55,818 nucleotides of DNA, taken from Haliangiales bacterium. Lineage in GTDB: Bacteria > Myxococcota_A > Polyangia > Haliangiales > SHYZ01. Position numbers and translations under genes: made by a program. The stretch is taken from NCBI GenBank assembly GCA_046595695.1, contig JBKJOI010000659.1, positions 1-55,818 on the forward strand. Direction: 5' to 3'. Positions 1 to 55,818 of this stretch are shown here, one piece after another. The notes below the pieces were generated by a model that saw only the letters and a program-made list of their open reading frames with translations, was not told where the DNA came from and searched no databases. How positions within the stretch are numbered: position 1 is the first letter of the stretch; every line of letters begins with the position of its first letter.

Positions 1-174
1 AACGCACGTGTGCCCGTTGCCGACGCGCGACTGTCGCTGTCGCTCTCGTGGATGCACTTCAGGTGGCTCGACTACGCGCTGCAGGATGATCGCGACGCGC
101 TGGTCGAGCCACCTGAAGTGCATCCACGAGAGCGACAGCGACAGTCGCGCGTCGGCAACGGGCACACGTGCGTT
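1..174. repeat. Perfect 72-bp inverted repeat (1-72 vs 103-174, 30-bp loop); probable fold-back artefact
   Basis: 1-72 is the exact reverse complement of 103-174; 1-102 read on + gives the DUF3570 C-terminal peptide NARVPVADARLSLSLSWMHFRWLDYALQDDRDALV. Confidence 0.95.
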
Positions 175-1143
175 GACGCTCGCGCCCACGGTGTAGCTGC
201 GCATGCCCCCGAGCGACCGGTCGCGGGTGCGCCAGGACGGCGCGCCCGCGCCGTCGTCGACGTAGCTCGACTCGTAGAAGCTCGCCGCACCCTGCAGGTA
301 AGCGCGCGCATGGACCCCGACGAGCACACGATCCTCATCGCCGAGCGCGAGCACACCTTGACCGCTCGCGGTGTGGCTGGTGATGCCCCAGTCGTCCCGG
401 TACAGGCGGTAGTCGGCCTGCACGAACCAGCGCGACGCGAGCGCGCGACGCACGCGCACCAGCGCCGCCAGCCCGGCCCGCTCGTCGGGGACGGCCTCGG
501 GCAGGCTGTACCGGGCCGAGCCGGTCGCGTCGACCACCGGCACGTAGCGGTACGGGCTCGCCAGGTAGCCGGTCTGCCGCTCGCCGTCCACGACCACGTC
601 GAGGTAGGTGCGCGGATCGAGCGTCTGGGTGAGCGTCAAGGCGAGGCGGTGGCCGCGGCGCGCGCGAGAGAAGCTGGCGTCGCCGGCACGACCCACCGTA
701 TCGAGGGCGCCGGTCCAGGCGACATCGAGCGTGGTATTGCGCTGCGCGACCTCGGTGCGGTAGCCGGCCCCGATCCGGAGCGCGTCGAAGTCGTTCTCGG
801 TCGAGCCCACCGCGCGCACGCTCAGCGTGTGGAGGCGCGCCGGCTGCCACGAGAGCGTGAGGCCACCCTCGACGCGCTCCTCCTCGAACGCGTAGGGGGA
901 CGCCGTCGAGGTCACGTCGACCGACGCCGCGCTGAGCACGTCCACGGTGACCGCGGCCTCGACCGCGAGCCGCTCGCCCAGCCCCGCGCTCGCGCTCGCC
1001 GACGGGCTCCACACCGTGACCGCGTCGTCGTCGGCGTAGACGCGCAGCGCCACGCTCGCGCCCCGCTCGGCCTCCTGGGCGTGCGCGGGGCCCGCGCTCG
1101 CGCCCAGCACGCCCGCCGCGAGCGCCAGGTGCCTCAGTTGCAC
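103..1143 (-). CDS. DUF3570-family outer-membrane protein (3' end broken by the fold-back)
   Basis: Missing from the ORF track because it has no stop. GTG at 1143 overlaps the DUF4266 end; reads MQLRHLALAAGVLGASAGPAHAQ..VYADDDAVTVWSP..VDVLSAASVDVTSTAS, with a signal peptide. Confidence 0.8.
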
Positions 1144-1364
1144 CCGCAGCCTCCCCCCGTCGAGCCGGTGCCGCCCCCCGAGGCCTCGCGGACCTCGTAG
1201 ACGTGCTCGTGGGCCGCGTGCATCACGGGCCAGGCCGGCTGCTGCAGTGCCGGCCTGGCCAGGGTCTCGCGCTGCCACGGCTGCACGCGCACGCACGCGG
1301 ACACCGAGGCCGAGACGAGCGCGAGCGCGGCGGCGCGCAGGAGGCCCCGTAACCCACGCTTCAT
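1134..1364 (-). CDS. DUF4266-family small lipoprotein
   Basis: MKRGLRGLLRAAALALVSASVSAC-VRVQPWQRETLA...REASGGGTGSTGGGCGCN; C-terminal GGGCGCN signature; ATGA overlap with the upstream gene. Confidence 0.9.
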   Translation of the reverse strand: MKRGLRGLLRAAALALVSASVSACVRVQPWQRETLARPALQQPAWPVMHAAHEHVYEVREASGGGTGSTGGGCGCN

Positions 1365-1843
1365 GGGGTCTCCTCCGGAAGGCGCAGCGTGACCAGGAAC
1401 GAGCGCAGCGCCCGGTAGTCGCGATCGTCGGTGCCGCGGAAGCTCGCGCCGCCCTCGTGGCCGCACCCGCCCGCGCCCAGCGCGAGCGGCTTGCGCAGCA
1501 CCAGGCAATCATCGACCGGCGCGCCCGCGAGCAGCGGCTCGAGCGCGAACGCGGCGACCGTGCGCGCGTTGGCCGCGAGCTCGGCCTCGCTGAGCGGCTC
1601 GGCGAGGAAGCGCCTCTCGGGATCGGCGCGGTGGCGCCCCGGGCTGTAGATCGCGAAGGGCCGCTCGGGGCGGCCGTGGCAGCCGGGATCGGCGCAGTGT
1701 CGATCGAGCACCGGCTGCGCCTCGGCGGCGAAGACCCCCAGGTCGCCTTCGGGCAGGCCGCGCGGTGGCCCCGGCTCGACCGCGCACGCGGCGAGCGCGA
1801 GCGCGAGCGCAAGCGCCCGCAGCGCGAGCGCGGCAGCCCTCAA
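1361..1843 (-). CDS. Lipoprotein with one CX4CH putative heme c domain
   Basis: TTG start overlapping the upstream stop, GGAGG upstream; lipobox LAAC; CADPGCH and LRKPL..GGCGHEGG. Confidence 0.8.
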   Translation of the reverse strand: MRAAALALRALALALALAACAVEPGPPRGLPEGDLGVFAAEAQPVLDRHCADPGCHGRPERPFAIYSPGRHRADPERRFLAEPLSEAELAANARTVAAFALEPLLAGAPVDDCLVLRKPLALGAGGCGHEGGASFRGTDDRDYRALRSFLVTLRLPEETP

Positions 1844-4740
1844 CGCGGCACCTCCACCGAGGGCGCGCGGTAGACCGCGCCCAGATCGATCCAGCGGATG
1901 AAGGCGCGGATCACGGCGTCGTCGAGCGGCGGCACCTCGGCGCCGGGCGGTGGACAGGCCATCGCGAGCACGCGCGGCGCACCCAGCTCGCGCCCGGTGA
2001 TCTTCTCGATGAGGTAGGAGCCCCACGCCGACCCGTTGCGCTCGTCGACATAGCGTTTGCCGCCCGTCGAGCCCGCGCCGAAGGCCTGGAGCTGCTCGTA
2101 GGCCGCGTCGTAGTAGCTCGTCGGCGTGGGCGTCAGCGCCAGCCCGCCCGCCGGGACCGCCCCCGCGTGGCAGCCGGCCACCGCGCAGGAGCGAGCCAGA
2201 CTGGGCGCCAGGTCGCGCCCGAAGTCGAAGTCCTGGGCGCCGAGCGAGCCCACGCGCACCGGTGGCAGCGGCCGGCGCGGGTCACGCCCGGCGAAGCTCG
2301 ACAGGGTCACCGAGGCGGTGGTGACCGCGTCGACGTCGAGCGGCGGCAGCGCGCTGGCCGGATCGCCGTCGAGGGCACCGTGACAGCCCGAGCAGAGCCG
2401 ACCGTAACTCGACGGCTGGGCGCCCTGCGGGAAGCGCTCGCCACCCTGCACCGAGAGCCACAGCAGCGAGGGCTGCCCGGCGGCGAAGCCGGCCGCGTCG
2501 AGCACCTGCATCCGCACCGGCACGCGCGCCGGCAACTCGGCCAGCACGGTGCCGTCGGCGGCGAGCGGCACCTCGCCGAGCAGCGCAAGCGGCAGGTGCA
2601 CCCCGTTCGACCACCACGTGGACGCCGGATCGCCGTTCGCGATCTGTGCCGGGTCGACCGCCGGCACGTCGGCCGGGCGCCAGCTCGGCCAGGCCAGGAA
2701 GCGCGCGTGCGCCGCGTCGGCGCGGAGCGGCTTGGCGCCGATGGGGGCGAGCACCCGGTTGACGGCCTCGTTGACCTGGATGCCGCTGTGCTTGAGCAGC
2801 CCGCTCGGCGAGCCGTCCCAGGCGTCGGCGTGGTCGTCGTCCTCGTCGGGCCGCGCGACCACGAGGGCGGGCTGATCATCGGCCTCGCCGGGTGCGTCCC
2901 ACAGCAGCGTTCGCTCGCCGAGGCGCGCGCCCTCGGGGGTGGCCTCGAGCGTGACGATCCACAGCCCGGTGTCGGGCATGGCGCCCGGGTCGATCGGATC
3001 GATCGGCCCCGGCGCGTGGGCGACCAGCAGCCGGCCGTCGGGGAGCGGCGCCGGATCGCGCCACAGCCCGTCGTCGGCGAGCACGGCCCAGGCGTGGCGG
3101 AAGCCGCCCACGGCGAGCTCGTCCAGGCGCTCGGCCGGTACGTCGGGTCCGAACTGGCGCTCCACCAGCGCCAGCGTCCCGCCCTCCCAGAGATCGTCCA
3201 CGCCGAGCAGCACCGCCACGTCGCGCCCGTCGGGGAGCTCGCGCAGGGTCCACACGATCGGGCGCGGCGCCGTCTGGCCGTGGTGCGGGTGGTACTCGGG
3301 CTGGAGGTGCGCCGTCCGATCGTGATCGGGCGGGAACCGGAACACCGCGCCGCGCACCGCGCCGCCCTGGCGACGCAGGGTCGTGAACGCGAGCGAGCCA
3401 CGGAACTCGCCGGTGGCCAGGAAGCTCGGGGCGAGCTCGGGTGTGGGCGTGAAGGTGAGCCGCACCGGCGTGCCGTCGGGCGCCAGGCGGTAGAGCTCCG
3501 CGTCGGCGCGGCGGCCCGACTCGTCGGCGTGCCCGGCGCGGGTCGAGACGTAGTGGATGGCGTCGCCTGGGCCGTAGACGGGCCAACGGCTGGTCGCGCC
3601 CGCACCCGCGCCGGCGGCGCCGTCGTGGGTCAGCCGCCTGAGGCCACCGCCGTCGATCCCGATCTCCCACAGATCGTGGCCCAGGTCGCCGGCGCGGCGC
3701 ATCGCGAAGGCGACGCGCGACCCGTCGTGGCTCACCGTGGGATCGCGCACATCGGCCGGACCATCGGGGTGGGCCCCGGCGCTGAGGTTGACCGGCGTGG
3801 CGCCGGGAAGCAGCGATGGGTGGAACCACACGTCGCTGCCGGGCCGGAACGCCTCCAGGTCGGCGAGCCCGCGCGGCGAGGCCGGGCCGCGCACGAACAC
3901 GACGCCGACTGGTGCGGGCGCGCCGACATGGCCGAGCGCCGCACGCTCCGCGGCGGCCCAGGCCACGATCGCTGCCGCGCCCGGGTCCTCGAGCGGTTCT
4001 CGGCCATTCACGCGCGGGAAGAAGGCGTCGTTGCCGCCGCGGTGGGGGATGCCGCCGTCGGCGAGCGGCAGGGCCTTGACCAGGAGGCGCGAGCGCGCGG
4101 GGTCGCCGGCGAGCGCGAGCGTGGCGCGCGCGGCCTCGCGGTTGGCGCGGATCTCCGCCACCGAGGGCTCGCCGCCCGCGCCGTCCATCGGCGGCGTGAG
4201 CGGCAGCCCGCCGAACTGCTGCGGGCCGTGGCAGCGCGCCAGCATGCAACCACGGTCGCGCAGCACCGGCAGTACGGTGTCGGCAAACTGCCGCTCGAGC
4301 GGCGTCAGCGCCTCGCGTGGCGATCCCTCGCCACCGTCGGTCTCCATGACCACCCACTCGCGCAGGGTGAGCCAGTCACGGTCGTCGCGACCGAGCAGGT
4401 GTCCGCCGGCGTGCGGCAGGCCGCCCTGGGCGAGCGCCAGCGGCTTGCGCAGGAGGCTCGAGAGCTCGGCGCGCTCGACGGTGTTGATGCGCGCCTTGAC
4501 GTTGGCGCGAGCCGCCGTCCGGTCGTTCACCCGACCGGTGGCATCGACGTCGACGAAGAAGTAGGCGCGATCCACGACCTCGCCGGCGGCCTCGGCACCG
4601 GGCGCCACGCCGTGGCACGCCGGCGCCAGGCAACGGCGCTCGAGCACCGGCACCACGCGGGTCTCGAAGAGCTCGCGCGGCGCCGGATCGCCGCAGCCAC
4701 TCTGCAGGATGACGAGGACAGCCAGACCGAGCGAACGCAC
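1840..4740 (-). CDS. Multiheme lipoprotein with TolB-like propeller and hydrazine-synthase-alpha-like middle domain (copy 1)
   Basis: Lipobox-like LQSGC; CLAPACH, CMLARCH, CSGCH, CAVAGCH; PD40-like DPTVSHDGSRVAFA; EVPLAADGTVLAELPARVPVRMQVLD..CSGCH. Confidence 0.85.
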   Translation of the reverse strand: MRSLGLAVLVILQSGCGDPAPRELFETRVVPVLERRCLAPACHGVAPGAEAAGEVVDRAYFFVDVDATGRVNDRTAARANVKARINTVERAELSSLLRKPLALAQGGLPHAGGHLLGRDDRDWLTLREWVVMETDGGEGSPREALTPLERQFADTVLPVLRDRGCMLARCHGPQQFGGLPLTPPMDGAGGEPSVAEIRANREAARATLALAGDPARSRLLVKALPLADGGIPHRGGNDAFFPRVNGREPLEDPGAAAIVAWAAAERAALGHVGAPAPVGVVFVRGPASPRGLADLEAFRPGSDVWFHPSLLPGATPVNLSAGAHPDGPADVRDPTVSHDGSRVAFAMRRAGDLGHDLWEIGIDGGGLRRLTHDGAAGAGAGATSRWPVYGPGDAIHYVSTRAGHADESGRRADAELYRLAPDGTPVRLTFTPTPELAPSFLATGEFRGSLAFTTLRRQGGAVRGAVFRFPPDHDRTAHLQPEYHPHHGQTAPRPIVWTLRELPDGRDVAVLLGVDDLWEGGTLALVERQFGPDVPAERLDELAVGGFRHAWAVLADDGLWRDPAPLPDGRLLVAHAPGPIDPIDPGAMPDTGLWIVTLEATPEGARLGERTLLWDAPGEADDQPALVVARPDEDDDHADAWDGSPSGLLKHSGIQVNEAVNRVLAPIGAKPLRADAAHARFLAWPSWRPADVPAVDPAQIANGDPASTWWSNGVHLPLALLGEVPLAADGTVLAELPARVPVRMQVLDAAGFAAGQPSLLWLSVQGGERFPQGAQPSSYGRLCSGCHGALDGDPASALPPLDVDAVTTASVTLSSFAGRDPRRPLPPVRVGSLGAQDFDFGRDLAPSLARSCAVAGCHAGAVPAGGLALTPTPTSYYDAAYEQLQAFGAGSTGGKRYVDERNGSAWGSYLIEKITGRELGAPRVLAMACPPPGAEVPPLDDAVIRAFIRWIDLGAVYRAPSVEVPR

Positions 4741-4776
4741 GCCTGGCTCTTATGCCCGATCCCCGAGGGCAACATC

Positions 4777-4790
4777 ATGACCGCCGTCAA
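4777..4790. promoter_or_regulatory. FNR-type box between divergent genes
   Basis: ATGAC-CGCC-GTCAA; centre 41.5 nt before GTG 4825 (+) and 43.5 nt before GTG 4740 (-). Confidence 0.7.
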
Positions 4791-4824
4791 TGTCGCACCA
4801 GGTAGTCCGTGCCAGCGTGAGCCC

Positions 4825-5592
4825 GTGCACAGGTCGGACCCGTCCGGCGCGCTCGCGCTCACGCTCACGCTCACGCTCACGCTCACGCTCACGCTCGCGC
4901 TCACGCTCGCGCTCGCCGCCTGCTCGAGCGAGCCGCTCGTGGCTGGCGACGCGGCGGCTGTGCCCCGGGATGCGGGCACGGTGGACGACGGCGGCATCGC
5001 GTGTCCGGCCGGGGGCGTGCGCGGCCGCGGACGCCATCGGCTGTTCGTGCAAGGGCACGGCGGCGAGCCGTACCCCGACGGCCGCTACCCATTCCTGCAC
5101 CCATGGAGCGCCGGCGGCGGCGACGCACCGCTCTGTGACGACGCGGTGTTCGTCGAGGATACCGACGGCGACGGCCGGTGGCAGCCCGGCGAGGCGCCGC
5201 GCCCGCTCGGCCCCGCCGCGCTCGTGCACGGTGAGCACTTCCTCGTCGGTAGTGGTGCCTTCGTCGAGCTCGCGATCACTCTCTGCGACGACATCACCGG
5301 TGACGTGGCGCTGTACATCCCCAACTTCGACGAGGCCGGCAGCCGCGCGCTGCACCAGCTGTTCGTGGTCCACGACGGCGAGGAGCGACTTGTCGCCGAG
5401 GCCGTCGACGACGAAGCCGGGCAGAGCGGCTACAACCCGTTCGTGCGGGTGCTCGCGGGCATCGACCCGCGCGCAACGCCCGGCGACACCTTGCTGCTGC
5501 GCAGCACCAACCTGAACGGCATCCCCTTCTCGGTGATGGTGTGGCAACCGCCCAGCGAGTACGAGTCGTGGATCCTGGTGGAGGTCCCGTGA
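4825..5592 (+). CDS. Hypothetical lipoprotein
   Basis: Real portion of ORF 1765..5592; signal with (LT/LA)n then LAAC; acidic DTDGDG motif; GTGA overlap with the next gene. Confidence 0.75.
   Translation: MHRSDPSGALALTLTLTLTLTLTLALTLALAACSSEPLVAGDAAAVPRDAGTVDDGGIACPAGGVRGRGRHRLFVQGHGGEPYPDGRYPFLHPWSAGGGDAPLCDDAVFVEDTDGDGRWQPGEAPRPLGPAALVHGEHFLVGSGAFVELAITLCDDITGDVALYIPNFDEAGSRALHQLFVVHDGEERLVAEAVDDEAGQSGYNPFVRVLAGIDPRATPGDTLLLRSTNLNGIPFSVMVWQPPSEYESWILVEVP
4851..4916 (+). repeat. Tandem hexamer (GCTCRC)x11 in signal-peptide coding region
   Basis: Counted directly; encodes LALTLTLTLTLTLTLALTLALA. Confidence 0.9.
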
Positions 5593-6173
5593 CGCGCACG
5601 TCCCATCGACGGCTCACCCGGCTCGCCGCCAGCCTGGTGCTCGCGAGCTGCGGCACCGACGCCGGCGACGACCCGCTGCGCAGCGCCGACGCTGGTCCGC
5701 CACCCGATGCGGCGGTCTGTCGCGACGCGGGCGTGCTCGAGCTCGGCGCCTGCCGGCTCACCGAGGGACAGACCTGCCAGGGCCGCGCCGGCGAGGAGCG
5801 TCACTTCGAGACGCTGCCCGAGGGCGGCGCGATGACCATCGTGCTCGGGCCGCAGGGCTCGACCATGTTCGTGTTCTCGGCCCGCACCGCGGGCATCGTG
5901 CCCGGCGATCCAGCCCAGCCGGCCAGCCCCGACAACCCGCTGATCGAGATCCAGGTGTTCGACGACCAAGCCGCGCTGGTCGCGCGTTACCGCGGGCGCG
6001 CGGCGTTCGCGACCGACCCCGGTGTCGGTGGGCTCACCGCGACTGGGCTGTTCGTGGTCGTCGACGGCCCGGCCAGCGCATTCATCGGCCGACGCCTGCG
6101 CGCGATCGCTACCCTCACCGATCGTGACCACGCCGTGCGCTGTGGCGGCGCCTCGTTCGTGGCCGAGAACTGA
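5589..6173 (+). CDS. Hypothetical lipoprotein
   Basis: GTG overlapping the previous stop; LASC lipobox; LGPQGSTMFV motif. Confidence 0.7.
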   Translation: MTRTSHRRLTRLAASLVLASCGTDAGDDPLRSADAGPPPDAAVCRDAGVLELGACRLTEGQTCQGRAGEERHFETLPEGGAMTIVLGPQGSTMFVFSARTAGIVPGDPAQPASPDNPLIEIQVFDDQAALVARYRGRAAFATDPGVGGLTATGLFVVVDGPASAFIGRRLRAIATLTDRDHAVRCGGASFVAEN

Positions 6174-6241
6174 CCGGGGTCAAGCCGGCGGGCCATGCGC
6201 GAGCGACTTCTGGCCCACGACTGGGGATGCGCTTTCGCCGA

Positions 6242-6835
6242 TCAGGGCACCGCTTCAGGTCTCTCGCTCGGGTCGCGACTCGTCGCCGCTCCTGGTTTCG
6301 CCACGATCAGCGCAGCGAAGATCTCGGCTCCGAAGCGGTCGACCTGGGCCCAGTCGGTGAACTCGTAGTCCTGGCTGGTGTCGACGGGCCGGCCCTGCGA
6401 GCGACCGATGAGCTTCATCATCAGCCGGGTGAGCCAGCCGTACTGCGTGTAGCGCAGCGCTCCGCCGAACGTCGCGATGTGCGCGGGTTGCCAGTGCACC
6501 CGGGCAAGAAAGGCCGCCACCATCTGATCGAGCCCCTCGCGCACCGAGGCCCGCCGCGAGCTGGCCGACATGCTCACCGAGAAGAATGCGCCCGCCCGGG
6601 TGGCTAGCCTCGGAGCATGGCGCTTCAGCCATCTCTCGATGGCGGCGTGATGGCGGCTCATGTGCACCGGTGAGCCCACGATGACCGCCTCGAAGTTCCT
6701 CGGATCGGGTCGTTCGTAGGCGGCATCGGCGAGATGCACGCGCAGCCCGCGCGTTCGCAGCGTCTCGGCGATGCGGGACGCGATCGTGCGAGTCTGGCCG
6801 TGGCGCGAGGCGAACAGGACGAGGACGCGGGTCAT
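6242..6835 (-). CDS. hemG: Flavodoxin-domain protoporphyrinogen IX dehydrogenase (HemG-like)
   Basis: ASRHGQTRTIA FMN loop; FGGALRYTQY; DTSQDYEFTDWAQVDRF. Confidence 0.85.
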   Translation of the reverse strand: MTRVLVLFASRHGQTRTIASRIAETLRTRGLRVHLADAAYERPDPRNFEAVIVGSPVHMSRHHAAIERWLKRHAPRLATRAGAFFSVSMSASSRRASVREGLDQMVAAFLARVHWQPAHIATFGGALRYTQYGWLTRLMMKLIGRSQGRPVDTSQDYEFTDWAQVDRFGAEIFAALIVAKPGAATSRDPSERPEAVP

Positions 6836-6953
6836 CAGGACCTCCGGACTTTCGCGCAGGCAACGGCCGTTCGACCTCGGCGGAGCGCGCGTGGCTCCGC
6901 CGGTTCCGCGGCTCTCGTGGGCGCCGCCAGCCGCATTTCAGGCTCGTACCGGC

Positions 6954-6969
6954 AGCATGCAAAGAGCCA
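6954..6969 (-). promoter_or_regulatory. sigma54 -24/-12 motif upstream of hemG
   Basis: TGGCTC-TTTGC-ATGCT, 118 nt before the start. Confidence 0.45.
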
Positions 6970-7225
6970 CCGATGGGAAGGGGCGCGCGCTGCGGCCGAG
7001 CACGAAGTGGTGCGACCAGAGTGCGCCGCCCGCGATCGCCAGCGCCCAGATGACGGGACAGCCACCACCTGCCCGCGTGGCGCAGCGTCACCAGCGGGAA
7101 CGGGGGGTTGCTGCCGGCCATGAGCAGGCCGAGCTCGCGGCTGCGGCGCGTGGCGGTCTGACTCGATCGGGCCTTCCATCGAAGTTGCCACGCTCGACGT
7201 ATATCCCCCGCCCGGCCCCGGCGAG

Positions 7226-7277
7226 TTGACCGCGATCATGCCGGGCGCCGTCGTGGCACAAGGATGACCGAGGTCAT
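7226..7277. promoter_or_regulatory. Two FNR-like boxes in a degraded region
   Basis: TTGAC-CGCG-ATCAT (7226-7239, centre 41.5 nt before GTG 7191 on -) and ATGAC-CGAG-GTCAT (7264-7277). Confidence 0.55.
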
Positions 7278-7774
7278 CAGCGACGGCTCCATTGCCAGTC
7301 GCCCTTCGCGTCACCACCGCGGCGGCCGGCGGCAGCGGCGCCATCGACGGACAGATACCGAGCCGTATCGCCAGCCGCCGCGCGTGCTCGTCGAGATCCT
7401 CCAGGAGGGCCTGCCCGAGCCCGGTGAAGCGGCCGCCCTGGAGACGGACCGCCTGTCCGGTCGCTCGGCTCTCTTGCTCACCCTGCATTGCGGTGCACGG
7501 TGCGCAGCAAGCCCGGTTGCTGGAGCATCCCGGTGCGCCCGAGCGCGCGGTGGGCGCGGGACAGGAGCGCCGCGCCCGCCTCCTTGGCACGCTCGACGGG
7601 CGCGGGCTCCCCGGTGAAGCGGATCACGTCGCGGCGGAGCGTGATGGCGCGCGCCCGCGCCTCAGCGGACGGGGCGACAGAATGGCCGCGGTGAGCGCCG
7701 AGCGAACGGACCTGGACGATCGCGGCACCCCTGAGCGTGCTCAGAGGGCGCGCACGATCTGCGCTACCTGGCGA

Positions 7775-8197
7775 TCAGGACGCAACTCGTGCGGTGGTCT
7801 CGTTCGTTGCGGACGTGGTCACGGTCAGCTCCGGTGGATCGAACAGCGTCTTCTTCACCTTGCACGCGGCCGCGGCGCGCGCGACCGCCTCGCGATACTG
7901 GGTCGGGAACTCGGGCGGGACCTGGACGTCGAGGGTGACGCGCGCCAGCCGGCCGGTCTTCGCGTCGTGCTCGCTGCGTTGGACCAAGCGGATGTTCTCG
8001 GTCGGGATGTCCCGGGCACGGCAGAAGGCCGCCACGTACAGGCCCGCACACGTGCCGAGGGAAGCCAGAAAGAGTGTGAATGGCTCCGGTGCACTGCCCT
8101 CGCCACCACTCTCCCGAGGCTGATCGGTGTGCAGGGTGAACCCGTTCACGTGCGCGTCGACGCGCTTGCCGCCGGGAAGGGTGACGATGATCTCCAT
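7775..8197 (-). CDS. OsmC-family protein
   Basis: TDQPRESGGEGSAPEPFTLFLASLGTC...CKVKKTL. Confidence 0.9.
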   Translation of the reverse strand: MEIIVTLPGGKRVDAHVNGFTLHTDQPRESGGEGSAPEPFTLFLASLGTCAGLYVAAFCRARDIPTENIRLVQRSEHDAKTGRLARVTLDVQVPPEFPTQYREAVARAAAACKVKKTLFDPPELTVTTSATNETTARVAS

Positions 8198-8209
8198 GGT
8201 CTGGTCTCC

Positions 8210-8225
8210 TGCATGATGAGAGCCA
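8210..8225 (-). promoter_or_regulatory. sigma54 promoter
   Basis: TGGCTC-TCATC-ATGCA, 12 nt before ATG 8197. Confidence 0.6.
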
Positions 8226-8272
8226 GCTCAGGCTGGAAGGGTTCGGCGAGCGGTCGAACAGGTGCCGGGGCG

Positions 8273-8731
8273 CTAGCGCGCCAGCAGGATCACCTGCCCG
8301 AGCGGATCCAGCTGGCCCTCCTCGACGCACGCGGCACACGCCTCCTCGGAACGAGTGCAGCCGCGACAGCGCGCCAGGCTCTCCCGCGCCTGGATGAGGT
8401 CGTGTCGGGTGCGCGACAGCACAGCGATACGCTCGGTCAGCCGCCGCGCTGCGTCGCTGATCACGTCGAATGTCGCCGCGGCGATGGGTCCGGGGCCGAC
8501 GCCGCCATCCCGGACGGCCAGGATCGACTGGATGCGCGTCAGCGTCAGGCCGCCGGCCTGCAGGGTCAGGATTGCACGCACCCGCCGGACGACCTCGATG
8601 TCGTAGCTTGGCCCTCGCGAGGTCAACGGGCGCGCGATGAGCCCGCGCGCCTGCAGGCGCCGGATGGTCTTGCGCCCGCACCCTGCCATTCGGGCCAGGT
8701 CACCAGTGGAGTAGCGCCGAGGAGTTCCCAC
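8273..8731 (-). CDS. MerR-family regulator with C-terminal Cys cluster
   Basis: YSTGDLARMAGCGRKTIR HTH; GLTLTRI; CRGC..CAAC. Confidence 0.8.
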   Translation of the reverse strand: MGTPRRYSTGDLARMAGCGRKTIRRLQARGLIARPLTSRGPSYDIEVVRRVRAILTLQAGGLTLTRIQSILAVRDGGVGPGPIAAATFDVISDAARRLTERIAVLSRTRHDLIQARESLARCRGCTRSEEACAACVEEGQLDPLGQVILLAR

Positions 8732-8806
8732 ACATCACATGGTGCGCCGAGCGCGCGCGCCACTCAACCTCGGCGACGTACCGATGGGCGACTTGACGAT
8801 CGACAA

Positions 8807-9520
8807 TCACGGCGCCGCCTGGCCGTCGACCACCCAGCGCTCGATGATGCGCACATCCTGGTTCGAGACACCGTCGTGGCCCGCGGCGACGATGGTCACG
8901 AGCAACGAGCTCGCGTCACCAGCGATCACATTCGGGGTGCTGTCCGTGCCGCTACCGAAGGTGTCCTGGTAGCGCGCCACCGAGTAGTTGCCCGCGGTCC
9001 CGTGGCAGTCGCCGCAGGCGTACTTCTCGAGCACCGGGTGGACGTCGGCCGCGAAGCGCGGCGCCGCGCCGGCACCGCCATCGCTTCCCCCGGTGGTGCC
9101 GGCGTCCGTGTCGCCGGCTGGCGCGGGCGCGTACGGTGCCCCATCGGCGATCCACGCGACCCACCGCTGCACCGCGGCGTCGCTGCCGGGGAGCGACGAC
9201 ACGTGACCGCCGAGCCCGGTGGCCATGTCAATGAGCGGACTGTGATCGGCGGTGCCCGCGAAGGCAATCACCTGCTCGTAGTTCGCCTGCCACGCGGCGT
9301 CGTCGCCCGGGGACGCGGTGACGTGCATGGCGATACTCCCACCGCCGTGACACGACTGAGCCGCACAGCCACTCGCCTCGAGGTCTGCCTGGATGGTCGG
9401 GCGGAACATCACGGCAGCGCCAGGGTCAGCGTCGGGCTCGCCGCCCGCGCCGGTGGGAAGCATCGAGCCGCTGCAAGCCGTCGCCATCGCAGCGGCGAGA
9501 ATCACGAGAAGAGCATGCAT
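8807..9520 (-). CDS. Diheme c-type cytochrome lipoprotein
   Basis: ATAC lipobox; CAAQSCH (CX4CH) and CGDCH; FAADVHPVL..C..CH..IERWVVDG pattern. Confidence 0.8.
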   Translation of the reverse strand: MHALLVILAAAMATACSGSMLPTGAGGEPDADPGAAVMFRPTIQADLEASGCAAQSCHGGGSIAMHVTASPGDDAAWQANYEQVIAFAGTADHSPLIDMATGLGGHVSSLPGSDAAVQRWVAWIADGAPYAPAPAGDTDAGTTGGSDGGAGAAPRFAADVHPVLEKYACGDCHGTAGNYSVARYQDTFGSGTDSTPNVIAGDASSLLVTIVAAGHDGVSNQDVRIIERWVVDGQAAP

Positions 9521-9533
9521 GCCTCACGGCTCA

Positions 9534-9549
9534 AGCAGTGAATGTGCCA
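9534..9549 (-). promoter_or_regulatory. sigma54 promoter
   Basis: TGGCAC-ATTCA-CTGCT, 13 nt before ATG 9520. Confidence 0.75.
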
Positions 9550-9709
9550 CGGTGGCGTGACACACGCCCACCATCGCGCGCCCCGGATTTCCTCGAAAAA
9601 TCGCCGCGGCGACCTGGCCCCTGGGGCCAGGCGCGCGCGCCGTTCGCCCCACCGAACCATGGCCGACTGTCCTCAGCCTCACGCCACCCGCGGCAAGCCC
9701 CGCTTCGCT

Positions 9710-9924
9710 AGCTGCGCGAAGGATCACTGACCCGAAGGTGCAATTGACCTGCTGAGCCACCTCTTCCATCACGCCGCGCAGCGGACAAGTCTCACGGCGC
9801 TGCACGCCTCCACGTCGGCGGTGTTCGCGTCACCGGCGAAGCACGCGGGCGCGACTGGTCCCTCGAGCACGGTGAACACGTCGAGCATGGTCACGTCCCG
9901 GGGCCGCTTGACCAGCCGGTAGCC
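9710..9924 (-). pseudogene. C-terminal fragment of an Rrf2-family (IscR/NsrR-like) regulator
   Basis: GYRLVKRPRDVTMLDVFTVLEGPVAPAC..EAC / frameshift / TCPLRGVMEEV; no N-terminal HTH. Confidence 0.7.
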
Positions 9925-9929
9925 ACAGC

Positions 9930-10306
9930 GTTGGCGGCGAAGAAGTAGCGAGGATCGACGAGATCGGCTCGATGAAGCGGCCCGGGCGACCGGTGCGCTT
10001 CTCGACCTCGCGCAGGATGAGCAGCTGCCCGGCGGAGAAGCTGTTGCAGCTCTTCACCGAGTTGATGAGCAGGCCGTTGGCGTCGTAGTCACGGAGGTAC
10101 CGCGTCAAGGTCTCGACGCGCGAGGGCAGGTTCAGGTTGGTGTAACAGCCGGCGCAGTAGTCCGCGAGGGTCTCGAGCGGCCGGGCCGGATCGTGGCGGA
10201 AGCCGTCGTCGTACACCCCGCCGACCTTGGTGTAGGTCGAGGCCACGACCACGGCGCCCTCGTCGTAGAACATTTTCCGGAACTCGCGGAAGCTGGTCCA
10301 GTCGGG
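9930..10306 (-). pseudogene. bcrB: Fragment of benzoyl-CoA reductase subunit B (BcrB/BadE)
   Basis: PDWTSFREFRKMFYDEGAVVVASTYTKVGG..GCYTNLNLP..INSVKSCNSFSAGQL.. / frameshift / LVDPRYFFAAN. Confidence 0.8.
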
Positions 10307-10592
10307 CAACGTGCGCGAGCTGCAGAACGTCGTGAAGTACGCCGCCGCGCTCGCCACCGGCGCGGAGGTCGGTGCCGAGGACCTCCCCGACGAGCTGGAC
10401 GGCGCGCCCGGGCCGGGGCGCACGCTCGCGGCCTCGCCAGTCGCCGCACCCCGGGCCGCGGACGTCCGGCGCACCCTCGCCGAGGTGGAGCGCGAGCACA
10501 TCCTCGGTGTGCTCGACGCGTGCGGCGGATCGCAGGCGCAGGCGGCGAGCGTGCTCGGCATCGCGCGCAACACCCTGTGGCGTAAGCTCGGA
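10305..10592 (+). pseudogene. C-terminal fragment of a sigma54 enhancer-binding protein
   Basis: GNVRELQNVV sensor II plus Fis-type HTH AASVLGIARNTLWRKL; AAA+ core absent. Confidence 0.85.
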
Positions 10593-10777
10593 GCTACGCG
10601 TAGACACAGCACGATAGCTGCAGCCTGGGGAGGCAAACGCGTCGACCTGGACGCGCGCGTGCTGGAAGGACGCTCCCCATGATCGCCACCAAGCTTGCGG
10701 TCCGCGAGCGGCGGAGCCGCGGCCCCGGCAAGGTGGCGTTCATGCTGCCATCGTGACGGGGCCTGTCGCCGTCGATG

Positions 10778-10791
10778 TTGACGGGCGTCAA
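10778..10791. promoter_or_regulatory. FNR box (symmetric half-sites)
   Basis: TTGAC-GGGC-GTCAA; centre 41.5 nt before ATG 10743 (-), with CACGAT at -12..-7; downstream ORF is a 49-aa remnant. Confidence 0.8.
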
Positions 10792-10925
10792 GGCCGGGTG
10801 CCCAGCGGGCTTCGGTCCGCCGGTGGTTGCTTCCCGCGCGTGGTACACGTCGCAGGTGCCGCGGCCCCGTGCGCCCTGACGGGTAGCCGCGCCGCACGGT
10901 GATCCTGCTGCCCGTCGGAGTCCAA

Positions 10926-13034
10926 ATGTCCGAGCCCTCGAGCCTGACCCCGCTGTTCCGCCCCCGCGTCGTCGCCGTGATCGGTGCATCGCGGCGCCGC
11001 GGCACGATCGGCGCCGAGATCTTTCACAACCTCGTGCGGGTCGGCTTCACCGGCACGGTCTACCCGGTGAACCCGAACGCCGCCTCGGTGCAGGCGGTGC
11101 GCTGCTACCCCGATATAGCCTCGGTGCCGGAGAGCGTGGACCTTGCGATCGTGGTCGTGCCTGCGCCGCAGGCGGTCGACGCGGTCAAGGCCTGCGCCGC
11201 CGCTGGGGTGCGCGGCGTCGTCGTGATCACCGCGGGCTTCAAGGAGGTCGGTCCCGCCGGCGCGGCGCGCGAGGCCGAGATCGCGCGCGTGGCCCGCGCC
11301 GCCGGCATGCGTCTCGTCGGGCCCAACTGCCTCGGCATCCTCAACACGGATCCGGAGGTCCAGCTCGACGCCACCTTTGCGCCCACCTGGCCGCCGCGCG
11401 GACGCGTCGGCTTCATGAGCCAGTCTGGTGCGCTCGGCGTGGCCATCCTCGACTATGCGAAGAGTCGCAACCTGGGTATCAGCACCTTCGCCGCGATCGG
11501 CAACCGCGCCGATGTCTCGGCCAACGACGTGCTCGAGTTCTGGGAAGACGATCCCGACACCGACCTGTGCCTGCTCTACCTTGAGAGCTTCGGCAACCCG
11601 CGTCGCTTCACCAGCATCGCGCGGCGGGTCGCCCGGCGAAAGCCGATCCTGGTGGTCAAGAGCGGGCGCAGCGAGGTGGGCCGCCGCGCCGCGGCGAGCC
11701 ACACCGGCAGCCTGGCCGGCGTCGACGTCGGCGTCGACGCGCTCCTGCACCAGACCGGGGTGATCCGCGTCGACAGCATCGACGATCTCTTCAACACGGC
11801 CATGCTGCTCGCCAACCAGCCCCTGCCGCGCGGCAAGCGCGTCGCCATCCTGACCAACGCGGGCGGCCCCGGAATCCTCGCCTCCGATGCGTGTGAGGCG
11901 CAGGGCCTCGAGGTAGTCGCCCTGCCCGCCGAGCTGCAGGCGCGCCTGCGCACGTTCCTGCCGCCCGAGGCCTCGGTCGCCAACCCGGTCGACATGATCG
12001 CCAGCGCCGGGCCCGACGCCTACGAGCGTGCCGTGCGCGAGGTCCTCGGCTCGGATGCCGTCGACGCCGCGCTCGTGATCTTCGTGCCGCCCATCGTGAC
12101 CGCGCCCGACGCGGTCGCGCGCGCCATCTTGCGCGGCAAGGCGGGCATCGACAAACCCGTGGTCGCGAACTTCCTCGGGCTGCACGGCGTGGCCGAGGGT
12201 GAGGCCGAGCTCAGCGAGGGCCGTGTGCCCGCGTACCCGTTCCCCGAGCCCGCGGCGGTGAGCCTGGGTCGGGCGGTGCGCTACGCGGCCTGGCGCGCGC
12301 GCCCCGACGGCCAGGTGCCCGAGCTCGCCGTCGACGAGGCACGCGCGCGTGCGCGCCTCGAGCGCACGCCCCGGGGCGCCTGGCTGCGCGCCGACGAGGC
12401 GCTCGCGCTCTTGGCCGACTACGGCATCCCCGCGGCCGAGGGCGGGCTCGCCACCACGGCCGACGAGGCAGCGGCGCTGGCGCAGCGTCTCGGCTTCCCG
12501 GTCGCAGTCAAGCTCGCCAGCCGCGTGCTGGTGCACAAGACCGAGGTGCACGGGGTGCGCCTGGGCCTGAAGAGCGCCCAGGAGGTCTACGACGCGTTCG
12601 CAGGTATTCGCGCGCGCGTCGCCGAGCTGGGACCCGGCGATCTCTTCGATGGTGTGCTGGTGCAGGCGATGGTGCCGGGCGGCGTGGAGATGGTGGTCGG
12701 CGCCGCGGTCGATCCCGAATTCGGGCACTTGCTCATGGCCGGCCTCGGTGGCGTCACCGTGGAGCTGCTGAAGGACGTCGCCTTTCGCGTCCTGCCGCTC
12801 ACCGACCAGGACGCTCGTGAGATGATCGACGGCCTGCGCGGCGCGCCGCTGTTGCGCGGCTATCGAGGCGCGCCGCGCGCCGACCAGGCGGCGCTCGAGC
12901 AGCTGCTGCTGCGTGTGGCCTGCCTCCTCGGGCACCGGCCCGAGATCGCCGAGCTCGACATGAACCCGGTCATGGTGCTGCCCGAGGGCCAAGGGGTGCG
13001 CGTCGTCGACGTGCGCGTGCGACGCAGCGATTAG
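10926..13034 (+). CDS. Acetate/acyl-CoA ligase (ADP-forming), fused CoA-binding and ATP-grasp domains
   Basis: VAVIGAS, GPNCLG, SQSGALG, SHTGSLAG, NPVD, HKTE..GV, ELDMNP; GGAG RBS. Confidence 0.93.
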   Translation: MSEPSSLTPLFRPRVVAVIGASRRRGTIGAEIFHNLVRVGFTGTVYPVNPNAASVQAVRCYPDIASVPESVDLAIVVVPAPQAVDAVKACAAAGVRGVVVITAGFKEVGPAGAAREAEIARVARAAGMRLVGPNCLGILNTDPEVQLDATFAPTWPPRGRVGFMSQSGALGVAILDYAKSRNLGISTFAAIGNRADVSANDVLEFWEDDPDTDLCLLYLESFGNPRRFTSIARRVARRKPILVVKSGRSEVGRRAAASHTGSLAGVDVGVDALLHQTGVIRVDSIDDLFNTAMLLANQPLPRGKRVAILTNAGGPGILASDACEAQGLEVVALPAELQARLRTFLPPEASVANPVDMIASAGPDAYERAVREVLGSDAVDAALVIFVPPIVTAPDAVARAILRGKAGIDKPVVANFLGLHGVAEGEAELSEGRVPAYPFPEPAAVSLGRAVRYAAWRARPDGQVPELAVDEARARARLERTPRGAWLRADEALALLADYGIPAAEGGLATTADEAAALAQRLGFPVAVKLASRVLVHKTEVHGVRLGLKSAQEVYDAFAGIRARVAELGPGDLFDGVLVQAMVPGGVEMVVGAAVDPEFGHLLMAGLGGVTVELLKDVAFRVLPLTDQDAREMIDGLRGAPLLRGYRGAPRADQAALEQLLLRVACLLGHRPEIAELDMNPVMVLPEGQGVRVVDVRVRRSD

Positions 13035-13328
13035 CCGGCACCAGCATCCGCCTCGTGGGGCAGGTCTCTCAGCCTATCTCAGGTTGGGCGAGGGCCGTGC
13101 TCGCCATCGACTCGCCTGCACGAGGCGCCGCGAACGGCCGTTCGACTCTGGCATGCGCAGCAAGCGATGCTCGTTGAACACGGATGGGGTACGAGCTCCC
13201 AGTCGTGGTCGCGTGCTGTGGTGCGTCAAGTGCGCCGGGAACGCGGCCATTCGCGATCATGCGAGCTGATCGCGCGAAAGTTTGGCGCTTTGGCGGCGTA
13301 GGCCGCAAATGATGCAGGTCCAACGACG

Positions 13329-13344
13329 TGGCACATCAGGTGCA
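13329..13344 (+). promoter_or_regulatory. sigma54 promoter
   Basis: TGGCAC-ATCAG-GTGCA, 13 nt before ATG 13358. Confidence 0.75.
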
Positions 13345-13357
13345 TCGAAGCAATGGC

Positions 13358-13594
13358 ATGGCGTACCGACTCGTTACCTGTCCCGAGACGGCGCACCTCG
13401 AGTTGCTGGAGTACGAGGTGGACCCACTGGGCGTGTTGGTTCAAGCCTGCTCGCGGTTCGGTTCATCGCGTGACGTTCATTGCCCCCGAACCTGCGCCGC
13501 ACGCCTCGATCGCTGTGAACGCGCCTGCTCGGTGGCCGAGGATGACGACGATGTGGCCGAGGAGCGCACCGAGGTCGAAGTCGATCAGCTCTAG
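13358..13594 (+). CDS. Small Cys-rich protein with acidic tail
   Basis: MAYRLVTCPET..ACSRF..CPRTC..CERAC; has its own sigma54 motif. Confidence 0.7.
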   Translation: MAYRLVTCPETAHLELLEYEVDPLGVLVQACSRFGSSRDVHCPRTCAARLDRCERACSVAEDDDDVAEERTEVEVDQL

Positions 13595-13619
13595 GGCCGG
13601 GCCGCGTGGGCCGCGCTCG

Positions 13620-14400
13620 CCCACGCGGGCAGCTGGCGACCGCGATCGGCTTGCGCAGGAGCAGGCTGTGCCGGGCCTCCGATACGTCGAGCAGGAACGC
13701 CGAGGCCTGCATGTGATTGTGGGCGAGCTCCTCCTCGGTCAGTGGCGCATCGAGGTAGGTATCCTGCGGCCGCATCCGGTGCTGGTGCACCGCGAACAAC
13801 GAGAGCGGGCGAGCCGCCGCCCCATGGCAGCTCGCGTTTGCGCAGCGCTCGGCGAGGATCGGCTGCGCCTTGGCGACGAGGCCGTGGTGAGCGCGTCCGG
13901 GGCCTCCAGCTCGGGCGGGCGTCCGCCCACGCCCTCGGGATCGCCGTGGCATGCCGCACACCGCGAGCCGTAGCGGCGAGCCCCCGTCGCCACCGACAGG
14001 CCCTGTACCAGCGTCTGCCCTGGCAAGAGGTAGTACCAGCGGTTGTGCATGGCGCCCACGGCCATGCGCGCGGCATCGAGCGCCTGCAGCCGGAAGGACA
14101 CGCCCACCGGCACGCGCGCCTGGAAGCTGCCGTCGGCCGCGACCGGCAGCTCGGCGAGCACGCGTGCCGGCCCGTGTCGCCCCAGCGCCGCCGAGGTCGC
14201 GCCGGGCGTACCCGAAAGCGTGTCCTGGGCGGGCACGGGCGACCGATCGGCTGGGCGCATCGCCCGGTGCTCGACCAGGCGAACGAACGCGATATCCGCG
14301 CGCACGCGCCCGAGGGCGGCAGGTTGGCCAGCCGCCCCGGCCGCCGCGAGGCCCCCACGTACGGCCCCTCGTCCATGGAGGTATTGACCCCACGAGCCCC
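13620..14400 (-). pseudogene. Decayed copy of the HzsA-like plus CX4CH-cytochrome gene pair
   Basis: ELPVAADGSFQARVPVGVSFRLQALD..CAACHG joined out of frame to AQPILAERCANASCHG..SLLLRKPIA; boundaries approximate. Confidence 0.8.
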
Positions 14401-14842
14401 CGCTCTCCGACGGTGACGCGAGCGCGAAGCGTACGCAGGAGCCCCAGATCGCGACGGTACACGAGGGTGCAGTCGACCGCATGCGGAGGTACGTCGTGCC
14501 CAAACGCCTGCCCAGGCTCATCATCTTCGTCCCGCTCTTCCTCGGCGCCTGCAAATCCAGGCGCGCTCCCCGTCGTGGGCAACAACGAGTGCGCCGATCC
14601 ACCCGAGTTGCCCTACGCGTGCGCGGGGGCGTGTTCCCCTGCGAGTGCGTCGACCTACGCGTGCGCGACGCCCGCTGACCCCGCGCACCGGGCGCGACTT
14701 GTCGATCGTCAAGCCGGAGACCCGCGCATCGGTCGGCTCCTCGATCAACTCCTCGTGAGCGCGTCGTTTCTCGCTAAGCTCAGCAGCGCGACACGATGAT
14801 GCCGTCCTTCACGTCCTCCACGCCCTTCCGCGAGCCCACGTC

Positions 14843-15350
14843 GTGACCACCGCGCTCGTCCGCCGCGATGCGCGCTCGAACGCCTTCCTGGCCGACTGAC
14901 CGCTCCGCCAGCACGCCGCGACCCGCGGCGGCCATCCGGCCCTGGTGCTGGGCGAGCGCACGCTCGGCTATGCCGAGCTCGACGGCCTCGCCGACCGCGC
15001 GGCCGAGGTCCTGCGTGCCGCGAACGTGCGCCGCGGCGATCGCGTGCTGCTCGCGCTCGACAACGGACTCGCGGCCGTCGTGGGATTCTACGGGGCGCTG
15101 CGCGCCGATGCCGTCCCGATGCTGCTCGGGGCGCCCCGGCGGACGCACCGCGTGGTGCGCGTCGCCGCGCTGGCGGAGCCGGCGGTGCTGGTGGCAGACG
15201 CACCGATCGAGGGCGTCTCGGCGCCGTGGCTCGCACCCGCCGCGTCCATCGGGGCTCGACCACTGCATCCAGCCTGCCAGGTCCCGGCGGGGCCCGTCCG
15301 CTTCTCCTCGTCCACCGACCTGCCCTTGCCCTTGCCTGTCCTTGACCGAC
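14843..15350 (+). pseudogene. N-terminal remnant of an AMP-binding acyl-CoA ligase
   Basis: In-frame TGA at 14897; HPALVLGERTLGYAELDGLADRAA..VRRGDRV..GALRADAV, then similarity is lost. Confidence 0.7.
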
Positions 15351-15395
15351 GACAAGGCGGGGCGCTGCGCCGGCTGCTATGCAGAGAGACCCCTC

Positions 15396-16583
15396 ATGAA
15401 CCATGCGATGAAGCCCTTGCGCATGCCGTATGCCGGCAGAGATGTCCCGCACGCCGTGATCGAGGTCAATCAGCGGTGCAACATCTCGTGCGCCGCCTGC
15501 TACAAGGACAAGTCGACGTACACGAAGCCGCTCGCCCAGGTGCTCGACGAGATCGCCCTGGTCACGTCCGTGCGCAACATCGGTGTGCTGTCGCTGGCCG
15601 GCGGTGAGCCGACGCTCCACCCCGATCTCCCGGCGATCATCGCGTCGATCGCTCGACGAGGCATCCAGGTCCAGTTGCTCACCAACGGGCTGAACCTCAC
15701 CGACGAGAAGCTGGCCACGTACAAGGCGCACGGGCTGGCGCGGGTGTACCTGCACATCGACTCGCTCCAGAGGCGCCCCGACGCGCGCCGGGTCGAGCGC
15801 GAGTCCGACCTCACCGTGCTGCGCGAGCAGATCGCCGAGCGCGTCGTCCGCTGGGGGATGCGCTGCGCGCTGACGGTGACGCTCTACCGGACGAAGAACC
15901 TGCAGGACCTGCCGGCCCTCGTCGAGCAGGTCCTCGACAGCCGCTTCATCGATCGGCTGCTGGTCACCTGCTGCACCGACTTCGCCGCGATCGACGCCCG
16001 GCTTCGCGAGCTCCAGTGGCTCCCCGCCTCCGTGGCCGAGCCCCCCGGCGACCTGAGCGGCGAGGTGGTCTCGAACGACGACGTCACGCGCGCGCTCACC
16101 CGGTTCGGGATGAAGCCCTTCGCATACGTCGCCTCGGACCGGAACCTGGACGACATGCGCTGGCTCTTCTACTACTCCTTCACCGCGCGCACACCGGCCG
16201 CGGCGCTGCGATTGCTGCATCTCGGCCCTTCCTTCGGGCGGGTCGCACGGGCCGCAAACGCGCTCTCGAAGCGGCTCCGCGGCCGCTTCCCCTTCGGCGA
16301 GACGCTCGGCCGCGGCGGCGCCCTCCTCACCTGCCTCGCCTACGCGGCGACGAGCGGCGATCTCGGTGAGGTCGGCGAGACGCTGAGCTTTCTGCGCGCG
16401 GCGCGCCGCCGGGACGCGCAGCTCACCCAGAAGAGCTTCATCTTCCAGCAAGGGCCCAGCGTGACGGCCGCGGGCGAGATCGAGATCTGCAAGGACTGCC
16501 CCGACGCCACCGTCCGGAACGGTCGCGTCATCCCGGTGTGCCTTGCGGATCTTCTGTCTCCCCAGGCTCCACAGGGAGCGTAG
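15396..16583 (+). CDS. Radical SAM protein of unknown function
   Basis: CNISCAAC, GGEPTLHP, LTNG; C-terminal CKDCPD..PVC. Confidence 0.9.
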   Translation: MNHAMKPLRMPYAGRDVPHAVIEVNQRCNISCAACYKDKSTYTKPLAQVLDEIALVTSVRNIGVLSLAGGEPTLHPDLPAIIASIARRGIQVQLLTNGLNLTDEKLATYKAHGLARVYLHIDSLQRRPDARRVERESDLTVLREQIAERVVRWGMRCALTVTLYRTKNLQDLPALVEQVLDSRFIDRLLVTCCTDFAAIDARLRELQWLPASVAEPPGDLSGEVVSNDDVTRALTRFGMKPFAYVASDRNLDDMRWLFYYSFTARTPAAALRLLHLGPSFGRVARAANALSKRLRGRFPFGETLGRGGALLTCLAYAATSGDLGEVGETLSFLRAARRRDAQLTQKSFIFQQGPSVTAAGEIEICKDCPDATVRNGRVIPVCLADLLSPQAPQGA

Positions 16584-16874
16584 GCGCGGGCGCGACGGCA
16601 GACTCGGCCGGAGTCGGACCCCGCGCGAACGATTTGCGTCCCGCAGAGCTCGCGCCGGTCCGCCAGCGCAAGGGCTGCGCGCCAGCGGCGCCGACCGGCC
16701 TTCCATGCAGCGGCACGACGCGTGCCAGCCTCGTTCGCAAGGTCGCCGACGATCCCAGGAACGGCTGACCGAGCGTCGCACGCACGCGTCGCGAGGAGGG
16801 TGGGGTGAGTCACGACATGGGCGGCTCAGCTCTTCACCGTCACGCTCCGCGACAACAGCGAGCGCGAGGAGACG

Positions 16875-17064
16875 GACGAACGGACGCGAGCTCGCGGCGC
16901 GGCTGCGCGCGCTCCGGCCTGGCCTCAAGGTCGTGCTCACCAGCGGCTACAGCGATGAGCTCGCCGGCCGCGAGCTGCACCAGCAGCCCGGCCAGGCCTT
17001 CCTGCCCAAGCCGTTCGAGATGCGCCAGTTGATCGAGACCGTGCGCGACACCCTCGACGGCTGA
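16875..17064 (+). pseudogene. C-terminal half of a response-regulator receiver domain
   Basis: NGRELAARLRALRPGLKVVLTSGYS..FLPKPF; phospho-Asp half missing. Confidence 0.75.
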
Positions 17065-17131
17065 GGCGCCCCGCGCGCCTACCCTGCTGACGCCGGCCGG
17101 CTTCGCGGTCACCAGCCGCAGGACGTCGGTC

Positions 17132-20128
17132 TCACTCCAGATCGCGCAGGCCGGCGGTGCGCGCCTGGCTGGTCGAGGCCGAGGTGAGCGCGTCGACGTC
17201 GATATGCACGTCCAGCTCACGGCCGCTCACCGAGCCGTGGCACTCGGCGCAGGTCGTCCCGAAGACGCGCTCGGGCACGCCCATGTTGATCGCCTCGCGC
17301 GCGCCGAACTGGAGCTCCTCACGCTGCCGGAACAGCACCTGGCCCTCGTCGTCGAGGAGCTCGATGAGCAGCGGGCGACGGGTGGGCACGCGCAGGTAAG
17401 CCGAGCCATCCGGGAACACCGGCGCCTCGCCCAGCTCGACCCGCTGCTCGAACACCTGCTCGTCGCCGGCGAAGTCACTCACGCACACCGGTGCGTCGGC
17501 CGCCGTGCACTCGAGCGGCGGCGCGGCGTGCGCGAAGAAGCGCACCCTCGTGGCGGCGCGCAGGCCGGTGACCGCGCGGCCGCGCCGGTCGTTGCCGTCG
17601 AGCAGCGTCGCCAGGAGCGGCAGGTCGAGGAAGTGGACGACGGCGAGCGCGTCGGTGGCCTGCTCGGCGTCGGGCGGCTGGCGATCGCGGTGGAACAGCG
17701 GCTCGGGCGGCCGCGGCATCACCAGCACCGCCTCGACCCGCGAGCCCGGGCCCGTCACGAGCGCGCGCCGCGCGCCGGTGCGCGGATCGACCGCCACGAG
17801 ATCGTAGCGCACGGGCGCCTCGGCGCCGACGTCCACGCCCTCGGCGTAAGCGGCCAGCACGGTCCCGTCGGGCAGCATGAACGGTGATCGATAAGCGCCC
17901 GTGGCCTCGCCGGCGCGCCCGGTCGGGCCCGGCAGCACGGTCAGGGAGCGCACGTAGTCGGCATCGATGCGACCCTGCTCGAACGGCCCGACCGAGCGGT
18001 TGAACACGCCCAGCGCGCCGCCCTGGCCGCGGGCGCCCGCGTCGGCGAGCACCACCAGCAGGTTCCCGTCGAGCGCGCTGCGACTCTCGGTGACCTGGGC
18101 GTACCCGATGCTGGGCACGAGCTCGGCGTCGGGGGGGGCCGCCCCGGGCAGGTAGCCGCCACGGCCCTGGTAGCTCTCGGCGCGCTGGCCGACGAGCGGG
18201 TGGTAGTCGCCGAGGTCCCAGTCCAGGCGCCGGCCGGCGATCTGGTAGAAGTCCGCCGACATCTTCTCCGCGGTCATGGTGAGCTGGCCGTGCGCGGTGA
18301 TGCCCGGCTGGGCCTCGACGCCGCGCAGGAAGGTCATGCGCTCGCCGGCGCCCGAGCCATCGGCGCGCTGGCGCCACAGGTCGGCACCCGGAAGCAGGAG
18401 CTTGGGCGTGCGCCGAGGCCCCTCGGGGCCGCCTCGTGAGGAGGCGTAGACGATCCACTCGAGCCCGGCGTCGTCGACCACGTACGTGGGATCGAAGTTG
18501 TGCACGCTCAGGCCGCCCTGGACCTCGCCGCCGTCGAGGGTGATGCGCCGGCAGCCCGAGCCGTCGACGCCGACCTCCCAGACGTCGAGGCCGCTCGCGG
18601 CGCCGACGCGCAGCGCGAAGACCACGCGCGTGCCGTCGTAGCTGGGCTCGGGCGTGCGCACGTCGATCGCGGCACGGTCCGGGCCGACCCCGGCACAGCC
18701 CGCCAGCAGGCTGGTCCGCCCGCTGACCGACGCGAGCGCTGCGTTCGCGCCGAGCAGCGCCTCGCCGCGCACCAGATCGGCGCCGGGACGAAACTCCGAG
18801 AAGTCGACCAGCCGGCTCGCGTCGGCGGGCCGCTCGACCCACACCAGCGGCAGGGTCGTGCCCGCGGCGGCGCCAGCGCGCTGCGACGCGGGTAGCTCCG
18901 CCCGCTCGAGGCGCAACCACTCGGCGAGCGCGCAAACCGGCGGCGAGGTCACGGGATCGTAGGGCGTCGGGCACGCCGCCGGATCGAGCGCCTGCCCGGG
19001 TGTCTCGAGCAGGGCGCCGGCGCGGTGCGCGAGGCCGCCGTGACCTGCCAGCACGTTCTTGGCCACGATCCGGCTGACCCTTGGATTGGGCGAGCCCAGC
19101 GCGAGCAGCGCGCGCGCCTCGCGGTAGTCGATCGCGCGCGCGATCGGCGAGAAGAAGCCGAAGCTGCCCGCGCGCAGCTTGAGCTCGTGCGGCACGACCG
19201 GGCTGTGGCACGCTTGGGCGGCGCAGCCGCGCCGGAGCAGCAGCGGCAAGACCTCCTGGTCGAAGAAGCGCCGCGCGTCGGTGATGTCGGCCTCCGGCAG
19301 CGGCCCCGCCAGGAGGGCCCAGGCCCGCAAGGTCTCGAGGTCGGGGTCATCGACCGCGTCGAACAGGATGCCGCCGCCGTGAGAGCCGCCGCCGAGCTGG
19401 GGCGAGAGCGGGCGACGCAACAGTTCGCTGTCCTCGGCTGGGCTGGCGACGAACGCCCGCGCGACCAGGTAGTTGGCCCTGCGCTGCGGCTCGTCGCTGC
19501 CGCACGCGATCTGCAGATCCAGGCGCCCGCTGCCGTGACACGAGCCCTGGCCGCAACGCCGCACGAGCACGTCCTGCGCCGGACCGAACGCGGCATAGCC
19601 AGGGTCGTCCGCGCCGACCTGGGTGATGTCGACCAACGTCGAGGCCTTGTCACTGCACGCGCCCACGCCGCCCGCGGAGGCGCCCGACGAAGGCGGCGGG
19701 CGCCCGTCACGGGTGGCGCCGTTGTCGAGCCACCGCTTGAGCGTCAGGTACGCGGGGCCGCTCATCTGCAGCACCGCGCCGCCGGCGTGCGTCACCTCGA
19801 GCGGCTGGAAGTCGCCCCGGTACGAGATGTCGAGCTCGCGCGAGTCGACCGCCTTGATGAGCAGCAGCGGCTCCGGATAGGAGCCGTACGGGCGGAGCAG
19901 ATCCTGGCGCAGCAGGAGCGCCTCGTACGAGGTGACGTCCAGGTTGCCGAGCGCCCGGCCCGAGCCGTCGTCCCGGTGGCAGCCCGAGACCCCCGAGGCA
20001 CACCTGGCGAGCAGGAGCGGCTGGATCTGCCGGTCGAAGTAGTCGTGGCGCGGCCGGGTCTCGGCATCGCAGGCGGCCAGGGCCAGGCAGCCGCCGAGGA
20101 CTCCGAGGATCGCCAGGAGTGCGCGCAT
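17132..20128 (-). CDS. Multiheme lipoprotein with TolB-like propeller and hydrazine-synthase-alpha-like domain (copy 2)
   Basis: Start MRALLAILGVLGGCLALAAC; CASGVSGCH, CGQGSCH, CAAQACH, CAECH; PEPSYDGTRVVFA; EAPVFPDGSAYLRVP..IELLD. Confidence 0.85.
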   Translation of the reverse strand: MRALLAILGVLGGCLALAACDAETRPRHDYFDRQIQPLLLARCASGVSGCHRDDGSGRALGNLDVTSYEALLLRQDLLRPYGSYPEPLLLIKAVDSRELDISYRGDFQPLEVTHAGGAVLQMSGPAYLTLKRWLDNGATRDGRPPPSSGASAGGVGACSDKASTLVDITQVGADDPGYAAFGPAQDVLVRRCGQGSCHGSGRLDLQIACGSDEPQRRANYLVARAFVASPAEDSELLRRPLSPQLGGGSHGGGILFDAVDDPDLETLRAWALLAGPLPEADITDARRFFDQEVLPLLLRRGCAAQACHSPVVPHELKLRAGSFGFFSPIARAIDYREARALLALGSPNPRVSRIVAKNVLAGHGGLAHRAGALLETPGQALDPAACPTPYDPVTSPPVCALAEWLRLERAELPASQRAGAAAGTTLPLVWVERPADASRLVDFSEFRPGADLVRGEALLGANAALASVSGRTSLLAGCAGVGPDRAAIDVRTPEPSYDGTRVVFALRVGAASGLDVWEVGVDGSGCRRITLDGGEVQGGLSVHNFDPTYVVDDAGLEWIVYASSRGGPEGPRRTPKLLLPGADLWRQRADGSGAGERMTFLRGVEAQPGITAHGQLTMTAEKMSADFYQIAGRRLDWDLGDYHPLVGQRAESYQGRGGYLPGAAPPDAELVPSIGYAQVTESRSALDGNLLVVLADAGARGQGGALGVFNRSVGPFEQGRIDADYVRSLTVLPGPTGRAGEATGAYRSPFMLPDGTVLAAYAEGVDVGAEAPVRYDLVAVDPRTGARRALVTGPGSRVEAVLVMPRPPEPLFHRDRQPPDAEQATDALAVVHFLDLPLLATLLDGNDRRGRAVTGLRAATRVRFFAHAAPPLECTAADAPVCVSDFAGDEQVFEQRVELGEAPVFPDGSAYLRVPTRRPLLIELLDDEGQVLFRQREELQFGAREAINMGVPERVFGTTCAECHGSVSGRELDVHIDVDALTSASTSQARTAGLRDLE

Positions 20129-20162
20129 GATCACAGTATCGGCGGCGCCCGGGCGATCGATC

Positions 20163-20176
20163 TTGATCGAGGTCAA
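20163..20176. promoter_or_regulatory. FNR box, class II position
   Basis: TTGAT-CGAG-GTCAA; centre 41.5 nt before ATG 20128, with GATACT at -12..-7. Confidence 0.85.
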
Positions 20177-20410
20177 GGGCGGGCGCGATGGCAGACCCGG
20201 CAAGATCTGCGCGCTCCCGAGGGCCGGAACGCAACGCCTGCGGCCTCCACGCCGCCGGGCAGCCGCGCCGGCTTGTACACGCGCTCGACTGTGAAGGGGC
20301 CAGGAGAACAAGACCTGAACGAAGCCCCCCTGCGCCGGCAGCCGCGGGTGCATGACGCACCACCATGGGCAGCAAGCACACGGCAGTGCGGCGTGTGCTC
20401 GCAGCCTGGG

Positions 20411-20426
20411 CGGCACGATGGTTGCT
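20411..20426 (+). promoter_or_regulatory. sigma54 promoter
   Basis: CGGCAC-GATGG-TTGCT, 14 nt before TTG 20441. Confidence 0.7.
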
Positions 20427-20440
20427 TCGCCCTGCCCTGC

Positions 20441-21763
20441 TTGCGAGCGGAGCGCGTCGAGGTCGTCGTCGTCGGAGGAGGCATCGCGGGGCTCGCGAGC
20501 GCGTGGCACCTGGTGCGCCAGGGCGTGTCCGGCGTGTGCATCCTCGAGCGCGAGGCCACGCTCGGCGCGCACGCCTCCGGGCGCAACGCCGCCATCCTTC
20601 GCCACGTGGACGACGACGAGCACGGCGTCCGGCTCGCGCTGCGGAGTCGCACCCTCCTCGGCCTGCTCGGCGGTCGGGCGGCCGCGCTGCTGCGCCCGAC
20701 CGGTACGTTGTTCCTGGGTCGCCATGAGCGCCTGCGGCGCATGGCCGAGCTCGCCGCGGGCGCCGCGATCCCGACCGTGTGGCTCGCGCCCGCGGCCATC
20801 GGCGCCCGCGTGCCCGTGCTCGCGGGCGGCGACGCGGAGCACGGCCTGCTCGTCGCGGAGGACGGCGTCCTCGATACCCACGCGCTCCTCGAGGCGCTGG
20901 CACGCGGGGCGCGTGCCCGCGGCGCGCGCGTGCGCACCGGCGTGACGGTGGCCGGCATCACGCGGCGGGGCGAGACGGTCACCGGCGTACGGCTGGCGAA
21001 TGGCGAAGAGGTCCAGGCCACCACCGTCGTGGTCGCGGCGGGTGCCTGGTCTGCCGGCCTGGGTGCGACCTGCGCCGCACCGATGCCGCTCGAGTCGCGC
21101 CGGCGGCACCTGGCCATGCTGGTCGCCGAGGACGCCCTCGCCGCCGCCAGCCCCGTGGTCTGGAAGCTCGACGGTGACGAGGTGTACTTCCGGGCCGAGT
21201 CCGGCGGCATCCTGGCCAGTCCCTGCGACGAGGAGGTCTGGCCTGCCGGGCTGCCACCGTGCGCCCCGGATCAGCTCGGGCAGCTCGCCGAACGGCTATC
21301 GCGCGTCGCGCCCGGCCTCGCGACCGCCCGCGTGCGTCGGGCCTGGGCCTGCCTGCGCACCTTCGCGCCCGACGGCGGGTTCCTCGCGGGCGCGGATCCG
21401 CGCTGCCGTGGCCTGTTCTGGATCGCAGGCCTCGGCGGTCGCGGCATGAGCTGCGGCCTCGCGCTCGGCGAGCTCGTCGCCGCGCACATCCTCGGGCAGC
21501 CGCACGTCCTCGCCGAGGCGCTCGCGCCCGCGCGCCTGCTCGCGCCGCTCGCGCGCTCCCACCCGCGCAGGCGCGACCGGCGTGGACGCACGCGCACGCA
21601 CGTGACGGTCGGCAGGGTCAGCCCGCCGCGCTGTGCAGCCTCGCTGCATCGCCGACCACATCGCGCAACACCTGCTCGAGCGCCAGGCGCGCGGCCGCGC
21701 CCTCGCAGAGCCAGGCGCTCGCGACGTCCAGGCTCGCGCTGCACAGGATCGCGTCGGAGGTGA
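20441..21763 (+). CDS. FAD-dependent oxidoreductase (DadA/glycine oxidase family); C-terminal ~70 aa probably read-through
   Basis: VVVVGGGIAG, ASGRNAA, VVVAAGAWS, WACLRTFAPDG, GLGGRG. Confidence 0.85.
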   Translation: MRAERVEVVVVGGGIAGLASAWHLVRQGVSGVCILEREATLGAHASGRNAAILRHVDDDEHGVRLALRSRTLLGLLGGRAAALLRPTGTLFLGRHERLRRMAELAAGAAIPTVWLAPAAIGARVPVLAGGDAEHGLLVAEDGVLDTHALLEALARGARARGARVRTGVTVAGITRRGETVTGVRLANGEEVQATTVVVAAGAWSAGLGATCAAPMPLESRRRHLAMLVAEDALAAASPVVWKLDGDEVYFRAESGGILASPCDEEVWPAGLPPCAPDQLGQLAERLSRVAPGLATARVRRAWACLRTFAPDGGFLAGADPRCRGLFWIAGLGGRGMSCGLALGELVAAHILGQPHVLAEALAPARLLAPLARSHPRRRDRRGRTRTHVTVGRVSPPRCAASLHRRPHRATPARAPGARPRPRRARRSRRPGSRCTGSRRR

Positions 21764-22055
21764 TACGTGCGGTGTCGAGGTAGGTGTCGCGCACCAGCGC
21801 CTCGATGCCCAGGAAGGAGCCAGCGATGCGTATCGCGACCGGGACCTTCACCGAGCCGGGCTTGCTAGCGCGGGTCAGCACCGCGCTGCCGCGCTTGATG
21901 AACCAGATACGCGTGGCGGGCTCGCCCTCGAAGTGAACGTACTCCGCGCGCCGCTTCGGCTCGTCGACGAGCGGGCAGCAGCCCCCCAGGTCCACGCCTG
22001 CCGCCCGGCCACACGGACAGTTCGAGCAGTTCACAATCCGTGACTCGAATGGCAC
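21618..22055 (-). pseudogene. Crp/Fnr-family regulator truncated before the HTH
   Basis: CSNCPC..CCPLVD, EGEPA..WFIKRG; ends where its paralogs continue into VPETFSR. Confidence 0.7.
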
Positions 22056-22067
22056 TTAGATGCTCAA

Positions 22068-22083
22068 TGCCATTCTCGTGCCA
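22068..22083 (-). promoter_or_regulatory. sigma54 promoter
   Basis: TGGCAC-GAGAA-TGGCA, 12 nt before GTG 22055. Confidence 0.65.
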
Positions 22084-22105
22084 CTCGTCGGGTTCGGCGA
22101 GGCGG

Positions 22106-22765
22106 TCAAGGGGCGAGCGCGGCCGCGCGGCGAAGCGCGGCCGGATCGCAGACGCGCAGGGAGCGGCGCGAGACCTCGATCGCGCCCGCCTGGGCGAGCT
22201 GCCCGAGGGCGCGCGAGAACGTCTCCGGCACGATGCCCAGCAAGCCCGCGGCATCCCGCCGCGGCACCGGTGGGTGCGGCCCGCGCGCCGCCTCGCTCAG
22301 GACCCAGCGCGCCACGCGTTCGAGCGCGCTACCCTCCGCCTGGCACGACCGCGGCGCGTCGCAGCACTCGGCGCGCAGCATCTGCTCGAGCGCCATGCGC
22401 GCCGCGCCACCCTGCGAGAACCACGCGTCGGCGACCTCGCGGGTCGCCGTACCCACCAGCGTCGCCGCCGTCGCGCGCGCGCTGTCCAGGTAGGTGCTGC
22501 GCACGAGCCCTTCCAGGCCGAGAAACGTCCCGACGCGGCGGATCGCGTGCGGCGTCGCGGCGCGGCCCTGGCGGCTCGAGCGCGTGAGCACCACGCAGCC
22601 ACGCCGGACGAACCACACGGCCGTGGCCGGCTCGCCTTCTCGGAAGAGGTACTCACCCCGGCGCAGCCGCTGGTCGACGAGCGGACACCGCCCGTCCAGG
22701 CCGACCTCGGGCGTCTTGCTGCAGGGGCACGTGGCGACTGGCGAGATGGACGCATGCGCCACCAT
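22106..22765 (-). CDS. Crp/Fnr-family regulator, Cys-rich N-terminus
   Basis: TCPC..GRCPLVD; LFREGEPA; HTH AGLLGIVPETFSRAL. Confidence 0.88.
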   Translation of the reverse strand: MVAHASISPVATCPCSKTPEVGLDGRCPLVDQRLRRGEYLFREGEPATAVWFVRRGCVVLTRSSRQGRAATPHAIRRVGTFLGLEGLVRSTYLDSARATAATLVGTATREVADAWFSQGGAARMALEQMLRAECCDAPRSCQAEGSALERVARWVLSEAARGPHPPVPRRDAAGLLGIVPETFSRALGQLAQAGAIEVSRRSLRVCDPAALRRAAALAP

Positions 22766-22778
22766 GGCGTCGAGGGTT

Positions 22779-22794
22779 TGCGAGGCCCGTGCCA
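22779..22794 (-). promoter_or_regulatory. sigma54 promoter
   Basis: TGGCAC-GGGCC-TCGCA, 13 nt before ATG 22765. Confidence 0.7.
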
Positions 22795-22897
22795 GGTAAT
22801 TCCCGCCGTTGCGTGCACGATTCGCGATCTTCTTGCGGCCCGCGCGCTGCCGCCCCGCCAGGCCGGCAATTCTTGCGCGCTCCGCGGCCAGCTGGGG

Positions 22898-24979
22898 TCA
22901 CTCCACGCTGAACCCGTCTGTCCGGTCGAAGCGCACCGCCGCCACCTTCCAGGGCGTGAACTCGAGCGCGCGCTCGAAGCTCTGGCTCCACAGCTCGGCC
23001 GCGGCACCGTCGCCGATGTCGACGCGGACCCGGTGCCGGCCCGGCGCGACCGCCACGCGCGCCTCCGCCACGCTCGCCCCGTCGCCGAACAGGCCGCGCG
23101 GTTCGTACCGGCGCTCGTGCACGACCTCGCCGTCGACCGTAACGCGCAGGCGCACCGGCACGCGGCCACGCTCGCACACCTGCGCCTGGCGCATGTGCGC
23201 CGGCTGTCTGGCCAGCTCCTCGGCGGAGACCGTGCGGCAGCGCTGTGCCACCTGGCCCGGATGGACGAACGCGACCACCAGCTCGGGCTGGCCGTCGCTG
23301 GCGCGGGCCCGGTAGGGCGCCACGCTGCCGGCGCCGATGACCACGGAGAGCCCCGCGGCCAGCGCCACGGCGACGCCGACCTGGCGCGCGCGGCGGCGTC
23401 CGGGCGGCAGGTCGTTGATCGGACCACCCGGGCCCGTGCGCAGGGCGCGCTCGAAGTCGGCGCAGGCCCGGCGCAGCCCGGCTCCATCGGTGCGCGGCAG
23501 CTGGGCGAAGTGCAGCCGGCCGCCCGGCACCTTGTCGGCACGCAGGCGAGGCTCGCGCTCACCCACGAGGCGCAGGCGCGTCAGGCGCCCGCCGTCGCGG
23601 TACACCGGCTCGCCAGGCCCGCAACCGATCACCAGCACGCCGCTGGCGCCGTGACGCAGCGCTCGCTCGATCACGAGCGGATGCACCCAGCCGGCGCAGG
23701 GCACGCCGAGCACGCGCCACCCGGGTAGCGCTGGCGAGGCCCCGGTCTCCGGGTCGACCTCGAACGCCGCCGCCGCCGAGGTCGCGCACGCGAACAGCAC
23801 CGCGGGCGCCTCGCCGCGCGCGCGCGCCGTGTCGAGCCAGCCGTCGACGCGGTGGCGGGTGTCGATCAGCGGCAGGGCCGGCACATCGGTGCCCGCCGAG
23901 TCGCACGAGCCCACGCAGATCCCGCAGCCGACGCACTTCGACGGGTCCACCTGCGCCTGCAGCGCGAACGGGCGGTCATCGGTGCGCGGCACCATGGTGA
24001 TGGCGTCGTAGGGGCAGTCGCGCGCGCACTGCTTGCAGTCGTTGCAGCGTGACGTCGTCACCGTCGCCGCCACGACCCGGCGGCGCGGCAGCGTCCACGG
24101 CAGGGACAGCACCACCAGGCCTCCCACCAGCAGCAGCGTCCACAGCGCGGCCCCGCCCAGTCGGTCAGTCAGCCAGAGTGGCAAGAGGTACCAGGCGTCG
24201 AGGGAGAAGGCGCGCGGCACCTCGGTCATGTGCGCGGGCCCGGCGCTGGTGCCGGGCAGGATCAAGGACAGCACCAGCAGGGAGCCGAGCGTCCACCAGA
24301 GCAGCGTCCGGCGCGGCCAGTGGCGCGGTTTCACCAGCCGCGCCAGGTGCAGCCACAGCGCGACCCCCATCGCCAGCGGCAGCAGCATGTGCAGGAAGAA
24401 CACCACGAAGAACAGCAGCGGCCGCACCGTGCGGTCCATCAGGAACGCCAGCGAGAACGGCTCGGCGAAGATGGGCAGGCCGTCGACCAGCCGGGCGCTG
24501 CCGAGGGCGACCTGGCGGGCGCGCTCGTCCCAGACCAGCCAGTAGCCCAGCCAGCCGACGAACCAAAGCAACCCGACCAGCAGCACGCCGGTGATCCAGG
24601 CCAGCCAGCGCGCGCCGCCGAAGCGGCGTGCCACGAACAGCCGCAGCGCGTGCAGCAGGCTGAACGCCATGCACGCGTCGGAGCTGTAGCGGTGCAGCGA
24701 GCGCATCACCTGCCCCGCGCTGAAGCCGCGCAGCGCCTCGAGCGAGGCGTACGCCTGCACCGCGCTGGGCTTGTACCAGATGACCAGCACCACGCCGGTG
24801 ACCACCGCGACGATCAGCGAGGCGAACGCGACCGCGCCGGTCTGCGCGAACGGGTTCAGCTCCACCGGCAAGACGCGCTGGACCGCGGCGTCCAGCCGCA
24901 CGAACCCGGCGTCGAGTGCCCGCAGGACGCCTTCGCCCCGGACCGTCGGCTCGGGGCTGGCACGCGAGACGGTGGGCAT
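22898..24979 (-). CDS. Cytochrome b / 2x[4Fe-4S] ferredoxin / MvhD(FlpD)-like fusion membrane protein
   Basis: RSLHRY..LLHALR and FFLHML..WLHL heme b His pairs; CNDCKQCARDCP, CVGCGICVGSC; FAC..VPCAG..GC. Confidence 0.88.
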   Translation of the reverse strand: MPTVSRASPEPTVRGEGVLRALDAGFVRLDAAVQRVLPVELNPFAQTGAVAFASLIVAVVTGVVLVIWYKPSAVQAYASLEALRGFSAGQVMRSLHRYSSDACMAFSLLHALRLFVARRFGGARWLAWITGVLLVGLLWFVGWLGYWLVWDERARQVALGSARLVDGLPIFAEPFSLAFLMDRTVRPLLFFVVFFLHMLLPLAMGVALWLHLARLVKPRHWPRRTLLWWTLGSLLVLSLILPGTSAGPAHMTEVPRAFSLDAWYLLPLWLTDRLGGAALWTLLLVGGLVVLSLPWTLPRRRVVAATVTTSRCNDCKQCARDCPYDAITMVPRTDDRPFALQAQVDPSKCVGCGICVGSCDSAGTDVPALPLIDTRHRVDGWLDTARARGEAPAVLFACATSAAAAFEVDPETGASPALPGWRVLGVPCAGWVHPLVIERALRHGASGVLVIGCGPGEPVYRDGGRLTRLRLVGEREPRLRADKVPGGRLHFAQLPRTDGAGLRRACADFERALRTGPGGPINDLPPGRRRARQVGVAVALAAGLSVVIGAGSVAPYRARASDGQPELVVAFVHPGQVAQRCRTVSAEELARQPAHMRQAQVCERGRVPVRLRVTVDGEVVHERRYEPRGLFGDGASVAEARVAVAPGRHRVRVDIGDGAAAELWSQSFERALEFTPWKVAAVRFDRTDGFSVE

Positions 24980-24982
24980 GAG

Positions 24983-25924
24983 CTATTTCTCCGCGACCAG
25001 CTTCTCGGCAGTCAGCTGGCGCAGCGCGGCCACCATCCAGCGTTCCTGCACCTGCCCGAGCGTGAAGCGGTAGGCGACCTGACCGTCGCGGTCGATGGTG
25101 GCGAACAGGTTCGAGTGATCGATCACGCCGGTCTCGGGGTTGCGCCGGCGCTCGACGCCGAAGTGGTCGAGCACCGCGTTCACCCGCGCCGGCTCGCCGG
25201 TGAGCAGCCGGAAGCCCGGCGCGCTCACCCCCTGCGCGAGGGCCAGGGCGCGCAGCCTGGCCGGGTCGTCGTGCTCGGGATCGATGGTGACGGCGAGCAC
25301 GACGATCTCGGCACGCCGCGCCGGCTCGAGCTGCGCGAGCACGCGGCGGGTCTGCGCGAAGATCATCGGGCAGGTCAACCCGCAGCTCGCGTAGACGGCG
25401 GTGACCACGACGACCCGGCCGTGCAGGTCGGCGAGCCGCACCACCTGCCCGTCCTGATCGACCAGCTCGAGGTCGGGCGCGGGCACGGTGGTGCGGATGC
25501 GCGCGCCGGGGAACTCGTCGCTCGCGAGGCCCGTGGCCCGCCCGCCGGCGACCTCGCCCAGGGCCACCACGGCGGCCGCGACCACCAGCAGCGCGGCGGC
25601 CGCGTAAGGCAGGGCCCTCACCGGCCGCTCCACCACCTCGCGCAGCGGCACCCACCAGACCATCAGCAGCACCAGCCCGAGCGCGATGGGCTCGCCCAGC
25701 AGCACGAAGGTCGCCAGCCGCGACGGATCTCCCGAGGACGGATCTGCGGCCAGGCACCAGACGCGAAAGTCGGCGGCGAAGCGCGCCAGAGCACCGTCAC
25801 CCGCGGGCCAGAACGCGAACAGCGCCAGCAGCGCGTAGTACGCCAGCAGCGTCGTCAGCATGAAGGTGGGGAACCTCCAGCTGGTGAAGAAGCACCGCGT
25901 GGTCTGGAGCGCGCCGCGCCACAT
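24983..25924 (-). CDS. SCO1/SenC copper chaperone with N-terminal membrane domain
   Basis: YASCGLTCP, TIDPEHD, IDHS; three hydrophobic N-terminal segments. Confidence 0.9.
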   Translation of the reverse strand: MWRGALQTTRCFFTSWRFPTFMLTTLLAYYALLALFAFWPAGDGALARFAADFRVWCLAADPSSGDPSRLATFVLLGEPIALGLVLLMVWWVPLREVVERPVRALPYAAAALLVVAAAVVALGEVAGGRATGLASDEFPGARIRTTVPAPDLELVDQDGQVVRLADLHGRVVVVTAVYASCGLTCPMIFAQTRRVLAQLEPARRAEIVVLAVTIDPEHDDPARLRALALAQGVSAPGFRLLTGEPARVNAVLDHFGVERRRNPETGVIDHSNLFATIDRDGQVAYRFTLGQVQERWMVAALRQLTAEKLVAEK

Positions 25925-26103
25925 CACCTCACCTGCCACAGATCGGCGAGCGCCTTCCAGTTGGCGAAGTAGTAGATCGCGAACGAGGCCAGGAAGATCA
26001 GCGCGAGCACGAAGGTGCCCGGGGTCTCGTGCTTCTCACCGTTGGGGTGCGCTTCCTCCTGCACCAGCTCGGCGACGGTCTTGTCCTTCGACTCCTTCGA
26101 CAT
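25924..26103 (-). CDS. Small single-TM heme-copper oxidase subunit (IIa-like), 59 aa
   Basis: Not in the ORF track: MSKESKDKTVAELVQEEAHPNGEKHETPGTFVLALIFLASFAIYYFANWKALADLWQVR; GAGG RBS; TGATG coupling to SCO. Confidence 0.8.
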   Translation of the reverse strand: MSKESKDKTVAELVQEEAHPNGEKHETPGTFVLALIFLASFAIYYFANWKALADLWQVR

Positions 26104-26116
26104 GGCGTGTTCCTCG

Positions 26117-27730
26117 CTACCAGGCGGTCATGGCGCGCCCGGTGTTCCTCTTGCCGAGGAAGACGGCGTGCACGGTCAAGAGGATGAAGGTCATCAGACC
26201 CAGGAACGCGACCACCGAGCCCAGGCCCATGACGCCGAGCATGAGGTGCGCCCCCGAATCGAAGCCGGCGGCCACGGGCGCGCCGGTGAACTGCACGTCC
26301 CAGTGCCGCCGCGGCACCCCGTAACTGCCGGCGAGCGACATGCCCATCGCCATGAGCGTGATGCCGAAGCCGAACAGGTACGGCTGCAGGCGTGCCAGCC
26401 AGCGTGCGCTGTACTCGCGGCGGAAGATGAGCGGCACCACGTAGTACGCGAGGCCCATGAACGCCAGCGACGTGCCACCGACCACGGTCACGTGGAAGTG
26501 ACCAGGGATGCGCAGCGTGTTGTGCGCCATGATGTTGATCTGCTCGGTACCGAGCGTGACCCCGGTGATGCCGCCCAGGAAGCCGAAGATCACCAGCGAC
26601 AGGAACATCGCCGAGAAGCCCGGGTTCTTCCACGGCGCCTTGACCAGCCAGCCGAACAGCCCCTTGGTGTAGCCCTTCTTGCGCTGCGCAACCTCGATCG
26701 ACGCCGGCACGGTGAAGCCATGGATCATCGAGGCCAGGACGGCGAGGTACATCGCGTACGAGGTGTTCCAGATCTTCCAGCCGGCGTTCACGCCCGGGTC
26801 GACGAGCAGGTGGTGCGCCGACGCGAGGTTGATGAAAAGGATGTAGAGCACGAACGCACCGCGGCAGACCGCCTGGTTGAGCGGCTTGGCGCCCACGGTG
26901 AGCGCGCCGAGGAGGTACCAGCACGAGACCATCGCGCAGACGTTGACCTGCTGCGACTGGTGGCCGAGGCCCCACCAGATCAGCCGGTACCAGCCGGGAT
27001 CGAGCGGCCCGATCCAGCCGAGCGAGGACAAGAGGGTCGGGATCATCACGATCGCGCCGTGCAGCAGCGTGACCACCGCGATGATCGCGGCGGCGGTCGC
27101 GCCGAACACCACCAGCGGCACCGAGCCCACGTAGGTCTTGTCGCGCTTGGCGATGTAGAGCGTGGCGAAGAAGATGCCGACGCCGGTGAGCGTGCCGACC
27201 GCGACCAGGATGATGCCCAGGTAGAAGACCGGGTGCGCCATGAGCGGGATGTACGACGTCATGAGCACGTCGGCTTTGCCCGCCAGGACGATGTAGTCGA
27301 CCATGAGCGCACCGGTCAGCATGGTCCCGAACGCGACCCAGGCGAGCCGCGGCGCCGCCAGCCGCGAGTTCAGCAGTGTGGTGCAAGCGAAGTACAGGAT
27401 CGCCACCTCCATGAACAGGATCCAGAAGATCAGCATGTTGAGGCCGTGCAGCGTCAGGATCCGGTAGTAGTAGGTCGCCGACAGCAGGTGCACCGACGGC
27501 CAGCGGGTCAGGCCGAGCAGGATGGCGGCGATGCCGCCGACGAGCAGGAAGACCACCGCGAAGACCGCGTTGGTGCGGATGAGCTTCTCGGCGTCGAGGC
27601 AGACCGGCAGCGCGGTGGTGTCGCAGGTGCGCACCTTGCCGCCGTGGTTGCCCTTCGGCGCCGCGGCGGCGACCGCCGCTTCGGTCGCCGGGATGCCCGC
27701 CGCGGGCAGACCTGCGGTGATGTTGGCCAT
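26117..27730 (-). CDS. Heme-copper oxidoreductase subunit I, eNOR-like nitric oxide reductase
   Basis: TLHG, WWGLGHQSQQVN (Gln at the HPxxY Tyr position), SAHHL, GHFH; all six His present. Confidence 0.85.
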   Translation of the reverse strand: MANITAGLPAAGIPATEAAVAAAAPKGNHGGKVRTCDTTALPVCLDAEKLIRTNAVFAVVFLLVGGIAAILLGLTRWPSVHLLSATYYYRILTLHGLNMLIFWILFMEVAILYFACTTLLNSRLAAPRLAWVAFGTMLTGALMVDYIVLAGKADVLMTSYIPLMAHPVFYLGIILVAVGTLTGVGIFFATLYIAKRDKTYVGSVPLVVFGATAAAIIAVVTLLHGAIVMIPTLLSSLGWIGPLDPGWYRLIWWGLGHQSQQVNVCAMVSCWYLLGALTVGAKPLNQAVCRGAFVLYILFINLASAHHLLVDPGVNAGWKIWNTSYAMYLAVLASMIHGFTVPASIEVAQRKKGYTKGLFGWLVKAPWKNPGFSAMFLSLVIFGFLGGITGVTLGTEQINIMAHNTLRIPGHFHVTVVGGTSLAFMGLAYYVVPLIFRREYSARWLARLQPYLFGFGITLMAMGMSLAGSYGVPRRHWDVQFTGAPVAAGFDSGAHLMLGVMGLGSVVAFLGLMTFILLTVHAVFLGKRNTGRAMTAW

Positions 27731-27740
27731 GGCGTTCTCC

Positions 27741-28265
27741 TCACTCCACGATGATCTTGCCGGTCATCGTGTGGTGCCCGATGCCGCAGAACTCGTTGCA
27801 GATCACGCTGAACGTGCCCGTCGACGTGGGCGTGATCGTGATGACGTGGTCGTAGCCGGGCAGGATCTGGAAGTTCATGTTGAGCGGCTGCAGCGAGAAG
27901 CCGTGCTGCAGATCCGTCGAGGAGATATGCAGCCGGTAGGTCTGGTCCTTCTTGAGCTTGAGGATCGGGTACCAGCGCCACATGGACGCGACCAGGTAGG
28001 CGTCCGAGCCCGGCGCCGGCTCGACGATGGGCGTGTAGTTCTCCTCGCCGACCTTGTTGGCGGCGATGAAGCGCATGGTCCGCTCGACGAACGCCGCCGG
28101 CGTGACCGAGTAGGCCTCGCCGGTCGAGTTCTGCTTGCCGCGAAAGTGCCAGTACGGCATCGCGATGGCCATGACCAGGCACCAGGCCAGCGCCAGACCG
28201 ATCCACAGGCGCTCGGCGCCGGTGGGCGGCTGGAACCAGTCGCGCGGCGGCGGATGGATACTCAT
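27741..28265 (-). CDS. CuA-containing subunit II
   Basis: DLQHGF..CNEFCGIGHHTM; one N-terminal TM. Confidence 0.93.
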   Translation of the reverse strand: MSIHPPPRDWFQPPTGAERLWIGLALAWCLVMAIAMPYWHFRGKQNSTGEAYSVTPAAFVERTMRFIAANKVGEENYTPIVEPAPGSDAYLVASMWRWYPILKLKKDQTYRLHISSTDLQHGFSLQPLNMNFQILPGYDHVITITPTSTGTFSVICNEFCGIGHHTMTGKIIVE

Positions 28266-28284
28266 CGGTGGCCTCCCGTCTCGC

Positions 28285-28431
28285 TCACGGCAGCTGCGCC
28301 GGCGCCAGGGTGGTCAGCTCCCACCAGCCCCACGCGGTGTAGGAGAGGAAGGGAATGAGCACGCCCAGGGCCAGCAGCAGCCACGGGTTGTCCATCAGCC
28401 GTTGGAACGGATGTTTTCGCTCGTCGTCCAT
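28285..28431 (-). CDS. Small single-TM protein of the oxidase operon, 48 aa
   Basis: MDDERKHPFQRLMDNPWLLLALGVLIPFLSYTAWGWWELTTLAPAQLP; AAGGAG RBS. Confidence 0.8.
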   Translation of the reverse strand: MDDERKHPFQRLMDNPWLLLALGVLIPFLSYTAWGWWELTTLAPAQLP

Positions 28432-29798
28432 GCGCTGACTCCTTGTGCGTGACGGGCGCGGCTCCGCCAGGCGGCGCCGCAGATCCAGAGGAAGAGCAAC
28501 CCGCCGGTCACGGCCACGAGCCCGCCGGCGCCCATGATGCCCAGACCGAGCGTCTCGTCCGCGGTGCGGGCCGCCTGCTCGACGCCGTACTGCTTGCGGC
28601 CCATGCCGTGCGCGCCAGCGAGCGTGAAGCCGAGCGCGAAGATCGCCTGGCCGGCGCCGAACACGAGCGGCTGCCAGCGCGACCAGCGCCGGTGGCGGTC
28701 GCTGGCGAGTGGCAGGCCGACCGCGGCGAGCAACGGATAGCACACGCCCATGTAGGCGACGGTGACCGCGCCGATCGAGGCGTGGTAGTGCCCGGGCACC
28801 ACCGTGTTCGAGCCGTGGATGAACGCGCCGACGACGAAGCCGGTGACGGTGAGCCCGGCGCTGGCGAGGAAGACCAGCACCTCGGGCTCGCGCCAGAGAC
28901 CCGGGCGGGTCGCGCGCGCCCGCCACAGCGCGCGCGCGCAGACGACCAGGAACACCAGGACGACCGGGAAGATGCCGAGCTGCATCAGCCGCGTGAAGCC
29001 GACGCGCGCACCCACGCCGGCGAGCGGCGGCGCGAGCAGCGTCGGCGCCGCCAGCAGCGTGAACAGGATCGCAGCGGCGCGGCGCGACAGCGGCGCGCGA
29101 CCGAGCACGCGCGCAAGCAGGATGAGCCAGACCGAGAGCATGCCGGCGACCGACGCGAACTGCAGCACGTGGCCGCCGCCCCACGCGATCGACTCGAGCC
29201 GCGCAGGCGCCGGCAGGCCGGCGGCCGTCGCCGCCAGCGATGCCGCGAACGTGGTGAGCGCGATGAGCACGAGCGCCGCGGCGGTGCGCAGGCCGGCGCG
29301 CGCCGCGGGTGGGATGGCGAGCACGCCCTCGGCCGCGGCGTCCTCGTGTCCAGGCAGCAGCCGTCGGTCGGTGAACGCGAGCAGCAGCGCGAGCGCAAGC
29401 ACGAGCAGGCCGGTGTGGAACGGCGCCGTGTCGATGGCGGGCACGTAGTTGGCGAGCACCGGCAGCGCATCGGGCACGCCGGCGCCGACGAGCAGCAGCA
29501 CGACGCCCAGGATGGCCACGCGCGGCGCTTGCGCGGCGGCCAGGCGGGTGGGCGTGCGCCGCGGGATCAAGTAGAAGAGCGCCGCGAGCAGCGCATAGAA
29601 CCAGACGATCAGCGACAGGTCGACGTGGACGACCAGGCAGCGCTTGAAGAAGCCCGGGTCGGTGACCAGGCGATCGAGCGGCGGCGTCCGGGCGACGACG
29701 ATCAAGATCGACAGCGCGCCCGCCAGCACCAGGCTGCCGATGGCGACGCCCAGCCAGCGGCGCACGATCATCGCGTCTCGAGGCGGGCTCGGCGGCAT
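28395..29798 (-). CDS. Degenerate COX1-fold membrane protein lacking the CuB His-His pair
   Basis: About 12 TM; VVHVD, WGGGHVLQF, PGHYH, GMGRK; no HH. Confidence 0.8.
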   Translation of the reverse strand: MPPSPPRDAMIVRRWLGVAIGSLVLAGALSILIVVARTPPLDRLVTDPGFFKRCLVVHVDLSLIVWFYALLAALFYLIPRRTPTRLAAAQAPRVAILGVVLLLVGAGVPDALPVLANYVPAIDTAPFHTGLLVLALALLLAFTDRRLLPGHEDAAAEGVLAIPPAARAGLRTAAALVLIALTTFAASLAATAAGLPAPARLESIAWGGGHVLQFASVAGMLSVWLILLARVLGRAPLSRRAAAILFTLLAAPTLLAPPLAGVGARVGFTRLMQLGIFPVVLVFLVVCARALWRARATRPGLWREPEVLVFLASAGLTVTGFVVGAFIHGSNTVVPGHYHASIGAVTVAYMGVCYPLLAAVGLPLASDRHRRWSRWQPLVFGAGQAIFALGFTLAGAHGMGRKQYGVEQAARTADETLGLGIMGAGGLVAVTGGLLFLWICGAAWRSRARHAQGVSAWTTSENIRSNG

Positions 29799-29811
29799 GC
29801 CGGACGACAAG

Positions 29812-29862
29812 AGCAACGAGCGTGCCTGCGCGCCGCCAACGCGGCCTGGTGCGCTCCTTGCT
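29812..29862. promoter_or_regulatory. Back-to-back sigma54 promoters (oxidase operon / heme O synthase)
   Basis: AGGCAC-GCTCG-TTGCT on - (29812-29827, 13 nt to ATG 29798); TGGTGC-GCTCC-TTGCT on + (29847-29862, 12 nt to ATG 29875). Confidence 0.75.
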
Positions 29863-29874
29863 CACACCCGGCAG

Positions 29875-30729
29875 ATGCCCTCGTTCGCCGCGGACCTGCT
29901 CAGCCTCACGAAGCCGCGCGTCACCGCGCTGGTAGTGGCGACCGCGGCGGCGGGTCTCGCGCTCGCGCCGCAGGCGGTACCCGCCGCGACCACCGCGCTC
30001 GTGCTCACAGGCGTGGCGCTCATGGTCGGTGCCGCCAACACGCTCAACTGCTGGATGGAGCGCGACTCCGACCGGCTCATGACGCGCACGTGCGCGCGCC
30101 CGTTGCCCGCGAGGCGGCTCGCGCCGGGTACCGCGCTCGCCACCGGCGCCGCGCTCATGCTGGGCTCGCTCGCGCTCCTCGGGCAAACGACCAACCCGAC
30201 GACGACGCTGCTCACACTGCTGGCGCTGGTGATCTACGTCGGCGCCTACACGCCGCTCAAGCGCCGGAGCCCGGCCGCGCTGCTCGTGGGCGCAGTGCCA
30301 GGTGCGCTGCCGCCGCTCATCGGCTGGACCGCCGCGACCGGGCGTGTCTCCGCCGGTGGATTGGCCCTGTTCGGCCTGCTGTTCGTGTGGCAGCTGCCGC
30401 ACTTCCTCGCCATCGCGCTGCGCCACCAGGAGGAGTACGCGCGCGCGGGGTTGCGCGTGCTCCCGGTCGTCCACGGCGCCCGGCGCGCGCGGCGGAGCGC
30501 GGCGCTGTGGGCGCTTGCGCTGCTGCCTGCCTCGCTGGCACCGGCGCTGGTGGTCCCGGTTGGGACCGGCTACGTCGTGACCGCCGCCGGGCTGGGCGCG
30601 GCGTTCGCGGCGCTCGCCCTGGCGGGCCTGCGCCGCGAGGTCGGCCCACGCTGGGCCGGACGGCTGTTCGTGGCCTCGATTGCCCACCTCACCCTGCTGT
30701 CCCTGGCGGTGTTCCTCGCGAGCCGTTGA
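29875..30729 (+). CDS. cyoE: Protoheme IX farnesyltransferase (heme O synthase)
   Basis: LTKPRV, NCWMERDSDRLMTRT..RPLP, YTPLKR, GALPPLIGW, WQLPHF. Confidence 0.95.
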   Translation: MPSFAADLLSLTKPRVTALVVATAAAGLALAPQAVPAATTALVLTGVALMVGAANTLNCWMERDSDRLMTRTCARPLPARRLAPGTALATGAALMLGSLALLGQTTNPTTTLLTLLALVIYVGAYTPLKRRSPAALLVGAVPGALPPLIGWTAATGRVSAGGLALFGLLFVWQLPHFLAIALRHQEEYARAGLRVLPVVHGARRARRSAALWALALLPASLAPALVVPVGTGYVVTAAGLGAAFAALALAGLRREVGPRWAGRLFVASIAHLTLLSLAVFLASR

Positions 30730-30904
30730 TCCGCTGATCCGGCTTTCGCGAAGACCTTGCGGAGCGGCGGTCGTGTCCGGCAATCCCTGCGGGCTGCCCC
30801 GCGAACTTGATCAGGATCCAGTTTCCACGCGAGCACGGCCGATTCCATGGGTTGTAGCCGCTCGAGGCCGCGCCGCCGCGCGCATGGAGGCATACCCTGC
30901 CCGC

Positions 30905-30920
30905 TGGAACGCTCCTTGCT
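30905..30920 (+). promoter_or_regulatory. sigma54 promoter
   Basis: TGGAAC-GCTCC-TTGCT, 12 nt before ATG 30933. Confidence 0.75.
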
Positions 30921-30932
30921 TCGTTCGAGCTC

Positions 30933-31328
30933 ATGTCCGAAGGCGAAAAGATTGCGGCGCGCCCCCTCATCTACTCCTGCTCGGGCTGCTCGAGCGCGGC
31001 GCAGATGACCAACTACCTGGCGCTGCAGCTGCACCGGCGCGGCCTGGCGGAGATGTCCTGTATCGCGGGCGTGGGCGGCGATGTGCCCGCGCTGGTGCGC
31101 ACCGCACGCCAGGGCCGGCCGATCATCGCGCTCGACGGCTGCCCGCTACACTGCGTGCTCGCCTGCCTCGGCCGTCAGGGCATCCGCCCCGAGCGGCACT
31201 ACACGCTCACCGAGCTGGGTGTGCGCAAGCGACCGCGCGACGACTTCGATCTCGCCGAGGCCGAGGCCCTGCTCCCCCGCCTGGAGGCCGACGTCGAGGA
31301 GCTGCTGGCCTGCAGCTCGCGCCACTGA
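30933..31328 (+). CDS. DGC-domain putative zinc-binding protein
   Basis: YSCSGCS, MSCIAGVGG, LDGCPLHC. Confidence 0.9.
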   Translation: MSEGEKIAARPLIYSCSGCSSAAQMTNYLALQLHRRGLAEMSCIAGVGGDVPALVRTARQGRPIIALDGCPLHCVLACLGRQGIRPERHYTLTELGVRKRPRDDFDLAEAEALLPRLEADVEELLACSSRH

Positions 31329-31344
31329 GCTCCCCGGAGCCGGT

Positions 31345-31360
31345 CGGCACGCCGTGTGCT
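31345..31360 (+). promoter_or_regulatory. sigma54 promoter
   Basis: CGGCAC-GCCGT-GTGCT, 27 nt before ATG 31388, which has an RBS. Confidence 0.55.
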
Positions 31361-31387
31361 TCGCTGGCGAGCCGAAAGGGAGACACG

Positions 31388-31825
31388 ATGAGATCTTCGA
31401 CGGTTCGACTGCTTCTGGCCTTCTGCTCCACTACCTGGCTCGGCCTCGCCTGCTCCAACAACGGTGGCGACGGCGGCGGTGGTACCTCGGGTATCCCTCC
31501 GCTGGCTTCGGCGACCGCAAGCGGCAGCGTGGCCGCGAATCCCGCGGCGCAGGCCAAGGAGATCTTCGCGCTGCGCTGCACCCCTTGCCATGGCCCTGAG
31601 GGCCGCGGCGATGGCGCCGCTTCCGCGTCGCTCACGCCCAAGCCGCGCAACTTCCACGATCCCGAGTGGCAGAAGCAGTCCAGCGACGAGCACCTCGCGA
31701 AGATCATCCAGTACGGCGGCGCGGCCGTCGGCAAGAGCGCGGCGATGCCGGCCAACCCCGATCTCGGTGACAAGCCCGAGGTGGTGGCCGCGCTCAGGGA
31801 CCATATCCGCGCCATGGGCCGCTGA
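31388..31825 (+). CDS. Monoheme class I cytochrome c lipoprotein
   Basis: GLAC lipobox; CTPCHGPEGRGDG..PRNF..AAMP (His/Met). Confidence 0.9.
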   Translation: MRSSTVRLLLAFCSTTWLGLACSNNGGDGGGGTSGIPPLASATASGSVAANPAAQAKEIFALRCTPCHGPEGRGDGAASASLTPKPRNFHDPEWQKQSSDEHLAKIIQYGGAAVGKSAAMPANPDLGDKPEVVAALRDHIRAMGR

Positions 31826-31829
31826 GCCG

Positions 31830-32150
31830 CCGCGACAGCAGCACGAGCACGAGCCCCCCGCACCCAAGTAGGTCGCGAATGCCCAGCCGGCGGCCGCCTC
31901 CGTTCCAGCCATGATCGCGTGTGCCAGCGCGAGCCCAAACGCCACGAACGACCCATGGTGTAACCGACGCCACCAGCGGGCGCCGAGCCGCGCGCGCAAC
32001 GCGAAGGTGACGTGCACGCCCAGTGCGACGTCGGCGCCCAGCACCCCGAGCGCCACGGTGGCGGGCCGGTACGGCGCGGTGAACGGTACGAGCACGTCCA
32101 GGACGTCGAGGCGCACCGCCTGATCGGCGAGCAGCCGGAGCGCGTGCATC
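31830..32150 (-). pseudogene. Fragment of a ferric-reductase-like (MsrQ-type) transmembrane protein
   Basis: VLVPFTAPYRP..ALGVLG..WWRRLHH..LALAHAIMAGT; no N-terminus and no stop of its own. Confidence 0.65.
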
Positions 32151-32352
32151 CCGACCCGACGAGCAGACCCCGAGGAGCGGCCTACGCATCGAGGCCGCCC
32201 GCGTCGTCGCCGTCGCCGTCGTCGGCGTCACGGCCGTCTTCGGCCTGCGCGACCTCGAGGTCGCCGATGACCTCTCGAGGTCACAGGCCCGGTCGACGAG
32301 CTAGCGACCACCGCGCCGCGCGGCCGCGCGCGCCCCGGCTCCGCCCTCCAGG

Positions 32353-32368
32353 TGGCATGGCACTGGCA
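32353..32368 (+). promoter_or_regulatory. sigma54 promoter
   Basis: TGGCAT-GGCAC-TGGCA, 12 nt before ATG 32381. Confidence 0.6.
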
Positions 32369-32380
32369 ATGATCACCGAA

Positions 32381-33052
32381 ATGGCCAATGCGCAGTGCAT
32401 CGTCAGTTGCGCCTCGTGTCCGGTCGGCGTGGCCGCGCAAGTCTCGCAAGGTGGCCGGTGTCCACTCGTGGATCGCAAGTGGAAGCGCGGCGCGGTCATT
32501 CATGTCGAGGGCGAGGCCGCCGAGCAGGTGAGGTTCCTCAAGCGCGGCACCGTGGTGCTGACGCGCGCCGGCGCTGGCGACGGCTCACCCGGGCGGGCGC
32601 GCGCGCTCCGCCAGGTCGGCCACTTCATCGGCCTCGAGGCCCTGGTGCGGAACACCTACCTGGACTCGGCGCGCGCGGTCTCGGACGCGGTCCTGTGCGG
32701 CGCGCCGCGGGCCTTCATGGACATCTGGCTGGGCGGGCACGGCTCGCCCCTGCGCATGGCCTTCGAGCAGGTGCTGCGCGCCGAGTGCGACGATCTGCCC
32801 ACCCCGAGTGCCCCCGACGGCCGCGCGGTGCAGCGGGTGGCGCGCTGGATCCTGAACGAGCGCAGCGAGCGCATCGAGACCCCGGTGCCGCGCCGGGTCA
32901 CCGCCGGCCTGCTCGGCATGGTGCCCGAGACCTTCTCGCGCGCGCTCGCCCGGCTGACCGCGCTCGGCGCCATCGACGTCACGCGCACCGCGGTGTCGGT
33001 GCGCGACGTGGCGGTGCTGCAGGCGGTGGACGGGGGCGAGCTCGGGGCGTGA
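32381..33052 (+). CDS. Crp/Fnr-family regulator, Cys-rich N-terminus
   Basis: CIVSCASCP..GRCPLVD; LCGA; AGLLGMVPETFSRAL. Confidence 0.88.
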   Translation: MANAQCIVSCASCPVGVAAQVSQGGRCPLVDRKWKRGAVIHVEGEAAEQVRFLKRGTVVLTRAGAGDGSPGRARALRQVGHFIGLEALVRNTYLDSARAVSDAVLCGAPRAFMDIWLGGHGSPLRMAFEQVLRAECDDLPTPSAPDGRAVQRVARWILNERSERIETPVPRRVTAGLLGMVPETFSRALARLTALGAIDVTRTAVSVRDVAVLQAVDGGELGA

Positions 33053-33095
33053 CGACGCGGCGCGCGCCGCGTGCCTGCGCGCGCCTCGCGCCGCG

Positions 33096-33674
33096 CTAGC
33101 CTGGAACGCGCGCCCCGACGCGCGCCGCGCCGTAGCGCGCCACGAGGTCGTCGCCGAGTGCCTCGAGATCGCAGGTCCAGACGCTGCGCCGGGTCTCGAG
33201 TATGGCGCCCGCCTCGTCGAGGGCCTCCACGGCCTCGGGCGACAGCAGGCGCGCCGCCATCGGGTAGAGCACCTGGTTCTCCTTGCCGATGTGCGGCACG
33301 AGCACGCGCGCGTGCCCCACGACGAGCTCGGCGAGCAGCGCGAGCTCGGTGGGGTTGAACGGGTCCTCGCCCTTGGCCAGCGCGCCCAGCGCCCGGACGT
33401 GACCGCGGCCGAGATCGTGCTCGCGAAGCATGCAACCGATAGGACCGGTGTCGCGCGGGAAGCCGCCCCGGACCATCACCTCGAAGAGCAGATCCTCTTC
33501 CTTGGCGTGGTGCCAGCCATCCACGTACTCGCGAAGGAATTGCACGAATCTGGCGAGCGTCGGGCGCGCCTCCGGATCTTCTTGCGCGTGCATCGCGGCG
33601 AAGTCGGTGAACGCCACCATGACGGCGAGGATCCGATCGTGTTCGGCGACCAGCACTTTCAGGAGCTTGCTCAT
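33096..33674 (-). CDS. Hemerythrin (HHE) domain protein
   Basis: EH..; HHAKEEDLLF; MLREH; HIGKENQVLYP. Confidence 0.92.
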   Translation of the reverse strand: MSKLLKVLVAEHDRILAVMVAFTDFAAMHAQEDPEARPTLARFVQFLREYVDGWHHAKEEDLLFEVMVRGGFPRDTGPIGCMLREHDLGRGHVRALGALAKGEDPFNPTELALLAELVVGHARVLVPHIGKENQVLYPMAARLLSPEAVEALDEAGAILETRRSVWTCDLEALGDDLVARYGAARVGARVPG

Positions 33675-33712
33675 CGTGGCCCTTTCTTGAAGTCACCTTG
33701 CGCACGCAACAA

Positions 33713-35515
33713 TCACGCCACCCGGGCCAGCGCCCGCGGCCACATCGCTGCCAGGCGCGCGCTCTCGCGCTCGACCGCCACCGCGAGCGACGCGAGGTTC
33801 TCGCCCGGATACGCCGGATCGCGCACCAGCTCGCGATAGTGCGCGAGGCCTTGCTCGAGGTTGGCCCGAAAGCTCGCCAGCCCCGCAACGCCCGCGGTAT
33901 CGCCCGCCGGCAGCGCGAGCAACCGGCGCTCGAGCTGGTCCACGTACATGACCAGCTCCGCGGCGAACAGGTGCGGCCGATCTGCCGGCACCAGCGACGC
34001 GCCGCGGCCGTACACATGATCGACCATCTCGCGCAGGCTGTACTCGCGGTCGAAGTGCGCGAGGTTCGGTCCAGGGCACACCGCCACCGGCAGGTCGGCC
34101 TTGCCGAGGCCGAGATCGATGAGCGCGCCGTTGCCGAGGTGGTGACAGATGCACGCCTTGGCGTAGACCTCGCGCACGTCGGCGGGCGCCTCGTCGAAGC
34201 GCGGCGGCTCGTCGACGCCCAGGGCGGTGAGCCGGGCGCGCATGTAGCGGGTCGACGCCGTGCAGATCGGCTCGCTGCCGAGCGTCGTGTTGGTGGCAAG
34301 GTAGCCGCGCGGGCAGCTCGAGCCGGGCTCGCCGTCCTCGATGCGTTGGTGCATCCAGCGCTCGGAGCTGGAGCCGCGGAGGTTGTTGAACGGCACGCCC
34401 AGCGGCGAGGCGTCGCTGACGTAGAGGTCGTCGGGGCCGGCGGCCGCGAGCCGCTGCCGGGTCGCAGGGTCGAGCGCGGTCGCCTCGGGCACGAGCAGGA
34501 ACGGGCTGGCCCAGCCGGTCGCATCGGCGCCGTAGCGCTCGCGCAGGCGCCGCGTCTCGCCGTGGGTGCCGATGCCACCCTGGACGGTGATGCGCATCGG
34601 CCGCGGCTCGCCCACGAAGCTCAGGCCGCGCCGCTCGTAGGCCAGGCGGATCGTCGGCGCCAGCGTCTCGTGCAGGTCGCGCGCGGCGCGGATCTCGTCG
34701 AGGATCGGCCCGAGCAGGTGGCCGTCGGTGGCGAAGGCGTGGCCGCCGCAGTTCAGCCCCGACTCGATGCGCAGCTCCTTGACCTCGAGGCCCTTCTTGG
34801 CGAGCAGGCGCGCCTGCACCGACGCCGACCTGAAGTCGGAGACCTTGAGGATGAGGCCCTTGCCGATGTGGCCGCTGGCGTCGCGGTAGAACGCGGGGAA
34901 GCGCTCGAGCAGCCCGAAGAGCGTGGGATTGAGCCCGGCCGACAGCACGAGATCCGCGTCGAAGCGCGACCCGGCGAAGCCGCGCAGCGCCGCCTTGGCG
35001 TCGGCGTGATCGGGGCCGAGCGGCTGCCCGTCGGGGCCGAGGCGCGCCCGGTCCACCTTCGTCATGATGTTCACGTCCGCGCTGCCGGGCACGATGGCCG
35101 CGGTGAGCGCGGCGGCGACGCTCTCGCGCTCGGCGCCCGCCGGCAGCGCGAGGAAGTCGAGGTAGGCGCGACGCAGCGGCGCGTCCTCGGGGAGGAGCTC
35201 GAAGTAGCGGGTCTTGTCGTTGCCAGGCGCAAACGGCAGGGCGCGCAGCACCTCGAGCTGCTCGATGAGGAGCTCGCCGACGAGATCCAGGTAGGCGGTG
35301 ATGCGCTGCGCGCGCGCGTCGGGGGCGGCGGCGCGGATCGGCTCGTAGCGCCGGCCGGTGCGCTGGCAGTGGTGCTGGCGGATGCGCTCGATGAGCGCGT
35401 CGTCGACCAGCGACATCACCGACGAGATGCCGAAGCGCGCGACGCGCAGCGGGGTGTCGATGGTGAAGCCGGTGCCCATGACGGGGATATGGAAGGTGTG
35501 GGGGCTGTAGCGCAT
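33713..35515 (-). CDS. Conserved hypothetical protein, probable FMN TIM-barrel oxidoreductase
   Basis: HTFHIPVMGTGF, IESGLNCGGHAF, VQGGIGT, GWASPF, KACIC, VCPGPN. Confidence 0.8.
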   Translation of the reverse strand: MRYSPHTFHIPVMGTGFTIDTPLRVARFGISSVMSLVDDALIERIRQHHCQRTGRRYEPIRAAAPDARAQRITAYLDLVGELLIEQLEVLRALPFAPGNDKTRYFELLPEDAPLRRAYLDFLALPAGAERESVAAALTAAIVPGSADVNIMTKVDRARLGPDGQPLGPDHADAKAALRGFAGSRFDADLVLSAGLNPTLFGLLERFPAFYRDASGHIGKGLILKVSDFRSASVQARLLAKKGLEVKELRIESGLNCGGHAFATDGHLLGPILDEIRAARDLHETLAPTIRLAYERRGLSFVGEPRPMRITVQGGIGTHGETRRLRERYGADATGWASPFLLVPEATALDPATRQRLAAAGPDDLYVSDASPLGVPFNNLRGSSSERWMHQRIEDGEPGSSCPRGYLATNTTLGSEPICTASTRYMRARLTALGVDEPPRFDEAPADVREVYAKACICHHLGNGALIDLGLGKADLPVAVCPGPNLAHFDREYSLREMVDHVYGRGASLVPADRPHLFAAELVMYVDQLERRLLALPAGDTAGVAGLASFRANLEQGLAHYRELVRDPAYPGENLASLAVAVERESARLAAMWPRALARVA

Positions 35516-35578
35516 GCGCGCAGTATCCGGGCGCCACCGTCAGCTTCACGCCACACGCCCGTCACAGATCGGTCGGTC

Positions 35579-36079
35579 ATGATGGCGGTCAAGTGGCGCG
35601 GCGACAGGCTCGCCCCCCTCTCGATCGTCGCAGCCATCGCCCTGCCCGCGTGCAAGTCCGAGCCGAAGTCTGGTGCGGCCCCGGCGCCCGCCGTCGAGCA
35701 CGCCCACGCGGCTTCGGCCGCACCCGCCGAGCTTCCGCCCGGCACGAACCCGGTGCAGCTCGAGATGCGCGTGCTGCACGAGGCCACCCGTGACTGGGTC
35801 ACGGCCGTCGCCAACAACACGCTCGAGGCCATCCCCGCGAGCATCGAGAAGATCCACCACGCGCGCGGCGTCACCGAGCAGGCGCTCGAGAAGGGCGAGT
35901 ACAAGCCGCCGAAGAACCCGGACGCGCTCGAGGACTTCAAGCGGCAGGACGAGGCGTTCCACGGCGAGCTGGCGAAGCTGCGGCAGGCCTCGCAGGCCAA
36001 GGATCTACCGGGGACCACCCGGCAGCTGGGTGCGGTCCTCGACGGCTGCACCAGCTGTCACACCAAGTACCGCTTCTGA
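35579..36079 (+). CDS. Class II four-helix cytochrome c (c'/c556-like) lipoprotein
   Basis: LPAC lipobox; helical body; C-terminal CTSCHTKYR. Confidence 0.88.
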   Translation: MMAVKWRGDRLAPLSIVAAIALPACKSEPKSGAAPAPAVEHAHAASAAPAELPPGTNPVQLEMRVLHEATRDWVTAVANNTLEAIPASIEKIHHARGVTEQALEKGEYKPPKNPDALEDFKRQDEAFHGELAKLRQASQAKDLPGTTRQLGAVLDGCTSCHTKYRF

Positions 36080-36110
36080 CGACCGGCATCGCGCTCACCG
36101 CCCCGGGGCG

Positions 36111-36800
36111 TCACTCGACGACGGGCAGCCGCACCGCGCCGCAGCTGGTGTCCTCGCGCTCGCCGGTGTCCGGAAAGAAGTCGAGCGGCGCGGGCGTGAC
36201 GCCGAGGAGCGCGCACTCGGCCTCGACGAGACGAGCGCACCAGCCGAGCGCGGGACCGTACACGGGGTCCGCCTTCACCGAGGGCTGGCCCGCCACGACG
36301 TGGGGGAACCGGCCCAGGTGGTCGGCCAGGAACTTGCGGCGCGCGTCCTCCACGATCTCGCAGCCCTCGGCGTCGCGCGCCTCGGTGAGCACGTGCTGCT
36401 TGAACAGCAGCGTCGCGTAGAACTCCAGCTCGACGGCCAGGTGGTCGAGCATCTCGTGGACCTGCTCGTCGTCGAGGATCAGGCCGAAGGCCAGGTAGAA
36501 GCCGGAGACGTCGGCGAGATCGTGACCCTTGCCGAGGCCGCGCATGCGCCCGTGCTCGGTCTCGTACAGCGAGACGCGGCCCTTGCCGCGGTCGAACAGC
36601 TCGATGTACGTGCCTTGCAACTCCTCGAGGCCGCGCGGGAGTGCGGCGATCATCGGCCCAACACCCTCGTGGCCCTCGAGGTGTTCGCGCAGCGCCGCGA
36701 GCGTCTCGCCCTGCTCCACATCGGGATAGCCGCTGGCCAGCGACGCGAGCGCGAACTCGCGCGCGCGCGCGGCCAGCCCCGGCCCGGGCGCGGCCGTCAT
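36111..36800 (-). CDS. TorD/DmsD-family maturation chaperone
   Basis: YIELFD, LYET, FYLAFG, DHLAVELEF, FLADHLGRF. Confidence 0.9.
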   Translation of the reverse strand: MTAAPGPGLAARAREFALASLASGYPDVEQGETLAALREHLEGHEGVGPMIAALPRGLEELQGTYIELFDRGKGRVSLYETEHGRMRGLGKGHDLADVSGFYLAFGLILDDEQVHEMLDHLAVELEFYATLLFKQHVLTEARDAEGCEIVEDARRKFLADHLGRFPHVVAGQPSVKADPVYGPALGWCARLVEAECALLGVTPAPLDFFPDTGEREDTSCGAVRLPVVE

Positions 36801-37711
36801 CACTGCACCCTCAGCGGCAGCCACGCCATCGTAACGCTCTTGCGCGAGCCGACCTCGCCCTTGCCGCCCTGCCACGCGGCGAAGGCCACGTACGCGGGGC
36901 CGCCCACCTGGAGCACCGAGCCACCCTCGACGACGAGCGGGCGCGTGATCACGAGCGCCCAGGTGCCGTCCCGCCACGCGCCCCGCGCCGCGCCGCTGTG
37001 CCCTTCCTGGACCGCGGAGGTCGAGAACCCCTCGGCGATGACCTCATCGACGCCGGTCTTGACGTACGATTGCGGATTGCCCGCGGCCCGGCCCGGCGAG
37101 AAGCTCTCCTTCTCGACATCGGTGCCACCCGGGGCGTCCTTGAAGTCCATCGGGTACATGTCGATCGAGAGGTTGGGATAGAGGGCCAGCATCTCCGGCT
37201 TGCCCTGCTCGGCGTCGCGCTGGTACTGCGCGCGCCAGTGGAAGATGTGCACGGGCAGATCCTTCGCGCCCATCATGACCGGCGTGCTGGGGCCGTCCTT
37301 GACCGGGAACTCGATCGCGAGCGCGTCGGAGAACTCGCCCAGCCGGCCCGCCTCGCTCTTCTCGGCATCCTTCCAGACCAGCCGGAACGCGATCGTCTTG
37401 CCGTCGTGCACCGCCTGCACGGCCACGAGCTCGGTGGTGGTGGTCTCCGGCCTCGGCGTGACCATCGGCTGCGCGACCAGCGAGATCGCGCCGCGCGGCA
37501 CGTTCCTCCAGTAGGCCGCGTCGGGGTCGGGCTTGCCGAGGTCGGCGCTCACGCGCTGGACCACCAGCTCGCTGATCGGCGTGGGTGGCGGCTCGACGAT
37601 GGGCGCGGTCGGCCGGGTCGGGCCCGAGCACGCGCTGCTCGCGCAGGCGATGGCGGTGACGGCGAGCCATCCGGGCAGGCCGCTGCGGTTCATCCAGATG
37701 CTACTCGTCAT
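36800..37711 (-). CDS. Gamma subunit (EbdC/NxrC-like heme b domain), lipoprotein
   Basis: VQAVHDGKTIAFRLVWKD, FSDALAIEFP, VMMG, VHIFHWRA, AFAAWQG..GSRKS; GGAG RBS. Confidence 0.88.
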   Translation of the reverse strand: MTSSIWMNRSGLPGWLAVTAIACASSACSGPTRPTAPIVEPPPTPISELVVQRVSADLGKPDPDAAYWRNVPRGAISLVAQPMVTPRPETTTTELVAVQAVHDGKTIAFRLVWKDAEKSEAGRLGEFSDALAIEFPVKDGPSTPVMMGAKDLPVHIFHWRAQYQRDAEQGKPEMLALYPNLSIDMYPMDFKDAPGGTDVEKESFSPGRAAGNPQSYVKTGVDEVIAEGFSTSAVQEGHSGAARGAWRDGTWALVITRPLVVEGGSVLQVGGPAYVAFAAWQGGKGEVGSRKSVTMAWLPLRVQ

Positions 37712-37739
37712 GGCGACGTCTCCGGGCATGGGTATCAGG

Positions 37740-38876
37740 TCACGGGGTGTTGTTGCGCACGGCGCCGAGCTTCGGGTCGAACGCGGCGCGCTCGTGCAGC
37801 GGCTCGGTGACCGGCACGCGCACCAGCAAGCCACCCTTGTCGTCGTAGGCGGACGCCTCGCCCGCCCGCACCTCGAAGCGGTGGATGATCCGGTCGGTGC
37901 TGCCCATGAGGCACATGAGGCCCACCGCGCGCGGATCCTTGGGCAGCTCGCGGTAGCGCGCGATGGCGTCGTGGACGCGCGGGCCGAACATCTGCACCAG
38001 GTAGTCGCGGTCGGCGTGGATGGGCGGTATGTAGTAGATGTTGGGCTCGAGGCCGAGCTGCGGGTAGTACGGCAGCGCCAGCTGCTTCTCGTGGACCAGG
38101 AAGTCCACCGGGTTATCCTTGCGCGCCAACGCGGGCGGACTGATGAAGCCCATCACGCGAATTTTGCCGATGCAGTTCACCACGCACTGCGGCTGGATGC
38201 CCTGCTCGACCGCGGGATAGCAGCCGATGCACTTCTCGCTGGTGCGCGTGTACGGGTTGTACATGGACTTCTTGTAGGGGCACGCGCGCACGCACTCGCC
38301 GTAGCCCTTGCAGCGCGACTGATCGATGAGGACGATGCCGTCCTCGTCGCGCTTGTAGATGGCCTTGCGCGGGCACGCGGCCAGGCACGCCGGGTAGGTG
38401 CAGTGCGCGCAGGTGCGCGGCAGGTAGAAGAACCACTTGTCGTGGGGCAGCTGCGCCATGTGCGCCCCGCCGTCGAGGTTGCCGCCGGCGCAGTCGTCCT
38501 CGCCGACGTTCGGGTACATCCAGTCCTCGTCGGTGGGGTTGTAGTGCAGCACGCGTTCGGTCGGCGGCGCGGCCTCGATGAGCGTCTTGCCCAGGTACTC
38601 GCCCTTGGCGCTCCACTCCTGCCGGCCGAGCTTCTCGAGGATGCGCAGATCCCACGCGAGCGGATAGCCGCCCCAGGGCTTGGTCTCGACGTTGTTCCAG
38701 AACATGTACTCCTGGCCCTTGCCACTCGTCCACGTGGTCTTGCAGGCGAGGGTGCACGTCTGGCACGCGATGCATTTGTTGAGATCGAAGACGATCGCCC
38801 ACTGGCGCTTCGGCCGGTGCTCGTCGTACGGGTACTCGATCTCGCGCCCGATCTGCCAGTTCTTCACCTTGGACAT
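37740..38876 (-). CDS. nxrB: Fe-S beta subunit of NXR/NAR-type type II DMSO reductase
   Basis: NWQIGREIEYPY, CIACQTCTLAC, GQEYMFWNNVETKP, CAHCTYPACLAACP, CKGYGECVRACPY, CIGC. Confidence 0.85.
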   Translation of the reverse strand: MSKVKNWQIGREIEYPYDEHRPKRQWAIVFDLNKCIACQTCTLACKTTWTSGKGQEYMFWNNVETKPWGGYPLAWDLRILEKLGRQEWSAKGEYLGKTLIEAAPPTERVLHYNPTDEDWMYPNVGEDDCAGGNLDGGAHMAQLPHDKWFFYLPRTCAHCTYPACLAACPRKAIYKRDEDGIVLIDQSRCKGYGECVRACPYKKSMYNPYTRTSEKCIGCYPAVEQGIQPQCVVNCIGKIRVMGFISPPALARKDNPVDFLVHEKQLALPYYPQLGLEPNIYYIPPIHADRDYLVQMFGPRVHDAIARYRELPKDPRAVGLMCLMGSTDRIIHRFEVRAGEASAYDDKGGLLVRVPVTEPLHERAAFDPKLGAVRNNTP

Positions 38877-38884
38877 GGGACTCC

Positions 38885-41800
38885 TCACTTCACCTGGGCG
38901 AACTGGCCCTTGAGGTACTGCAGCATCGCAGCGCTCTCGTAGCTGGGCCGGAAGCCCAGCGCGGCGGGGCGCCACAGCCCCACCCCACCGATGGCCCCGT
39001 CCTCGGCCTTGGTCACCTTGACGAAGGCCTCGCGCGGCGCGCCCACCGGACAATGCACGTCGGCCAGGAAGCCCTTCATGAGCTGCTGGCCGTACATGTC
39101 CTTGTGCACCAGCGTCTCGGTCATGAGCGTCGGCTTCAGCCAGGCGCGCGTGGCCGACTGGTGCGAGCCGAAGCGGTACATCGCCTGGTAGTTGGTCTCG
39201 GGGTTCTTGGCGAGCCCGTCGGGGCGGGTCGCCTGGCCTTTCACGCTGCCGTAGGTGGCGCCGTACATGTTGTGCCAGGTGCGCGCCACGCCGCGCGGCG
39301 TGCCCGGGTAGTAGCGGACGCGCAGCATCAGGCGCGCGACCTTGTACGCCTCGGTGCCGGCGACGAAGCCGCGGAACGGGCGGTCCTCGGGATCGGCGTC
39401 GACGTACGCGTAGTCACCGTCCTCGAGCCCGAGCTCCCGGGCGTCGACCGGGTGGATGTCCATGTACCCCTCGGTCACGCTGGGCAGCCGCTTGTCGTGC
39501 CGGTAGACGTCGCCGAACGGGCCGAACAGCACGCCGGTGAAGTCGGTGTCGACCGGCGTGGTGTGGGCGCCGTGTCGGTACTTGGGCGTGTGGTAGATGT
39601 GACGGAACCCCTGGGCCATGAGCGGGTGCCGGGTCGCCATCATCTGCGCGACGGTGAGCATCACGTGGCGCACCTGCCGGGTCTCGGTGGACAGGTCGTC
39701 GCGTCGGAGCCCGTAATCCTCGGGCTGCTTGGGCCGAAGCGCCGGGTGCGGCGCGGCGACGATTACGTTGGGCTCGTGGAAGGTCGAGTCGATCGGCTCG
39801 CGGTGCACGACCAGGTTCTCGCCGCTGTCGAGGAACTCCTGCTCGAAGCGGTAGAACTCGAGCCGCCCCGACTTGGTGTGCCAGGGCTGCTCGCCCTTGG
39901 CCTGCTCGTACGAGGACAGCCGGGGATACGTGCGCACGTTGACCAGCGCCGGGATGCCCTCCTGCGCGAGCCGGTGGAGCTCGGACACCTGGTAGCCCTT
40001 GAGCGAGAACGAGGCGTCGACGATGCGCTGCAGGTAGGCCTCGACGTTGTTGTCGTCGACGAACTTCCAGCCCTCGGCGAAGCGCGGCTCGTCGAAGACC
40101 TCGGCGAGCGCTTTGCCGACGCCCGCGATGATGTCGACGTCGCCCCGGGTGTCGAACACGCGCTTGAGCGGCGACTTGGGGAAGATCTGCACGAACGGGT
40201 TCGTGCAGCTCGCGGTCATGTCGATGTGCCGGAACTCGGCCCACGAGTCCGCCGCGAACACCAGGTCGGCGTATTCGCACGAGCCCGTCCACCACCAGTC
40301 GGCGAACGCGATGAACTCGATCTTGGGCAGCGTGTTGTTGACGACGTCGTAGTGCCACTTGACGTTGCCGATGACCGAGTTGCTGTTGTTCAGCCACATG
40401 GCCTTGGTCGGCGTCGGCAGGTGGCCCTTGCCGGTGAACAGATGGGGGCCCTGGCGCAGCGGCCTGTCGCCGTAGTTGAAGTAGTGCAGCGACTCGTAGT
40501 GGGAGTACTTCTTGAGCGCGACCGGGCCCTTGGGGTCGAGCTGGAGGTTGAACGGATCCTCGGCCACGTACGTCGGCATGCCGCCGAAGATGGCGGCGCG
40601 GTAGTTGCCCGCGTAGCTGCCCACGTTGCCACCGGGGAAACCGAGGTTGCGGGTGATCGCGGCCACCAGCAGGATCGCGCGATCCTTGAGATCGGCGTTG
40701 AAGAACTGGTTCGGACCCATGCCGGTGGCAAAGGTGGTCTTCTCGGGGTTCTGGGCGATCTGCCGGGCCAGCGACTCGATGGCGGCCGCCGGCGCCCCGG
40801 TGATCTCGGACACCTGCGCCGGGGTCATGTTGTCGTCGAGGTACTGGGTCAGCAGCGAGAAGTGCGTGCGCACCTCGACGTCGGTGCCATCCTTCAGCTT
40901 GACCGTGCGCCCGACCCTCAGGTCTGGGCGCTTCACCTTGGCGCGGGGGCCGACCTCGTGCCGGGTGACGGCGGTCAGCTTACCGGTGCGCTCGTCGACG
41001 ACGACGTAGGTCCCCAGATCGGGCAGGAGCGCCTCGGGCGCGAGCTGTTGCTTGTGGCCCAGCGCCGGCGGTGTCTTGCTGCCCTGCTTCACCACGGTCA
41101 GGCCGGCGATCGGCCTCGCCACGAAGCCGCGAAGCTCGGTGGGATGGAGATCCTCGGGGCGGAGCGGCGCCAGGCTGTCCATGCGGACCAGGAATGGCAG
41201 GTCGGTGTTGGTCCTGACCCAGGCGTCGTCGTAGAGCTTCTTGCTGAGGATCACCTGCGCCAGGCCCAGGGCGAACGCCGGGTCGGTGCCCGGACGGATC
41301 ACCACCACCTCGTCGGCCTTGGTGGCGGTCGCGCTGTACTCGACGGTGATCGCGACCACCTTGGTGCCCTTGAGTCTGGCCTCCGTGAGCCAGTGGCTGT
41401 CGGGCATCTTCGTGGTGATCCAGTTCATGCCCCAGACCAGGCACAGCTTCGAGTGCTCGACGGTGAAGAGATCGAAGTCATTGGTCTGCGACCCGGTCAC
41501 CATGGGGTGCCCGGGTGGCAGGTCGGTGTGCCAGGAGTAGCTGTCCCAGCCGCGGGCGCCGATCGCCTCGTCCGGACCGACGCCCCGGATCTTGGCGTCG
41601 GCCAGCGCCATCTGGTTGGCCAGGCGGTAGAGGCCGAAGATGCGCGTGGCGCCCAGGAACGCCATGCCCCCGCGGACCTTGACGGTCTGGGTGCCGGCGC
41701 TCTCGAGCGCCTCGATCATCGCCGGATCGTAGCCCTGGGCCTCGAGCCGCTTCTTGCCGTCCTCGCCGGAGTACTGGCGCGAGATGTTGGCTAGCGCCAG

Positions 41801-42355
41801 GGCCGCGTACCGGAACGAATCGTCCCACCCGAGCCGCAGCCAGGTGTCCTTGCCGCGCTGGAAGTACTTGGGATCAGGGCTGCCGGTGGTCGCATCGCGC
41901 GGGAACCCCGCGTCGGCCCAGTCCTTGAAGCCGCGCCGGATCATCGGCGCCTTCACGCGCCGGTCGCCGTAGATCCGCCGCACCAGCGCCAACCCTTTCT
42001 GGCACAGGCGCGGATCCCAGCGGTGTGACGAGCCGTTCCCGTAGAGATCCTTCGCCTTGCCGTAGCCGAAGGTGGGCCCGATGCGCACCAGCACGTTGTT
42101 CTTCACGTACGCGCGCAGCAGGCAGTTGTGCGTGTCGTTGGGCGCGCACAGGAACACGAAGGACGAGTCGGTCTTGAAGATGTCCCGGTAGGTGCGCTCC
42201 CATTCGCGGCTGGGATAGGCCGCGAGCGGGTTCTCGACCTGGGTGGGTTTGAGGAAGCGCAGCGGTGCCGCTTGGGCGCTCGCGGCGCCCAGCGCGGTGG
42301 CGCCGATCAGGCCCTTGAGGAAGAGCCGCCGACTGAACTGAGAGGAACCTGACAT
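38885..42355 (-). CDS. nxrA: Mo-bis-PGD alpha subunit, periplasmic NXR/NAR type (direction of catalysis unknown)
   Basis: Tat SRRLFLK; NPLAAYP; C-X3-D-X3-C-X39-C FS0 motif; [12 protein letters not shown] Mo-Asp; TPKYRHGAH. Confidence 0.85.
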
Positions 42356-42381
42356 GATCGTCTCCGGGGCGAGATGGCGCG

Positions 42382-43128
42382 CTACGAAGGGCTCTCGACG
42401 AGCACAGGACGGGGTGAGACATCGCGGGCGGACAGCCAGGGAAAGCGGCGGCGCAGCCCTTGCTCGATGACGCTGTTCAGGCGCACGTCGCCGCCCGAGC
42501 CGAGGCTCCGGCAGCTGTAGTGGAGCACGCTCTCGGAGAGCCCGAGGAACTCGATCTCGACCGACGAATCGAACGCGCGCGCGGTGCGACGCAACGACTC
42601 GAGCCCGGCCTGCAGGTGCTCAGGAATCGGCCCGAAGCGCAGGCGGCTCTGGGGATGTACGTACAGGACATCGACACAGCGCGCGCCGCCGTGCCCGACG
42701 CTCTCGTGGCGAGCGTGGCGGACCGCGCCGGTCATGCCCAGCACCAGCCCCTCCACGGCCTCGCGCCAGTAGTCGCAAGTGCGAGGGTGTTGCGCCGCGG
42801 CGAGGCAGCCGTCGCGCTCCGTCCGGTAGGCCGGCTCCGCCTCGACACGCACCGCGCTACGCGCGGTGCACGGTGGACCCAGGAGCGGCAGCAGCTCGAC
42901 CAGCTGCGCGAGCGGCAGGTCGAGGCCGTGGAAGCGCCGGAAGCCCTCGCCGAGCTTCATGCTGACGTCGAAGACGCGGCGCAGCGCCGCCTCGGGGGCG
43001 TGCGCGAGCGCGCGCGCCAGGAGCACGTCCTCGGGCTCGACTTCGTCGCTCTCGGGGAGGGTGGCGCGCAGGGCCGCACGGCGCGCGGAGCTCCAGCGCT
43101 GGGCCAGGTCGATGGCAGCCTCGGTCAC
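42382..43128 (-). CDS. Hypothetical protein, V4R-like Cys domain plus NifU-C-like tail; first gene of the nxr-like operon
   Basis: GC..TCDYWREAVEG..HESVGHGGARC; VEIEFLGL..IEQGLRRRFP; start chosen from the promoter position. Confidence 0.65.
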   Translation of the reverse strand: MTEAAIDLAQRWSSARRAALRATLPESDEVEPEDVLLARALAHAPEAALRRVFDVSMKLGEGFRRFHGLDLPLAQLVELLPLLGPPCTARSAVRVEAEPAYRTERDGCLAAAQHPRTCDYWREAVEGLVLGMTGAVRHARHESVGHGGARCVDVLYVHPQSRLRFGPIPEHLQAGLESLRRTARAFDSSVEIEFLGLSESVLHYSCRSLGSGGDVRLNSVIEQGLRRRFPWLSARDVSPRPVLVESPS

Positions 43129-43142
43129 TGGCACGATGGGCA

Positions 43143-43158
43143 AGCAAGGTCTGCGCCG
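43143..43158 (-). promoter_or_regulatory. sigma54 promoter of the nxr-like operon
   Basis: CGGCGC-AGACC-TTGCT, 14 nt before GTG 43128. Confidence 0.6.
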
Positions 43159-43258
43159 TTTCACGTGCCCGTGGATCGAGGGTCTGGACGATCGGAAGCC
43201 CGCAATTGTCGCGGCCCCGTCCGGCAACACAGAAATTCCTGCGCGCTTCTGACGAAGC

Positions 43259-43301
43259 GTGACGCCGATCAAGGCTTCTCTTGGGCGGCATCGCGCGTGC
43301 A
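43259..43301 (+). promoter_or_regulatory. FNR-like box plus sigma54 motif before moaA
   Basis: GTGAC-GCCG-ATCAA (43259-43272); CGGCAT-CGCGC-GTGCA (43286-43301), 14 nt before GTG 43316. Confidence 0.55.
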
Positions 43302-43315
43302 TTTCGCGCCGTCTC

Positions 43316-44299
43316 GTGACCCCCTCACTCCACGACTCGTGCGGACGCCTGGTACGTGCGCTGCGCGTCTCCGTCACCGACCGCTGCAACCTCCGCTGCC
43401 ACTACTGCATGCCCGCGGATGCCGAGCGCTTCGATGATCCCCGTCAACTGCTGAGCTTCGACGACATCGTGCGCGTCGTGCGCGTCGCCTGCAGCCTCGG
43501 CATCGATCGGGTTCGCCTGACCGGCGGCGAGCCGTTGGTGCGCCCACACGTGACGACGCTCATCGCACGGCTCAAGGCCGAGACGCCGGTCGCCGAGGTG
43601 GCGATGACGACCAATGGCATGCTGCTTTCCCGCCACCTCGACGGGCTGGTCGCGGCCGGGCTGGACCGCCTCACCGTGAGCGTGGACTCACTGCGCCCCG
43701 AGCGCTTCCGGCGGATCACCCGGGTCGGCGCCCTCGACGAGGTCTGGCGCGGCGTCACCCTGGCGGCCCAGGCCGGGCTGCGCCCGCTCAAGATCAACGT
43801 CCTCGTGCTCGCCGGGACCAACGACGACGAGATCGACGCCTGGGTCGAGCTGTCCCGTCAGCACGACCTCGTGGTGCGCCTGCTGGAGCTGATGCCGATC
43901 GGCGAGGGCGCCGCGAATCCGGGCGGCGGGTACGTCGACCTCACCGAGGTGCGGCGCCGGCTGGTGCGTGACCACGGCCTGCAGGCGGTCGACGGGCCCG
44001 GTGGAAACGGACCCGCGCGCTACTGGAAGGTCCCGGGCGCGGCCGGCACCCTCGGCTTCATCACGCCCATCTCGGAGCACTACTGCGCCTCGTGCAGCCG
44101 GTTTCGCCTGACCGCGCGGGGCGAGCTGCGCCCGTGTCTGGCGCATGACCAACAGGTGCCGCTGTTCGCCGCCATCCGCCACGGCGACGACGCCGCCATC
44201 CTGGCCGGGTTCCGGGCCGCAGCGGCGCAGAAGCCCGTGGGCCACGCCTGGCAGGCGGGCGCGACCACCCTCACCCAGATGTCGCGGCTGGGCGGATGA
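43316..44299 (+). CDS. moaA: GTP 3',8-cyclase MoaA
   Basis: LRVSVTDRCNLRCHYCMP, TGGEP, CASCSRFRLT..C, terminal GG. Confidence 0.95.
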   Translation: MTPSLHDSCGRLVRALRVSVTDRCNLRCHYCMPADAERFDDPRQLLSFDDIVRVVRVACSLGIDRVRLTGGEPLVRPHVTTLIARLKAETPVAEVAMTTNGMLLSRHLDGLVAAGLDRLTVSVDSLRPERFRRITRVGALDEVWRGVTLAAQAGLRPLKINVLVLAGTNDDEIDAWVELSRQHDLVVRLLELMPIGEGAANPGGGYVDLTEVRRRLVRDHGLQAVDGPGGNGPARYWKVPGAAGTLGFITPISEHYCASCSRFRLTARGELRPCLAHDQQVPLFAAIRHGDDAAILAGFRAAAAQKPVGHAWQAGATTLTQMSRLGG

Positions 44300-44306
44300 G
44301 CGAGGC

Positions 44307-44322
44307 TGGCACGCGGCTCGCA
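44307..44322 (+). promoter_or_regulatory. sigma54 promoter
   Basis: TGGCAC-GCGGC-TCGCA, 12 nt before ATG 44335. Confidence 0.7.
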
Positions 44323-44334
44323 TCACTGCCGACG

Positions 44335-44715
44335 ATGCCATCGCGGGGGCGCATCATGATTGTCGGCGGGGACGCCCCGTCACGCACGGCGCTGAGTGAC
44401 CTCCTGGTCGACGACGGGTTCGTTGTCGCCATCACCGAGGACGGCGGGCATGCGGCGCGCGCGGTCGAGGCGTTCGCGCCCGACGTGCTCATCGTCGACG
44501 CCGGCATGCCCGGCACGAGGCCGGCGCAGCTGGCGCAGGCGTTGCGCTCGCTGCCGGTGGTGCTGCTCACCGCCCACGAGAACTGGAGCCGCGGCGGCGC
44601 CGACCTGGATGATGGCCAGTGCATCCCGATCACCAAGCCCGTCAACGTCGGCGCGCTGGTCGTGCTGGTCGACGGCCTGCTCGCGCTCGCGCGTGCGCGG
44701 GTGCGCCCGCCCTGA
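44335..44715 (+). CDS. Single-domain response regulator (atypical acidic pocket)
   Basis: IMIVGGD, PDVLIVDAGMPG, LLTAH, TKP. Confidence 0.75.
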   Translation: MPSRGRIMIVGGDAPSRTALSDLLVDDGFVVAITEDGGHAARAVEAFAPDVLIVDAGMPGTRPAQLAQALRSLPVVLLTAHENWSRGGADLDDGQCIPITKPVNVGALVVLVDGLLALARARVRPP

Positions 44716-44719
44716 GGGC

Positions 44720-46039
44720 TCAGACGTGCCCGAGCGCGTCGGGGATCTTCATCCAGACGGCGCGGCGGGCGGCCAGGAACGCGGCGACGACCGCGATGCC
44801 ACCGAGGAAGCCCGCGGCGACGAGGTAGGTCGTGGGCACGTACGCAACCTCGAGCGTGATCGCCTCGGCGAGCAGGCCAGCCTTGTAGCTGATCCCGGCG
44901 CGCCCGATCAACCAGACCAGCGGCCCCAGGATCGCGACCCCGATCGCCACGGCCAGGGCCGCCAGGATTGCGGCCTCGCTGGTGAACAGCAGCACGACGT
45001 CGCGGCGCAGGAAGCCGAGGCTGCGCAGCGTGCCGATCTCGCGGACGCGCTCGCTGACCGCCTTCGCCATCGAGTTGAACACCGACATCCCCGCGACCAC
45101 CACGACCACCAGCATCACGAAGTTGCGGAAGACGCCCAGCAGCTCGAGCCCGCGCGTGAAGATTGCGCCGACCGGGTGCTGCTGCCAGGGCACGACCTCG
45201 AGGGCGAGGCCGCGCCGCGCGGCCTCGGCACGCAGGCGCTGCGCGAAGGCTGGCGCGCGCGCGCGGTCGCGCAGCTTCACCGTGTAGCGGGTGACCGCCT
45301 GCGTGCCGGCGAGCCGCTGCGCCAGCGGCAGCGACATCGAGACGAAGCGCAGGTCGAGCCCCTTGAGCGCCACCTCGGTGATGCCGGCGATCTCGGGATC
45401 GACGGCGTTCAGCTGGCCCGACTGCGTCGCAGTGGACAGCTGCACACGTGACCGCTTGCAGGAGAACGGATGCTCGACGGCCACCGGGTGCCCGTCGGCG
45501 TCGTGGCGGCGCGCGCCCGGCTCGGCGCGGCAGTCGAGCATCCGGCCCAGCCCCTGGCCGACCAGGATCACGTCGGCGCCCGCCGAGGCGGCGAAGAGCG
45601 GCTTGCCCGCCTGCACGTCCCACGCCCAGGTCTCGCCGCGCATCGCCCGGCCCTCGGCGACGTCGTGGCCGCGCCCGACGAACACCGTGCTGGTCTTGCC
45701 GTTTGTGACCATGCCGGAGAGCTCGAGGAATCGCACCCGGGTCTCGACCTCGCCGCTCGCGGCCAGGTGCTCGTCCAGGAACGCCTGATCCTCGCTGCCG
45801 AGCACGTACGCCCAGGAGTCGCTCAGGCCCGCGTCGTGCGCCCCGCGGCGCTCGATGATGAGATCGCCGAGCATGCCGCGCACCCGGTAGACCTCGCCGT
45901 AGCGCTCGCGTAGGTCGCTGATGTAGCCCTCGAAGAGGCCGAGCGCGACGAAACCCGCGGTCATCGAGAGCAGCGCGGCGAGGCTGTGGCGCCAGTTCTT
46001 CGCCACGTTGCGCCAGGCCATGCGCAGGATCGCGCGCAC
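44720..46039 (-). CDS. ABC transporter permease (LolC/E, FtsX family)
   Basis: MAWRNVAKNWRHS; ERVREIGTLRSLG. Confidence 0.9.
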   Translation of the reverse strand: MRAILRMAWRNVAKNWRHSLAALLSMTAGFVALGLFEGYISDLRERYGEVYRVRGMLGDLIIERRGAHDAGLSDSWAYVLGSEDQAFLDEHLAASGEVETRVRFLELSGMVTNGKTSTVFVGRGHDVAEGRAMRGETWAWDVQAGKPLFAASAGADVILVGQGLGRMLDCRAEPGARRHDADGHPVAVEHPFSCKRSRVQLSTATQSGQLNAVDPEIAGITEVALKGLDLRFVSMSLPLAQRLAGTQAVTRYTVKLRDRARAPAFAQRLRAEAARRGLALEVVPWQQHPVGAIFTRGLELLGVFRNFVMLVVVVVAGMSVFNSMAKAVSERVREIGTLRSLGFLRRDVVLLFTSEAAILAALAVAIGVAILGPLVWLIGRAGISYKAGLLAEAITLEVAYVPTTYLVAAGFLGGIAVVAAFLAARRAVWMKIPDALGHV

Positions 46040-46042
46040 CGG

Positions 46043-46834
46043 CTAGCGCACGACGTTGTTGACGTTGAAGATGCTGGCCGCGTGCGCCTCGAAGCGCGGC
46101 GCGCCGTACGAAATCTCGGTCCAGTCCTCGGAGGCGGCGTCCTGGATGGTCATCTTGCTGATGAAGTCGAACCCGACGCCGTCGATGGTGACCCGGTTGA
46201 CGTAGGCGAAGCGCGCGGTCTTGAAGACCTTGCCGTCGCGGGTCAAGAACTCCGCCTTCACGCCCAGCCGGCGCTCCTGCGCGACCCAGTAGCGGATGCG
46301 GTCGTAGGTGACGTTGTCGCCGCGCGCCTCGAGCTCGAGCCGCCACGCCTTGGCGCCGTCGATCGTATCCACGCCCACGACCACGCCCTTGTAGTCGCGC
46401 GCGTAGTTCGTGCTCGCGAGGTCACCGTTCGCGGCGAGCCCCTGCAGGCGCTGGCGCGCCGAGATCGAGACCGGCTTGCGCAGGCCGGGCTTCACGAACC
46501 AGATGGTGCGATCGTTGAAGAGCATGACCTCGCCCTTGGTGCGGGGCGGCGAGAGCGACAGCACGTGGGCATCGTTGCCGCGCGCGCGCACCAGGAAGGT
46601 GCGCTCCGATCGCTCCTCCTCGTGGGCGACCACCTCGACGCTCCACGTGATGCCGTCCTTCACGCCGCCGCGCGCGCGATCGGCGCTCGCGAGCAGCACC
46701 TCGGCGGGCGGCTCGGCCGCTGGCGCCGGGTCGGCGCGGCCCACCGCAGCGCCCACCAGCACGCTGAGGACCCCGAGGACGACCAGCACGAAGGAAACGG
46801 AGCGCGCGGTGAGGAGACGAGCGGGATGCGACAT
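46043..46834 (-). CDS. Outer-membrane lipoprotein-sorting protein (LolA-like)
   Basis: Signal peptide; PPRTKG, PVSISARQRL, VTYDRIRYWV, KAEF. Confidence 0.85.
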   Translation of the reverse strand: MSHPARLLTARSVSFVLVVLGVLSVLVGAAVGRADPAPAAEPPAEVLLASADRARGGVKDGITWSVEVVAHEEERSERTFLVRARGNDAHVLSLSPPRTKGEVMLFNDRTIWFVKPGLRKPVSISARQRLQGLAANGDLASTNYARDYKGVVVGVDTIDGAKAWRLELEARGDNVTYDRIRYWVAQERRLGVKAEFLTRDGKVFKTARFAYVNRVTIDGVGFDFISKMTIQDAASEDWTEISYGAPRFEAHAASIFNVNNVVR

Positions 46835-46851
46835 GGGCACGGCCTTTCTGC

Positions 46852-48210
46852 TCAACCGGCGACGGCCGTGTTGAGCTCGACGATGTTCTTGCGCGCGCTG
46901 CGGCGCGTCGCGAGCCAGGTGGCCACGCCACAGAGCAGCAGCATGGCGGCGGCGAGGCCGGCGCACGCGGGCGCGTCGGGCGTGATCAGCAGCTGGATCG
47001 GGCGCGCCACGCCGGGCGGATGGAAGCGGATGTCGGCGACGTTCACCAGGCGGGCGACCACGAGCCCGAGCCCGAGCCCGGCGACCACGCCGAGGCCGGT
47101 GAGCACCAGACCCTCGCGCAGGAACAGCCCGGTCACCTGACCGCGGGTGAAGCCGAGCGATCGAAACGTCCCGATCTCCCGGGTCCGCTCCAGGATCGTC
47201 ATGGTCATGGAGTTCAGCACCGACAGCACGACGACGGTGACGACGATGACGGCCATGACGCCCACCATCACGAGCAGGAAGCGCACCGTGCCCACGTAGT
47301 AGGGGTTCGCGTCCTCGTGGTCGTAGGCGTAGGCATCGATCGCCACGCCGCGGGCGGCGAGCGTCCGCTCGAGGCGCGCGGCGACGGCGCGCGCCCGCGT
47401 CGGATCGCGCAGGTACACCGCGATGTGGGTCACGCGCTCGGTGTCGTAGAGGCGCTGCAGCTGCTCGACCGAGGTGAGCAGGGCCGAGTCGTCGAAGGCC
47501 GCCTCGCCGGTCGAGTAGATCCCGACGACGTCGCCGTCGATGGCGGTGAAGCTACCGTCGAAGCTGGCGCCGGCGAGCTGGACGTTGGCGTCGCCGGCGA
47601 TGCGCGCGGCGGCGTCGGCGGCGGCACAGTCGAGCGGCATGATCGGCCCCGGCGGCGGCAACTCGGCGAGCACGCGCGGCTTGCCGAGCTGCCGGGCGAG
47701 GCCCTCGGCGAGCATGATCGGGCCGGGCGCGTCGCCCGCCTCGGAGGTGCTGCGGCCGCGGATCGGCCGCGCCAGATCGGCGACCCACCTGCGCACCTCG
47801 GGATGGCGGCGGATGCGGCGTTCGAGCTCGAGGTCCACGCCGAGCGCGACGAAGGGCACGCTCTTGCAGCCGTTGCCGGCGAGCCCGGTGCCGTCCAGCG
47901 TGCGCCCCCAGAGCTCGACCTCGGGGTCGTGCGCGAGCGCGGCGGCGATCGCGCGCTGCGCCTCGACGTCGAGGCTGTAGACCTTTGGCTTGACCAGGCG
48001 CAGATCGAGCCCGTCCTCGGCGTAGACGGCGACGTGCCCCAGGTACTGCAGGTACACCGTGGCGGTGCGCAGGTAGCGCTCGACGCGGATGGCGTAGCCG
48101 GCGAGCAGCACCAGGCCAGCGTAGCCGAGCACGATCGCGAGCCAGGTCGCCAGGTTGCGCCGCCGGTTGCGCGTGAGGTTGCGCACCGCGAGCCGCCAGG
48201 CGCCGCTCAC
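46852..48210 (-). CDS. ABC transporter permease (LolC/E, FtsX family)
   Basis: LAVRNLTRNRRR; ERTREIGTFRSLG. Confidence 0.9.
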   Translation of the reverse strand: MSGAWRLAVRNLTRNRRRNLATWLAIVLGYAGLVLLAGYAIRVERYLRTATVYLQYLGHVAVYAEDGLDLRLVKPKVYSLDVEAQRAIAAALAHDPEVELWGRTLDGTGLAGNGCKSVPFVALGVDLELERRIRRHPEVRRWVADLARPIRGRSTSEAGDAPGPIMLAEGLARQLGKPRVLAELPPPGPIMPLDCAAADAAARIAGDANVQLAGASFDGSFTAIDGDVVGIYSTGEAAFDDSALLTSVEQLQRLYDTERVTHIAVYLRDPTRARAVAARLERTLAARGVAIDAYAYDHEDANPYYVGTVRFLLVMVGVMAVIVVTVVVLSVLNSMTMTILERTREIGTFRSLGFTRGQVTGLFLREGLVLTGLGVVAGLGLGLVVARLVNVADIRFHPPGVARPIQLLITPDAPACAGLAAAMLLLCGVATWLATRRSARKNIVELNTAVAG

Positions 48211-48220
48211 GCGCGCGTCC

Positions 48221-48901
48221 TCAAGGCACGAGCTTTCCGTCGTGGATGCGCACGGTGCGCACCACCCGCGACATCAGCTTCTCGTCGTGCGTGGAGAAGA
48301 AGAAGGTCACGCCGCGGCGCGCGTTCAGGCCGAGCATGAGATCGATGATCCGGTGCGTGGTGACTGAGTCCAGGCTCGCGGTCGGCTCGTCGGCGATCAC
48401 GAGCAGCGGATCGCCGGCCAGGGTGCGCGCGATCGCCACCCGCTGCCGCTGCCCGCCAGACAGCTTGTCGGGGCGCTGGCGCGCATACTCGCGGATGCCC
48501 ACCTCGTCGAGGGCGGTGAGCACGCGCTCGCGCCGCTCGCCCGCGGGGATGTTCGGGTTGATGAGCAGCGGCAGCTCCACGTTCTCGAAGACGTCGAGCA
48601 CGGGACACAGGTTGAACGACTGGAAGATGAAGCCGATCCGCTGGTTGCGCAGGCGGCTCAGGGCGTCGTCGGAGAGGCGGGCGACGTCTTGCCCCTCGAT
48701 CAGCACGGTCCCGCGGTCCGGGGAATCGAGCCCGCCGGCGAGGTTCAGCAGGGTGCTCTTGCCCGATCCGGAGGCGCCGACGAGGGCGGTGAACTCGCCG
48801 GCGTGGAGCTCGAGCGTGACCCCGCGCAGCGCGGGCACGCGCGTCTCGCCGAGCCGGTAGGTCTTCTCGACGTCGTGGAGCTCGACGATGGTGTTGGCCA
48901 T
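48221..48901 (-). CDS. ABC transporter ATP-binding protein (LolD/MacB-like)
   Basis: GASGSGKS, FIFQSFNL, LSGGQRQR, ADEPT, STHD. Confidence 0.95.
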   Translation of the reverse strand: MANTIVELHDVEKTYRLGETRVPALRGVTLELHAGEFTALVGASGSGKSTLLNLAGGLDSPDRGTVLIEGQDVARLSDDALSRLRNQRIGFIFQSFNLCPVLDVFENVELPLLINPNIPAGERRERVLTALDEVGIREYARQRPDKLSGGQRQRVAIARTLAGDPLLVIADEPTASLDSVTTHRIIDLMLGLNARRGVTFFFSTHDEKLMSRVVRTVRIHDGKLVP

Positions 48902-48911
48902 TGGGTTCAGG

Positions 48912-50186
48912 TCACCAGCTGTGCTTGGCCGCGATCAGCAGCCCGCCCCGGACGAACCGGTCGAGCTCACCGTCACGCGGGCCGTGGACGCCGCTGAGCG
49001 AGAAGTAGAGGCTCAGCGAGCCGGACGCGAGCCATTCTCCGGTCAGCGACCCGCCGCCCGAGCCATCGCGCAGGCTCACCAGGTAGCGGGCGTGCAGCGT
49101 CAGCGCCTCGCTGCAGCCCAGCTCGGGCAGCAGCAGCGACGCGTACGCGTAGTCCTTGCCGACCAGCTCGAGGCCGGGCGCGAGGTACGGCAGGACCGTC
49201 GCGGGCGCGAGCGCCGCGCCCGCGCGGACCAGCGCGACCGCGCGCGCGACCTCGTCACCGTCCCAGCCGGCGTCGTGGTGGACGACCTCGGCGCGGAGAT
49301 CGACGCCACCTTGCCAGGTGTAGCGCGCGCCCACGACGCCGAGCGTGAACAGCCGGTCGTCGTCCAGTTGGCGACGCGCCCAGGTGGGCCCGCTCGCCTC
49401 GAGCACGGGATACCAGGCGCGCGATCCGCGCGTGTGCACGACGTCGGCGTAGACCGAAACCGCGTCGGTGATCTGCCACATGCCGTACTCGCCGAACCAG
49501 GCGCGCGCCGCCTCGCCATCCCCCGCGGTGACGCCCACATAGGCGGCGCCGCTGATGGTCGCGTACTCGAGCTTGACCTGGCCTTTCGGCGTGAAGTCGT
49601 CGCCAGCGTTGAACGACGGCCCATCCGCTGCCGCGCGTGGCTCGAGCAGGAAGACCGCGCTCCAGCTCTTGCCCAGCGAGACGTTGGCGCGGAACAGGTG
49701 CTGGCCGTACCAGATCGTGAGCGGCGTGGTGTCGTACCCGGTCTGGTGGAACAGCCGGTTCGAGGGGCTCATGATCTCGGCGGGGCCCCACTGGAAGTTC
49801 TGCAGGCCGTACGCCAGGGTCAGCCGCTCCGACACATTCCACACGCCGTAGAGCTCGACGAGCTCGGCCGCGTAGGTCGAGGCGAGCGTGCCGCCGGCGC
49901 CAAGGTCGGCCCCGTTGGCCGTCCACGCGCCGGCGCCGACGAAGCGCGGGCGCAGCACGAGCGAGGCCGCGCCGAGATCCCAGCGCAGGCTCGGGCGCAA
50001 CTCGACGGCCGCGATCGTGCTCGGGATGCGCAGCACCCGGTTGTCGGGGTTGGCATCGCTGGCGGCGACCAAGTAGCCCTGTGCGGCGGCGATCGCGTCG
50101 AGCGAGCCGAGGAAGGACACCTCGTCGGCTGCGGCGGAGCGGGCGACCAGCAGCGCGGCGCAGCACGCCAGCACGCGCAGCGTCAC
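48912..50186 (-). CDS. Probable outer-membrane beta-barrel protein
   Basis: Signal peptide; GLQNFQWGP..SPSN; amphipathic strands; terminal W; GTGA overlap with TetR. Confidence 0.75.
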   Translation of the reverse strand: MTLRVLACCAALLVARSAAADEVSFLGSLDAIAAAQGYLVAASDANPDNRVLRIPSTIAAVELRPSLRWDLGAASLVLRPRFVGAGAWTANGADLGAGGTLASTYAAELVELYGVWNVSERLTLAYGLQNFQWGPAEIMSPSNRLFHQTGYDTTPLTIWYGQHLFRANVSLGKSWSAVFLLEPRAAADGPSFNAGDDFTPKGQVKLEYATISGAAYVGVTAGDGEAARAWFGEYGMWQITDAVSVYADVVHTRGSRAWYPVLEASGPTWARRQLDDDRLFTLGVVGARYTWQGGVDLRAEVVHHDAGWDGDEVARAVALVRAGAALAPATVLPYLAPGLELVGKDYAYASLLLPELGCSEALTLHARYLVSLRDGSGGGSLTGEWLASGSLSLYFSLSGVHGPRDGELDRFVRGGLLIAAKHSW

Positions 50187-50815
50187 TCGAGCCCCCGGAG
50201 GACCGCGTCGATGGCGCGCCGCAGGAGCCCGGTCAGGTCGGGGATCGGCCGGCCCGGGCTGGCGCCGGCACGGCGCGCCATGTCCCACTGGAAGAACACG
50301 CCGAAATAGGCGCCGGTGAGGATCATCGCCCCCTCGACCGCGTCGCTGCCGGCCGCGAGCTCGCCGCGGCGCTGGCCCTCCTTGACCAGCGACACCATGG
50401 CCTGCAGCAGCCGGTCGCGGGCCGGCGCATCGGCCGCGACCACCGCGAACGAGCGGAACACCGCGTCGACAAACAGCCGTGACAGCTCGTGGTCTTCCTG
50501 GTGCCAGTCGGCGAGCGCGACGAAGACCTCGAGGATGCGCTCGCGCACCGGCGCGTTCGCCCGCGCGGCCTCCCCGAGCCGGAGGAAGATCGCCTCCTGG
50601 ATCCGCCCTCCGAAGTCCTGCACCACCGCCTCCTTGGTCGGGAAGTGGGTGAAGAAGGTGCCCTTGCCGACGTCGGCGTGGCTGGTGATGTCGGCGACGG
50701 TCGTGGCCTCGAAGCCCTTCTCGGCGAAGAGCGCCAGGGCCGATCGGAGCAGCCGCTCGCGCGTCTCCTCCATGCGGCGCAGGACGCGCGGCGGCGTCGC
50801 TCGACCTCGGGTCAT
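50183..50815 (-). CDS. TetR/AcrR-family regulator
   Basis: LFAEKGFEATTVADI..VGKGTFFTHFPTKE. Confidence 0.93.
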   Translation of the reverse strand: MTRGRATPPRVLRRMEETRERLLRSALALFAEKGFEATTVADITSHADVGKGTFFTHFPTKEAVVQDFGGRIQEAIFLRLGEAARANAPVRERILEVFVALADWHQEDHELSRLFVDAVFRSFAVVAADAPARDRLLQAMVSLVKEGQRRGELAAGSDAVEGAMILTGAYFGVFFQWDMARRAGASPGRPIPDLTGLLRRAIDAVLRGLE

Positions 50816-50849
50816 CTCTGACCTTTAGTCTGAGTCGACCGGCGCATGG

Positions 50850-50863
50850 TTGACCGCGGTCAA
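50850..50863. promoter_or_regulatory. FNR box (perfect palindrome)
   Basis: TTGAC-CGCG-GTCAA; centre 41.5 nt before ATG 50815. Confidence 0.85.
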
Positions 50864-50904
50864 GGCCGAGGCGTCTGATTGACGTGGGCTCCTGATCGCA
50901 CGCC

Positions 50905-50920
50905 TGGCACGGGGCTCGCA
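50905..50920 (+). promoter_or_regulatory. sigma54 promoter
   Basis: TGGCAC-GGGGC-TCGCA, 13 nt before ATG 50934. Confidence 0.7.
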
Positions 50921-50933
50921 GAGTTCGGCGCGC

Positions 50934-51914
50934 ATGCTTGCCGCTCGCTCCCCGATCCGATCCGCTCCGCGCTCGTCGCGCTCGTCGCGCTCGTCGCGCC
51001 GGTCGCGTGCACCGAGGCGCCGGCCCGCGGCGCGCCGATCAAGCTTTTCGTCGCCGCGCAGAGCTCGGGCAGCATTGTGGTGCTCGACGACGACAACATC
51101 GACCCGCTCGCGACCATCTCCACCGGTGGGTGCTCGCCCCACAACTTCGCGCTCACCGCCGACCGCATGCACCCGCTGGTGGCCTGCGACGATCTGACCG
51201 GCGAAGAACCCGACCAGTTGCTGGTGATCGATCCTGCAACCAACGCGGTCGGTCCGGCTCACCGATCTGACCCTGGGCGTCGAGATGAGCTACCCGGCGC
51301 TGCGCCGACCCCATGGCCTGCGCGCCTGCGGCGACGGACGGCGCCTCTACAACGCCAACACCGAGGGCAGCGTCAGCGAGCTCGACGTCGCCACCGGGCT
51401 GGTGCTGCGCGAGTGGGCCCTGCCCGGCCCGGCGATCCAGGTCGCGGTCGGCACCGACGCGATCTTCGCGACGGTAAGCTACCCGCCCGTGGTCGCACGC
51501 ATCCCGCTGCACGGCGGTGAGGCGAGCTCGTACCCCGTGCCCGGCGCCCACGAGCTCGCGCAGGTCACGCTCACGCCTGACGGCGCGCACCGGCTGGTCG
51601 CCGACCAGGGCACTGCCGACCGCTCGGGCAACCGGCTGTTCGTCCTCGACGCGCGCACCGGCGCGCTCGAGCGCAGCATCGAGGTCGGGCTGGGCGCGCA
51701 CGGCGTGGCGGTCGCGCCGGACGGCCGGCGCGCCTGGATCTCGGCGCTCTTCGACCACACCGTCACCCTCGTCGACCTCGAGAGCGGCCACGTGATCGCG
51801 GTCGAGCGCGCCGGCCATGCGCCCGCTGGCCGCCGGGCTGGGCATCCCGGTCGCGACGGCACGCGCCTCAGCCGCGCGCGCCTGCGCCTCCGCGTGCTGC
51901 TGCGCAAGCAGTGA
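50934..51914 (+). pseudogene. Frameshifted YVTN/YncE beta-propeller lipoprotein
   Basis: PVAC lipobox and PHNFALTAD in one frame; PHGL..DGRRLY and AHGVAVAPDGRRAW in another. Confidence 0.7.
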
Positions 51915-51943
51915 GTCAGCCAGCGGGGCGCGGGCTCAGGCCC

Positions 51944-52441
51944 TCAGATGCCACCCGAGGGGCGAGCGGCAACCACTTCCTCGACGATCCGCAACAGCTC
52001 GCTGTGATGTACCGGCTTGGCCAGGTAGCGCATGAGCGGCGAACGCACGGCGCCGCGGCCGTCGGACGCGCTGACGATCACGATCGGAACCTGGGCGAAG
52101 CGGCTGTAGGAGCGCAACACGTCGATGAACTCGAGACCGTCCATGACCGGCATGAGCAGATCGAGGACGATCAAGAGCGGCGTCGCGTGATCCATGAGCA
52201 GCTCGAGCGCCTCCTTGCCGTTGCGCGCCGCGATCACGGCGTAGCCCGCGGCGTGCAGGCTGGTCCGAAAGAGCTCTTGCGCGTCCTCGCTGTCGTCGAC
52301 CACGAGCACCATGCCGCGGCGCCGCAGCGCGCGCGGGATCTTTCCGGTGACCGCCTCGTCGTCGATCACGTCGGCGACGACGCCGTCCTGGTCTTCGGAT
52401 CCTGCACACGCGGGCGCTGAGATGGCGTTGGTTTGCTGCAT
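51944..52441 (-). CDS. Response regulator receiver protein
   Basis: VLVVDDSED, IVLDLLMPVMDG, IVSA, AKP. Confidence 0.88.
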   Translation of the reverse strand: MQQTNAISAPACAGSEDQDGVVADVIDDEAVTGKIPRALRRRGMVLVVDDSEDAQELFRTSLHAAGYAVIAARNGKEALELLMDHATPLLIVLDLLMPVMDGLEFIDVLRSYSRFAQVPIVIVSASDGRGAVRSPLMRYLAKPVHHSELLRIVEEVVAARPSGGI

Positions 52442-52461
52442 GTCGTGCCGTGCTGGAGTCG

Positions 52462-52477
52462 AGCAAGCGCCGCGCCA
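52462..52477 (-). promoter_or_regulatory. sigma54 promoter
   Basis: TGGCGC-GGCGC-TTGCT, 20 nt before ATG 52441. Confidence 0.65.
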
Positions 52478-52778
52478 ACCACGCGGCGTTCTGAAGGCCG
52501 TAAAGCTCGGCAAAGGCGATGGGACCAGGCGCCGGACCTGCGCACTCCCGCCACATGAGGCAGACGCGCACGGGGCAGGCCGCGCGCAACCGATTTGACG
52601 CGGCGCGGCTTCGTGGGACCCGAGACACCAGCGCGCGCGACCGCGAGCCCCGTCACCGAGGGAGGCGCGGAAGCGTCCCCCCTGAGGACAGTGGTCCACA
52701 CATTGGGTACTAAAATCCCATGCAATTTCGCCTACTTTCCTCTGACCCGATCAGCCCCGCGTACCGCACTGTCCATGT

Positions 52779-54431
52779 ATGAACCGCACCAAAGACCGTT
52801 TTCAGCGGCAACCCTGGGTCGTCGGCGCGCTGCTGGTCAGCCTGCTCGCCGGTTGCGTCGGCGACATCCTCGGCGGCGCCGGCGGATCCGGCGACGACGA
52901 CGACGCGCCCCCGGTGATCACGCCCGGCGAGCCCTGCGACGACGAGCGCCCCGCCGCGCGCCAGCTCCGGCTGCTGACGCGACGCGAGTACCAGAACACC
53001 CTGCGCGATCTCCTGAACGTGGAGATCGACATCTCGACCATCCCGGTCGAGCCGCGCGTGAAGGGCTTCGACAACAACGCGGCCGCGATGGTGGTCACCA
53101 GCCGTCACATGGACGCGTTCCTGGCGCTGGCCGAGGACGCGAGCGAGCGCGCCATCACCACGCAGCGCGCCAACATCCTCGAGTGCGACCCGGCGGTGAC
53201 CGGCTGTGCGCAGCAGTTCGTGCAGGAGCTGGGGCTGCGCGTCATGCGCCGTCCGCTCACCACCGCGGAGATCAACACTTACGCGTCGGCGTTCGCGGGC
53301 CAGAGCTTCGACGACGGCATGCGCATCTCCATGGCGACCATGCTGATCTCGCCCGGCTTCCTGTACCGCTGGGAGATCGGCGAGCTCGCCGGCGGCGTCG
53401 CACAGCTGACCCCCTACGAGATCGCCTCGGCGCTGTCTTACCTGTTCTGGGGCACCATGCCCGACCAGGCGCTCTTCGACGCGGCCGCAACCGGCGGCCT
53501 CGAGACCGCCGCAGACATCACCACGCAGGCGCGCCGGCTGCTCGCCGATCCGCGCGCCCGTGACCAGGTCGCCGACTTCGCCGGCCAGTGGCTGCGCACC
53601 GACGGCATCACCTCGAACAAGGACACCTCGGTCTATCCCGCCTTCACCGACGAGATCCGCGAGGCGATGACCGAGGAGGAGCGCCGCTTCATCAATCACG
53701 TCGTCTTCGATCTGAACGGCAGCTTCAAGGAACTGTTCAACGCCGACTACGTGATCGTGAACGACGCGCTCGCCTCCTTCTATGGCGTGCCCGCGCCGGG
53801 CAACGGCTTCGCCGAGGTGACCCTCCCGGCCGACAGCGGCCGTGGCGGCGTGCTCGGCCTGGGCAGCGTGCTCGCCAGCCACGCGCACTCGAACGAGTCG
53901 TCGCCGATCAAGCGCGGCGTGTTCGTGCGCGGCCGCATCCTGTGCCAGGACCTGCCGCCGCCGCCGCCCGACGTCGACGCGACGCCGCCCGGGCTCGATC
54001 CCTCCCTGACCACGCGCGAGCGCTTCGCCCAGCACACCGCGGATCCCTCGTGCGCCGGCTGCCACCGTTTCATCGACGGCGTCGGCTTCGGCTTCGAGGG
54101 CTTCGACGGCGTCGGCGCCCGCCGGACGCTCGAGAACGGCCTGGCCATCGACATGAGCGGCGAGGTCGTGGGCATGGAAGGCCTGAGCCTCGACACCAAG
54201 CAGACCTTCAACGACGTGCCGCAGCTCAGCAGCATGCTCGCCGACAGCGAGACCGCGCAGAGCTGCTTCCCGCTGCAGTACTTCCGCTACGCGCGCGGCG
54301 TCGAGGAGACCGTCTACGACTCCTGCGCCGTGCACAACCTGCACCTCGAGTTCGCCGAGTCCGACCTCAGCATCCAGGAGATGCTGGTCGCGATCGTCGG
54401 TCTAAACACCTTCACCAAGCGCAAGGATTAG
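52779..54431 (+). CDS. DUF1592-family lipoprotein (DUF1587/1595/1592/1588/1585)
   Basis: LAGC; LRLLTRREYQNTLRDL; SPGFLYR; ASALSYLFWGTMPD; SSPIKRG; CAGCH. Confidence 0.92.
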   Translation: MNRTKDRFQRQPWVVGALLVSLLAGCVGDILGGAGGSGDDDDAPPVITPGEPCDDERPAARQLRLLTRREYQNTLRDLLNVEIDISTIPVEPRVKGFDNNAAAMVVTSRHMDAFLALAEDASERAITTQRANILECDPAVTGCAQQFVQELGLRVMRRPLTTAEINTYASAFAGQSFDDGMRISMATMLISPGFLYRWEIGELAGGVAQLTPYEIASALSYLFWGTMPDQALFDAAATGGLETAADITTQARRLLADPRARDQVADFAGQWLRTDGITSNKDTSVYPAFTDEIREAMTEEERRFINHVVFDLNGSFKELFNADYVIVNDALASFYGVPAPGNGFAEVTLPADSGRGGVLGLGSVLASHAHSNESSPIKRGVFVRGRILCQDLPPPPPDVDATPPGLDPSLTTRERFAQHTADPSCAGCHRFIDGVGFGFEGFDGVGARRTLENGLAIDMSGEVVGMEGLSLDTKQTFNDVPQLSSMLADSETAQSCFPLQYFRYARGVEETVYDSCAVHNLHLEFAESDLSIQEMLVAIVGLNTFTKRKD

Positions 54432-54439
54432 AGGACGCC

Positions 54440-55792
54440 ATGACGATCAAGCTTTCGCGACGCCAGTTGCTCGCGGGTGCCGCTGCCGCCGGCATCCTCG
54501 CCCCCTTCGTGCGCCCCAGCCGCCGCGTCCGCGCCGCCGAGGTCAACAACAAGACCAAGGCGATGTTCGTGTACGTGCCCGACGGCTGCATCCCCGACAA
54601 GTGGCACCCCAGCGGGTCGGAGACCAGCTTCCAGCTGAAGCCGATGACCGAGCCGCTGGCCGCGATCCAGCAGCACCTGGTCTTCCTGAAGGGCCTCGAC
54701 ATGTACGAGGGCGGCGCGACCCACGAGGGCGGCATCCGCAAGGTGCTGACCGGCAACGCGCCGGTCTCGCTCGACGTGTTCCTCGGCCAGAAGCTGAACG
54801 AGGTCGACCAGCTGGCGCACTCGTCGATCCAGCTCGGCATCGGCGCCAACTTCCAGAACGGCTCGGGCGGCTTCTCCTTCATCGGCGCCGGCCAGGAGGT
54901 CAAGCCCGACGACAACCCGCTCAACGCCTTCACGCGCATCTTCGGCGCCCCACCCGGCGGTGGCGGTGGCGGCGGCGGCGGCGGCGGTGGTGAGGAGAGC
55001 CCGGCGCTGCTCCGGCGGCGCTCGATCCTCGATCTGGCCAACGCCGACTTCGAGCGCGCGCGCACCCAGCTCGGCTCGATCGAGCAGGACAAGCTCGACA
55101 TCCACCTCGAGTCGTTCCGCGAGGTCGAGCGCCGCGCCCAGGGCACGCCCGGCGGCGGCGCCGCGTGTACCATCGCCGACTTCAACCTGCGCGGCTACGC
55201 CGACATCGAGACCGACTACTACCCGAAGACCTACGAGAAGGAGGACGAGTTCCAGCGCGTCGGCGAGCTGCAGATGGACATCGCGACGCTGGCGCTGTCG
55301 TGCCGCATGACCCGCGTGGCCTCGCTCATGTGGTCGCACCCGGTGTCGCCGACGCACATCTCCGCGAGCGGCGTCGGCATCGGCAACCACGACGCATCGC
55401 ACTACGGCAACCCCGACACCACCACCGCGCTGGCGTTCGTGTCGCTCAAGCGCTGGTTCATGGACCGCTTCGTCTACCTGGTGCAGAAGCTCCAGGCGAC
55501 GCCCGATCCCGATGGCGGCACACTGCTCGACAACACCGTGGTGTTCTTGTGCAGCGAGCTCGGTGACTCGAACAACCACGATCACCGCAACATGCCGTTC
55601 CTGCTGGCGGGCCACGCCGCCGGCCAGCTCGCGACCAACCGCCTGCTCGACTACAGCGGCTCGTCCAACGGCGCCAACCAGCCGCACTCCAAGCTGCTGG
55701 TGTCGATCGCGAACATGCTCTTGCCCCAGCCGATCAACGAGTACGGCTACACCGGCCACGGTACCGGTGGCCTGCCCGGGCTGCTCGGGTAG
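54440..55792 (+). CDS. DUF1552 (HXXSHH-family) Tat-exported protein
   Basis: SRRQLL; YVPDG; HDASHY; GTLLDNT; SELGDSNNHDH; poly-Gly linker. Confidence 0.92.
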   Translation: MTIKLSRRQLLAGAAAAGILAPFVRPSRRVRAAEVNNKTKAMFVYVPDGCIPDKWHPSGSETSFQLKPMTEPLAAIQQHLVFLKGLDMYEGGATHEGGIRKVLTGNAPVSLDVFLGQKLNEVDQLAHSSIQLGIGANFQNGSGGFSFIGAGQEVKPDDNPLNAFTRIFGAPPGGGGGGGGGGGGEESPALLRRRSILDLANADFERARTQLGSIEQDKLDIHLESFREVERRAQGTPGGGAACTIADFNLRGYADIETDYYPKTYEKEDEFQRVGELQMDIATLALSCRMTRVASLMWSHPVSPTHISASGVGIGNHDASHYGNPDTTTALAFVSLKRWFMDRFVYLVQKLQATPDPDGGTLLDNTVVFLCSELGDSNNHDHRNMPFLLAGHAAGQLATNRLLDYSGSSNGANQPHSKLLVSIANMLLPQPINEYGYTGHGTGGLPGLLG

Positions 55793-55818
55793 CACGCGCC
55801 CGCCCGCGCCTCCGTCTG

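What the first reader, a model, noticed from the sequence alone, without database searches (positions are those of the whole stretch)
103..52477. Whole-island model: non-canonical N-oxide respiration with a missing nitrite-to-NO step
Seen: nitrate/nitrite interconversion (NXR-type), NO reduction (eNOR-like), cofactor supply (moaA, hemG, cyoE, SCO), NO buffers and a shared regulatory grammar, but no narGHI, nap, nirK, nirS, nrfA, norB or nosZ. Inference: a denitrification-like chain built from atypical parts that standard marker screens would miss. The HzsA-like proteins are the unexplained co-regulated enzymes.
Basis: inference. Interest (0 to 1): 0.8.

Follow-up and report, generated by a model that had tools for sequence, protein, structure and literature searches.

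The report
Low-oxygen nitrogen-oxide respiration gene mosaic
A myxobacterium-like genome has gathered a nitrate/nitrite enzyme of the anammox type, an unusual nitric-oxide reductase and a set of hydrazine-synthase look-alikes of unknown function into one stretch, most of it under a common oxygen-sensor type of DNA signal.

Summary
They include a Tat-exported Kuenenia/Nitrospira-type NxrABC with its chaperone and an eNOR-type haem-copper NO reductase cassette. Also present are moaA, a hemG-like gene, cyoE, SCO, a hemerythrin, three FNR paralogues and HzsA-like haem proteins.

FNR-type palindromes are strongly enriched: 14 in the window against 0.66 expected. They sit upstream of the NXR operon and of all three HzsA-like genes, but not upstream of the eNOR cassette.

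The "built only from atypical parts" reading fails at genome level. nrfA, a clade II nosZ and a napA split over two contig ends lie on other contigs. nirK, nirS, narG, cNOR/qNOR and HAO were not found in a genome that is 93% complete. That is the known ammonifier genotype (nap + nrfA + nor + nosZ, no nir).

The island is a mosaic. The eNOR cassette never sits next to NXR in 78 related loci. NXR does travel with the HzsA-like operon in relatives.

The HzsA-like gene heads a conserved six-gene operon: HzsA-like, small haem lipoprotein, DUF4266, DUF3570, an unknown gene, and an HzsBC-like gene. It runs off the window onto contig C802. I found no description of this operon in the papers I searched. 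Its function is unknown.

The parts
103..1152 (-). DUF3570 protein with a signal peptide. Its last 27 codons and stop codon lie on contig C802. Window 1-102 is an inverted fold-back artefact.
   Evidence: PF12094 scores 129 bits. The first 24 nt of C802 equal the reverse complement of window 103-126, and C802 completes a C-terminus like those of the orthologues. The only flavinylation-like motif found is SAAS.
1134..1364 (-). DUF4266 small lipoprotein ending in GGGCGCN
   Evidence: PF14086 scores 67.6 bits. Found in 14 of 16 HzsA-like loci.
1361..1843 (-). Small lipoprotein with one CX4CH haem motif, related to the N-terminal repeats of HzsA-like 1
   Evidence: Translation. No Pfam family. Found in 16 of 16 HzsA-like loci.
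1840..4740 (-). HzsA-like 1: a 966-aa lipoprotein with four conserved haem c motifs (C37x4CH, C165x4CH, C783xxCH, C852x4CH) and a TolB-like propeller
   Evidence: The AF2 model has pLDDT 90.9. The top PDB fold is Kuenenia HzsA 5C2V_A (E 6.2e-29, TM 0.64 by target length); the next fold is TolB at 1.7e-12. The motifs are invariant in alignments A1 and A2.
4777..4790 (.). FNR-type box 37 nt upstream of the HzsA-like 1 start codon, in the divergent region shared with a lipoprotein gene
   Evidence: A box lies within 50 nt upstream of the orthologue in 9 of 13 related loci, with differing spacer letters.
4825..6173 (+). Two lipoprotein genes of unknown function (about 255 and 210 aa), divergent from HzsA-like 1. 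The first has an (LT)n repeat in its signal region.
   Evidence: Both keep this position in relatives.
6242..6835 (-). HemG-like flavodoxin (menaquinone-dependent protoporphyrinogen dehydrogenase type)
   Evidence: PF12724 scores 122.5 bits. NF008316 scores 133 bits, just under its 142-bit cut-off. A 70%-identical paralogue lies on C818.
7775..9520 (-). OsmC, a MerR regulator and a lipoprotein with two haem motifs. A box at 8793-8806 lies upstream of MerR.
10778..13034 (+). Perfect FNR-type box (10778-10791) followed by an ADP-forming acetyl-CoA synthetase gene
13739..14712 (-). Short HZS_alpha-domain cytochrome (287 aa) with an FNR-type box at 14699-14712, 97 nt upstream
   Evidence: PF18582 scores 28.5 bits, over its 26.6-bit cut-off. 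Box.
14868..16583 (+). Radical SAM protein (start uncertain), with two boxes at 15342 and 15456
17132..20176 (-). HzsA-like 2: a 998-aa lipoprotein whose true start is the ATG at 20128. A perfect FNR-type box lies at 20163-20176.
   Evidence: The GC3 frame plot and translation set the start. PF18582 scores 31.5 bits. It is about 29% identical to HzsA-like 1.
20468..21763 (+). FAD-dependent oxidoreductase (DAO family), divergent from HzsA-like 2
   Evidence: PF01266 scores 196.9 bits
21618..22765 (-). Two Crp/Fnr paralogues. One has only the cNMP domain. Both have Cys-rich N-termini.
22898..29771 (-). eNOR cassette. In order: a degenerate subunit-I paralogue (28395-29771), the CuA subunit II (27741-28265), subunit I (26117-27730), a 59-aa subunit (25924-26103), SCO1 (24983-25939), and a cytochrome b - 2x[4Fe-4S] - FlpD fusion (22898-24979).
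   Evidence: Conservation across 78 related loci, in the same order: 78, 76, 78, 66, 68 and 67. H-x3-Q is present in 76 of 78.
29797..30729 (+). Haem O synthase (cyoE/ctaB); start uncertain. It is the only copy found in the genome.
   Evidence: TIGR01473 scores 262.5 bits, over its cut-off. Copy number. Adjacent to eNOR in 22 of 78 loci.
30807..31825 (+). FNR-type box, a DGC-domain protein (30933-31328) and a monohaem cytochrome c lipoprotein (31388-31825)
   Evidence: An 83%-identical paralogue of the cytochrome c lies just upstream of nosZ on C986. A homologue flanks nxrD in 5 of 5 related NXR loci.
32357..33052 (+). Third Crp/Fnr paralogue
33096..35592 (-). FNR-type box (35579-35592), a conserved 600-aa protein of unknown family (33713-35515) and a hemerythrin (33096-33674)
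   Evidence: The Atlas finds only hypothetical-protein clusters, at 0.99.
36111..43230 (-). NXR operon: a conserved unknown gene (42382-43230), nxrA (38885-42355, Tat signal), nxrB (37740-38876), nxrC (36800-37711, haem b, lipoprotein signal) and a NarJ-like chaperone (36111-36800)
   Evidence: The same gene order occurs in 3 relatives and 2 metagenome contigs.
43259..44299 (+). FNR-type box (43259-43272) in the divergent region, followed by moaA (GTP 3',8-cyclase)
   Evidence: TIGR02666 scores 334 bits, over its cut-off. Box.
50850..51914 (+). Perfect FNR-type box between a TetR gene and a YVTN beta-propeller gene that reads in two frames

Best explanation
The window is a mosaic gene neighbourhood for respiration at low oxygen, in a myxobacterium-like genome. 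It was assembled from at least three modules with separate histories. Most of it is wired to FNR-type regulators encoded in the window.

Module 1 is a Tat-exported NxrABC of the Kuenenia/Nitrospira type, with a NarJ-like chaperone, a conserved unknown gene and moaA. I infer that it works mainly as a periplasmic nitrate reductase fed by cytochrome c. The enzyme family is reversible, and the FNR-type control points to use when oxygen is scarce.

Module 2 is a complete eNOR cassette that reduces NO to N2O.

Module 3 is a six-gene operon: HzsA-like, small haem lipoprotein, DUF4266, DUF3570, an unknown gene, and an HzsBC-like gene. It is a periplasmic haem (and possibly flavin) redox system whose substrate is unknown.

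Together with napA, nrfA and clade II nosZ on other contigs, the organism is a nitrate/nitrite ammonifier that can also consume NO and N2O. It has no dedicated NO-forming nitrite reductase. NO would then arise as a by-product of NrfA or the molybdenum enzymes, from chemical reaction of nitrite with Fe(II), or from neighbouring cells.

Shown: the gene identities, the signature residues, the synteny, the box enrichment and its conservation, and the presence or absence of markers. Inferred: the direction of NXR, the source of NO, regulation by FNR, and any role of the HZS-like operon.
For: Gene identities:
- NxrA scores 879.8 bits against 7B04_B, with the Mo and FS0 ligands kept. The NxrC Met/Lys haem ligands are kept. 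NxrA has a twin-arginine signal.
- eNOR: Tyr is replaced by Gln, and all six His are kept. Subunit II has a CuA motif. The cassette is conserved in 66-78 of 78 loci, and Gln is present in 76 of 78.

Genome context:
- nrfA scores 446.7 bits and nosZ 851 bits. napA is in two pieces at contig ends.
- No nirK, nirS or narG scores over its cut-off.
- There are only 4 haem-copper oxidases: aa3, two cbb3 and this one.
- No HAO family was found among 10 ORFs with 5-8 haem motifs.

Regulation:
- 14 boxes against 0.66 expected, about 8 times the genome density, and 3 of the genome's 8 perfect sites.
- By my refined gene starts, 10 of the 14 lie between genes.
- A box is conserved upstream of HzsA-like orthologues in 9 of 13 loci, and boxes lie upstream of fnr-nxr in relatives.

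Mosaic structure:
- nxrA, nxrB and nxrC each lie near eNOR in 0 of 78 loci.
- NxrA is in 3 of 100 relatives and eNOR in 2 of 100, in different genomes.

Other:
- The cytochrome c has an 83%-identical paralogue beside nosZ.
- The genome has 20 ORFs with 5 or more CXXCH motifs, several MtrC-like. This fits iron-linked chemistry.
- The nir-less genotype is known from DNRA bacteria.
Against: - The genome is 93.3% complete in 1016 contigs, so a nirK or nirS could sit in the missing part.
- No expression data exist. FNR binding to the boxes is untested, and the eNOR cassette has no box.
- The direction of NXR cannot be read from sequence. napA already covers nitrate reduction, which makes a second nitrate reductase less obviously needed.
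- The tight linkage of the HZS-like operon to NXR in relatives hints at a more specific shared pathway than 'by-product NO'.
- The PF13447 search rang in no control genome, so it says little. The HAO check therefore rests on the 10 ORFs with 5-8 haem motifs that I fetched, out of the 20 multihaem ORFs found.
Confidence: 0.6

Rival explanations
1. The island is one self-contained denitrification-like chain: NXR makes nitrite, an enzyme in the island (the HZS-like haem complex) makes NO from nitrite, and eNOR removes the NO.
For: - In 4 related assemblies, HzsA-like 1 and its operon are contiguous with fnr, the conserved unknown gene and nxrABCD (G033, G056, L120, L122).
- All three HZS_alpha genes in the window carry the FNR-type box.
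- A 42%-identical HzsA-like/DUF3570 set sits beside an eNOR cassette in an unrelated MAG, L041.
- No nirK or nirS is over its cut-off in the own genome or in 2 of the 3 NXR-bearing relatives.
Against: - Close HzsA-like 1 orthologues occur without NxrA in 5 relatives: G022, G029, G037, G006 and G009.
- Two of the five relatives tested also have a canonical nir. G022, which has the full operon, has nirK at 373.5 bits. G094, where only a distant HzsA-like hit was seen, has nirS at 317 bits.
- HzsA-like genes are near eNOR in only 1 of 78 loci.
- No biochemical precedent for nitrite reduction by HZS homologues was seen in the papers I read.
- nrfA, nap and nosZ elsewhere show that the island is not self-contained.
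Confidence: 0.12
2. NXR runs in the oxidising direction. Nitrite is oxidised to nitrate, and the electrons pass by way of the cytochrome c lipoprotein to eNOR, NosZ or the cbb3 oxidases. This would serve as nitrite detoxification or as an energy source at the oxic-anoxic boundary.
For: - The enzyme belongs to the clade of nitrite oxidisers and anammox bacteria, and keeps their 3Cys/1Asp FS0 cluster and Met/Lys high-potential haem b.
- Planctomycetota MAGs with such genes were proposed to be nitrite oxidisers (passages of PMC10732223).
- The cytochrome c paralogue beside nosZ offers a path for the electrons.
- Two cbb3 oxidases are present.
Against: - The FNR-type boxes and the FNR gene in the operon point to induction when oxygen is low.
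- The organism has nrfA and other hallmarks of a heterotrophic anaerobe.
- The same clade serves nitrate reducers such as Thermogutta and Methanoperedens (as stated in PMC10732223).
- Kuenenia NXR works both ways (PMC8387239).
Confidence: 0.15
3. The HZS-like operon has nothing to do with nitrogen oxides. It is an extracytoplasmic electron-transfer system of the DUF3570/DUF4266 kind, serving metal, sulfur or thiol redox chemistry. It sits beside NXR only because both belong to the anaerobic regulon.
For: - DUF3570 is an experimentally shown ApbE substrate. It occurs in DUF4266/thioredoxin/DsbD clusters, some of them with iron transporters (passages of eLife PMC8238504).
- The HzsA-like superfamily is widespread: 51 of 100 relatives have a match at E<=1e-20, and 107 clusters match at E<=1e-30.
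- A 9-haem MtrC-like cytochrome lies 1.2 kb beyond the operon on C802.
- ApbE is present in the genome.
Against: - The flavinylation motif [S/T]GA[S/T] is replaced by SAAS in the window's copy, and no ApbE lies in the operon.
- Adjacency to NXR recurs, and in one case the set sits next to eNOR.
- The only homologue with a known function, hydrazine synthase, acts on NO, hydroxylamine and ammonium.
Confidence: 0.2

Closest known systems
eNOR family of haem-copper NO reductases (Rhodothermus marinus enzyme; Murali et al. 2024, PMC11214002)
   Same: - Related to the B family.
- The active-site Tyr is replaced by Gln.
- Three metal His and the haem His residues are kept.
- Subunit II is of the CuA type.
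- The operon includes a haem O synthase, SCO1 and a 'scaffold' gene, as described for Ferrigenium (preprint 10.64898/2026.01.22.701106).
   Different: - In this subclade a cytochrome b-FeS-FlpD fusion is almost always attached (67 of 78 loci), whereas the preprint calls such genes unusual.
- No ctaA lies in the cassette; ctaA is on C310.
- Placement in a tree with the R. marinus protein was not tested.
- Activity is unknown.
Periplasmic nitrite oxidoreductase NxrABC of Kuenenia stuttgartiensis (7B04; PMC8387239) and Nitrospira/Nitrospina
   Same: - Full-length similarity of the alpha subunit (879.8 bits).
- Asp275, Asn70 and the 3Cys/1Asp FS0 cluster are kept.
- The Met/Lys haem b subunit, the Tat export signal and a NarJ-like chaperone are present.
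   Different: - The host is a heterotroph-like myxobacterial genome carrying nrfA, nosZ and nap.
- The operon is led by an FNR-type gene or box and by a conserved unknown gene.
- No NXR-T-like tubule subunit was recognised.
- NxrC has a lipoprotein-type signal.
- The direction of catalysis is unknown.
Distant co-localised homologues of hydrazine synthase alpha and beta-gamma subunits (clades I-IV of PMC12758564)
   Same: - The alpha-like protein has the whole HzsA fold.
- A beta-propeller plus dihaem gene lies in the same operon.
- The Tyr591-type haem ligand is missing, so hydrazine synthesis is unlikely.
   Different: - Here the alpha-like protein has an extra N-terminal part of about 270 residues with two CX4CH motifs.
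- A small haem lipoprotein, DUF4266 and DUF3570 lie between the alpha-like and beta-gamma-like genes. That paper's main text describes FG-GAP and ABC-transporter neighbours instead.
- Myxococcota appear only in its supplementary hit tables (415 word matches), not in its main text. 'DUF3570' appears in neither.
Nitrate/nitrite ammonifiers with nap, nrfA, nor and nosZ but no nirK/nirS (Bacillus sp. DNRA2; Anaeromyxobacter dehalogenans)
   Same: The same marker genotype at genome level (passages of 10.1101/2023.02.16.528904).
   Different: - The NO reductase here is eNOR, not norB.
- An NXR-type enzyme and the HZS-like operon are added.
DUF3570/DUF4266 flavinylation-associated electron transfer clusters (PMC8238504)
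   Same: An adjacent DUF4266 (with a CXC end) and DUF3570 pair, both secreted.
   Different: - No ApbE, thioredoxin-like or DsbD gene was recognised in the operon.
- The motif is SAAS rather than [S/T]GA[S/T].
- The pair is embedded among c-type haem proteins.

Membership tests
eNOR (haem-copper NO reductase) | Gln in place of the cross-linked active-site Tyr (H-x3-Y becomes H-x3-Q) | tested here: met
   GHQSQQ aligns to GHPxxY of the ba3-type oxidases. 76 of 78 homologous loci have H-x3-Q. The criterion comes from PMC8756737, section 2.7.1 and Table A4.
eNOR (haem-copper NO reductase) | Three active-site His and three haem His ligands of subunit I | tested here: met
   LTLHG, GH, AHH and HFH all align with the ba3 ligands.
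eNOR (haem-copper NO reductase) | Cupredoxin subunit II of the CuA type | tested here: met
   H-x34-C-x-E-x-C-x3-H-x2-M is read in the translation. The motif itself is recalled, not taken from a call.
eNOR (haem-copper NO reductase) | Conserved K-channel-like residues | tested here: inconclusive
   The equivalents of ba3 S309 and T315 are kept, but T312 is His (my reading of the alignment). The other channel residues were not mapped.
eNOR (haem-copper NO reductase) | Clusters with the characterised R. marinus enzyme in a tree; NO reductase activity without O2 reduction | not tested
   The only indirect evidence is 68-69% identity to homologues in Rhodothermales MAGs. No reference sequence was at hand. 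Activity needs biochemistry.
Periplasmic NXR (Kuenenia/Nitrospira type) | The alpha subunit is closest to NxrA rather than to NarG, Pcr, Ebd or Ser | tested here: met
   879.8 bits over residues 7-1155 against 7B04_B. The next best is 154.5 bits.
Periplasmic NXR (Kuenenia/Nitrospira type) | Asp275 as Mo ligand, Asn70 as substrate residue, and an FS0 cluster with 3 Cys + Asp71 | tested here: met
   All are conserved in the alignment. The residue roles come from PMC8387239.
Periplasmic NXR (Kuenenia/Nitrospira type) | Haem b subunit with Met/Lys ligation, and Tat export | tested here: met
   The equivalents of Met155 and Lys305 are present. NxrA has SRRLFLKG at its N-terminus.
Periplasmic NXR (Kuenenia/Nitrospira type) | Physiological nitrite oxidation | not testable with these tools
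   The enzyme family is bidirectional.
Hydrazine synthase | Whole-chain fold of the alpha subunit | tested here: met
   Foldseek against 5C2V_A gives E 6.2e-29 over 825 columns, with TM 0.64 by target length.
Hydrazine synthase | [quoted passage not shown] | tested here: not met
   Alpha: 42.7 bits against 800. Beta: about 40 against 560. The BC fusion: 39-45.5 against 1250. Gamma: 18-28 against 625. The beta, BC and gamma scores come from orthologues.
Hydrazine synthase | Tyr591 as the haem alpha-I ligand, four residues after the CXXCH His | tested here: not met
   The position four residues after His787 is Asp in the window, and D, S, A, E or N in 16 aligned homologues. The criterion comes from PMC12758564. 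This is a sequence alignment only.
Hydrazine synthase | Beta-gamma partner encoded in the same operon | tested here: met
   A propeller + dihaem gene lies on C802 (689-3133) and in 11 of 16 related loci. The propeller's best PDB fold is HzsB (E 5.1e-18), only just ahead of a generic YVTN propeller at 1.9e-16. The gamma-like part was modelled at pLDDT 25-30 and could not be judged.
Hydrazine synthase | Hydrazine dehydrogenase / HAO partner in the genome | tested here: inconclusive
   PF13447 gave no match, but no control genome rang either. Of 20 ORFs with 5 or more haem motifs, I fetched 10 (those with 5-8 motifs); none matches HAO.
Canonical denitrifier | NO-forming nitrite reductase NirK or NirS | tested here: not met
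   TIGR02376 scores at best 52.1 bits against 296.3. PF02239 scores at best 23.5 bits against 25.5. The genome is 93.3% complete.
ApbE-flavinylated DUF3570 systems | [S/T]GA[S/T] flavinylation motif and a neighbouring ApbE | tested here: not met
   Only SAAS is found. The single ApbE is on C413.

The most novel reading that the evidence does not exclude
The conserved six-gene operon (HzsA-like, small haem lipoprotein, DUF4266, DUF3570, unknown gene, HzsBC-like) encodes a previously uncharacterised periplasmic enzyme complex that acts on a nitrogen-oxide intermediate. It might make NO from nitrite, or reduce NO to hydroxylamine or ammonium. It would work with the anammox-type NXR under FNR control. 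On this reading, non-anammox bacteria carry a working relative of hydrazine synthase that fills the 'missing' step in nir-less nitrate respirers.
Probability: 0.13. Interest if true: 0.85.

Novelty: new variant of a known kind. Interest (0 to 1): 0.55.

Why it matters
Marker-gene surveys score N2O sources and sinks by narG, nirK/nirS, norB and nosZ. This genome would be scored as an ammonifier with nosZ only. Its NO reductase (eNOR) and its second nitrate/nitrite enzyme (NXR type) would be missed.

More interesting is the pairing of two enzyme families otherwise emblematic of anammox bacteria: the periplasmic NXR and homologues of all three hydrazine synthase subunits. Here they sit side by side, both preceded by the same FNR-type signal, in relatives of this myxobacterium-like organism. 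This gives the unexplained HZS homologues a defined operon, a likely inducing condition (low oxygen) and a likely metabolic neighbourhood. The question of what they do becomes directly testable.

Tried and rejected
- **RNA evidence:** no RNA holder was listed for window 33000-42900. Read laying was therefore not used, and co-expression stays untested.
- **PF13447 (HAO) search of the own genome:** no match, but no control genome rang, so it carries no weight on its own. I replaced it with a count of CXXCH-rich ORFs followed by a Pfam scan of 10 of the 20 ORFs found.
- **C384 as a divergent NirK:** rejected. It is a Tat-exported two-domain multicopper oxidase with an HCH motif, scoring 52 bits against a 296-bit cut-off.
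- **C740 (722 aa) as a qNOR:** rejected. It is a CcoN-CcoO fusion of the cbb3 type.
- **Structure of the HzsBC-like protein:** with only 5 aligned sequences the model reached pLDDT 51.8. The C-terminal dihaem half was unusable. Only the propeller half was compared.
- **Atlas look-ups:** the 600-aa unknown matched only hypothetical clusters. The conserved gene upstream of nxrA scored below 0.8.
- **Overlap test for C802:** a first test that looked only for overlap at the very ends found nothing. The join became clear once the fold-back at window 1-102 was recognised.
- **Earlier scan notes by words:** nothing found.
- **Not used:** The search for homologous proteins, complex prediction, RNA-family tools and tandem-repeat tools.

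Full report
**Setting.** The window is contig C876 of an 8.19-Mb assembly in 1016 contigs. The assembly is 93.3% complete with 5% contamination. GC is 66-76%, so raw ORF lists are noisy: 209 ORFs of at least 100 aa. I called genes by third-position GC. I named them with Pfam (59 candidate ORFs; further ORFs) and NCBIfam (37 ORFs). The nearest homologues of several genes lie in MAGs titled Myxococcales, Polyangiaceae or Deltaproteobacteria. I did not test the taxonomy further.

**Are the parts real?** They are.

The molybdoenzyme alpha subunit (38885-42355, minus strand, 1156 aa) matches Kuenenia NxrA (7B04_B) over its full length at 879.8 bits. Perchlorate reductase scores 154.5, ethylbenzene dehydrogenase 124 and NarG 119. 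The residues that the structure paper names are all conserved in that alignment: Asp275 on Mo, Asn70, and the unusual 3Cys/1Asp FS0 cluster with Cys67, Asp71 and Cys75 (passages of PMC8387239). The N-terminus carries a twin-arginine signal. The haem b subunit keeps Met155 and Lys305. A type II DMSO-reductase chaperone follows.

The haem-copper oxidase subunit I (26117-27730, minus strand) is closest to B-family oxidases. It reads GHQSQQ where they read GHPxxY, and it keeps the HH pair and the haem histidines. Gln at this site is the published diagnostic of eNOR (PMC8756737, section 2.7.1 and Table A4). eNOR from Rhodothermus marinus is a proven NO reductase (PMC11214002, passages and section 7). 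Subunit II has a complete CuA motif.

moaA, cyoE, SCO1, a HemG-like flavodoxin, a hemerythrin and three Crp/Fnr paralogues are also present.

**Regulatory grammar.** The palindrome TTGAYN4RTCAA, allowing one mismatch, occurs 14 times against 0.66 expected; 0 of 100 shuffles reach 14. Genome-wide there are 246 such sites, or 0.30 per 10 kb. The window has 2.5 per 10 kb, the highest density among 111 contigs of at least 15 kb. It also holds 3 of the 8 perfect sites in the genome.

By my refined gene starts, 10 of the 14 sites lie between genes. They sit upstream of the following:
- HzsA-like 1, HzsA-like 2 and a third, short HZS_alpha-domain gene
- the divergent region between the NXR operon and moaA
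- the DGC and cytochrome c genes
- the 600-aa unknown and hemerythrin
- the acetyl-CoA synthetase gene
- MerR
- the TetR and propeller genes

No site with up to two mismatches lies upstream of the eNOR cassette. In relatives, a box with a different spacer sequence sits within 50 nt upstream of the HzsA-like orthologue in 9 of 13 loci. Boxes also precede fnr-nxr. The motif is therefore conserved, not merely inherited as sequence. That FNR-type proteins bind it is inferred.

Found:
- nrfA (C999, 446.7 bits)
- a Sec-type clade II nosZ (C986, 851 bits against a 625-bit cut-off)
- a napA broken over two contig ends (C476 covers model positions 356-830 at 501 bits; C288 covers positions 2-296 at 324 bits)

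Not found over cut-off:
- nirK (best 52.1 bits against 296.3)
- nirS (best 23.5 against 25.5)
- narG (the best hit is the window's own NxrA)

Only four haem-copper oxidases exist: an aa3, two cbb3 and the eNOR. So there is no cNOR or qNOR. The HAO search is weak because no control genome rang. Of the 20 ORFs with five or more CXXCH motifs, I fetched ten, those with five to eight motifs. They match only c7, c3 or MtrC-like families.

The missing nitrite-to-NO step therefore stands, within the limits of a 93%-complete assembly. But the genotype nap + nrfA + nor + nosZ without nir is a described ammonifier pattern (passages of bioRxiv 10.1101/2023.02.16.528904).

**Is the island one unit?** It is not.

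Using subunit I, I fetched 78 loci from one-genome-per-species contigs. The cassette is strongly conserved. Counts out of 78, in gene order, are:
- degenerate subunit-I paralogue: 78
- subunit II: 76
- subunit I: 78
- 59-aa subunit: 66
- SCO1: 68
- cytochrome b-FeS-FlpD fusion: 67

cyoE is nearby in 22 of the 78. nxrA, nxrB and nxrC are each within 10 kb in 0 of 78, and an HzsA-like gene in 1 of 78. Gln is present in 76 of 78; the two exceptions look like hits to the degenerate paralogue.

Among 100 relatives, NxrA occurs in 3, all in one genus, at 78-81% identity. eNOR occurs in 2 others. None of the 100 has both.

**What does travel together?** In G033 and G056, and in two metagenome contigs (L120, L122), the gene order is compact. 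The cytochrome c gene lies next to nxrD. The unknown gene, nxrA, nxrB, nxrC and nxrD follow in line, with an fnr gene upstream. Next to fnr come the two lipoprotein genes, and then the divergent HzsA-like 1 operon. These assemblies are close kin of one another (HzsA-like 1 at 67-69% identity), so they count as few independent observations. Close HzsA-like 1 orthologues also occur without NxrA, in G022, G029, G037, G006 and G009.

**The HzsA-like genes.** HzsA-like 1 is a 966-aa lipoprotein. A 38-sequence alignment gave a model with pLDDT 90.9 and pTM 0.90. Its best PDB match by far is the hydrazine synthase alpha subunit (5C2V_A, E 6.2e-29, 825 aligned columns). TolB propellers follow at 1.7e-12.

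Four haem motifs are invariant: two CX4CH motifs in an extra N-terminal part, the CSGCH of the HZS_alpha middle domain, and one C-terminal motif. The tyrosine that ligates haem alpha-I in true HzsA, four residues after the CXXCH histidine (PMC12758564), is Asp here and never Tyr in 16 homologues. The NCBIfam equivalog score is 42.7 bits against a cut-off of 800. The protein has the HzsA fold but is not a hydrazine synthase by these criteria.

The wider family is large. It has 1064 representatives at E<=0.001 and 107 at E<=1e-30. Some paralogue is present in 51 of 100 relatives.

**A six-gene operon that leaves the window.** Downstream of HzsA-like 1 lie three further genes in the window:
- a small CX4CH lipoprotein (1361-1843)
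- DUF4266 (1134-1364; 67.6 bits)
- DUF3570 (103-1152)

Window 1-102 is an inverted fold-back. Contig C802 begins with the reverse complement of window 103-126 and completes the DUF3570 C-terminus in the way the orthologues end. C802 then encodes an unknown gene of about 140-180 aa and an 815-aa protein with a YVTN/lactonase propeller and two CXXCH motifs.

Orthologues of that last protein score about 40 bits on the hydrazine synthase beta model and 39-45.5 bits on the beta-gamma fusion model. They score only 18-28 bits on the gamma model. By sequence, HzsB is matched at E 4.6e-11 and HzsC at 0.38. The propeller half of a low-confidence model (pLDDT 51.8 overall) has HzsB as its best PDB fold at E 5.1e-18. 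A generic YVTN propeller is only just behind at 1.9e-16.

Across 16 related loci the counts are:
- small haem gene: 16
- DUF4266: 14
- DUF3570: 14
- the unknown gene: 11
- the HzsBC-like gene: 11

Of the five loci without the last two, three end too early and two (L129, L130) have flank but no match.

DUF3570 is a proven ApbE flavinylation substrate, and DUF4266 has a redox-type CXC end (passages of PMC8238504). Here, however, the motif is SAAS rather than [S/T]GA[S/T]. The only ApbE is on another contig.

**Is this in print?**
- The 2025 paper on anammox enzyme origins describes distant, co-localised alpha and beta-gamma homologues in four clades, with FG-GAP or ABC-transporter neighbours. 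It concludes they cannot make hydrazine (passages).
- Its main text has no match for 'Myxococc', 'DUF3570' or 'DUF4266'. Its one supplementary file held as text lists Myxococcota hits (415 word matches) but not DUF3570.
- A search of the paper library for DUF3570 or DUF4266 found five papers, four of them listed. None links these domains to hydrazine-synthase-like genes, judged by title or abstract for three of them and by passages for the eLife paper.
- Low-similarity hzs-like genes and Kuenenia-type nxr genes in Planctomycetota MAGs are reported in PMC10732223 (passages and section 10).
- A search for 'nitrite oxidoreductase', 'Myxococcota' and 'nxrA' gave 27 papers, of which 15 were listed. 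All were surveys, and I read none of them beyond the listing.

The operon architecture and its link to NXR and the FNR-type box are thus, as far as these searches go, undescribed.

**Does the operon replace Nir?** Among five relatives tested, G022 (which has the full operon) has a true nirK at 373.5 bits. G094, where only a distant HzsA-like hit was seen, has a nirS at 317.1 bits. G033 and G056 have neither over the cut-off. G006 has only a marginal 26-bit match. The operon therefore coexists with canonical Nir in at least one genome. This argues against a simple substitution.

**Working model and rivals.** I rate as most likely (0.6) that this is an FNR-wired low-oxygen respiration neighbourhood in a nitrate/nitrite ammonifier.
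- NXR serves mainly as a cytochrome-c-fed periplasmic nitrate reductase. Its clade includes nitrate reducers and the enzyme is reversible.
- eNOR removes NO, and NosZ removes N2O.
- NO arises adventitiously or chemically. The genome's many multihaem cytochromes, several of them MtrC-like, make iron-linked chemistry plausible.
- The cytochrome c lipoprotein next to the DGC gene has an 83%-identical paralogue directly upstream of nosZ. It is a natural shared electron carrier for NXR, the CuA site of eNOR and NosZ.

The rivals are:
- NXR as a nitrite oxidase feeding eNOR, NosZ or cbb3
- an HZS-like operon unrelated to nitrogen

None is excluded.

**Verdict.** Most of the parts are new members of known families. 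The six-gene HZS-like operon, with its link to NXR and FNR-type control, is a new variant worth following up.

Noticed in passing
window 1-126 and contig C802 1-84: Window 1-102 is an inverted fold-back of the adjoining sequence, with 2 differences from C802. C802 starts with the reverse complement of window 103-126 and is the true continuation.
   Followed up: yes
window 28395-29771 (-): The gene heading the eNOR cassette is a 26%-identical paralogue of subunit I. It keeps the haem histidines (LVVHV, PGHYH) but has lost the HH metal ligands. It is present in 78 of 78 related loci and is probably the 'eNOR scaffold protein' mentioned in a preprint.
   Followed up: partly
window 22898-24979 (-): A 693-aa fusion of a cytochrome b (bc1/b6-like), two [4Fe-4S] motifs and an FlpD/MvhD-like domain ends the eNOR cassette in 67 of 78 loci. 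It suggests a dedicated electron route across the membrane to or from the cytoplasm.
   Followed up: partly
window 31388-31825 (+) and contig C986 1996-2277: The monohaem cytochrome c lipoprotein has an 83%-identical paralogue directly upstream of the clade II nosZ.
   Followed up: partly
window 50879-51914 (+): A YVTN beta-propeller gene reads in two overlapping frames (50879-51520 and 51285-51914). This may be a frameshift or an assembly error. A perfect FNR-type box lies 16 nt upstream.
   Followed up: no
window about 4840-4890: A GAGCGT-type hexamer repeat encodes (LT)n in the signal region of the lipoprotein gene divergent from HzsA-like 1. The repeat could vary in length.
   Followed up: no
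window 9830-11005 (-) and 10311-10682 (+): Two partial matches overlap on opposite strands and look like gene remnants. One is a benzoyl-CoA reductase B-like match covering only residues 233-346 of its ORF (200 bits). The other is the lid and Fis HTH tail of a sigma-54-type activator.
   Followed up: no
contig C802 4364-7390 (-), 9384-11006 (-): Beyond the HzsBC-like gene lie a 9-haem MtrC/MtrF-like cytochrome and a B12-binding radical SAM gene. The radical SAM gene has a perfect FNR-type box 91 nt upstream. C802 holds 2 of the genome's 8 perfect boxes.
   Followed up: partly
whole genome: There are 20 ORFs with five or more CXXCH motifs, the richest having 28. This fits a metal-respiring lifestyle.
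   Followed up: partly
contig C384 2775-4001 (+): A Tat-exported two-domain multicopper oxidase gives weak NirK-model hits (52 and 24 bits) but has the HCH motif of laccase-like enzymes.
   Followed up: partly
contig C818: A second small oxygen-switch cluster holds a fourth FNR paralogue (48% identical), a second HemG-like gene (70% identical), a hemerythrin, and CBS and GAF proteins.
   Followed up: no
window 33713-35515 (-): A 600-aa protein with no Pfam family belongs to a conserved hypothetical family found in Ignavibacteriota and Bacteroidota (Atlas score 0.99). An FNR-type box precedes it and the hemerythrin gene follows it.
   Followed up: partly

Follow-up and report, generated by a model that had tools for sequence, protein, structure and literature searches.

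The two halves of the locus described here, one resembling hydrazine synthase (HZS) and one built around the flavin-binding family DUF3570, have each been published already, separately (Meheust 2021; Hagglund 2025). Pairs of an HZS alpha gene followed by a beta-gamma gene are reported outside anammox bacteria and assigned to clades I-IV (Hagglund et al. 2025, Genome Biol Evol, PMC12758564); the main text of that paper contains 'Myxococcota' and 'DUF3570' 0 times each. The DUF3570 protein of Chlorobium luteolum was shown to be an ApbE substrate with two flavinylated motifs (Meheust et al. 2021, eLife, PMC8238504), and the usual context of DUF4266 and DUF3570 with ApbE and thioredoxins, cited in the initial annotation of the present DNA, is documented in the same paper, the main text of which does not mention 'hydrazine', 'HZS', 'barrel' or 'porin'. 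No paper linking HZS-like genes with the DUF4266/DUF3570 system was found in the literature.

The window, i.e. the whole 55,818-nt stretch of DNA that was analysed, is contig JBKJOI010000659.1 of a Haliangiales bacterium (GenBank assembly GCA_046595695.1, a metagenome-assembled genome with 93.3% completeness and 4.99% contamination). The host is an uncultured soil myxobacterium. According to the ORF calls four genes lie on the minus strand: A (4740..1840, GTG start, 966 aa), B (1843..1361, TTG start, 160 aa), C (1364..1134, ATG start, 76 aa) and D (1143..103, GTG start at 1143, the first 347 of about 367 codons). The overlaps, read directly from the sequence, are TTGA (4 nt) for A/B, ATGA (4 nt) for B/C and GTGCAACTGA (10 nt) for C/D. 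The initial annotation is right about the four genes, the start/stop overlaps joining them and the FNR-like box, but its extent of 103..4740 has to be revised: position 103 is no gene end, and D runs on to a second contig, C802.

Positions 1..102 (plus strand) are a fold-back artefact at the contig end, in which the sense strand of the next 34 DUF3570 codons is joined head-to-head at position 103 to the antisense strand of the same gene; arm 1-72 pairs with arm 103-174 at 100% complementarity around a 30-nt loop. An ORF scan detected no stop in the frame of D up to the window's end. The plus frame of 1-102 reads ...SWMHFRWLDYALQDDRDALV, the protein being identical to that of C802 positions 1-58 with two synonymous differences, and a 90-nt Logan contig (run X1) equals window positions 43-132. 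Because of these two differences in 58 overlapping bases, C802 may be a sister strain's copy. The true 3' end of D (...WIPW, stop) is found on C802, followed by three further coupled genes: E (lipoprotein), F (fused HzsB/HzsC-like propeller-dihaem protein) and G (third lipoprotein). The operon comprises seven genes, A-B-C-D in the window and E-F-G on C802, which are translationally coupled and conserved in order; the products of all but D start with a lipoprotein-type signal.

An FNR/CRP-type box (4777..4790; TTGACGGCGGTCAT on the minus strand, 7 of 10 consensus letters) is located 50 nt before the GTG of A, in class-II geometry, and is shared with two divergent genes. A -10-like hexamer, CATAAG (4749..4754, minus strand), was picked by eye as a putative promoter element, 22 nt after the box and 8 nt before the GTG; at the same spacing the orthologues have TAGCCT, TAGGCT, TAGCGT, TAGGTT, TAGGTT, TATCGA and TATCGA. 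The pattern TTGAY-N4-RTCAA (8-10 of 10 letters) occurs at the same place in all seven orthologous loci (L052-L058) and is absent from locus L060. With up to one mismatch it is found 14 times in the window (0.66 expected; maximum of 3 in 100 shuffles). Genome-wide (8.19 Mb) there are eight exact boxes, three on contig C876 and two on C802, i.e. five of eight on the operon's two contigs. FNR-type control, proposed in the initial annotation, is well supported by this conservation and enrichment; three CRP/FNR-family genes are present in the window. The divergent genes U1 (4777..5592, plus strand; the GTG of 'VHRSDPSG...', past the box, is probably its real start) and U2 (5541..6173, plus strand) encode lipoproteins matching no Pfam family; they are syntenic in five of eight type-1 loci, and U2 shows a weak likeness to E (hhalign 64%).

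A is a homologue of the HZS alpha subunit. It consists of two N-terminal CX4CH domains, a TolB-like propeller, an HZS_alpha middle domain and a C-terminal CX4CH domain, and the motif scan makes it a tetrahaem lipoprotein (CX4CH at residues 37, 165 and 852, CSGCH at 783). The single sequence scores 23.7 bits against Pfam HZS_alpha, under the cut-off of 26.6, whereas a profile of 13 homologues matches HzsA (PDB 5c2v_A) with E 1.1e-31 over the propeller, middle and C-terminal domains; CSGCH of A stands opposite CSGCH of HzsA, the C-terminal CX4CH opposite the second haem motif of HzsA, and Leu at the position of HzsA Tyr591. The profile of F matches 5c2v_B (3.1e-21) and 5c2v_C (2.6e-12), and both of its CxxCH motifs are invariant in nine of nine sequences. 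NCBIfam equivalog scores are 42.7 for alpha (cut-off 800), 43.7 for beta (560) and 40.5 for the beta-gamma fusion (1250). Judged from these profiles, the operon holds distant relatives of all three HZS subunits, and with the E-F-G continuation on C802 its core is therefore a non-anammox HZS-like enzyme (alpha plus beta-gamma), which the four-gene picture of the initial annotation had missed. B is a monohaem lipoprotein (lipobox LALAAC; a single CX4CH, CADPGCH at residue 50) matching no Pfam or NCBIfam family; hhalign relates it to the cytochrome domains of A (98.8% for N1, 96.4% for N2, 90.4% for the C-terminal haem part).

C scores 67.6 bits against PF14086 (DUF4266; cut-off 27), has the lipobox SASVSAC and ends in GGGCGCN, the CGC being invariant in 98 aligned sequences. 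D scores 132.4 bits against PF12094 (DUF3570; cut-off 25) and has a signal peptide ending AHA/QE. The AF2 model, made on a 60%-identical full-length homologue (pLDDT 92.2, pTM 0.87, 16 long strands), has only outer-membrane barrels as top PDB matches, the best being OccD2, AlgE, FadL, BcsC and OmpG; as modelled, D is a 16-strand outer-membrane barrel, as the initial annotation had expected. An interface was predicted for the pair of C and D (ipSAE 0.81, 0.70 and 0.83 in three runs, median 0.81; best of three controls 0.01), with at least 76% of the contacts agreeing between runs and a partner pLDDT of at least 64. In the calibration of the tool, 116 of the 157 solved complexes and 2 of the 215 mismatched pairs attained the ipSAE mark; these counts are rough here, where own alignments were used. 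The contacts involve alternate residues of most strands and therefore the lumen-facing side; C is predicted to sit inside the lumen of D and to traverse it, entering at the periplasmic end and reaching the loop end, the outward face of D being assumed from loop lengths only. With a cofactor-free peptide in the lumen, it is not obvious how electrons would cross about 25 angstroms.

D carries tandem flavinylation-type motifs, DVLSAAS (68-74) and DVTSTAS (76-82), which align with VDSLTGAS of canonical DUF3570 proteins; DVLSAAS stands opposite TGAS of canonical members, and its D, A and S vary little or not at all across 87 sequences. A has an ApbE-type motif of its own, DAVTTAS (804-810), next to its CxxCH haem, with D804, A809 and S810 invariant in 13 of 13 sequences. 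Of 85 homologues, 77 have this motif at +19 to +24 from CxxCH, with canonical forms (e.g. DAITGAS, DVVSGAS) in about ten; the window's paralogue of A has it too. Two residues before the acceptor serine the canonical motif has G, whereas D has A or T, A has T and many homologues of A have M or Q. According to a review of ApbE, Gly-to-Ala in the motif of another substrate keeps about 50% of flavinylation and is the only substitution at the motif tested in print. The conserved motif of A could alternatively serve the haem pocket instead of flavin attachment. The operon itself contains no ApbE, thioredoxin or DsbD gene; ApbE is encoded once in the window's genome, with a signal peptide and on another contig, is present in all five operon-bearing genomes tested, and directly precedes an A-like gene in locus L066.

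The pairing of haem lipoproteins with DUF4266/DUF3570 holds in a neighbourhood survey of relatives' loci. The order A-B-C-D-E-F occurs in 8 of 15 loci fetched around the best matches to A and in 10 of 80 loci found with D, six of these ten being, to judge by their lengths, the same contigs as in the A-centred set. The same genes are rearranged (A-B-F-...-D) in six further loci of other Polyangia, three of which (L096, L101, L122) have ApbE directly before D, and an A-like gene is directly followed by an F-like gene, without B to E, in four more (L062-L065). The closest D loci without HZS genes have D beside multihaem cytochromes of about 412-447 aa, which match Cytochrome_C554 and related families in seven of seven cases tested. 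CX4CH proteins resembling B are encoded 3' of D in Sandaracinaceae-type loci, and L118 combines redoxin, DsbD, D, a B-like protein and ApbE.

We favour, with a probability of roughly 0.55, a reading of the locus as a seven-gene, low-oxygen-induced operon for an exported redox machine using haem and flavin. A and F would form a two-subunit HZS-like haem enzyme, lipid-anchored in the periplasm, which would make no hydrazine and, under oxygen scarcity, would more likely reduce a small N- or O-oxide (NO, hydroxylamine or peroxide); this candidate substrate range is suggested by homology (gamma resembles cytochrome c peroxidase/MauG, and HZS gamma reduces NO) and by a denitrification-like neighbourhood. 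The single ApbE, encoded elsewhere, would attach FMN to two loop-2 serines of D and, probably, to Ser810 of A, which lies next to the catalytic-type haem. C would thread the lumen of D from the periplasmic side, so that its CGC dithiol reaches the loop side near the flavins, and B, a one-haem copy of A's cytochrome domain, may act as a one-electron shuttle linking the enzyme to the barrel module with its flavins and thiols. From these proposed roles of B, C and D, the D-C pair would thus be a reusable outer-membrane redox socket, possibly joined in sister lineages to other cytochromes or to a DsbD/thioredoxin relay. Of the 'porin-cytochrome conduit' proposed earlier, the outer-membrane barrel stands, while the cytochrome in the lumen gives way to DUF4266, which is predicted there; the operon encodes no MtrA-like decahaem protein, and 'porin-cytochrome' has the wrong cofactor logic because ApbE is already known to flavinylate DUF3570. 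Two orphan protein systems gain a testable partner in each other.

An uptake-and-convert arrangement, in which D is a C-gated substrate or product channel for a periplasmic HZS-like enzyme and the serine motifs are structural, is suggested by the nearest folds of D (the substrate-specific channels OccD2, FadL and AlgE), the plug-like model of C in the lumen and the proximity of D to enzyme genes in both locus surveys. It is an unlikely reading, given that small uncharged N-oxides are generally known to require no channel, that D, A and S of both D motifs are (nearly) invariant, that ApbE adjoins D in three of the six rearranged loci and that a relative of D carries flavin at the motif aligned with it (Meheust 2021). 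Similarly improbable is a role in detoxification only, with A-F as an FNR-induced periplasmic CCP/MauG-type peroxidase or NO reductase and B, C, D and E as unrelated hitch-hiking envelope genes: the link of A/F to D outlasts the change of gene order in six loci, overlapping codons couple the genes, B duplicates the haem domain of A itself, and B-like genes recur beside D where A is absent. Detoxification is nevertheless in line with the established FNR control of bacterial ccp genes, the match of the C-terminal half of F to the dihaem gamma subunit and the A-F pairs found without B to E. The gamma subunit, moreover, is CCP/MauG-like, with a CCP-type Trp in non-anammox homologues (Hagglund 2025, PMC12758564).

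True hydrazine synthesis, i.e. a cryptic anammox-like metabolism in a myxobacterium, is hardly credible even with homologues of all three HZS subunits in one operon, since the equivalog scores are far under the cut-offs, Leu replaces HzsA Tyr591, the scanned genes of the window and C802 include no hydrazine dehydrogenase or HAO-like gene, and the verdict on other non-anammox homologues was the same (Hagglund 2025). A device like LptDE or RcsF-OmpA, in which D and C would thread or anchor the lipoproteins A, B, E, F and G at the cell surface with no redox role, could account for the lipoprotein-type signals of all operon proteins but D and for the predicted passage of C through D. This reading, drawn by analogy, is quite improbable, as the invariant CGC of C and the flavin motifs of D are redox features and Pfam shows no likeness to LptD or Slam families.

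Among known systems, LptD-LptE and RcsF in OmpA/C/F likewise have a lipoprotein inside a barrel lumen, which is predicted here, but share no sequence or family likeness with the present proteins, whose redox motifs are conserved. MtrAB/MtrCAB conduits resemble the operon in that genes for an outer-membrane barrel and for periplasmic and lipoprotein cytochromes occur together, and in that a redox-relevant partner occupies the lumen; the MtrB barrel is larger than the 16 strands modelled here, and the predicted occupant is a 53-residue CXC lipoprotein rather than a decahaem cytochrome; the barrel cofactors would be flavins. The sequence profiles liken the operon to HZS of Kuenenia stuttgartiensis (PDB 5C2V/5C2W) in the alpha domain order (propeller, middle haem, C-terminal haem), the beta propeller and the gamma dihaem domain. 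The relationship is remote (equivalog scores 3-8% of the cut-offs, Tyr591 not kept), and the present proteins differ in the fusion of beta and gamma, their lipoprotein nature, the flavinylation-type motif on alpha and the non-anammox host. With the homologues described by Hagglund et al. the operon shares an alpha gene upstream of a fused beta-gamma gene, a retained haem alpha-I CxxCH with loss of Tyr591, two CxxCH in the gamma part and an accessory propeller gene in the cluster. The latter is an FG-GAP protein between both genes in those clusters and here G, BNR-like by a weak lead and downstream; only here do a CX4CH cytochrome, DUF4266, DUF3570 and lipoprotein E stand between alpha and beta-gamma, and alpha carries a further two CX4CH domains at its N-terminus, its second haem being of the CX4CH type. 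The ApbE/DUF3570/DUF4266/thioredoxin-like ('DsbD') clusters of Meheust et al. likewise have a DUF4266 with C-terminal CXC directly before a two-motif DUF3570, and all of their proteins are extracytosolic, as here; their motifs read [S/T]GA[S/T] and those of D SAAS and STAS, and in place of ApbE, thioredoxin and DsbD the partners in the present operon are c-type haem proteins of the HZS family.

Gene A (4740..1840, minus strand; 966 aa), encoding an HzsA-like tetrahaem lipoprotein, is followed on the same strand by B (1843..1361; 160 aa), a monohaem CX4CH lipoprotein, C (1364..1134; 76 aa), a DUF4266 lipoprotein, and D, a DUF3570 barrel protein that starts with GTG and runs from 1143 downward. 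The stop of A and the TTG start of B have TTGA in common, the stop of B and the ATG of C have ATGA in common, and the GTG of D sits 10 nt within C; the start/stop overlaps claimed for the four genes in the initial annotation can be read directly in the sequence. The metagenome-assembled genome comprises 8.19 Mb in 1016 contigs (completeness 93.3%, contamination 4.99%), of which the window is one entire contig (C876), with a G+C content of about 75%.

No stop occurs in the frame of D, which stays open to the window end. The contig starts with a perfect inverted repeat whose 72-nt arms, 1-72 and 103-174, enclose a 30-nt loop. Translated from the plus strand, positions 1-102 supply 34 further residues of D, and the first 58 bases of another contig of the genome (C802) hold the same D sequence with 2 synonymous differences; D is completed there, ending in ...VASTGVWIPW before the stop. 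The left window boundary is a snap-back chimera artefact masking the real junction between D and the next gene, E. The join at 102/103 shows a 4-nt microhomology (GTCG/CGAC), as a snap-back chimera would give, and since a 90-nt Logan contig of low depth from run X1 (possibly the source sample) is identical to window 43-132, the chimera was already present in the reads. No bridge from D to E was found among the listed assembled pieces of runs X2-X4, which were short or from relatives.

On C802, D is followed by E (lipoprotein, 185 aa), whose ATG overlaps the D stop, by F (832 aa; a fused HzsB/HzsC-like propeller-dihaem protein), which overlaps E, and by G (lipoprotein, 342 aa), which overlaps F. 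When the surroundings of the best matches to A in relatives were retrieved (15 loci), eight showed the order A-B-C-D-E-F; five of the eight also had G and the divergent lipoprotein genes U1-U2, which lie beyond A. Judged from this synteny, C802 is the true continuation of the operon. A and F belong to one coupled gene string spanning both contigs, and the genome has just one copy of F. Neither a sigma-70 site nor a terminator was found by generic scans of window 1-5200 and C802 1-4600. A 957-aa cytochrome gene convergent on G (C802 4364-7237, minus strand) encodes nine motifs of the CxxCH type and one CX4CH, with weak matches to ExtM and MtrC/MtrF domains.

A profile of 13 homologues of A matched HzsA of anammox hydrazine synthase (HZS; 5c2v_A) with an E-value of 1.1e-31, the aligned stretches falling, in the same order, in the propeller, the HZS_alpha middle domain with its CxxCH and the C-terminal haem domain. 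The single A sequence scored 23.7 bits against Pfam HZS_alpha, just below the cut-off of 26.6. The CSGCH of A is aligned to the haem alpha-I motif of HzsA and the last CX4CH of A to the second HzsA haem motif; A has two additional N-terminal CX4CH domains, and all four haem motifs are invariant (13/13 sequences). F matched both HzsB (5c2v_B; E 3.1e-21) and HzsC (5c2v_C; E 2.6e-12), with an N-terminal HzsB-like propeller of the YVTN type and a C-terminal HzsC-like dihaem domain, whose two CxxCH motifs (C491/C494/H495 and C689/C692/H693) are invariant in nine of nine sequences. On these alignments A and F are a distant alpha plus fused beta-gamma HZS pair; such pairs are described in the text of Hagglund 2025 (PMC12758564) from Planctomycetota, Desulfobacterota and a few others. 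The likeness does not extend to a true hydrazine synthase, which was rejected: against the NCBIfam equivalogs, A scored 42.7 bits (HzsA; cut-off 800) and F 40.5 of 1250 (hydrazine_BC), 43.7 of 560 (beta) and an E-value of 3.1e-5 (gamma). Scores so far under the cut-offs argue against hydrazine synthase activity, and HzsA Tyr591, the axial ligand of haem alpha-I, pairs with Leu in the profile alignment ('CSGCHyGSYRG' versus 'CagCH.GaldG').

A second HzsA-like lipoprotein is encoded at window 17132-20176 (minus strand; 1014 aa, about 29% identical to A), with two CX4CH motifs, a terminal CAECH plus DALTSAS, no C-terminal haem domain and no adjoining F-like partner; an exact copy of the FNR-type box described below lies ahead of it at 20163-20176. 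Two overlapping frames at 13374-14602 (minus strand) encode a short stretch of HZS_alpha middle domain with CAACH (tblastn 13931-14305) and, at 13632-13880, a B-like CX4CH stretch, with a one-mismatch box nearby at 14699-14712; these frames may be a pair of small genes or the remains of a decayed copy.

D scored 132.4 bits against Pfam DUF3570 (PF12094; cut-off 25) and C 67.6 bits against DUF4266 (PF14086; cut-off 27). A DUF3570 protein of Chlorobium is flavinylated by the FMN transferase ApbE at two motifs, according to the text of Meheust 2021 (PMC8238504). D has the tandem motifs DVLSAAS-V-DVTSTAS, in which the D, [S/T], A and S of the canonical D-x-x-[S/T]-G-A-[S/T] are kept and G is replaced by A or T. 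In the alignment, VDSLTGAS of canonical DUF3570 falls at the first motif, and across 87 sequences both motifs keep their D, A and S with no or almost no exception. In another protein, a Gly-to-Ala change, the only replacement of this Gly known to be tolerated, left flavinylation at about 50%, as stated in an ApbE review. By homology, D is likely to carry covalent flavin.

A related motif, DAVTTAS, occurs in A at residues 804-810, 21 residues past CSGCH; D804, A809 and S810 are invariant in 13/13 homologues. The pattern D-x-x-[STAG]-x-A-[ST] was found at +19 to +24 from CxxCH in 77 of the 85 database homologues of A residues 690-966, about ten of the 85 having a fully canonical motif (e.g., DAITGAS, DVVSGAS), and the residue two before the acceptor serine is often M, Q or T. 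The motif is missing from eight homologues, namely the seven most distant ones plus P0284. Among the A proteins of six rearranged loci, the motif was present in four and absent from those of L094 and L122, the latter cut by its contig. A PDB search with 76 residues of A spanning the motif gave no match (E up to 10). The pattern and its conservation suggest that Ser810 of A may be flavinylated. At locus L066 of a relative, an ApbE gene lies directly ahead of an A-like gene; this is an HZS-like cluster with ApbE and without DUF3570. The locus (G033:C1, 13669-19999) comprises an F-like gene, ApbE, a 1074-aa A-like gene and a gene for a trihaem 103-aa protein, and a 133-aa protein encoded further on has a canonical DAISGAT. 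A scan of C802 and of the window genes as far as 43 kb gave no ApbE, thioredoxin-like or DsbD gene; the ApbE gene of the genome is on another contig (C413). A neighbourhood of the ApbE/thioredoxin/DsbD type was found at other D loci (L118, L135 and L139).

The fold of D was modelled on a full-length homologue (P0002, 60% identical to D). The model has 16 long strands (pLDDT 92.2) and gave 391 PDB matches at E <= 0.001, the listed top matches all being outer-membrane barrels (best: OccD2, AlgE, FadL, BcsC and OmpG), which agrees with the barrel fold anticipated for DUF3570. The true C-terminus of D, on C802, is aromatic (...WIPW). Three long connections (13, 27 and 28 residues) share one face of the modelled barrel, the first bearing the tandem motifs; by analogy with the usual barrel topology, this face is assumed to be the cell surface.

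C ends in GGGCGCN. In an alignment of 98 DUF4266 sequences, CGC is invariant and the lipobox Cys at least 90% conserved; the C-terminal CXC of DUF4266 is pointed out in the text of Meheust 2021 (PMC8238504). The C-D complex was predicted with proteins of a relative (G037), 64% and 53% identical to the window's C and D. The median ipSAE over three runs was 0.81 (0.81, 0.70 and 0.83), as compared with 0.01 for the best of three controls; the runs share at least 76% of contacts, and the partner pLDDT is 64 or higher. In calibration, 116 of 157 solved complexes reached the mark, as did 2 of 215 mismatched pairs; since own alignments were used here, these counts apply only approximately. The expectation of a predicted interface among the operon's proteins thus holds for C-D. 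In the model, D contacts C through every second residue in most strands, i.e., the lumen wall. C residues 30-33 lie against the strand ends of the short-turn face, and C residues 45-49 against the strand ends of the long-loop face. The prediction supports a position of C in the lumen of D. The porin-cytochrome conduit proposed in the initial annotation, which shares an outer-membrane barrel encoded beside haem lipoproteins with the operon, did not stand: DUF4266 is predicted to fill the lumen, B has a single haem motif, and the operon has no MtrA-like gene. An MtrAB-type conduit was rejected on these grounds.

B is a free-standing version of the CX4CH domain of A (hhalign 98.8% to the first N-terminal domain, N1, and 96.4% to the other, N2). 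No family was found for B, E, G, U1 or U2 in Pfam (E up to 1) or NCBIfam. The model of E (pLDDT 83.9) is an Ig-like beta-sandwich; RhoGDI and PDE6D were the best PDB matches, but with TM of just 0.34-0.39 they are too weak to name it. The Atlas gave solely unnamed Myxococcota clusters for E and, as a lead only, a BNR/sialidase-like label for G (0.97). U2 weakly resembles E (hhalign 64%), and the likeness of U1 to E is limited to the signal peptide. That of U1 contains a Leu-Thr run from a hexanucleotide repeat, (GTGAGC)n (minus strand, window 4843-4917), which is missing from the U1 orthologues examined; the E orthologue of L054 has a (Pro-Cys)n run in a similar place.

An FNR/CRP-type box lies at 4777-4790, between A and the divergent U1, with 7/10 letters of the consensus TTGAT-N4-ATCAA. 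The pattern TTGAY-N4-RTCAA occurs at the same position in seven of seven orthologous loci, with 8-10 of 10 letters and a perfect copy in L056 (TTGATCGCCATCAA); no box was found at L060, the A-B-C-D only locus. With at most one mismatch, the pattern occurs 14 times in the window (0.66 expected). This conservation and enrichment uphold the FNR-like box noted earlier. Exact boxes number only eight in the whole genome (2.3 expected from base composition), three of them on C876, including the one ahead of the A paralogue, and two on C802. A class II FNR site is centred near -41.5. In the orthologues a TAnnnT-like hexamer is seen by eye 21-22 nt past the box, followed after 6-8 nt by GTG, a spacing consistent with class II FNR promoter geometry and an almost leaderless transcript. 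On C802, an exact box lies at the annotated start of a family-less 410-aa protein (7872-9104, plus strand), which shows conserved synteny with the operon at L053, L054 and L055.

The window also holds three CRP/FNR-family regulator genes (21618-22765, minus strand; 32429-33052, plus strand), two with Cys-rich N-termini. A type II DMSO-reductase-family operon (36111-42355, minus strand) encodes an alpha subunit of 1156 aa with a twin-arginine signal, an iron-sulfur beta, an EB_dh-type haem gamma and a NarJ-like chaperone. A respiratory island (22898-29816, minus strand; 31529-31825; 33096-33674; 35579-36079) encodes a cytochrome b/4Fe-4S/FlpD fusion, SCO1, COX1- and COX2-like haem-copper oxidase subunits, a small cytochrome c, a hemerythrin and a cytochrome c'-like protein, which suggests N-oxide or low-oxygen respiration.

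DUF3570 was found in 57 of 61 genomes of the order, with up to ten matches per genome (a tally that includes G058). The window's genome has four further DUF3570 loci, adjoining SH3, DUF2271, ECF-sigma/redoxin or uncharacterised genes. In one (L018, on C298, 3396-7912), a DUF4266-DUF3570 pair lies downstream of two large DUF2271 proteins; DUF2271 is the other ApbE substrate family in the text of Meheust 2021 (PMC8238504), so this arrangement places both flavinylated families in one gene string.

A search with a 37-sequence alignment of the D subfamily, using one genome per species, yielded 80 loci, in which genes were then placed by tblastn. Nearly all are from Polyangia, as judged from record titles (Myxococcales, Kofleriaceae, Haliangiales, Polyangiaceae, Sandaracinaceae and Labilithrix). 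The window gene order was kept in ten of the 80 and reshuffled to A-B-F-...-D or A-F-B-...-D in six, with ApbE right before D in three of the six and thioredoxin in one; D-E only and F plus D were found on one short contig each, and the other 62 showed no clear A or F match by tblastn (the loci were picked by likeness to D, and shares among them are not frequencies). The proposed pairing of DUF3570 with HZS_alpha and haem lipoproteins is conserved. One of the 62, from Alcanivorax, has a weak A-like match (24%) ahead of thioredoxin-C-D. The closest D loci without HZS genes adjoin cytochromes of about 412-447 aa, and all seven tested matched Cytochrome_C554 and related multihaem families. L084 and L098 hold cytochrome-C-D operons, and several such loci have a YtkA-like lipoprotein downstream of D. 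At loci of the Sandaracinaceae type, a CxxCH protein and a B-like CX4CH protein are encoded after D, and L118 brings together a redoxin, DsbD, D, a B-like protein, ApbE and a ferric-reductase-like membrane protein. These cytochrome and B-like neighbours at loci without HZS genes indicate, at the level of gene order, that D-C is a module coupled recurrently to c-type haem lipoproteins.

A and F would together form an HZS-like haem enzyme acting on a small N- or O-oxide and made at low oxygen, wired via B to a flavinylated, dithiol-plugged outer-membrane barrel (D-C). The architecture of this machine has good support; what we infer is the flavin on A, the path of the electrons and the substrate. 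We give roughly one chance in five to the full reading, in which A would be an ApbE substrate (FMN on Ser810, about 20 residues past CxxCH, in a haem-flavin family) and D-C would act as a flavin/dithiol relay through the outer membrane, exchanging electrons with the enzyme via B. If true, this would be a second, non-cytochrome way of trans-outer-membrane electron transfer; if A is flavinylated, the chemistry of the family would have to be reconsidered, as would ideas on how HZS evolved from older haem proteins of the periplasm. Non-anammox HZS relatives and flavinylated DUF3570/DUF4266, two widespread systems of no known function, are joined here under one putative low-oxygen promoter, and because the link between A/F and D outlasts gene reshuffling across Polyangia, each system is open to study through the other.

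Both halves are already published; no paper combining them was found, and among the papers listed by the literature searches none covers hydrazine synthase alongside ApbE, flavinylation or DUF3570. The main text of Meheust 2021 (PMC8238504), to which the check was confined, contains neither 'hydrazine' nor 'HZS', and the text of Hagglund 2025 (PMC12758564) mentions neither DUF3570 nor Myxococcota. The non-anammox homologues in the text of the latter likewise have equivalog scores far under the cut-offs, as A and F do. In the DsbD-type flavinylation cluster described in the text of Meheust 2021 (PMC8238504), ApbE, a thioredoxin-like protein and DsbD stand beside DUF3570/DUF4266, whereas the window operon is without these. 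In MtrAB-like conduits the barrel encloses a multihaem cytochrome, whereas the lumen of D is predicted to hold DUF4266 instead.

What the first reader, a model, noticed from the sequence alone, without database searches (positions are those of the whole stretch)
1840..20128. Three hydrazine-synthase-alpha-like multiheme proteins in a non-anammox N-oxide island
Seen: 1840-4740, 17132-20128 and the relic at 13620-14400 share E-x-P-(V/L)-x-x-DG-(S/T)...(V/L)P...(Q/E)-x-LD...CxxCHG. The two intact copies place this after a TolB-like propeller, add three atypical heme domains each, and follow FNR boxes. Established: propeller plus this middle domain is the HzsA architecture, and HzsA-like domains outside anammox are uncharacterised. 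No hzsB/hzsC and no nirK/nirS are visible. Inference: a stand-alone periplasmic heme enzyme family, possibly acting on nitrite, NO or hydroxylamine between the NXR/NAR and the NOR. Best candidate for a new system.
Basis: partly seen in the sequence, partly recalled or inferred. Interest (0 to 1): 0.88.

Follow-up and report, generated by a model that had tools for sequence, protein, structure and literature searches.

The report
Hydrazine-synthase-like heme protein genes
Three relatives of the alpha subunit of anammox hydrazine synthase lie in a myxobacterial anaerobic-respiration island, and one heads an operon with a beta-gamma-like partner and a flavin-carrier system, a testable clue to what such enzymes do outside anammox.

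Summary
Genes 1840-4740(-) and 17132-20128(-), and a frameshifted, 5'-truncated relic (~13550-14350), all carry the Pfam HZS_alpha domain followed by CxxCH. The only PDB sequence hit for both intact genes is Kuenenia HzsA. A confident model of gene 1 (pLDDT 91) matches HzsA at E 8e-29, against 8e-12 for TolB. The "atypical heme domains" are repeats of the HzsA C-terminal heme domain with invariant CX4CH.

Gene 1 is not stand-alone. It heads an operon: HzsA-like, one-module CX4CH lipoprotein, DUF4266, DUF3570. That operon continues on contig C802 into an HzsB-HzsC-like fusion. The alpha-like and beta-gamma-like genes co-occur in 34 of 38 and 34 of 35 genomes out of 301 sampled. The residues specific to HZS catalysis are missing, so this is not hydrazine synthase.

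The link to N-oxides is real but partial. HzsA-like genes sit beside the tyrosine-less NOR-type oxidase cluster in several families, yet 28 of 38 carrier genomes lack that NOR.

This is a new variant of the known, uncharacterised non-anammox HZS-like clusters.

The parts
1840..4740 (-). Gene 1: HzsA-like lipoprotein, 966 aa. It has two N-terminal CX4CH modules, a PD40/TolB-like propeller, the HZS_alpha middle domain with CSGCH, and a C-terminal CX4CH module.
   Evidence: CX4CH lies at nt 4612-4632, 4228-4248 and 2167-2187; CxxCH at 2380-2394.
4777..4790 (.). CRP/FNR-type box TTGACGGCGGTCAT with one imperfect arm, centred 43.5 nt before the gene 1 GTG, in the 84-nt divergent intergenic region.
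   Evidence: Perfect boxes stand at the same place in L007, L008, L009, L011, L012 and L013.
1364..1843 (-). mod1: small lipoprotein made of one CX4CH module (CADPGCH, GGCGHEGG). Its TTG start overlaps the gene 1 stop codon.
   Evidence: It is homologous to modules N1 and N2 of gene 1 (hmmsearch E 1.4e-15 and 8.3e-11). It lies downstream of the orthologue in 29 of 37 loci. It has no Pfam or NCBIfam hit.
1137..1364 (-). DUF4266 lipoprotein, 76 aa, ending in the CXC motif (GCGCN).
   Evidence: Pfam PF14086 at 67.6 bits.
103..1143 (-). DUF3570 protein. Its GTG start at 1143 overlaps the end of DUF4266, and its 3' end runs off the contig and continues on C802.
   Evidence: Pfam PF12094 at 129.3 bits. 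At the aligned flavinylation site it has SAAS rather than [S/T]GA[S/T].
1..102 (.). Fold-back assembly artefact at the contig end: nt 1-72 are a perfect inverted copy of nt 103-174.
   Evidence: C802 nt 1-58 match window nt 49-106 at 97%.
17132..20128 (-). Gene 2: HzsA-like lipoprotein, 998 aa. It has three N-terminal modules (CX6CH, CX4CH, CX4CH), a propeller and the HZS_alpha domain with CAECH, but no C-terminal module. It is monocistronic, lying between a convergent radical-SAM gene and a divergent DAO-type flavoprotein gene.
20163..20176 (.). Perfect CRP/FNR-type box (TTGACCTCGATCAA on the coding strand) centred 41.5 nt before the gene 2 ATG. A GATACT hexamer ends 6 nt before the ATG.
13550..14350 (-). 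Relic: HZS_alpha domain, then CAACHG, then a C-terminal CX4CH module. It has no propeller, carries a frameshift near 13870-13895, and loses coding signal below about 13600.
   Evidence: It is closest to another branch of the gene-1 family (55-68% identity to L019, L030, L039 and L026, against 36% to gene 1).
14353..14762 (.). Repeated element that bounds the relic on its 5' side. Copies lie on C802 at 7080-7379 (92%) and 4280-4384 (89%).
21618..22765 (-). Two CRP/FNR-family regulator genes; the first has only a cNMP-binding domain.
22898..29861 (-). NOR-type heme-copper oxidase cluster (context). It comprises a membrane protein of unknown family (28395-29861), a CuA subunit II (27741-28313), subunit I with GHQSQQ (26117-27763), SCO1 (24983-26035), and a cytochrome b / 4Fe-4S / FlpD fusion (22898-24979).
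   Evidence: The same cluster stands beside HzsA-like genes in L119 and L125-L128.
36111..42355 (-). Type II DMSO-reductase-family enzyme (context): TAT-signal alpha subunit (38888-42355), beta subunit, and a NarJ-like chaperone.

Best explanation
The three genes belong to the non-anammox hydrazine-synthase-like (HZS-like) family of exported multi-heme proteins. This family has expanded in this myxobacterial genome, which carries six HZS_alpha matches.

Shown here:
- Gene 1 has all three HzsA domains plus two extra N-terminal copies of the HzsA C-terminal heme domain.
- Every copy carries an invariant CX4CH motif.
- Gene 1 is the first gene of a tightly overlapping operon: HzsA-like, one-module CX4CH lipoprotein, DUF4266, DUF3570.
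- That operon continues on contig C802 with a small lipoprotein and a fused HzsB-HzsC-like protein, made of a YVTN propeller and a di-heme peroxidase-like domain.
- In relatives, ApbE and a thioredoxin-like gene complete the cluster.

Inferred mechanism:
- These proteins form a membrane-anchored periplasmic redox complex analogous to HZS alpha-beta-gamma.
- Electrons enter through the thiol/flavin relay (thioredoxin-like protein, DUF4266 with its CXC motif, ApbE-flavinylated DUF3570).
- They then pass along the chain of bis-His-type CX4CH hemes to the two catalytic-type hemes: the alpha-I-like CxxCH of the HZS_alpha domain and the gamma-I-like heme of the beta-gamma protein.
- It does not make hydrazine, because the HZS-specific ligands are absent.
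- The likeliest job is anaerobically induced conversion of a small reactive N- or O-species (NO or hydroxylamine first, peroxide second). The reasons are the CRP/FNR-type boxes and the repeated placement of these genes beside the tyrosine-less NOR-type oxidase cluster.

Gene 2 is a fast-evolving orphan paralogue of a core, MutS-linked copy that has been recruited next to the NOR cluster. The third gene is a dead remnant of another gene-1-type paralogue.
For: Family and fold:
- HZS_alpha hits.
- HzsA is the sole PDB sequence hit, collinear over propeller, middle and C-terminal domains.
- Foldseek gives 5c2v_A at E 8e-29 against TolB at 7.9e-12, on a pLDDT-91 model.

Heme modules:
- C37/C42/H43, C165/C170/H171, C783/C786/H787 and C852/C857/H858, plus H110 and H233, are invariant in 41 sequences of 38-70% identity.
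- Modules N1, N2 and C are mutually homologous (hhalign probabilities 99.5, 97.1 and 95.6%). The C module is the one that aligns to the HzsA heme alpha-II domain.

Operon:
- Start and stop codons overlap.
- DUF4266 scores 67.6 bits and DUF3570 129.3 bits.
- C802 nt 1-58 overlap window nt 49-106 at 97% and complete the DUF3570 reading frame.
- The HzsBC-like protein on C802 is 71% identical to the gene that follows DUF3570 in L009.

Beta-gamma likeness:
- PDB phmmer gives 5c2v_B at 2.4e-6 and 5c2v_C at 9e-4.
- NCBIfam hydrazine_BC, hydrazine_beta and hydrazine_gamma hit at 1e-6 to 1e-12, all far below their cut-offs.
- The best Foldseek hit is 5c2v_B at 2.6e-17.
- Both CxxCH motifs are invariant.

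Conservation:
- Downstream of the orthologue, mod1 is found in 29 of 37 loci, DUF3570 in 26 of 37 and DUF4266 in 16 of 37.
- Among 36 loci, HzsBC-like is found in 22, ApbE (287 bits) in 10 and the AhpC/TSA thioredoxin-like gene in 8.
- Alpha-like and beta-gamma-like genes co-occur in 34 genomes, with 4 alpha-only and 1 beta-gamma-only, among 301.
- DUF3570 is an experimentally shown ApbE flavinylation substrate, found with DUF4266 and a thioredoxin-like gene (PMC8238504, passages read).

Regulation and NOR linkage:
- CRP/FNR-type boxes.
- The NOR cluster directly abuts the full cluster in G026 and G197, lies on the same contig in G032 and G105, and abuts a gene-2-type paralogue in G125, G275 and G300.
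- Alpha-like and NOR genes co-occur in 10 genomes against 4.2 expected.
- The quick tree places the window's gene 2 and the NOR-linked copies of family f4 in different clades, which implies at least two separate recruitments.
Against: - No biochemical data exist for any member of the family.
- The junction between C876 and C802 rests on a 58-nt overlap, reading-frame continuity and synteny. It is not a spanning contig (one search was uninformative).
- The window's DUF3570 has SAAS, not the published [S/T]GA[S/T] motif. Only 6 of 22 relatives have the canonical motif.
- ApbE and the thioredoxin-like gene are not adjacent in this lineage. The best ApbE match in the genome lies on C413.
- The di-heme half of the beta-gamma model is poor (pLDDT 30-60). 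HzsB beats a generic YVTN propeller only narrowly (2.6e-17 against 2.6e-16).
- The NOR link is partial. NOR lay within 10 kb in 0 of 37 gene-1-type loci from the search for related loci and in 1 of 21 gene-2-type loci. Of 38 alpha-like genomes, 28 lack this NOR. The p-values are not corrected for kinship.
- Heme attachment at CX4CH and CX6CH is assumed from invariance and from recalled precedent (for example cytochrome c3). It was not tested.
- Lipoprotein status was read by eye.
Confidence: 0.55

Rival explanations
1. One reading: stand-alone periplasmic heme enzymes that act on nitrite, NO or hydroxylamine between the NXR/NAR and the NOR, each protein working alone.
For: - Gene 2 is monocistronic and has no beta-gamma-like neighbour.
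- It has a perfect FNR-type box.
- It lies about 6 kb from the NOR-type subunit I gene and 2.8 kb from the nearest gene of that cluster. The same arrangement is seen in G125, G275 and G300.
- No NirK above the cut-off and no NirS was found in this genome, which is 93% complete.
Against: - Gene 1 is not stand-alone.
- All four relatives tested carry NirK or NirS.
- The ancestral gene-2-type copy lies in a SPOR-MutS-typeB-HEAT operon that has no N-oxide genes.
- Of 26 gene-2-type genomes, 20 lack the NOR.
Confidence: 0.15
2. A peroxide-reducing or MauG-like protein-oxidising complex. The beta-gamma-like di-heme domain would act as a bacterial cytochrome c peroxidase, and the alpha-like hemes and the flavin relay would feed it electrons. 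The FNR control would reflect the known anaerobic induction of such peroxidases (this last point is recalled, not tested).
For: - Weak NCBIfam hits to di-heme cytochrome c peroxidase and to the MbnH di-heme enzyme.
- A nearly invariant Trp (W532) lies 38 residues after the first CxxCH. By spacing, this is where PMC12758564 section 8 reports a CCP/MauG-type Trp replacing gamma-His144 in non-anammox homologues.
- A thioredoxin/AhpC-TSA gene is present in the cluster.
Against: - The repeated physical linkage is to a NOR-type cluster, not to oxidative-stress genes.
- The Trp equivalence is inferred from spacing only.
- The hits to peroxidase families are far below their cut-offs.
Confidence: 0.15
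3. An outer-membrane electron conduit, like a porin-cytochrome complex, used for an extracellular or insoluble acceptor. DUF3570 would be the barrel, and the lipoprotein cytochromes would be its periplasmic and surface partners.
For: - All five other products start with a signal peptide and lipobox (read).
- DUF3570 ends in an aromatic residue (...IPW) and was recovered in the insoluble fraction in PMC8238504.
- The operon has seven c-heme motifs. That paper notes iron-transporter links for some DUF3570 clusters.
Against: - No barrel topology or surface exposure was tested here.
- The two catalytic-type heme sites and the propellers are not features of known conduits.
- No metal-reduction genes were seen nearby.
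Confidence: 0.07
4. A cryptic hydrazine synthase, meaning anammox-type chemistry in a myxobacterium, as PMC11828985 proposed for HzsA-like genes in ten other phyla.
For: - Complete alpha plus beta-gamma-like gene set.
- Heme alpha-I-like and gamma-I-like CxxCH motifs are conserved.
Against: - NCBIfam scores of 42.7 and 26.2 bits against a cut-off of 800.
- No Tyr at or near H+4 after CSGCH.
- No invariant Cys in the propeller that could serve the Zn site.
- His772 aligns to a gap.
- PMC12758564 rejects anammox function for such homologues on the same grounds.
Confidence: 0.02

Closest known systems
Kuenenia stuttgartiensis hydrazine synthase, alpha subunit (PDB 5C2V chain A) with beta and gamma subunits
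   Same: - Three-domain alpha architecture: propeller, middle domain with CSGCH, C-terminal heme domain.
- It is the only PDB sequence hit, and the top fold hit at E 8e-29.
- A beta-gamma-like partner is encoded in the same operon.
   Different: - About 18% identity.
- The Tyr591, Cys303 and His772 equivalents are absent.
- CX4CH replaces CxxCH in the C-terminal domain.
- There are two or three extra N-terminal copies of that domain, and lipoprotein anchors.
- Beta and gamma are fused.
- The gene order is alpha first, with DUF4266 and DUF3570 between alpha and beta-gamma.
Non-anammox HZS-like alpha / beta-gamma gene clusters, clades I-IV (Planctomycetota, Syntrophobacter fumaroxidans, Paludibaculum fermentans, Opitutus terrae; PMC12758564, sections 7-8 read), and the HzsA-like genes of ten phyla in PMC11828985 (passages read)
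   Same: - The alpha gene lies upstream of a fused beta-gamma gene.
- The heme alpha-I pocket is canonical, without Tyr591.
- The distal His772 is missing.
- A Trp-type residue is likely in the gamma part.
- Function is unknown.
   Different: - Neither main text names Myxococcota ('myxococc' has 0 hits in the first; in the second, the one 'Myxococc' passage shown concerns NosZ, and Myxococcota is not in its HzsA phylum list).
- There is no FG-GAP/CRTAC1 gene between alpha and beta-gamma. Instead there are mod1, DUF4266, DUF3570 and a 190-aa lipoprotein.
- The CX4CH modules are triplicated.
- ApbE and a thioredoxin-like gene are present in the cluster, and it is linked to a NOR-type cluster.
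- The supplements of both papers could not be read.
DUF3570 / DUF4266 / ApbE / thioredoxin-like extracytosolic electron-transfer clusters (Meheust et al. 2021, PMC8238504)
   Same: - DUF3570 and DUF4266, with its C-terminal CXC motif, are adjacent.
- ApbE and a thioredoxin-like gene join them in relatives.
   Different: - That paper names no terminal oxidoreductase. Its main text has 0 hits for hydrazine, propeller, PD40 and Myxococc.
- Here the module is embedded in an HZS-like operon.
- The flavinylation site is SAAS in most members.
TolB / PD40 beta-propeller proteins
   Same: The propeller fold is the second-best group of structural hits (E about 1e-11), and there is a weak PD40 Pfam hit.
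   Different: The match covers only about 385 of 966 residues. There is no TolB N-terminal domain and no Tol-Pal context.
B-family-derived NO reductases (eNOR, sNOR, gNOR, nNOR; Murali et al. 2024, PMC11214002, passages read); this concerns the neighbouring cluster, not the finding itself
   Same: - Subunit I has Gln where the cross-linked Tyr would be (GHQSQQ).
- Subunit II has a CuA motif.
- UbiA-type and SCO1 genes lie alongside.
   Different: Which NOR family it belongs to was not determined, and NO reduction was not tested.

Membership tests
Hydrazine synthase alpha subunit proper (NCBIfam NF052339, equivalog) | Score at or above the curated cut-off of 800 bits | tested here: not met
   42.7 bits for gene 1 and 26.2 bits for gene 2.
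Hydrazine synthase alpha subunit proper | Three-domain architecture: beta-propeller, middle heme alpha-I domain, C-terminal heme alpha-II domain | tested here: met
   Gene 1 aligns collinearly to 5c2v_A, and Foldseek gives E 8e-29 over 832 columns. Gene 2 lacks the C-terminal domain.
Hydrazine synthase alpha subunit proper | Tyr591 as proximal ligand of heme alpha-I, four residues after the CxxCH His (PMC12758564, section 8) | tested here: not met
   After CSGCH comes GALDGD in gene 1, GSVSGR in gene 2 and GDPEGV in the relic. The family consensus is CAGCHGxLxGxP. The equivalence rests on ungapped extension of the alignment.
Hydrazine synthase alpha subunit proper | Cys303 in the propeller as Zn ligand together with His587 | tested here: not met
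   There is no invariant or nearly invariant Cys between residues 270 and 780 in 41 sequences. No residue-level structural superposition was available. The paper notes that this Cys is also absent in some anammox bacteria.
Hydrazine synthase alpha subunit proper | His772 as distal ligand of heme alpha-II | tested here: not met
   The His of HzsA (chain residue 745) aligns to a gap in gene 1.
Hydrazine synthase alpha subunit proper | Beta and gamma subunit genes in the same cluster | tested here: met
   Met for gene 1 only: a fused beta-gamma-like gene lies on the continuation contig C802, and the two co-occur in 34 of 38 genomes. No such gene was found near gene 2 or its orthologues.
Hydrazine synthase alpha subunit proper | Hydrazine dehydrogenase / HAO-type partner and an anammox organism | not tested
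   The accession I recalled for HAO (TIGR01703) turned out to be the hybrid-cluster protein. No HAO/HDH search was run.
Pfam HZS_alpha (PF18582) domain proteins / non-anammox HZS-like alpha homologues | PF18582 match above the gathering score of 26.6 bits | tested here: met
   Gene 2 scores 31.5 and the relic 28.5. Gene 1 scores 23.7 in hmmscan, and 26.4 or 28.6 with neighbouring stretches in the genome search, so it is borderline by sequence but settled by fold.
Non-anammox HZS-like clusters, clades I-II of PMC12758564 | FG-GAP/CRTAC1 gene between the alpha and beta-gamma genes | tested here: not met
   The genes in between are mod1 (no family), DUF4266, DUF3570 and a 190-aa lipoprotein (no family).
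DUF3570-based flavinylation system (PMC8238504) | DUF3570 and DUF4266 (C-terminal CXC) genes together | tested here: met
   PF12094 at 129.3 bits; PF14086 at 67.6 bits, ending GCGCN.
DUF3570-based flavinylation system | ApbE and a thioredoxin-like gene in the cluster | tested here: not met
   Neither lies in the window or on C802; the best ApbE match in the genome is on C413. They are present in relatives: ApbE in 10 and the thioredoxin-like gene in 8 of 36 loci, and in L125, L126 and L130.
DUF3570-based flavinylation system | [S/T]GA[S/T] flavinylation motifs in DUF3570 | tested here: not met
   The window protein has none. The aligned site reads SAAS. Six of 22 relatives have SGAT or TGAT, and SAAS-type loci also carry ApbE. 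Whether SAAS is flavinylated is unknown.
c-type cytochrome | Covalent heme at the CX4CH and CX6CH motifs | not testable with these tools
   Only invariance is available: C/C/H at three sites, plus H110 and H233, in 41 sequences, together with homology to the HzsA heme alpha-II domain.
NOR-type heme-copper oxidoreductase (neighbouring cluster) | No active-site tyrosine; CuA-type subunit II | tested here: met
   GHQSQQ in the CuB/FeB His helix (only the canonical position was checked) and CNEFCGIGHHTM in subunit II. The criteria come from PMC11214002.

The most novel reading that the evidence does not exclude
The myxobacterial alpha / beta-gamma-like complex is a heme- and flavin-wired periplasmic enzyme that handles NO or hydroxylamine alongside the NOR-type oxidase. 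On this reading it is a living example of what hydrazine synthase did before anammox. The thioredoxin-like / DUF4266 / DUF3570 / ApbE relay, whose terminal enzyme was unknown, would be its electron supply. Orphan alpha-like paralogues such as gene 2 would have been recruited beside NOR clusters at least twice independently.
Probability: 0.2. Interest if true: 0.85.

Novelty: new variant of a known kind. Interest (0 to 1): 0.6.

Why it matters
Hydrazine synthase is regarded as biochemically unique, and its origin is under active debate. One 2025 paper reads HzsA-like genes in ten phyla as hidden anammox. Another rejects that and derives HZS from unknown periplasmic heme proteins.

This locus adds a lineage with three concrete handles on the ancestral function:
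- a defined operon that joins the alpha-like and beta-gamma-like proteins to a flavinylation relay that has been shown experimentally;
- CRP/FNR-type control;
- repeated physical linkage to a NOR-type oxidase.

It also offers the first candidate terminal oxidoreductase for the widespread DUF3570/DUF4266 system. It warns against counting HZS_alpha hits as anammox potential in metagenomes.

Tried and rejected
No earlier findings were seen.
- PF26549 is precomputed for many homologues but is not in the local Pfam copy. Its identity is unknown to me.
- Complex prediction was run on gene 1 residues 270-830 with residues 455-832 of the beta-gamma-like protein. It gave no verdict (score 0.00 against a mark of 0.32), so nothing is concluded.
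- The look-up of sequencing runs listed no RNA holder.
- Read laying on window 1-2500 with run X1 gave only short unitigs, none bridging the contig end. The first about 42 nt had no listed piece. This does not inform the C876/C802 junction.
- The AlphaFold model of the beta-gamma-like protein was poor in the di-heme half. Only its propeller could be compared.
- The idea that the relic is a recent copy of gene 1 or gene 2 is rejected. It is 36% identical to gene 1 and 28-30% to gene 2, but 55-68% to another branch of the family.
- The idea that HzsA-like proteins replace a missing nitrite reductase is rejected as a general rule.
- The idea that the window's gene 2 is orthologous to the NOR-linked copies of family f4 is not supported by the quick tree. 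That tree's careful search did not finish, its support values are SH-aLRT only, and the second copy in G300 (C20) was not included.
- TIGR01703 was a mis-recalled accession. It is the hybrid-cluster protein, and none was found. No HAO/HDH search was made.
- I could not obtain the full HzsA sequence. Residue equivalences therefore rest on the HMMER alignments printed.
- Supplements of PMC12758564, PMC11828985 and PMC8238504 were not read. They may list Myxococcota members or clusters of DUF3570 with cytochromes.

Full report
**What the window is.** The window is the whole of contig C876 of an 8.19-Mb genome assembled from a metagenome (1016 contigs, completeness 93.3%, contamination 5.0%). Its GC content is 66-76%. 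Genes had to be called by third-position GC because spurious ORFs abound. The closest homologues of the genes studied come from records named Myxococcales, Polyangiaceae and other Myxococcota.

**The observation.**
- Gene 1 (1840-4740, minus strand, 966 aa) and gene 2 (17132-20128, minus strand, 998 aa) both begin with a signal peptide and lipobox. This was read from the sequence, not tested with a tool.
- Pfam HZS_alpha matches gene 2 (31.5 bits) and the relic ORF (28.5 bits) above the 26.6-bit cut-off. Gene 1 falls just under it at 23.7 bits. The six-frame genome search gives gene 1 26.4 bits, or 28.6 with neighbouring stretches.
- The two intact proteins are 29% identical over 886 alignment columns (E 3e-40).
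- Against all PDB sequences, the only hit for either is Kuenenia HzsA (5c2v_A). For gene 1 the E-value is 1.6e-9, in four collinear stretches covering the propeller, the middle domain (ending in GRICSGCH opposite GRLCSGCHG) and the C-terminal domain. For gene 2 it is 0.0011.
- An AlphaFold model of gene 1, built on 41 homologues, is confident (pLDDT 91.1, pTM 0.90). Foldseek ranks 5c2v_A first at E 8e-29 (TM 0.63 on the target, 832 columns). TolB follows at 7.9e-12.
- The HzsA architecture is therefore real and well beyond chance.

**The 'atypical heme domains'.**
- In 41 full-length homologues of 38-70% identity, the invariant residues include C37/C42/H43, C165/C170/H171, C783/C786/H787 and C852/C857/H858.
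- They also include H110 and H233, within GG(L/I)PHxGG.
- Profile comparison shows that the two N-terminal modules and the C-terminal module are homologous to one another (hhalign probabilities 99.5, 97.1 and 95.6%).
- The C-terminal module is the part that aligns to the heme alpha-II domain of HzsA, with CAVAGCH opposite CAMCH.
- The extra domains are thus duplicated copies of the HzsA C-terminal cytochrome domain in which CxxCH has become CX4CH. In the first module of gene 2 it has become CX6CH.
- Heme attachment at these motifs is inferred, not shown.

**The relic.**
- On the minus strand, an HZS_alpha domain (14012-14284) and CAACHG (13943-13960) lie in one frame. A C-terminal CX4CH module (13821-13844) follows in another frame. 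Third-position GC follows the same switch.
- There is no propeller.
- On the 5' side the relic stops at a roughly 400-nt element (14353-14762) that recurs twice on contig C802 at 92% and 89% identity.
- The relic is closest to a different branch of the gene-1 family: 55-68% identity to L019, L030, L039 and L026, against 36% to gene 1.
- It is therefore the remnant of a further paralogue, not a copy of gene 1 or gene 2.

**Gene 1 is not stand-alone.** Downstream of gene 1, with overlapping stop and start codons, lie three genes:
- a 160-aa lipoprotein that is a single CX4CH module (1364-1843, 'mod1');
- a DUF4266 lipoprotein ending in GCGCN (1137-1364; PF14086, 67.6 bits);
- a DUF3570 protein (from 1143; PF12094, 129.3 bits).

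The first 72 nt of the window are a perfect inverted copy of nt 103-174, a fold-back artefact at the contig end. Contig C802 begins with 58 nt that match window nt 49-106 at 97%. It completes the DUF3570 frame, which ends in ...IPW. It then encodes a 190-aa lipoprotein and an 832-aa lipoprotein.

That last protein is 71% identical to the gene that follows DUF3570 in the closest relative L009. It is a fused HzsB-HzsC-like protein, on this evidence:
- PDB phmmer finds 5c2v_B (2.4e-6) and 5c2v_C (9e-4), after an archaeal YVTN propeller (4.1e-18).
- NCBIfam gives hydrazine_BC, hydrazine_beta and hydrazine_gamma at 1e-6 to 1e-12, all far below their cut-offs.
- Both CxxCH motifs are invariant in 18 sequences.
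- The best Foldseek hit of its model is 5c2v_B (2.6e-17, TM 0.71). This leads a generic YVTN propeller only narrowly (2.6e-16), and the di-heme half of the model is poor.

**Conservation of the operon.**
- Among 37 near-full-length loci from other Myxococcota genomes, mod1 follows the orthologue in 29, DUF3570 in 26 and DUF4266 in 16.
- Among 36 of them clustered de novo, the beta-gamma-like gene is present in 22, ApbE (PF02424, 287 bits) in 10 and an AhpC/TSA thioredoxin-like gene in 8.
- Many of these loci are cut by contig ends, so the counts are lower bounds.
- In one fixed sample of 301 genomes of the phylum, gene-1-type proteins occur in 38 and the beta-gamma-like protein in 35. Both occur in 34, usually on the same contig a few kb apart.

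**What DUF3570 brings.** Meheust et al. (PMC8238504; abstract and passages read) made three relevant points:
- They showed experimentally that a Chlorobium DUF3570 is flavinylated by ApbE at two [S/T]GA[S/T] motifs.
- They found DUF3570 typically clustered with ApbE, a thioredoxin-like protein and DUF4266, sometimes with DsbD.
- They left the function of the system open. Their main text does not mention hydrazine synthase, propellers or Myxococcota.

Here that module is embedded in the HZS-like operon. One caveat applies. At the aligned site the window's DUF3570 reads SAAS. Only 6 of 22 relatives have SGAT or TGAT, although SAAS-type loci also carry ApbE.

**It is not hydrazine synthase.** PMC12758564 (sections 7 and 8 read) lists the residues that make HZS special. 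The window's proteins fare as follows:
- Tyr591 ligates heme alpha-I. There is no Tyr after CSGCH here, and the family consensus is CAGCHGxLxGxP.
- His587 and Cys303 hold a zinc ion. No conserved Cys lies in the propeller.
- His772 is the distal ligand of heme alpha-II. It aligns to a gap.
- NCBIfam scores are 42.7 and 26.2 bits, against a cut-off of 800.
- In the beta-gamma-like protein a nearly invariant Trp lies 38 residues after the first CxxCH, and a Cys-Cys pair lies 63-64 residues after its second Cys. By spacing alone, these correspond to the peroxidase-type Trp and to the third heme-linking Cys that the paper describes in non-anammox homologues. This is an inference.

The same paper reports more than 600 structural homologues of HzsA, none with a tested function. 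It also describes alpha / beta-gamma clusters (clades I-IV) in Planctomycetota, Syntrophobacter, Paludibaculum and Opitutus, with an FG-GAP gene between the subunit genes. PMC11828985 (passages read) reads similar genes in ten phyla as anammox potential. Neither main text names Myxococcota in connection with HzsA, DUF3570 or ApbE. A search for papers holding both 'hydrazine synthase' and 'myxococc' returned 23 papers, of which I saw the listing of 15 and opened only PMC11828985. Supplements could not be read.

**Gene 2.**
- Gene 2 is monocistronic. It lies between a convergent radical-SAM gene and a divergent DAO-type flavoprotein gene.
- In relatives, the gene-2 type usually sits in a conserved operon: SPOR protein, MutS, a canonical two-CxxCH HZS_alpha protein, a HEAT-repeat protein, the gene-2 type, and a 366-aa protein.
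- The window's own genome has that operon split over contigs C646 and C669.
- Gene 2 is therefore an additional paralogue. In a quick maximum-likelihood tree it sits on a long branch (0.97, against a median of 0.31) inside the clade of its own order.

**The N-oxide link.** The island is plausibly anaerobic and N-oxide-related:
- It has a heme-copper oxidase subunit I with GHQSQQ where the cross-linked Tyr would be, and a subunit II with a CuA motif. SCO1, a cytochrome b / 4Fe-4S / FlpD fusion and a UbiA-type gene lie alongside. The criteria come from PMC11214002.
- It has a TAT-exported type II DMSO-reductase-family enzyme related to NarG/NxrA, with beta subunit and chaperone.
- It has CRP/FNR-family regulators, a hemerythrin and MoaA.
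- FNR-type boxes are enriched: 3 exact against 0.00 expected, and 17 with up to two mismatches against 1.76 expected.

Elsewhere the genome has clade II NosZ and NrfA. No NirK above the cut-off and no NirS was found.

Evidence for a link:
- In G026 and G197 the same NOR-type cluster directly abuts the complete cluster: thioredoxin-like gene, alpha-like gene, mod1, DUF3570, beta-gamma-like gene, ApbE.
- In G032 both lie on one contig together with the NarGH-like genes. In G105 they are about 35 kb apart.
- In G125, G275 and G300 the NOR cluster lies 2.6-4.6 kb from a gene-2-type paralogue.
- These cases span four named families (f1, f4, f17, f29).
- The tree places the window's gene 2 and the f4 copies in different clades, so the recruitment happened at least twice.

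Evidence against a tight link:
- NOR lay within 10 kb in 0 of 37 gene-1-type loci and in 1 of 21 gene-2-type loci in the first surveys. NarGH-like genes were nearby in 5 of 37, of which four are close kin.
- In the 301-genome sample, alpha-like and NOR genes co-occur in 10 genomes against 4.2 expected (odds ratio 3.7, p 0.0035, not corrected for kinship). That leaves 28 alpha-like genomes without the NOR and 23 NOR genomes without the alpha-like gene. NarG-like and NOR genes co-occur far more strongly, in 13 genomes against 2.9 expected.
- G026, G197 and G032 have NirK, and G125 has NirS. The system therefore does not stand in for a nitrite reductase.

**Reading.**
- Shown with good confidence: family membership, architecture, operon composition, co-inheritance with the beta-gamma-like gene, and the embedding of a DUF4266/DUF3570 module.
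- Inferred: that the proteins form an HZS-like complex; that the CX4CH modules carry bis-His hemes forming a wire; that the thiol/flavin relay feeds them; and that the substrate is a small reactive N- or O-species handled under anoxia.
- NO or hydroxylamine is favoured by the NOR linkage. Peroxide is the main rival because of the peroxidase-like gamma part. Hydrazine synthesis is very unlikely.

**Verdict.** This is a new variant of a known but functionally uncharacterised kind. It is of moderate-to-high interest because it ties two orphan systems together and makes the pre-anammox function of HZS testable.

Noticed in passing
window 1-174: Nt 1-72 are a perfect inverted copy of nt 103-174, with a 30-nt loop. 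This is a fold-back assembly artefact at the contig end, and it corrupts the apparent C-terminus of DUF3570.
   Followed up: yes
window 4850-4914 (plus-strand gene about 4825-5592): A hexanucleotide array (CGCTCA, 10.8 copies, 93% matches) encodes a Leu-Thr repeat inside the signal peptide of a small lipoprotein transcribed divergently from gene 1. That gene and the next lipoprotein gene (5589-6173) have no Pfam family. Both are conserved beside gene 1 only in the 7 closest loci.
   Followed up: partly
window 14353-14762; L121 (C802) 7080-7379 and 4280-4384: A roughly 400-nt element is repeated at 89-92% identity between the window and contig C802. In the window it bounds the relic. Its nature (mobile element end, or promoter cassette) is unknown.
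   Followed up: partly
G000 contigs C646 (L122) and C669 (L123): A core operon holds MutS, a canonical HZS_alpha protein with two CxxCH motifs (the strongest PF18582 hit in the genome, 58.6 bits), a HEAT-repeat protein, a gene-2-type protein and a 366-aa protein. It is conserved in many relatives and has no N-oxide genes nearby.
   Followed up: partly
G000 contig C606 (L124) 23-2326(-) and 3836-6142(+): This is a further divergent gene pair. One is a 769-aa HZS_alpha protein (30.6 bits). The other is a 768-aa protein whose C-terminus resembles the end of the beta-gamma-like protein. It may be a second alpha / beta-gamma-like set.
   Followed up: no
window 26117-28313 and 28395-29861: The heme-copper oxidase subunit I has GHQSQQ instead of the His...Tyr motif, and subunit II has the CuA motif CNEFCGIGHHTM. 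The gene at the head of the cluster (28395-29861) is a polytopic membrane protein with no family hit. It is conserved with the cluster in all eight other NOR-type clusters fetched (L119, L125, L126, L127, L128, L129, L132).
   Followed up: partly
window 38888-42355: The NarG/NxrA-like molybdoenzyme has a twin-arginine signal (SRRLFLK), so its active site faces the periplasm. It co-occurs strongly with the NOR-type oxidase across the phylum sample (13 genomes against 2.9 expected).
   Followed up: partly
window 10778, 30807, 35579, 43259, 43434, 50850 and others: CRP/FNR-type boxes are enriched across the island (17 with up to 2 mismatches, against 1.76 expected). Several lie 30-50 nt before start codons, which suggests short or absent leaders and a local regulon.
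   Followed up: partly
window 52746-54431: This protein has the planctomycete-type PSD3/PSD5/PSD4/PSCyt3/PSD2 domain series (DUF1587, DUF1595, DUF1592, DUF1588, DUF1585), another family of exported proteins of unknown function.
   Followed up: no
window 33096-33692 and 30858-31328: A hemerythrin HHE-domain protein and a DGC-domain protein lie between the NOR-type and NarG-like clusters. Hemerythrin-type proteins are often tied to nitrosative or oxidative stress (recalled, not tested).
   Followed up: no
homologues of gene 1: Many homologues, including the window's own protein, carry a precomputed Pfam family PF26549 that is not in the local Pfam copy. I could not find out what it is.
   Followed up: partly
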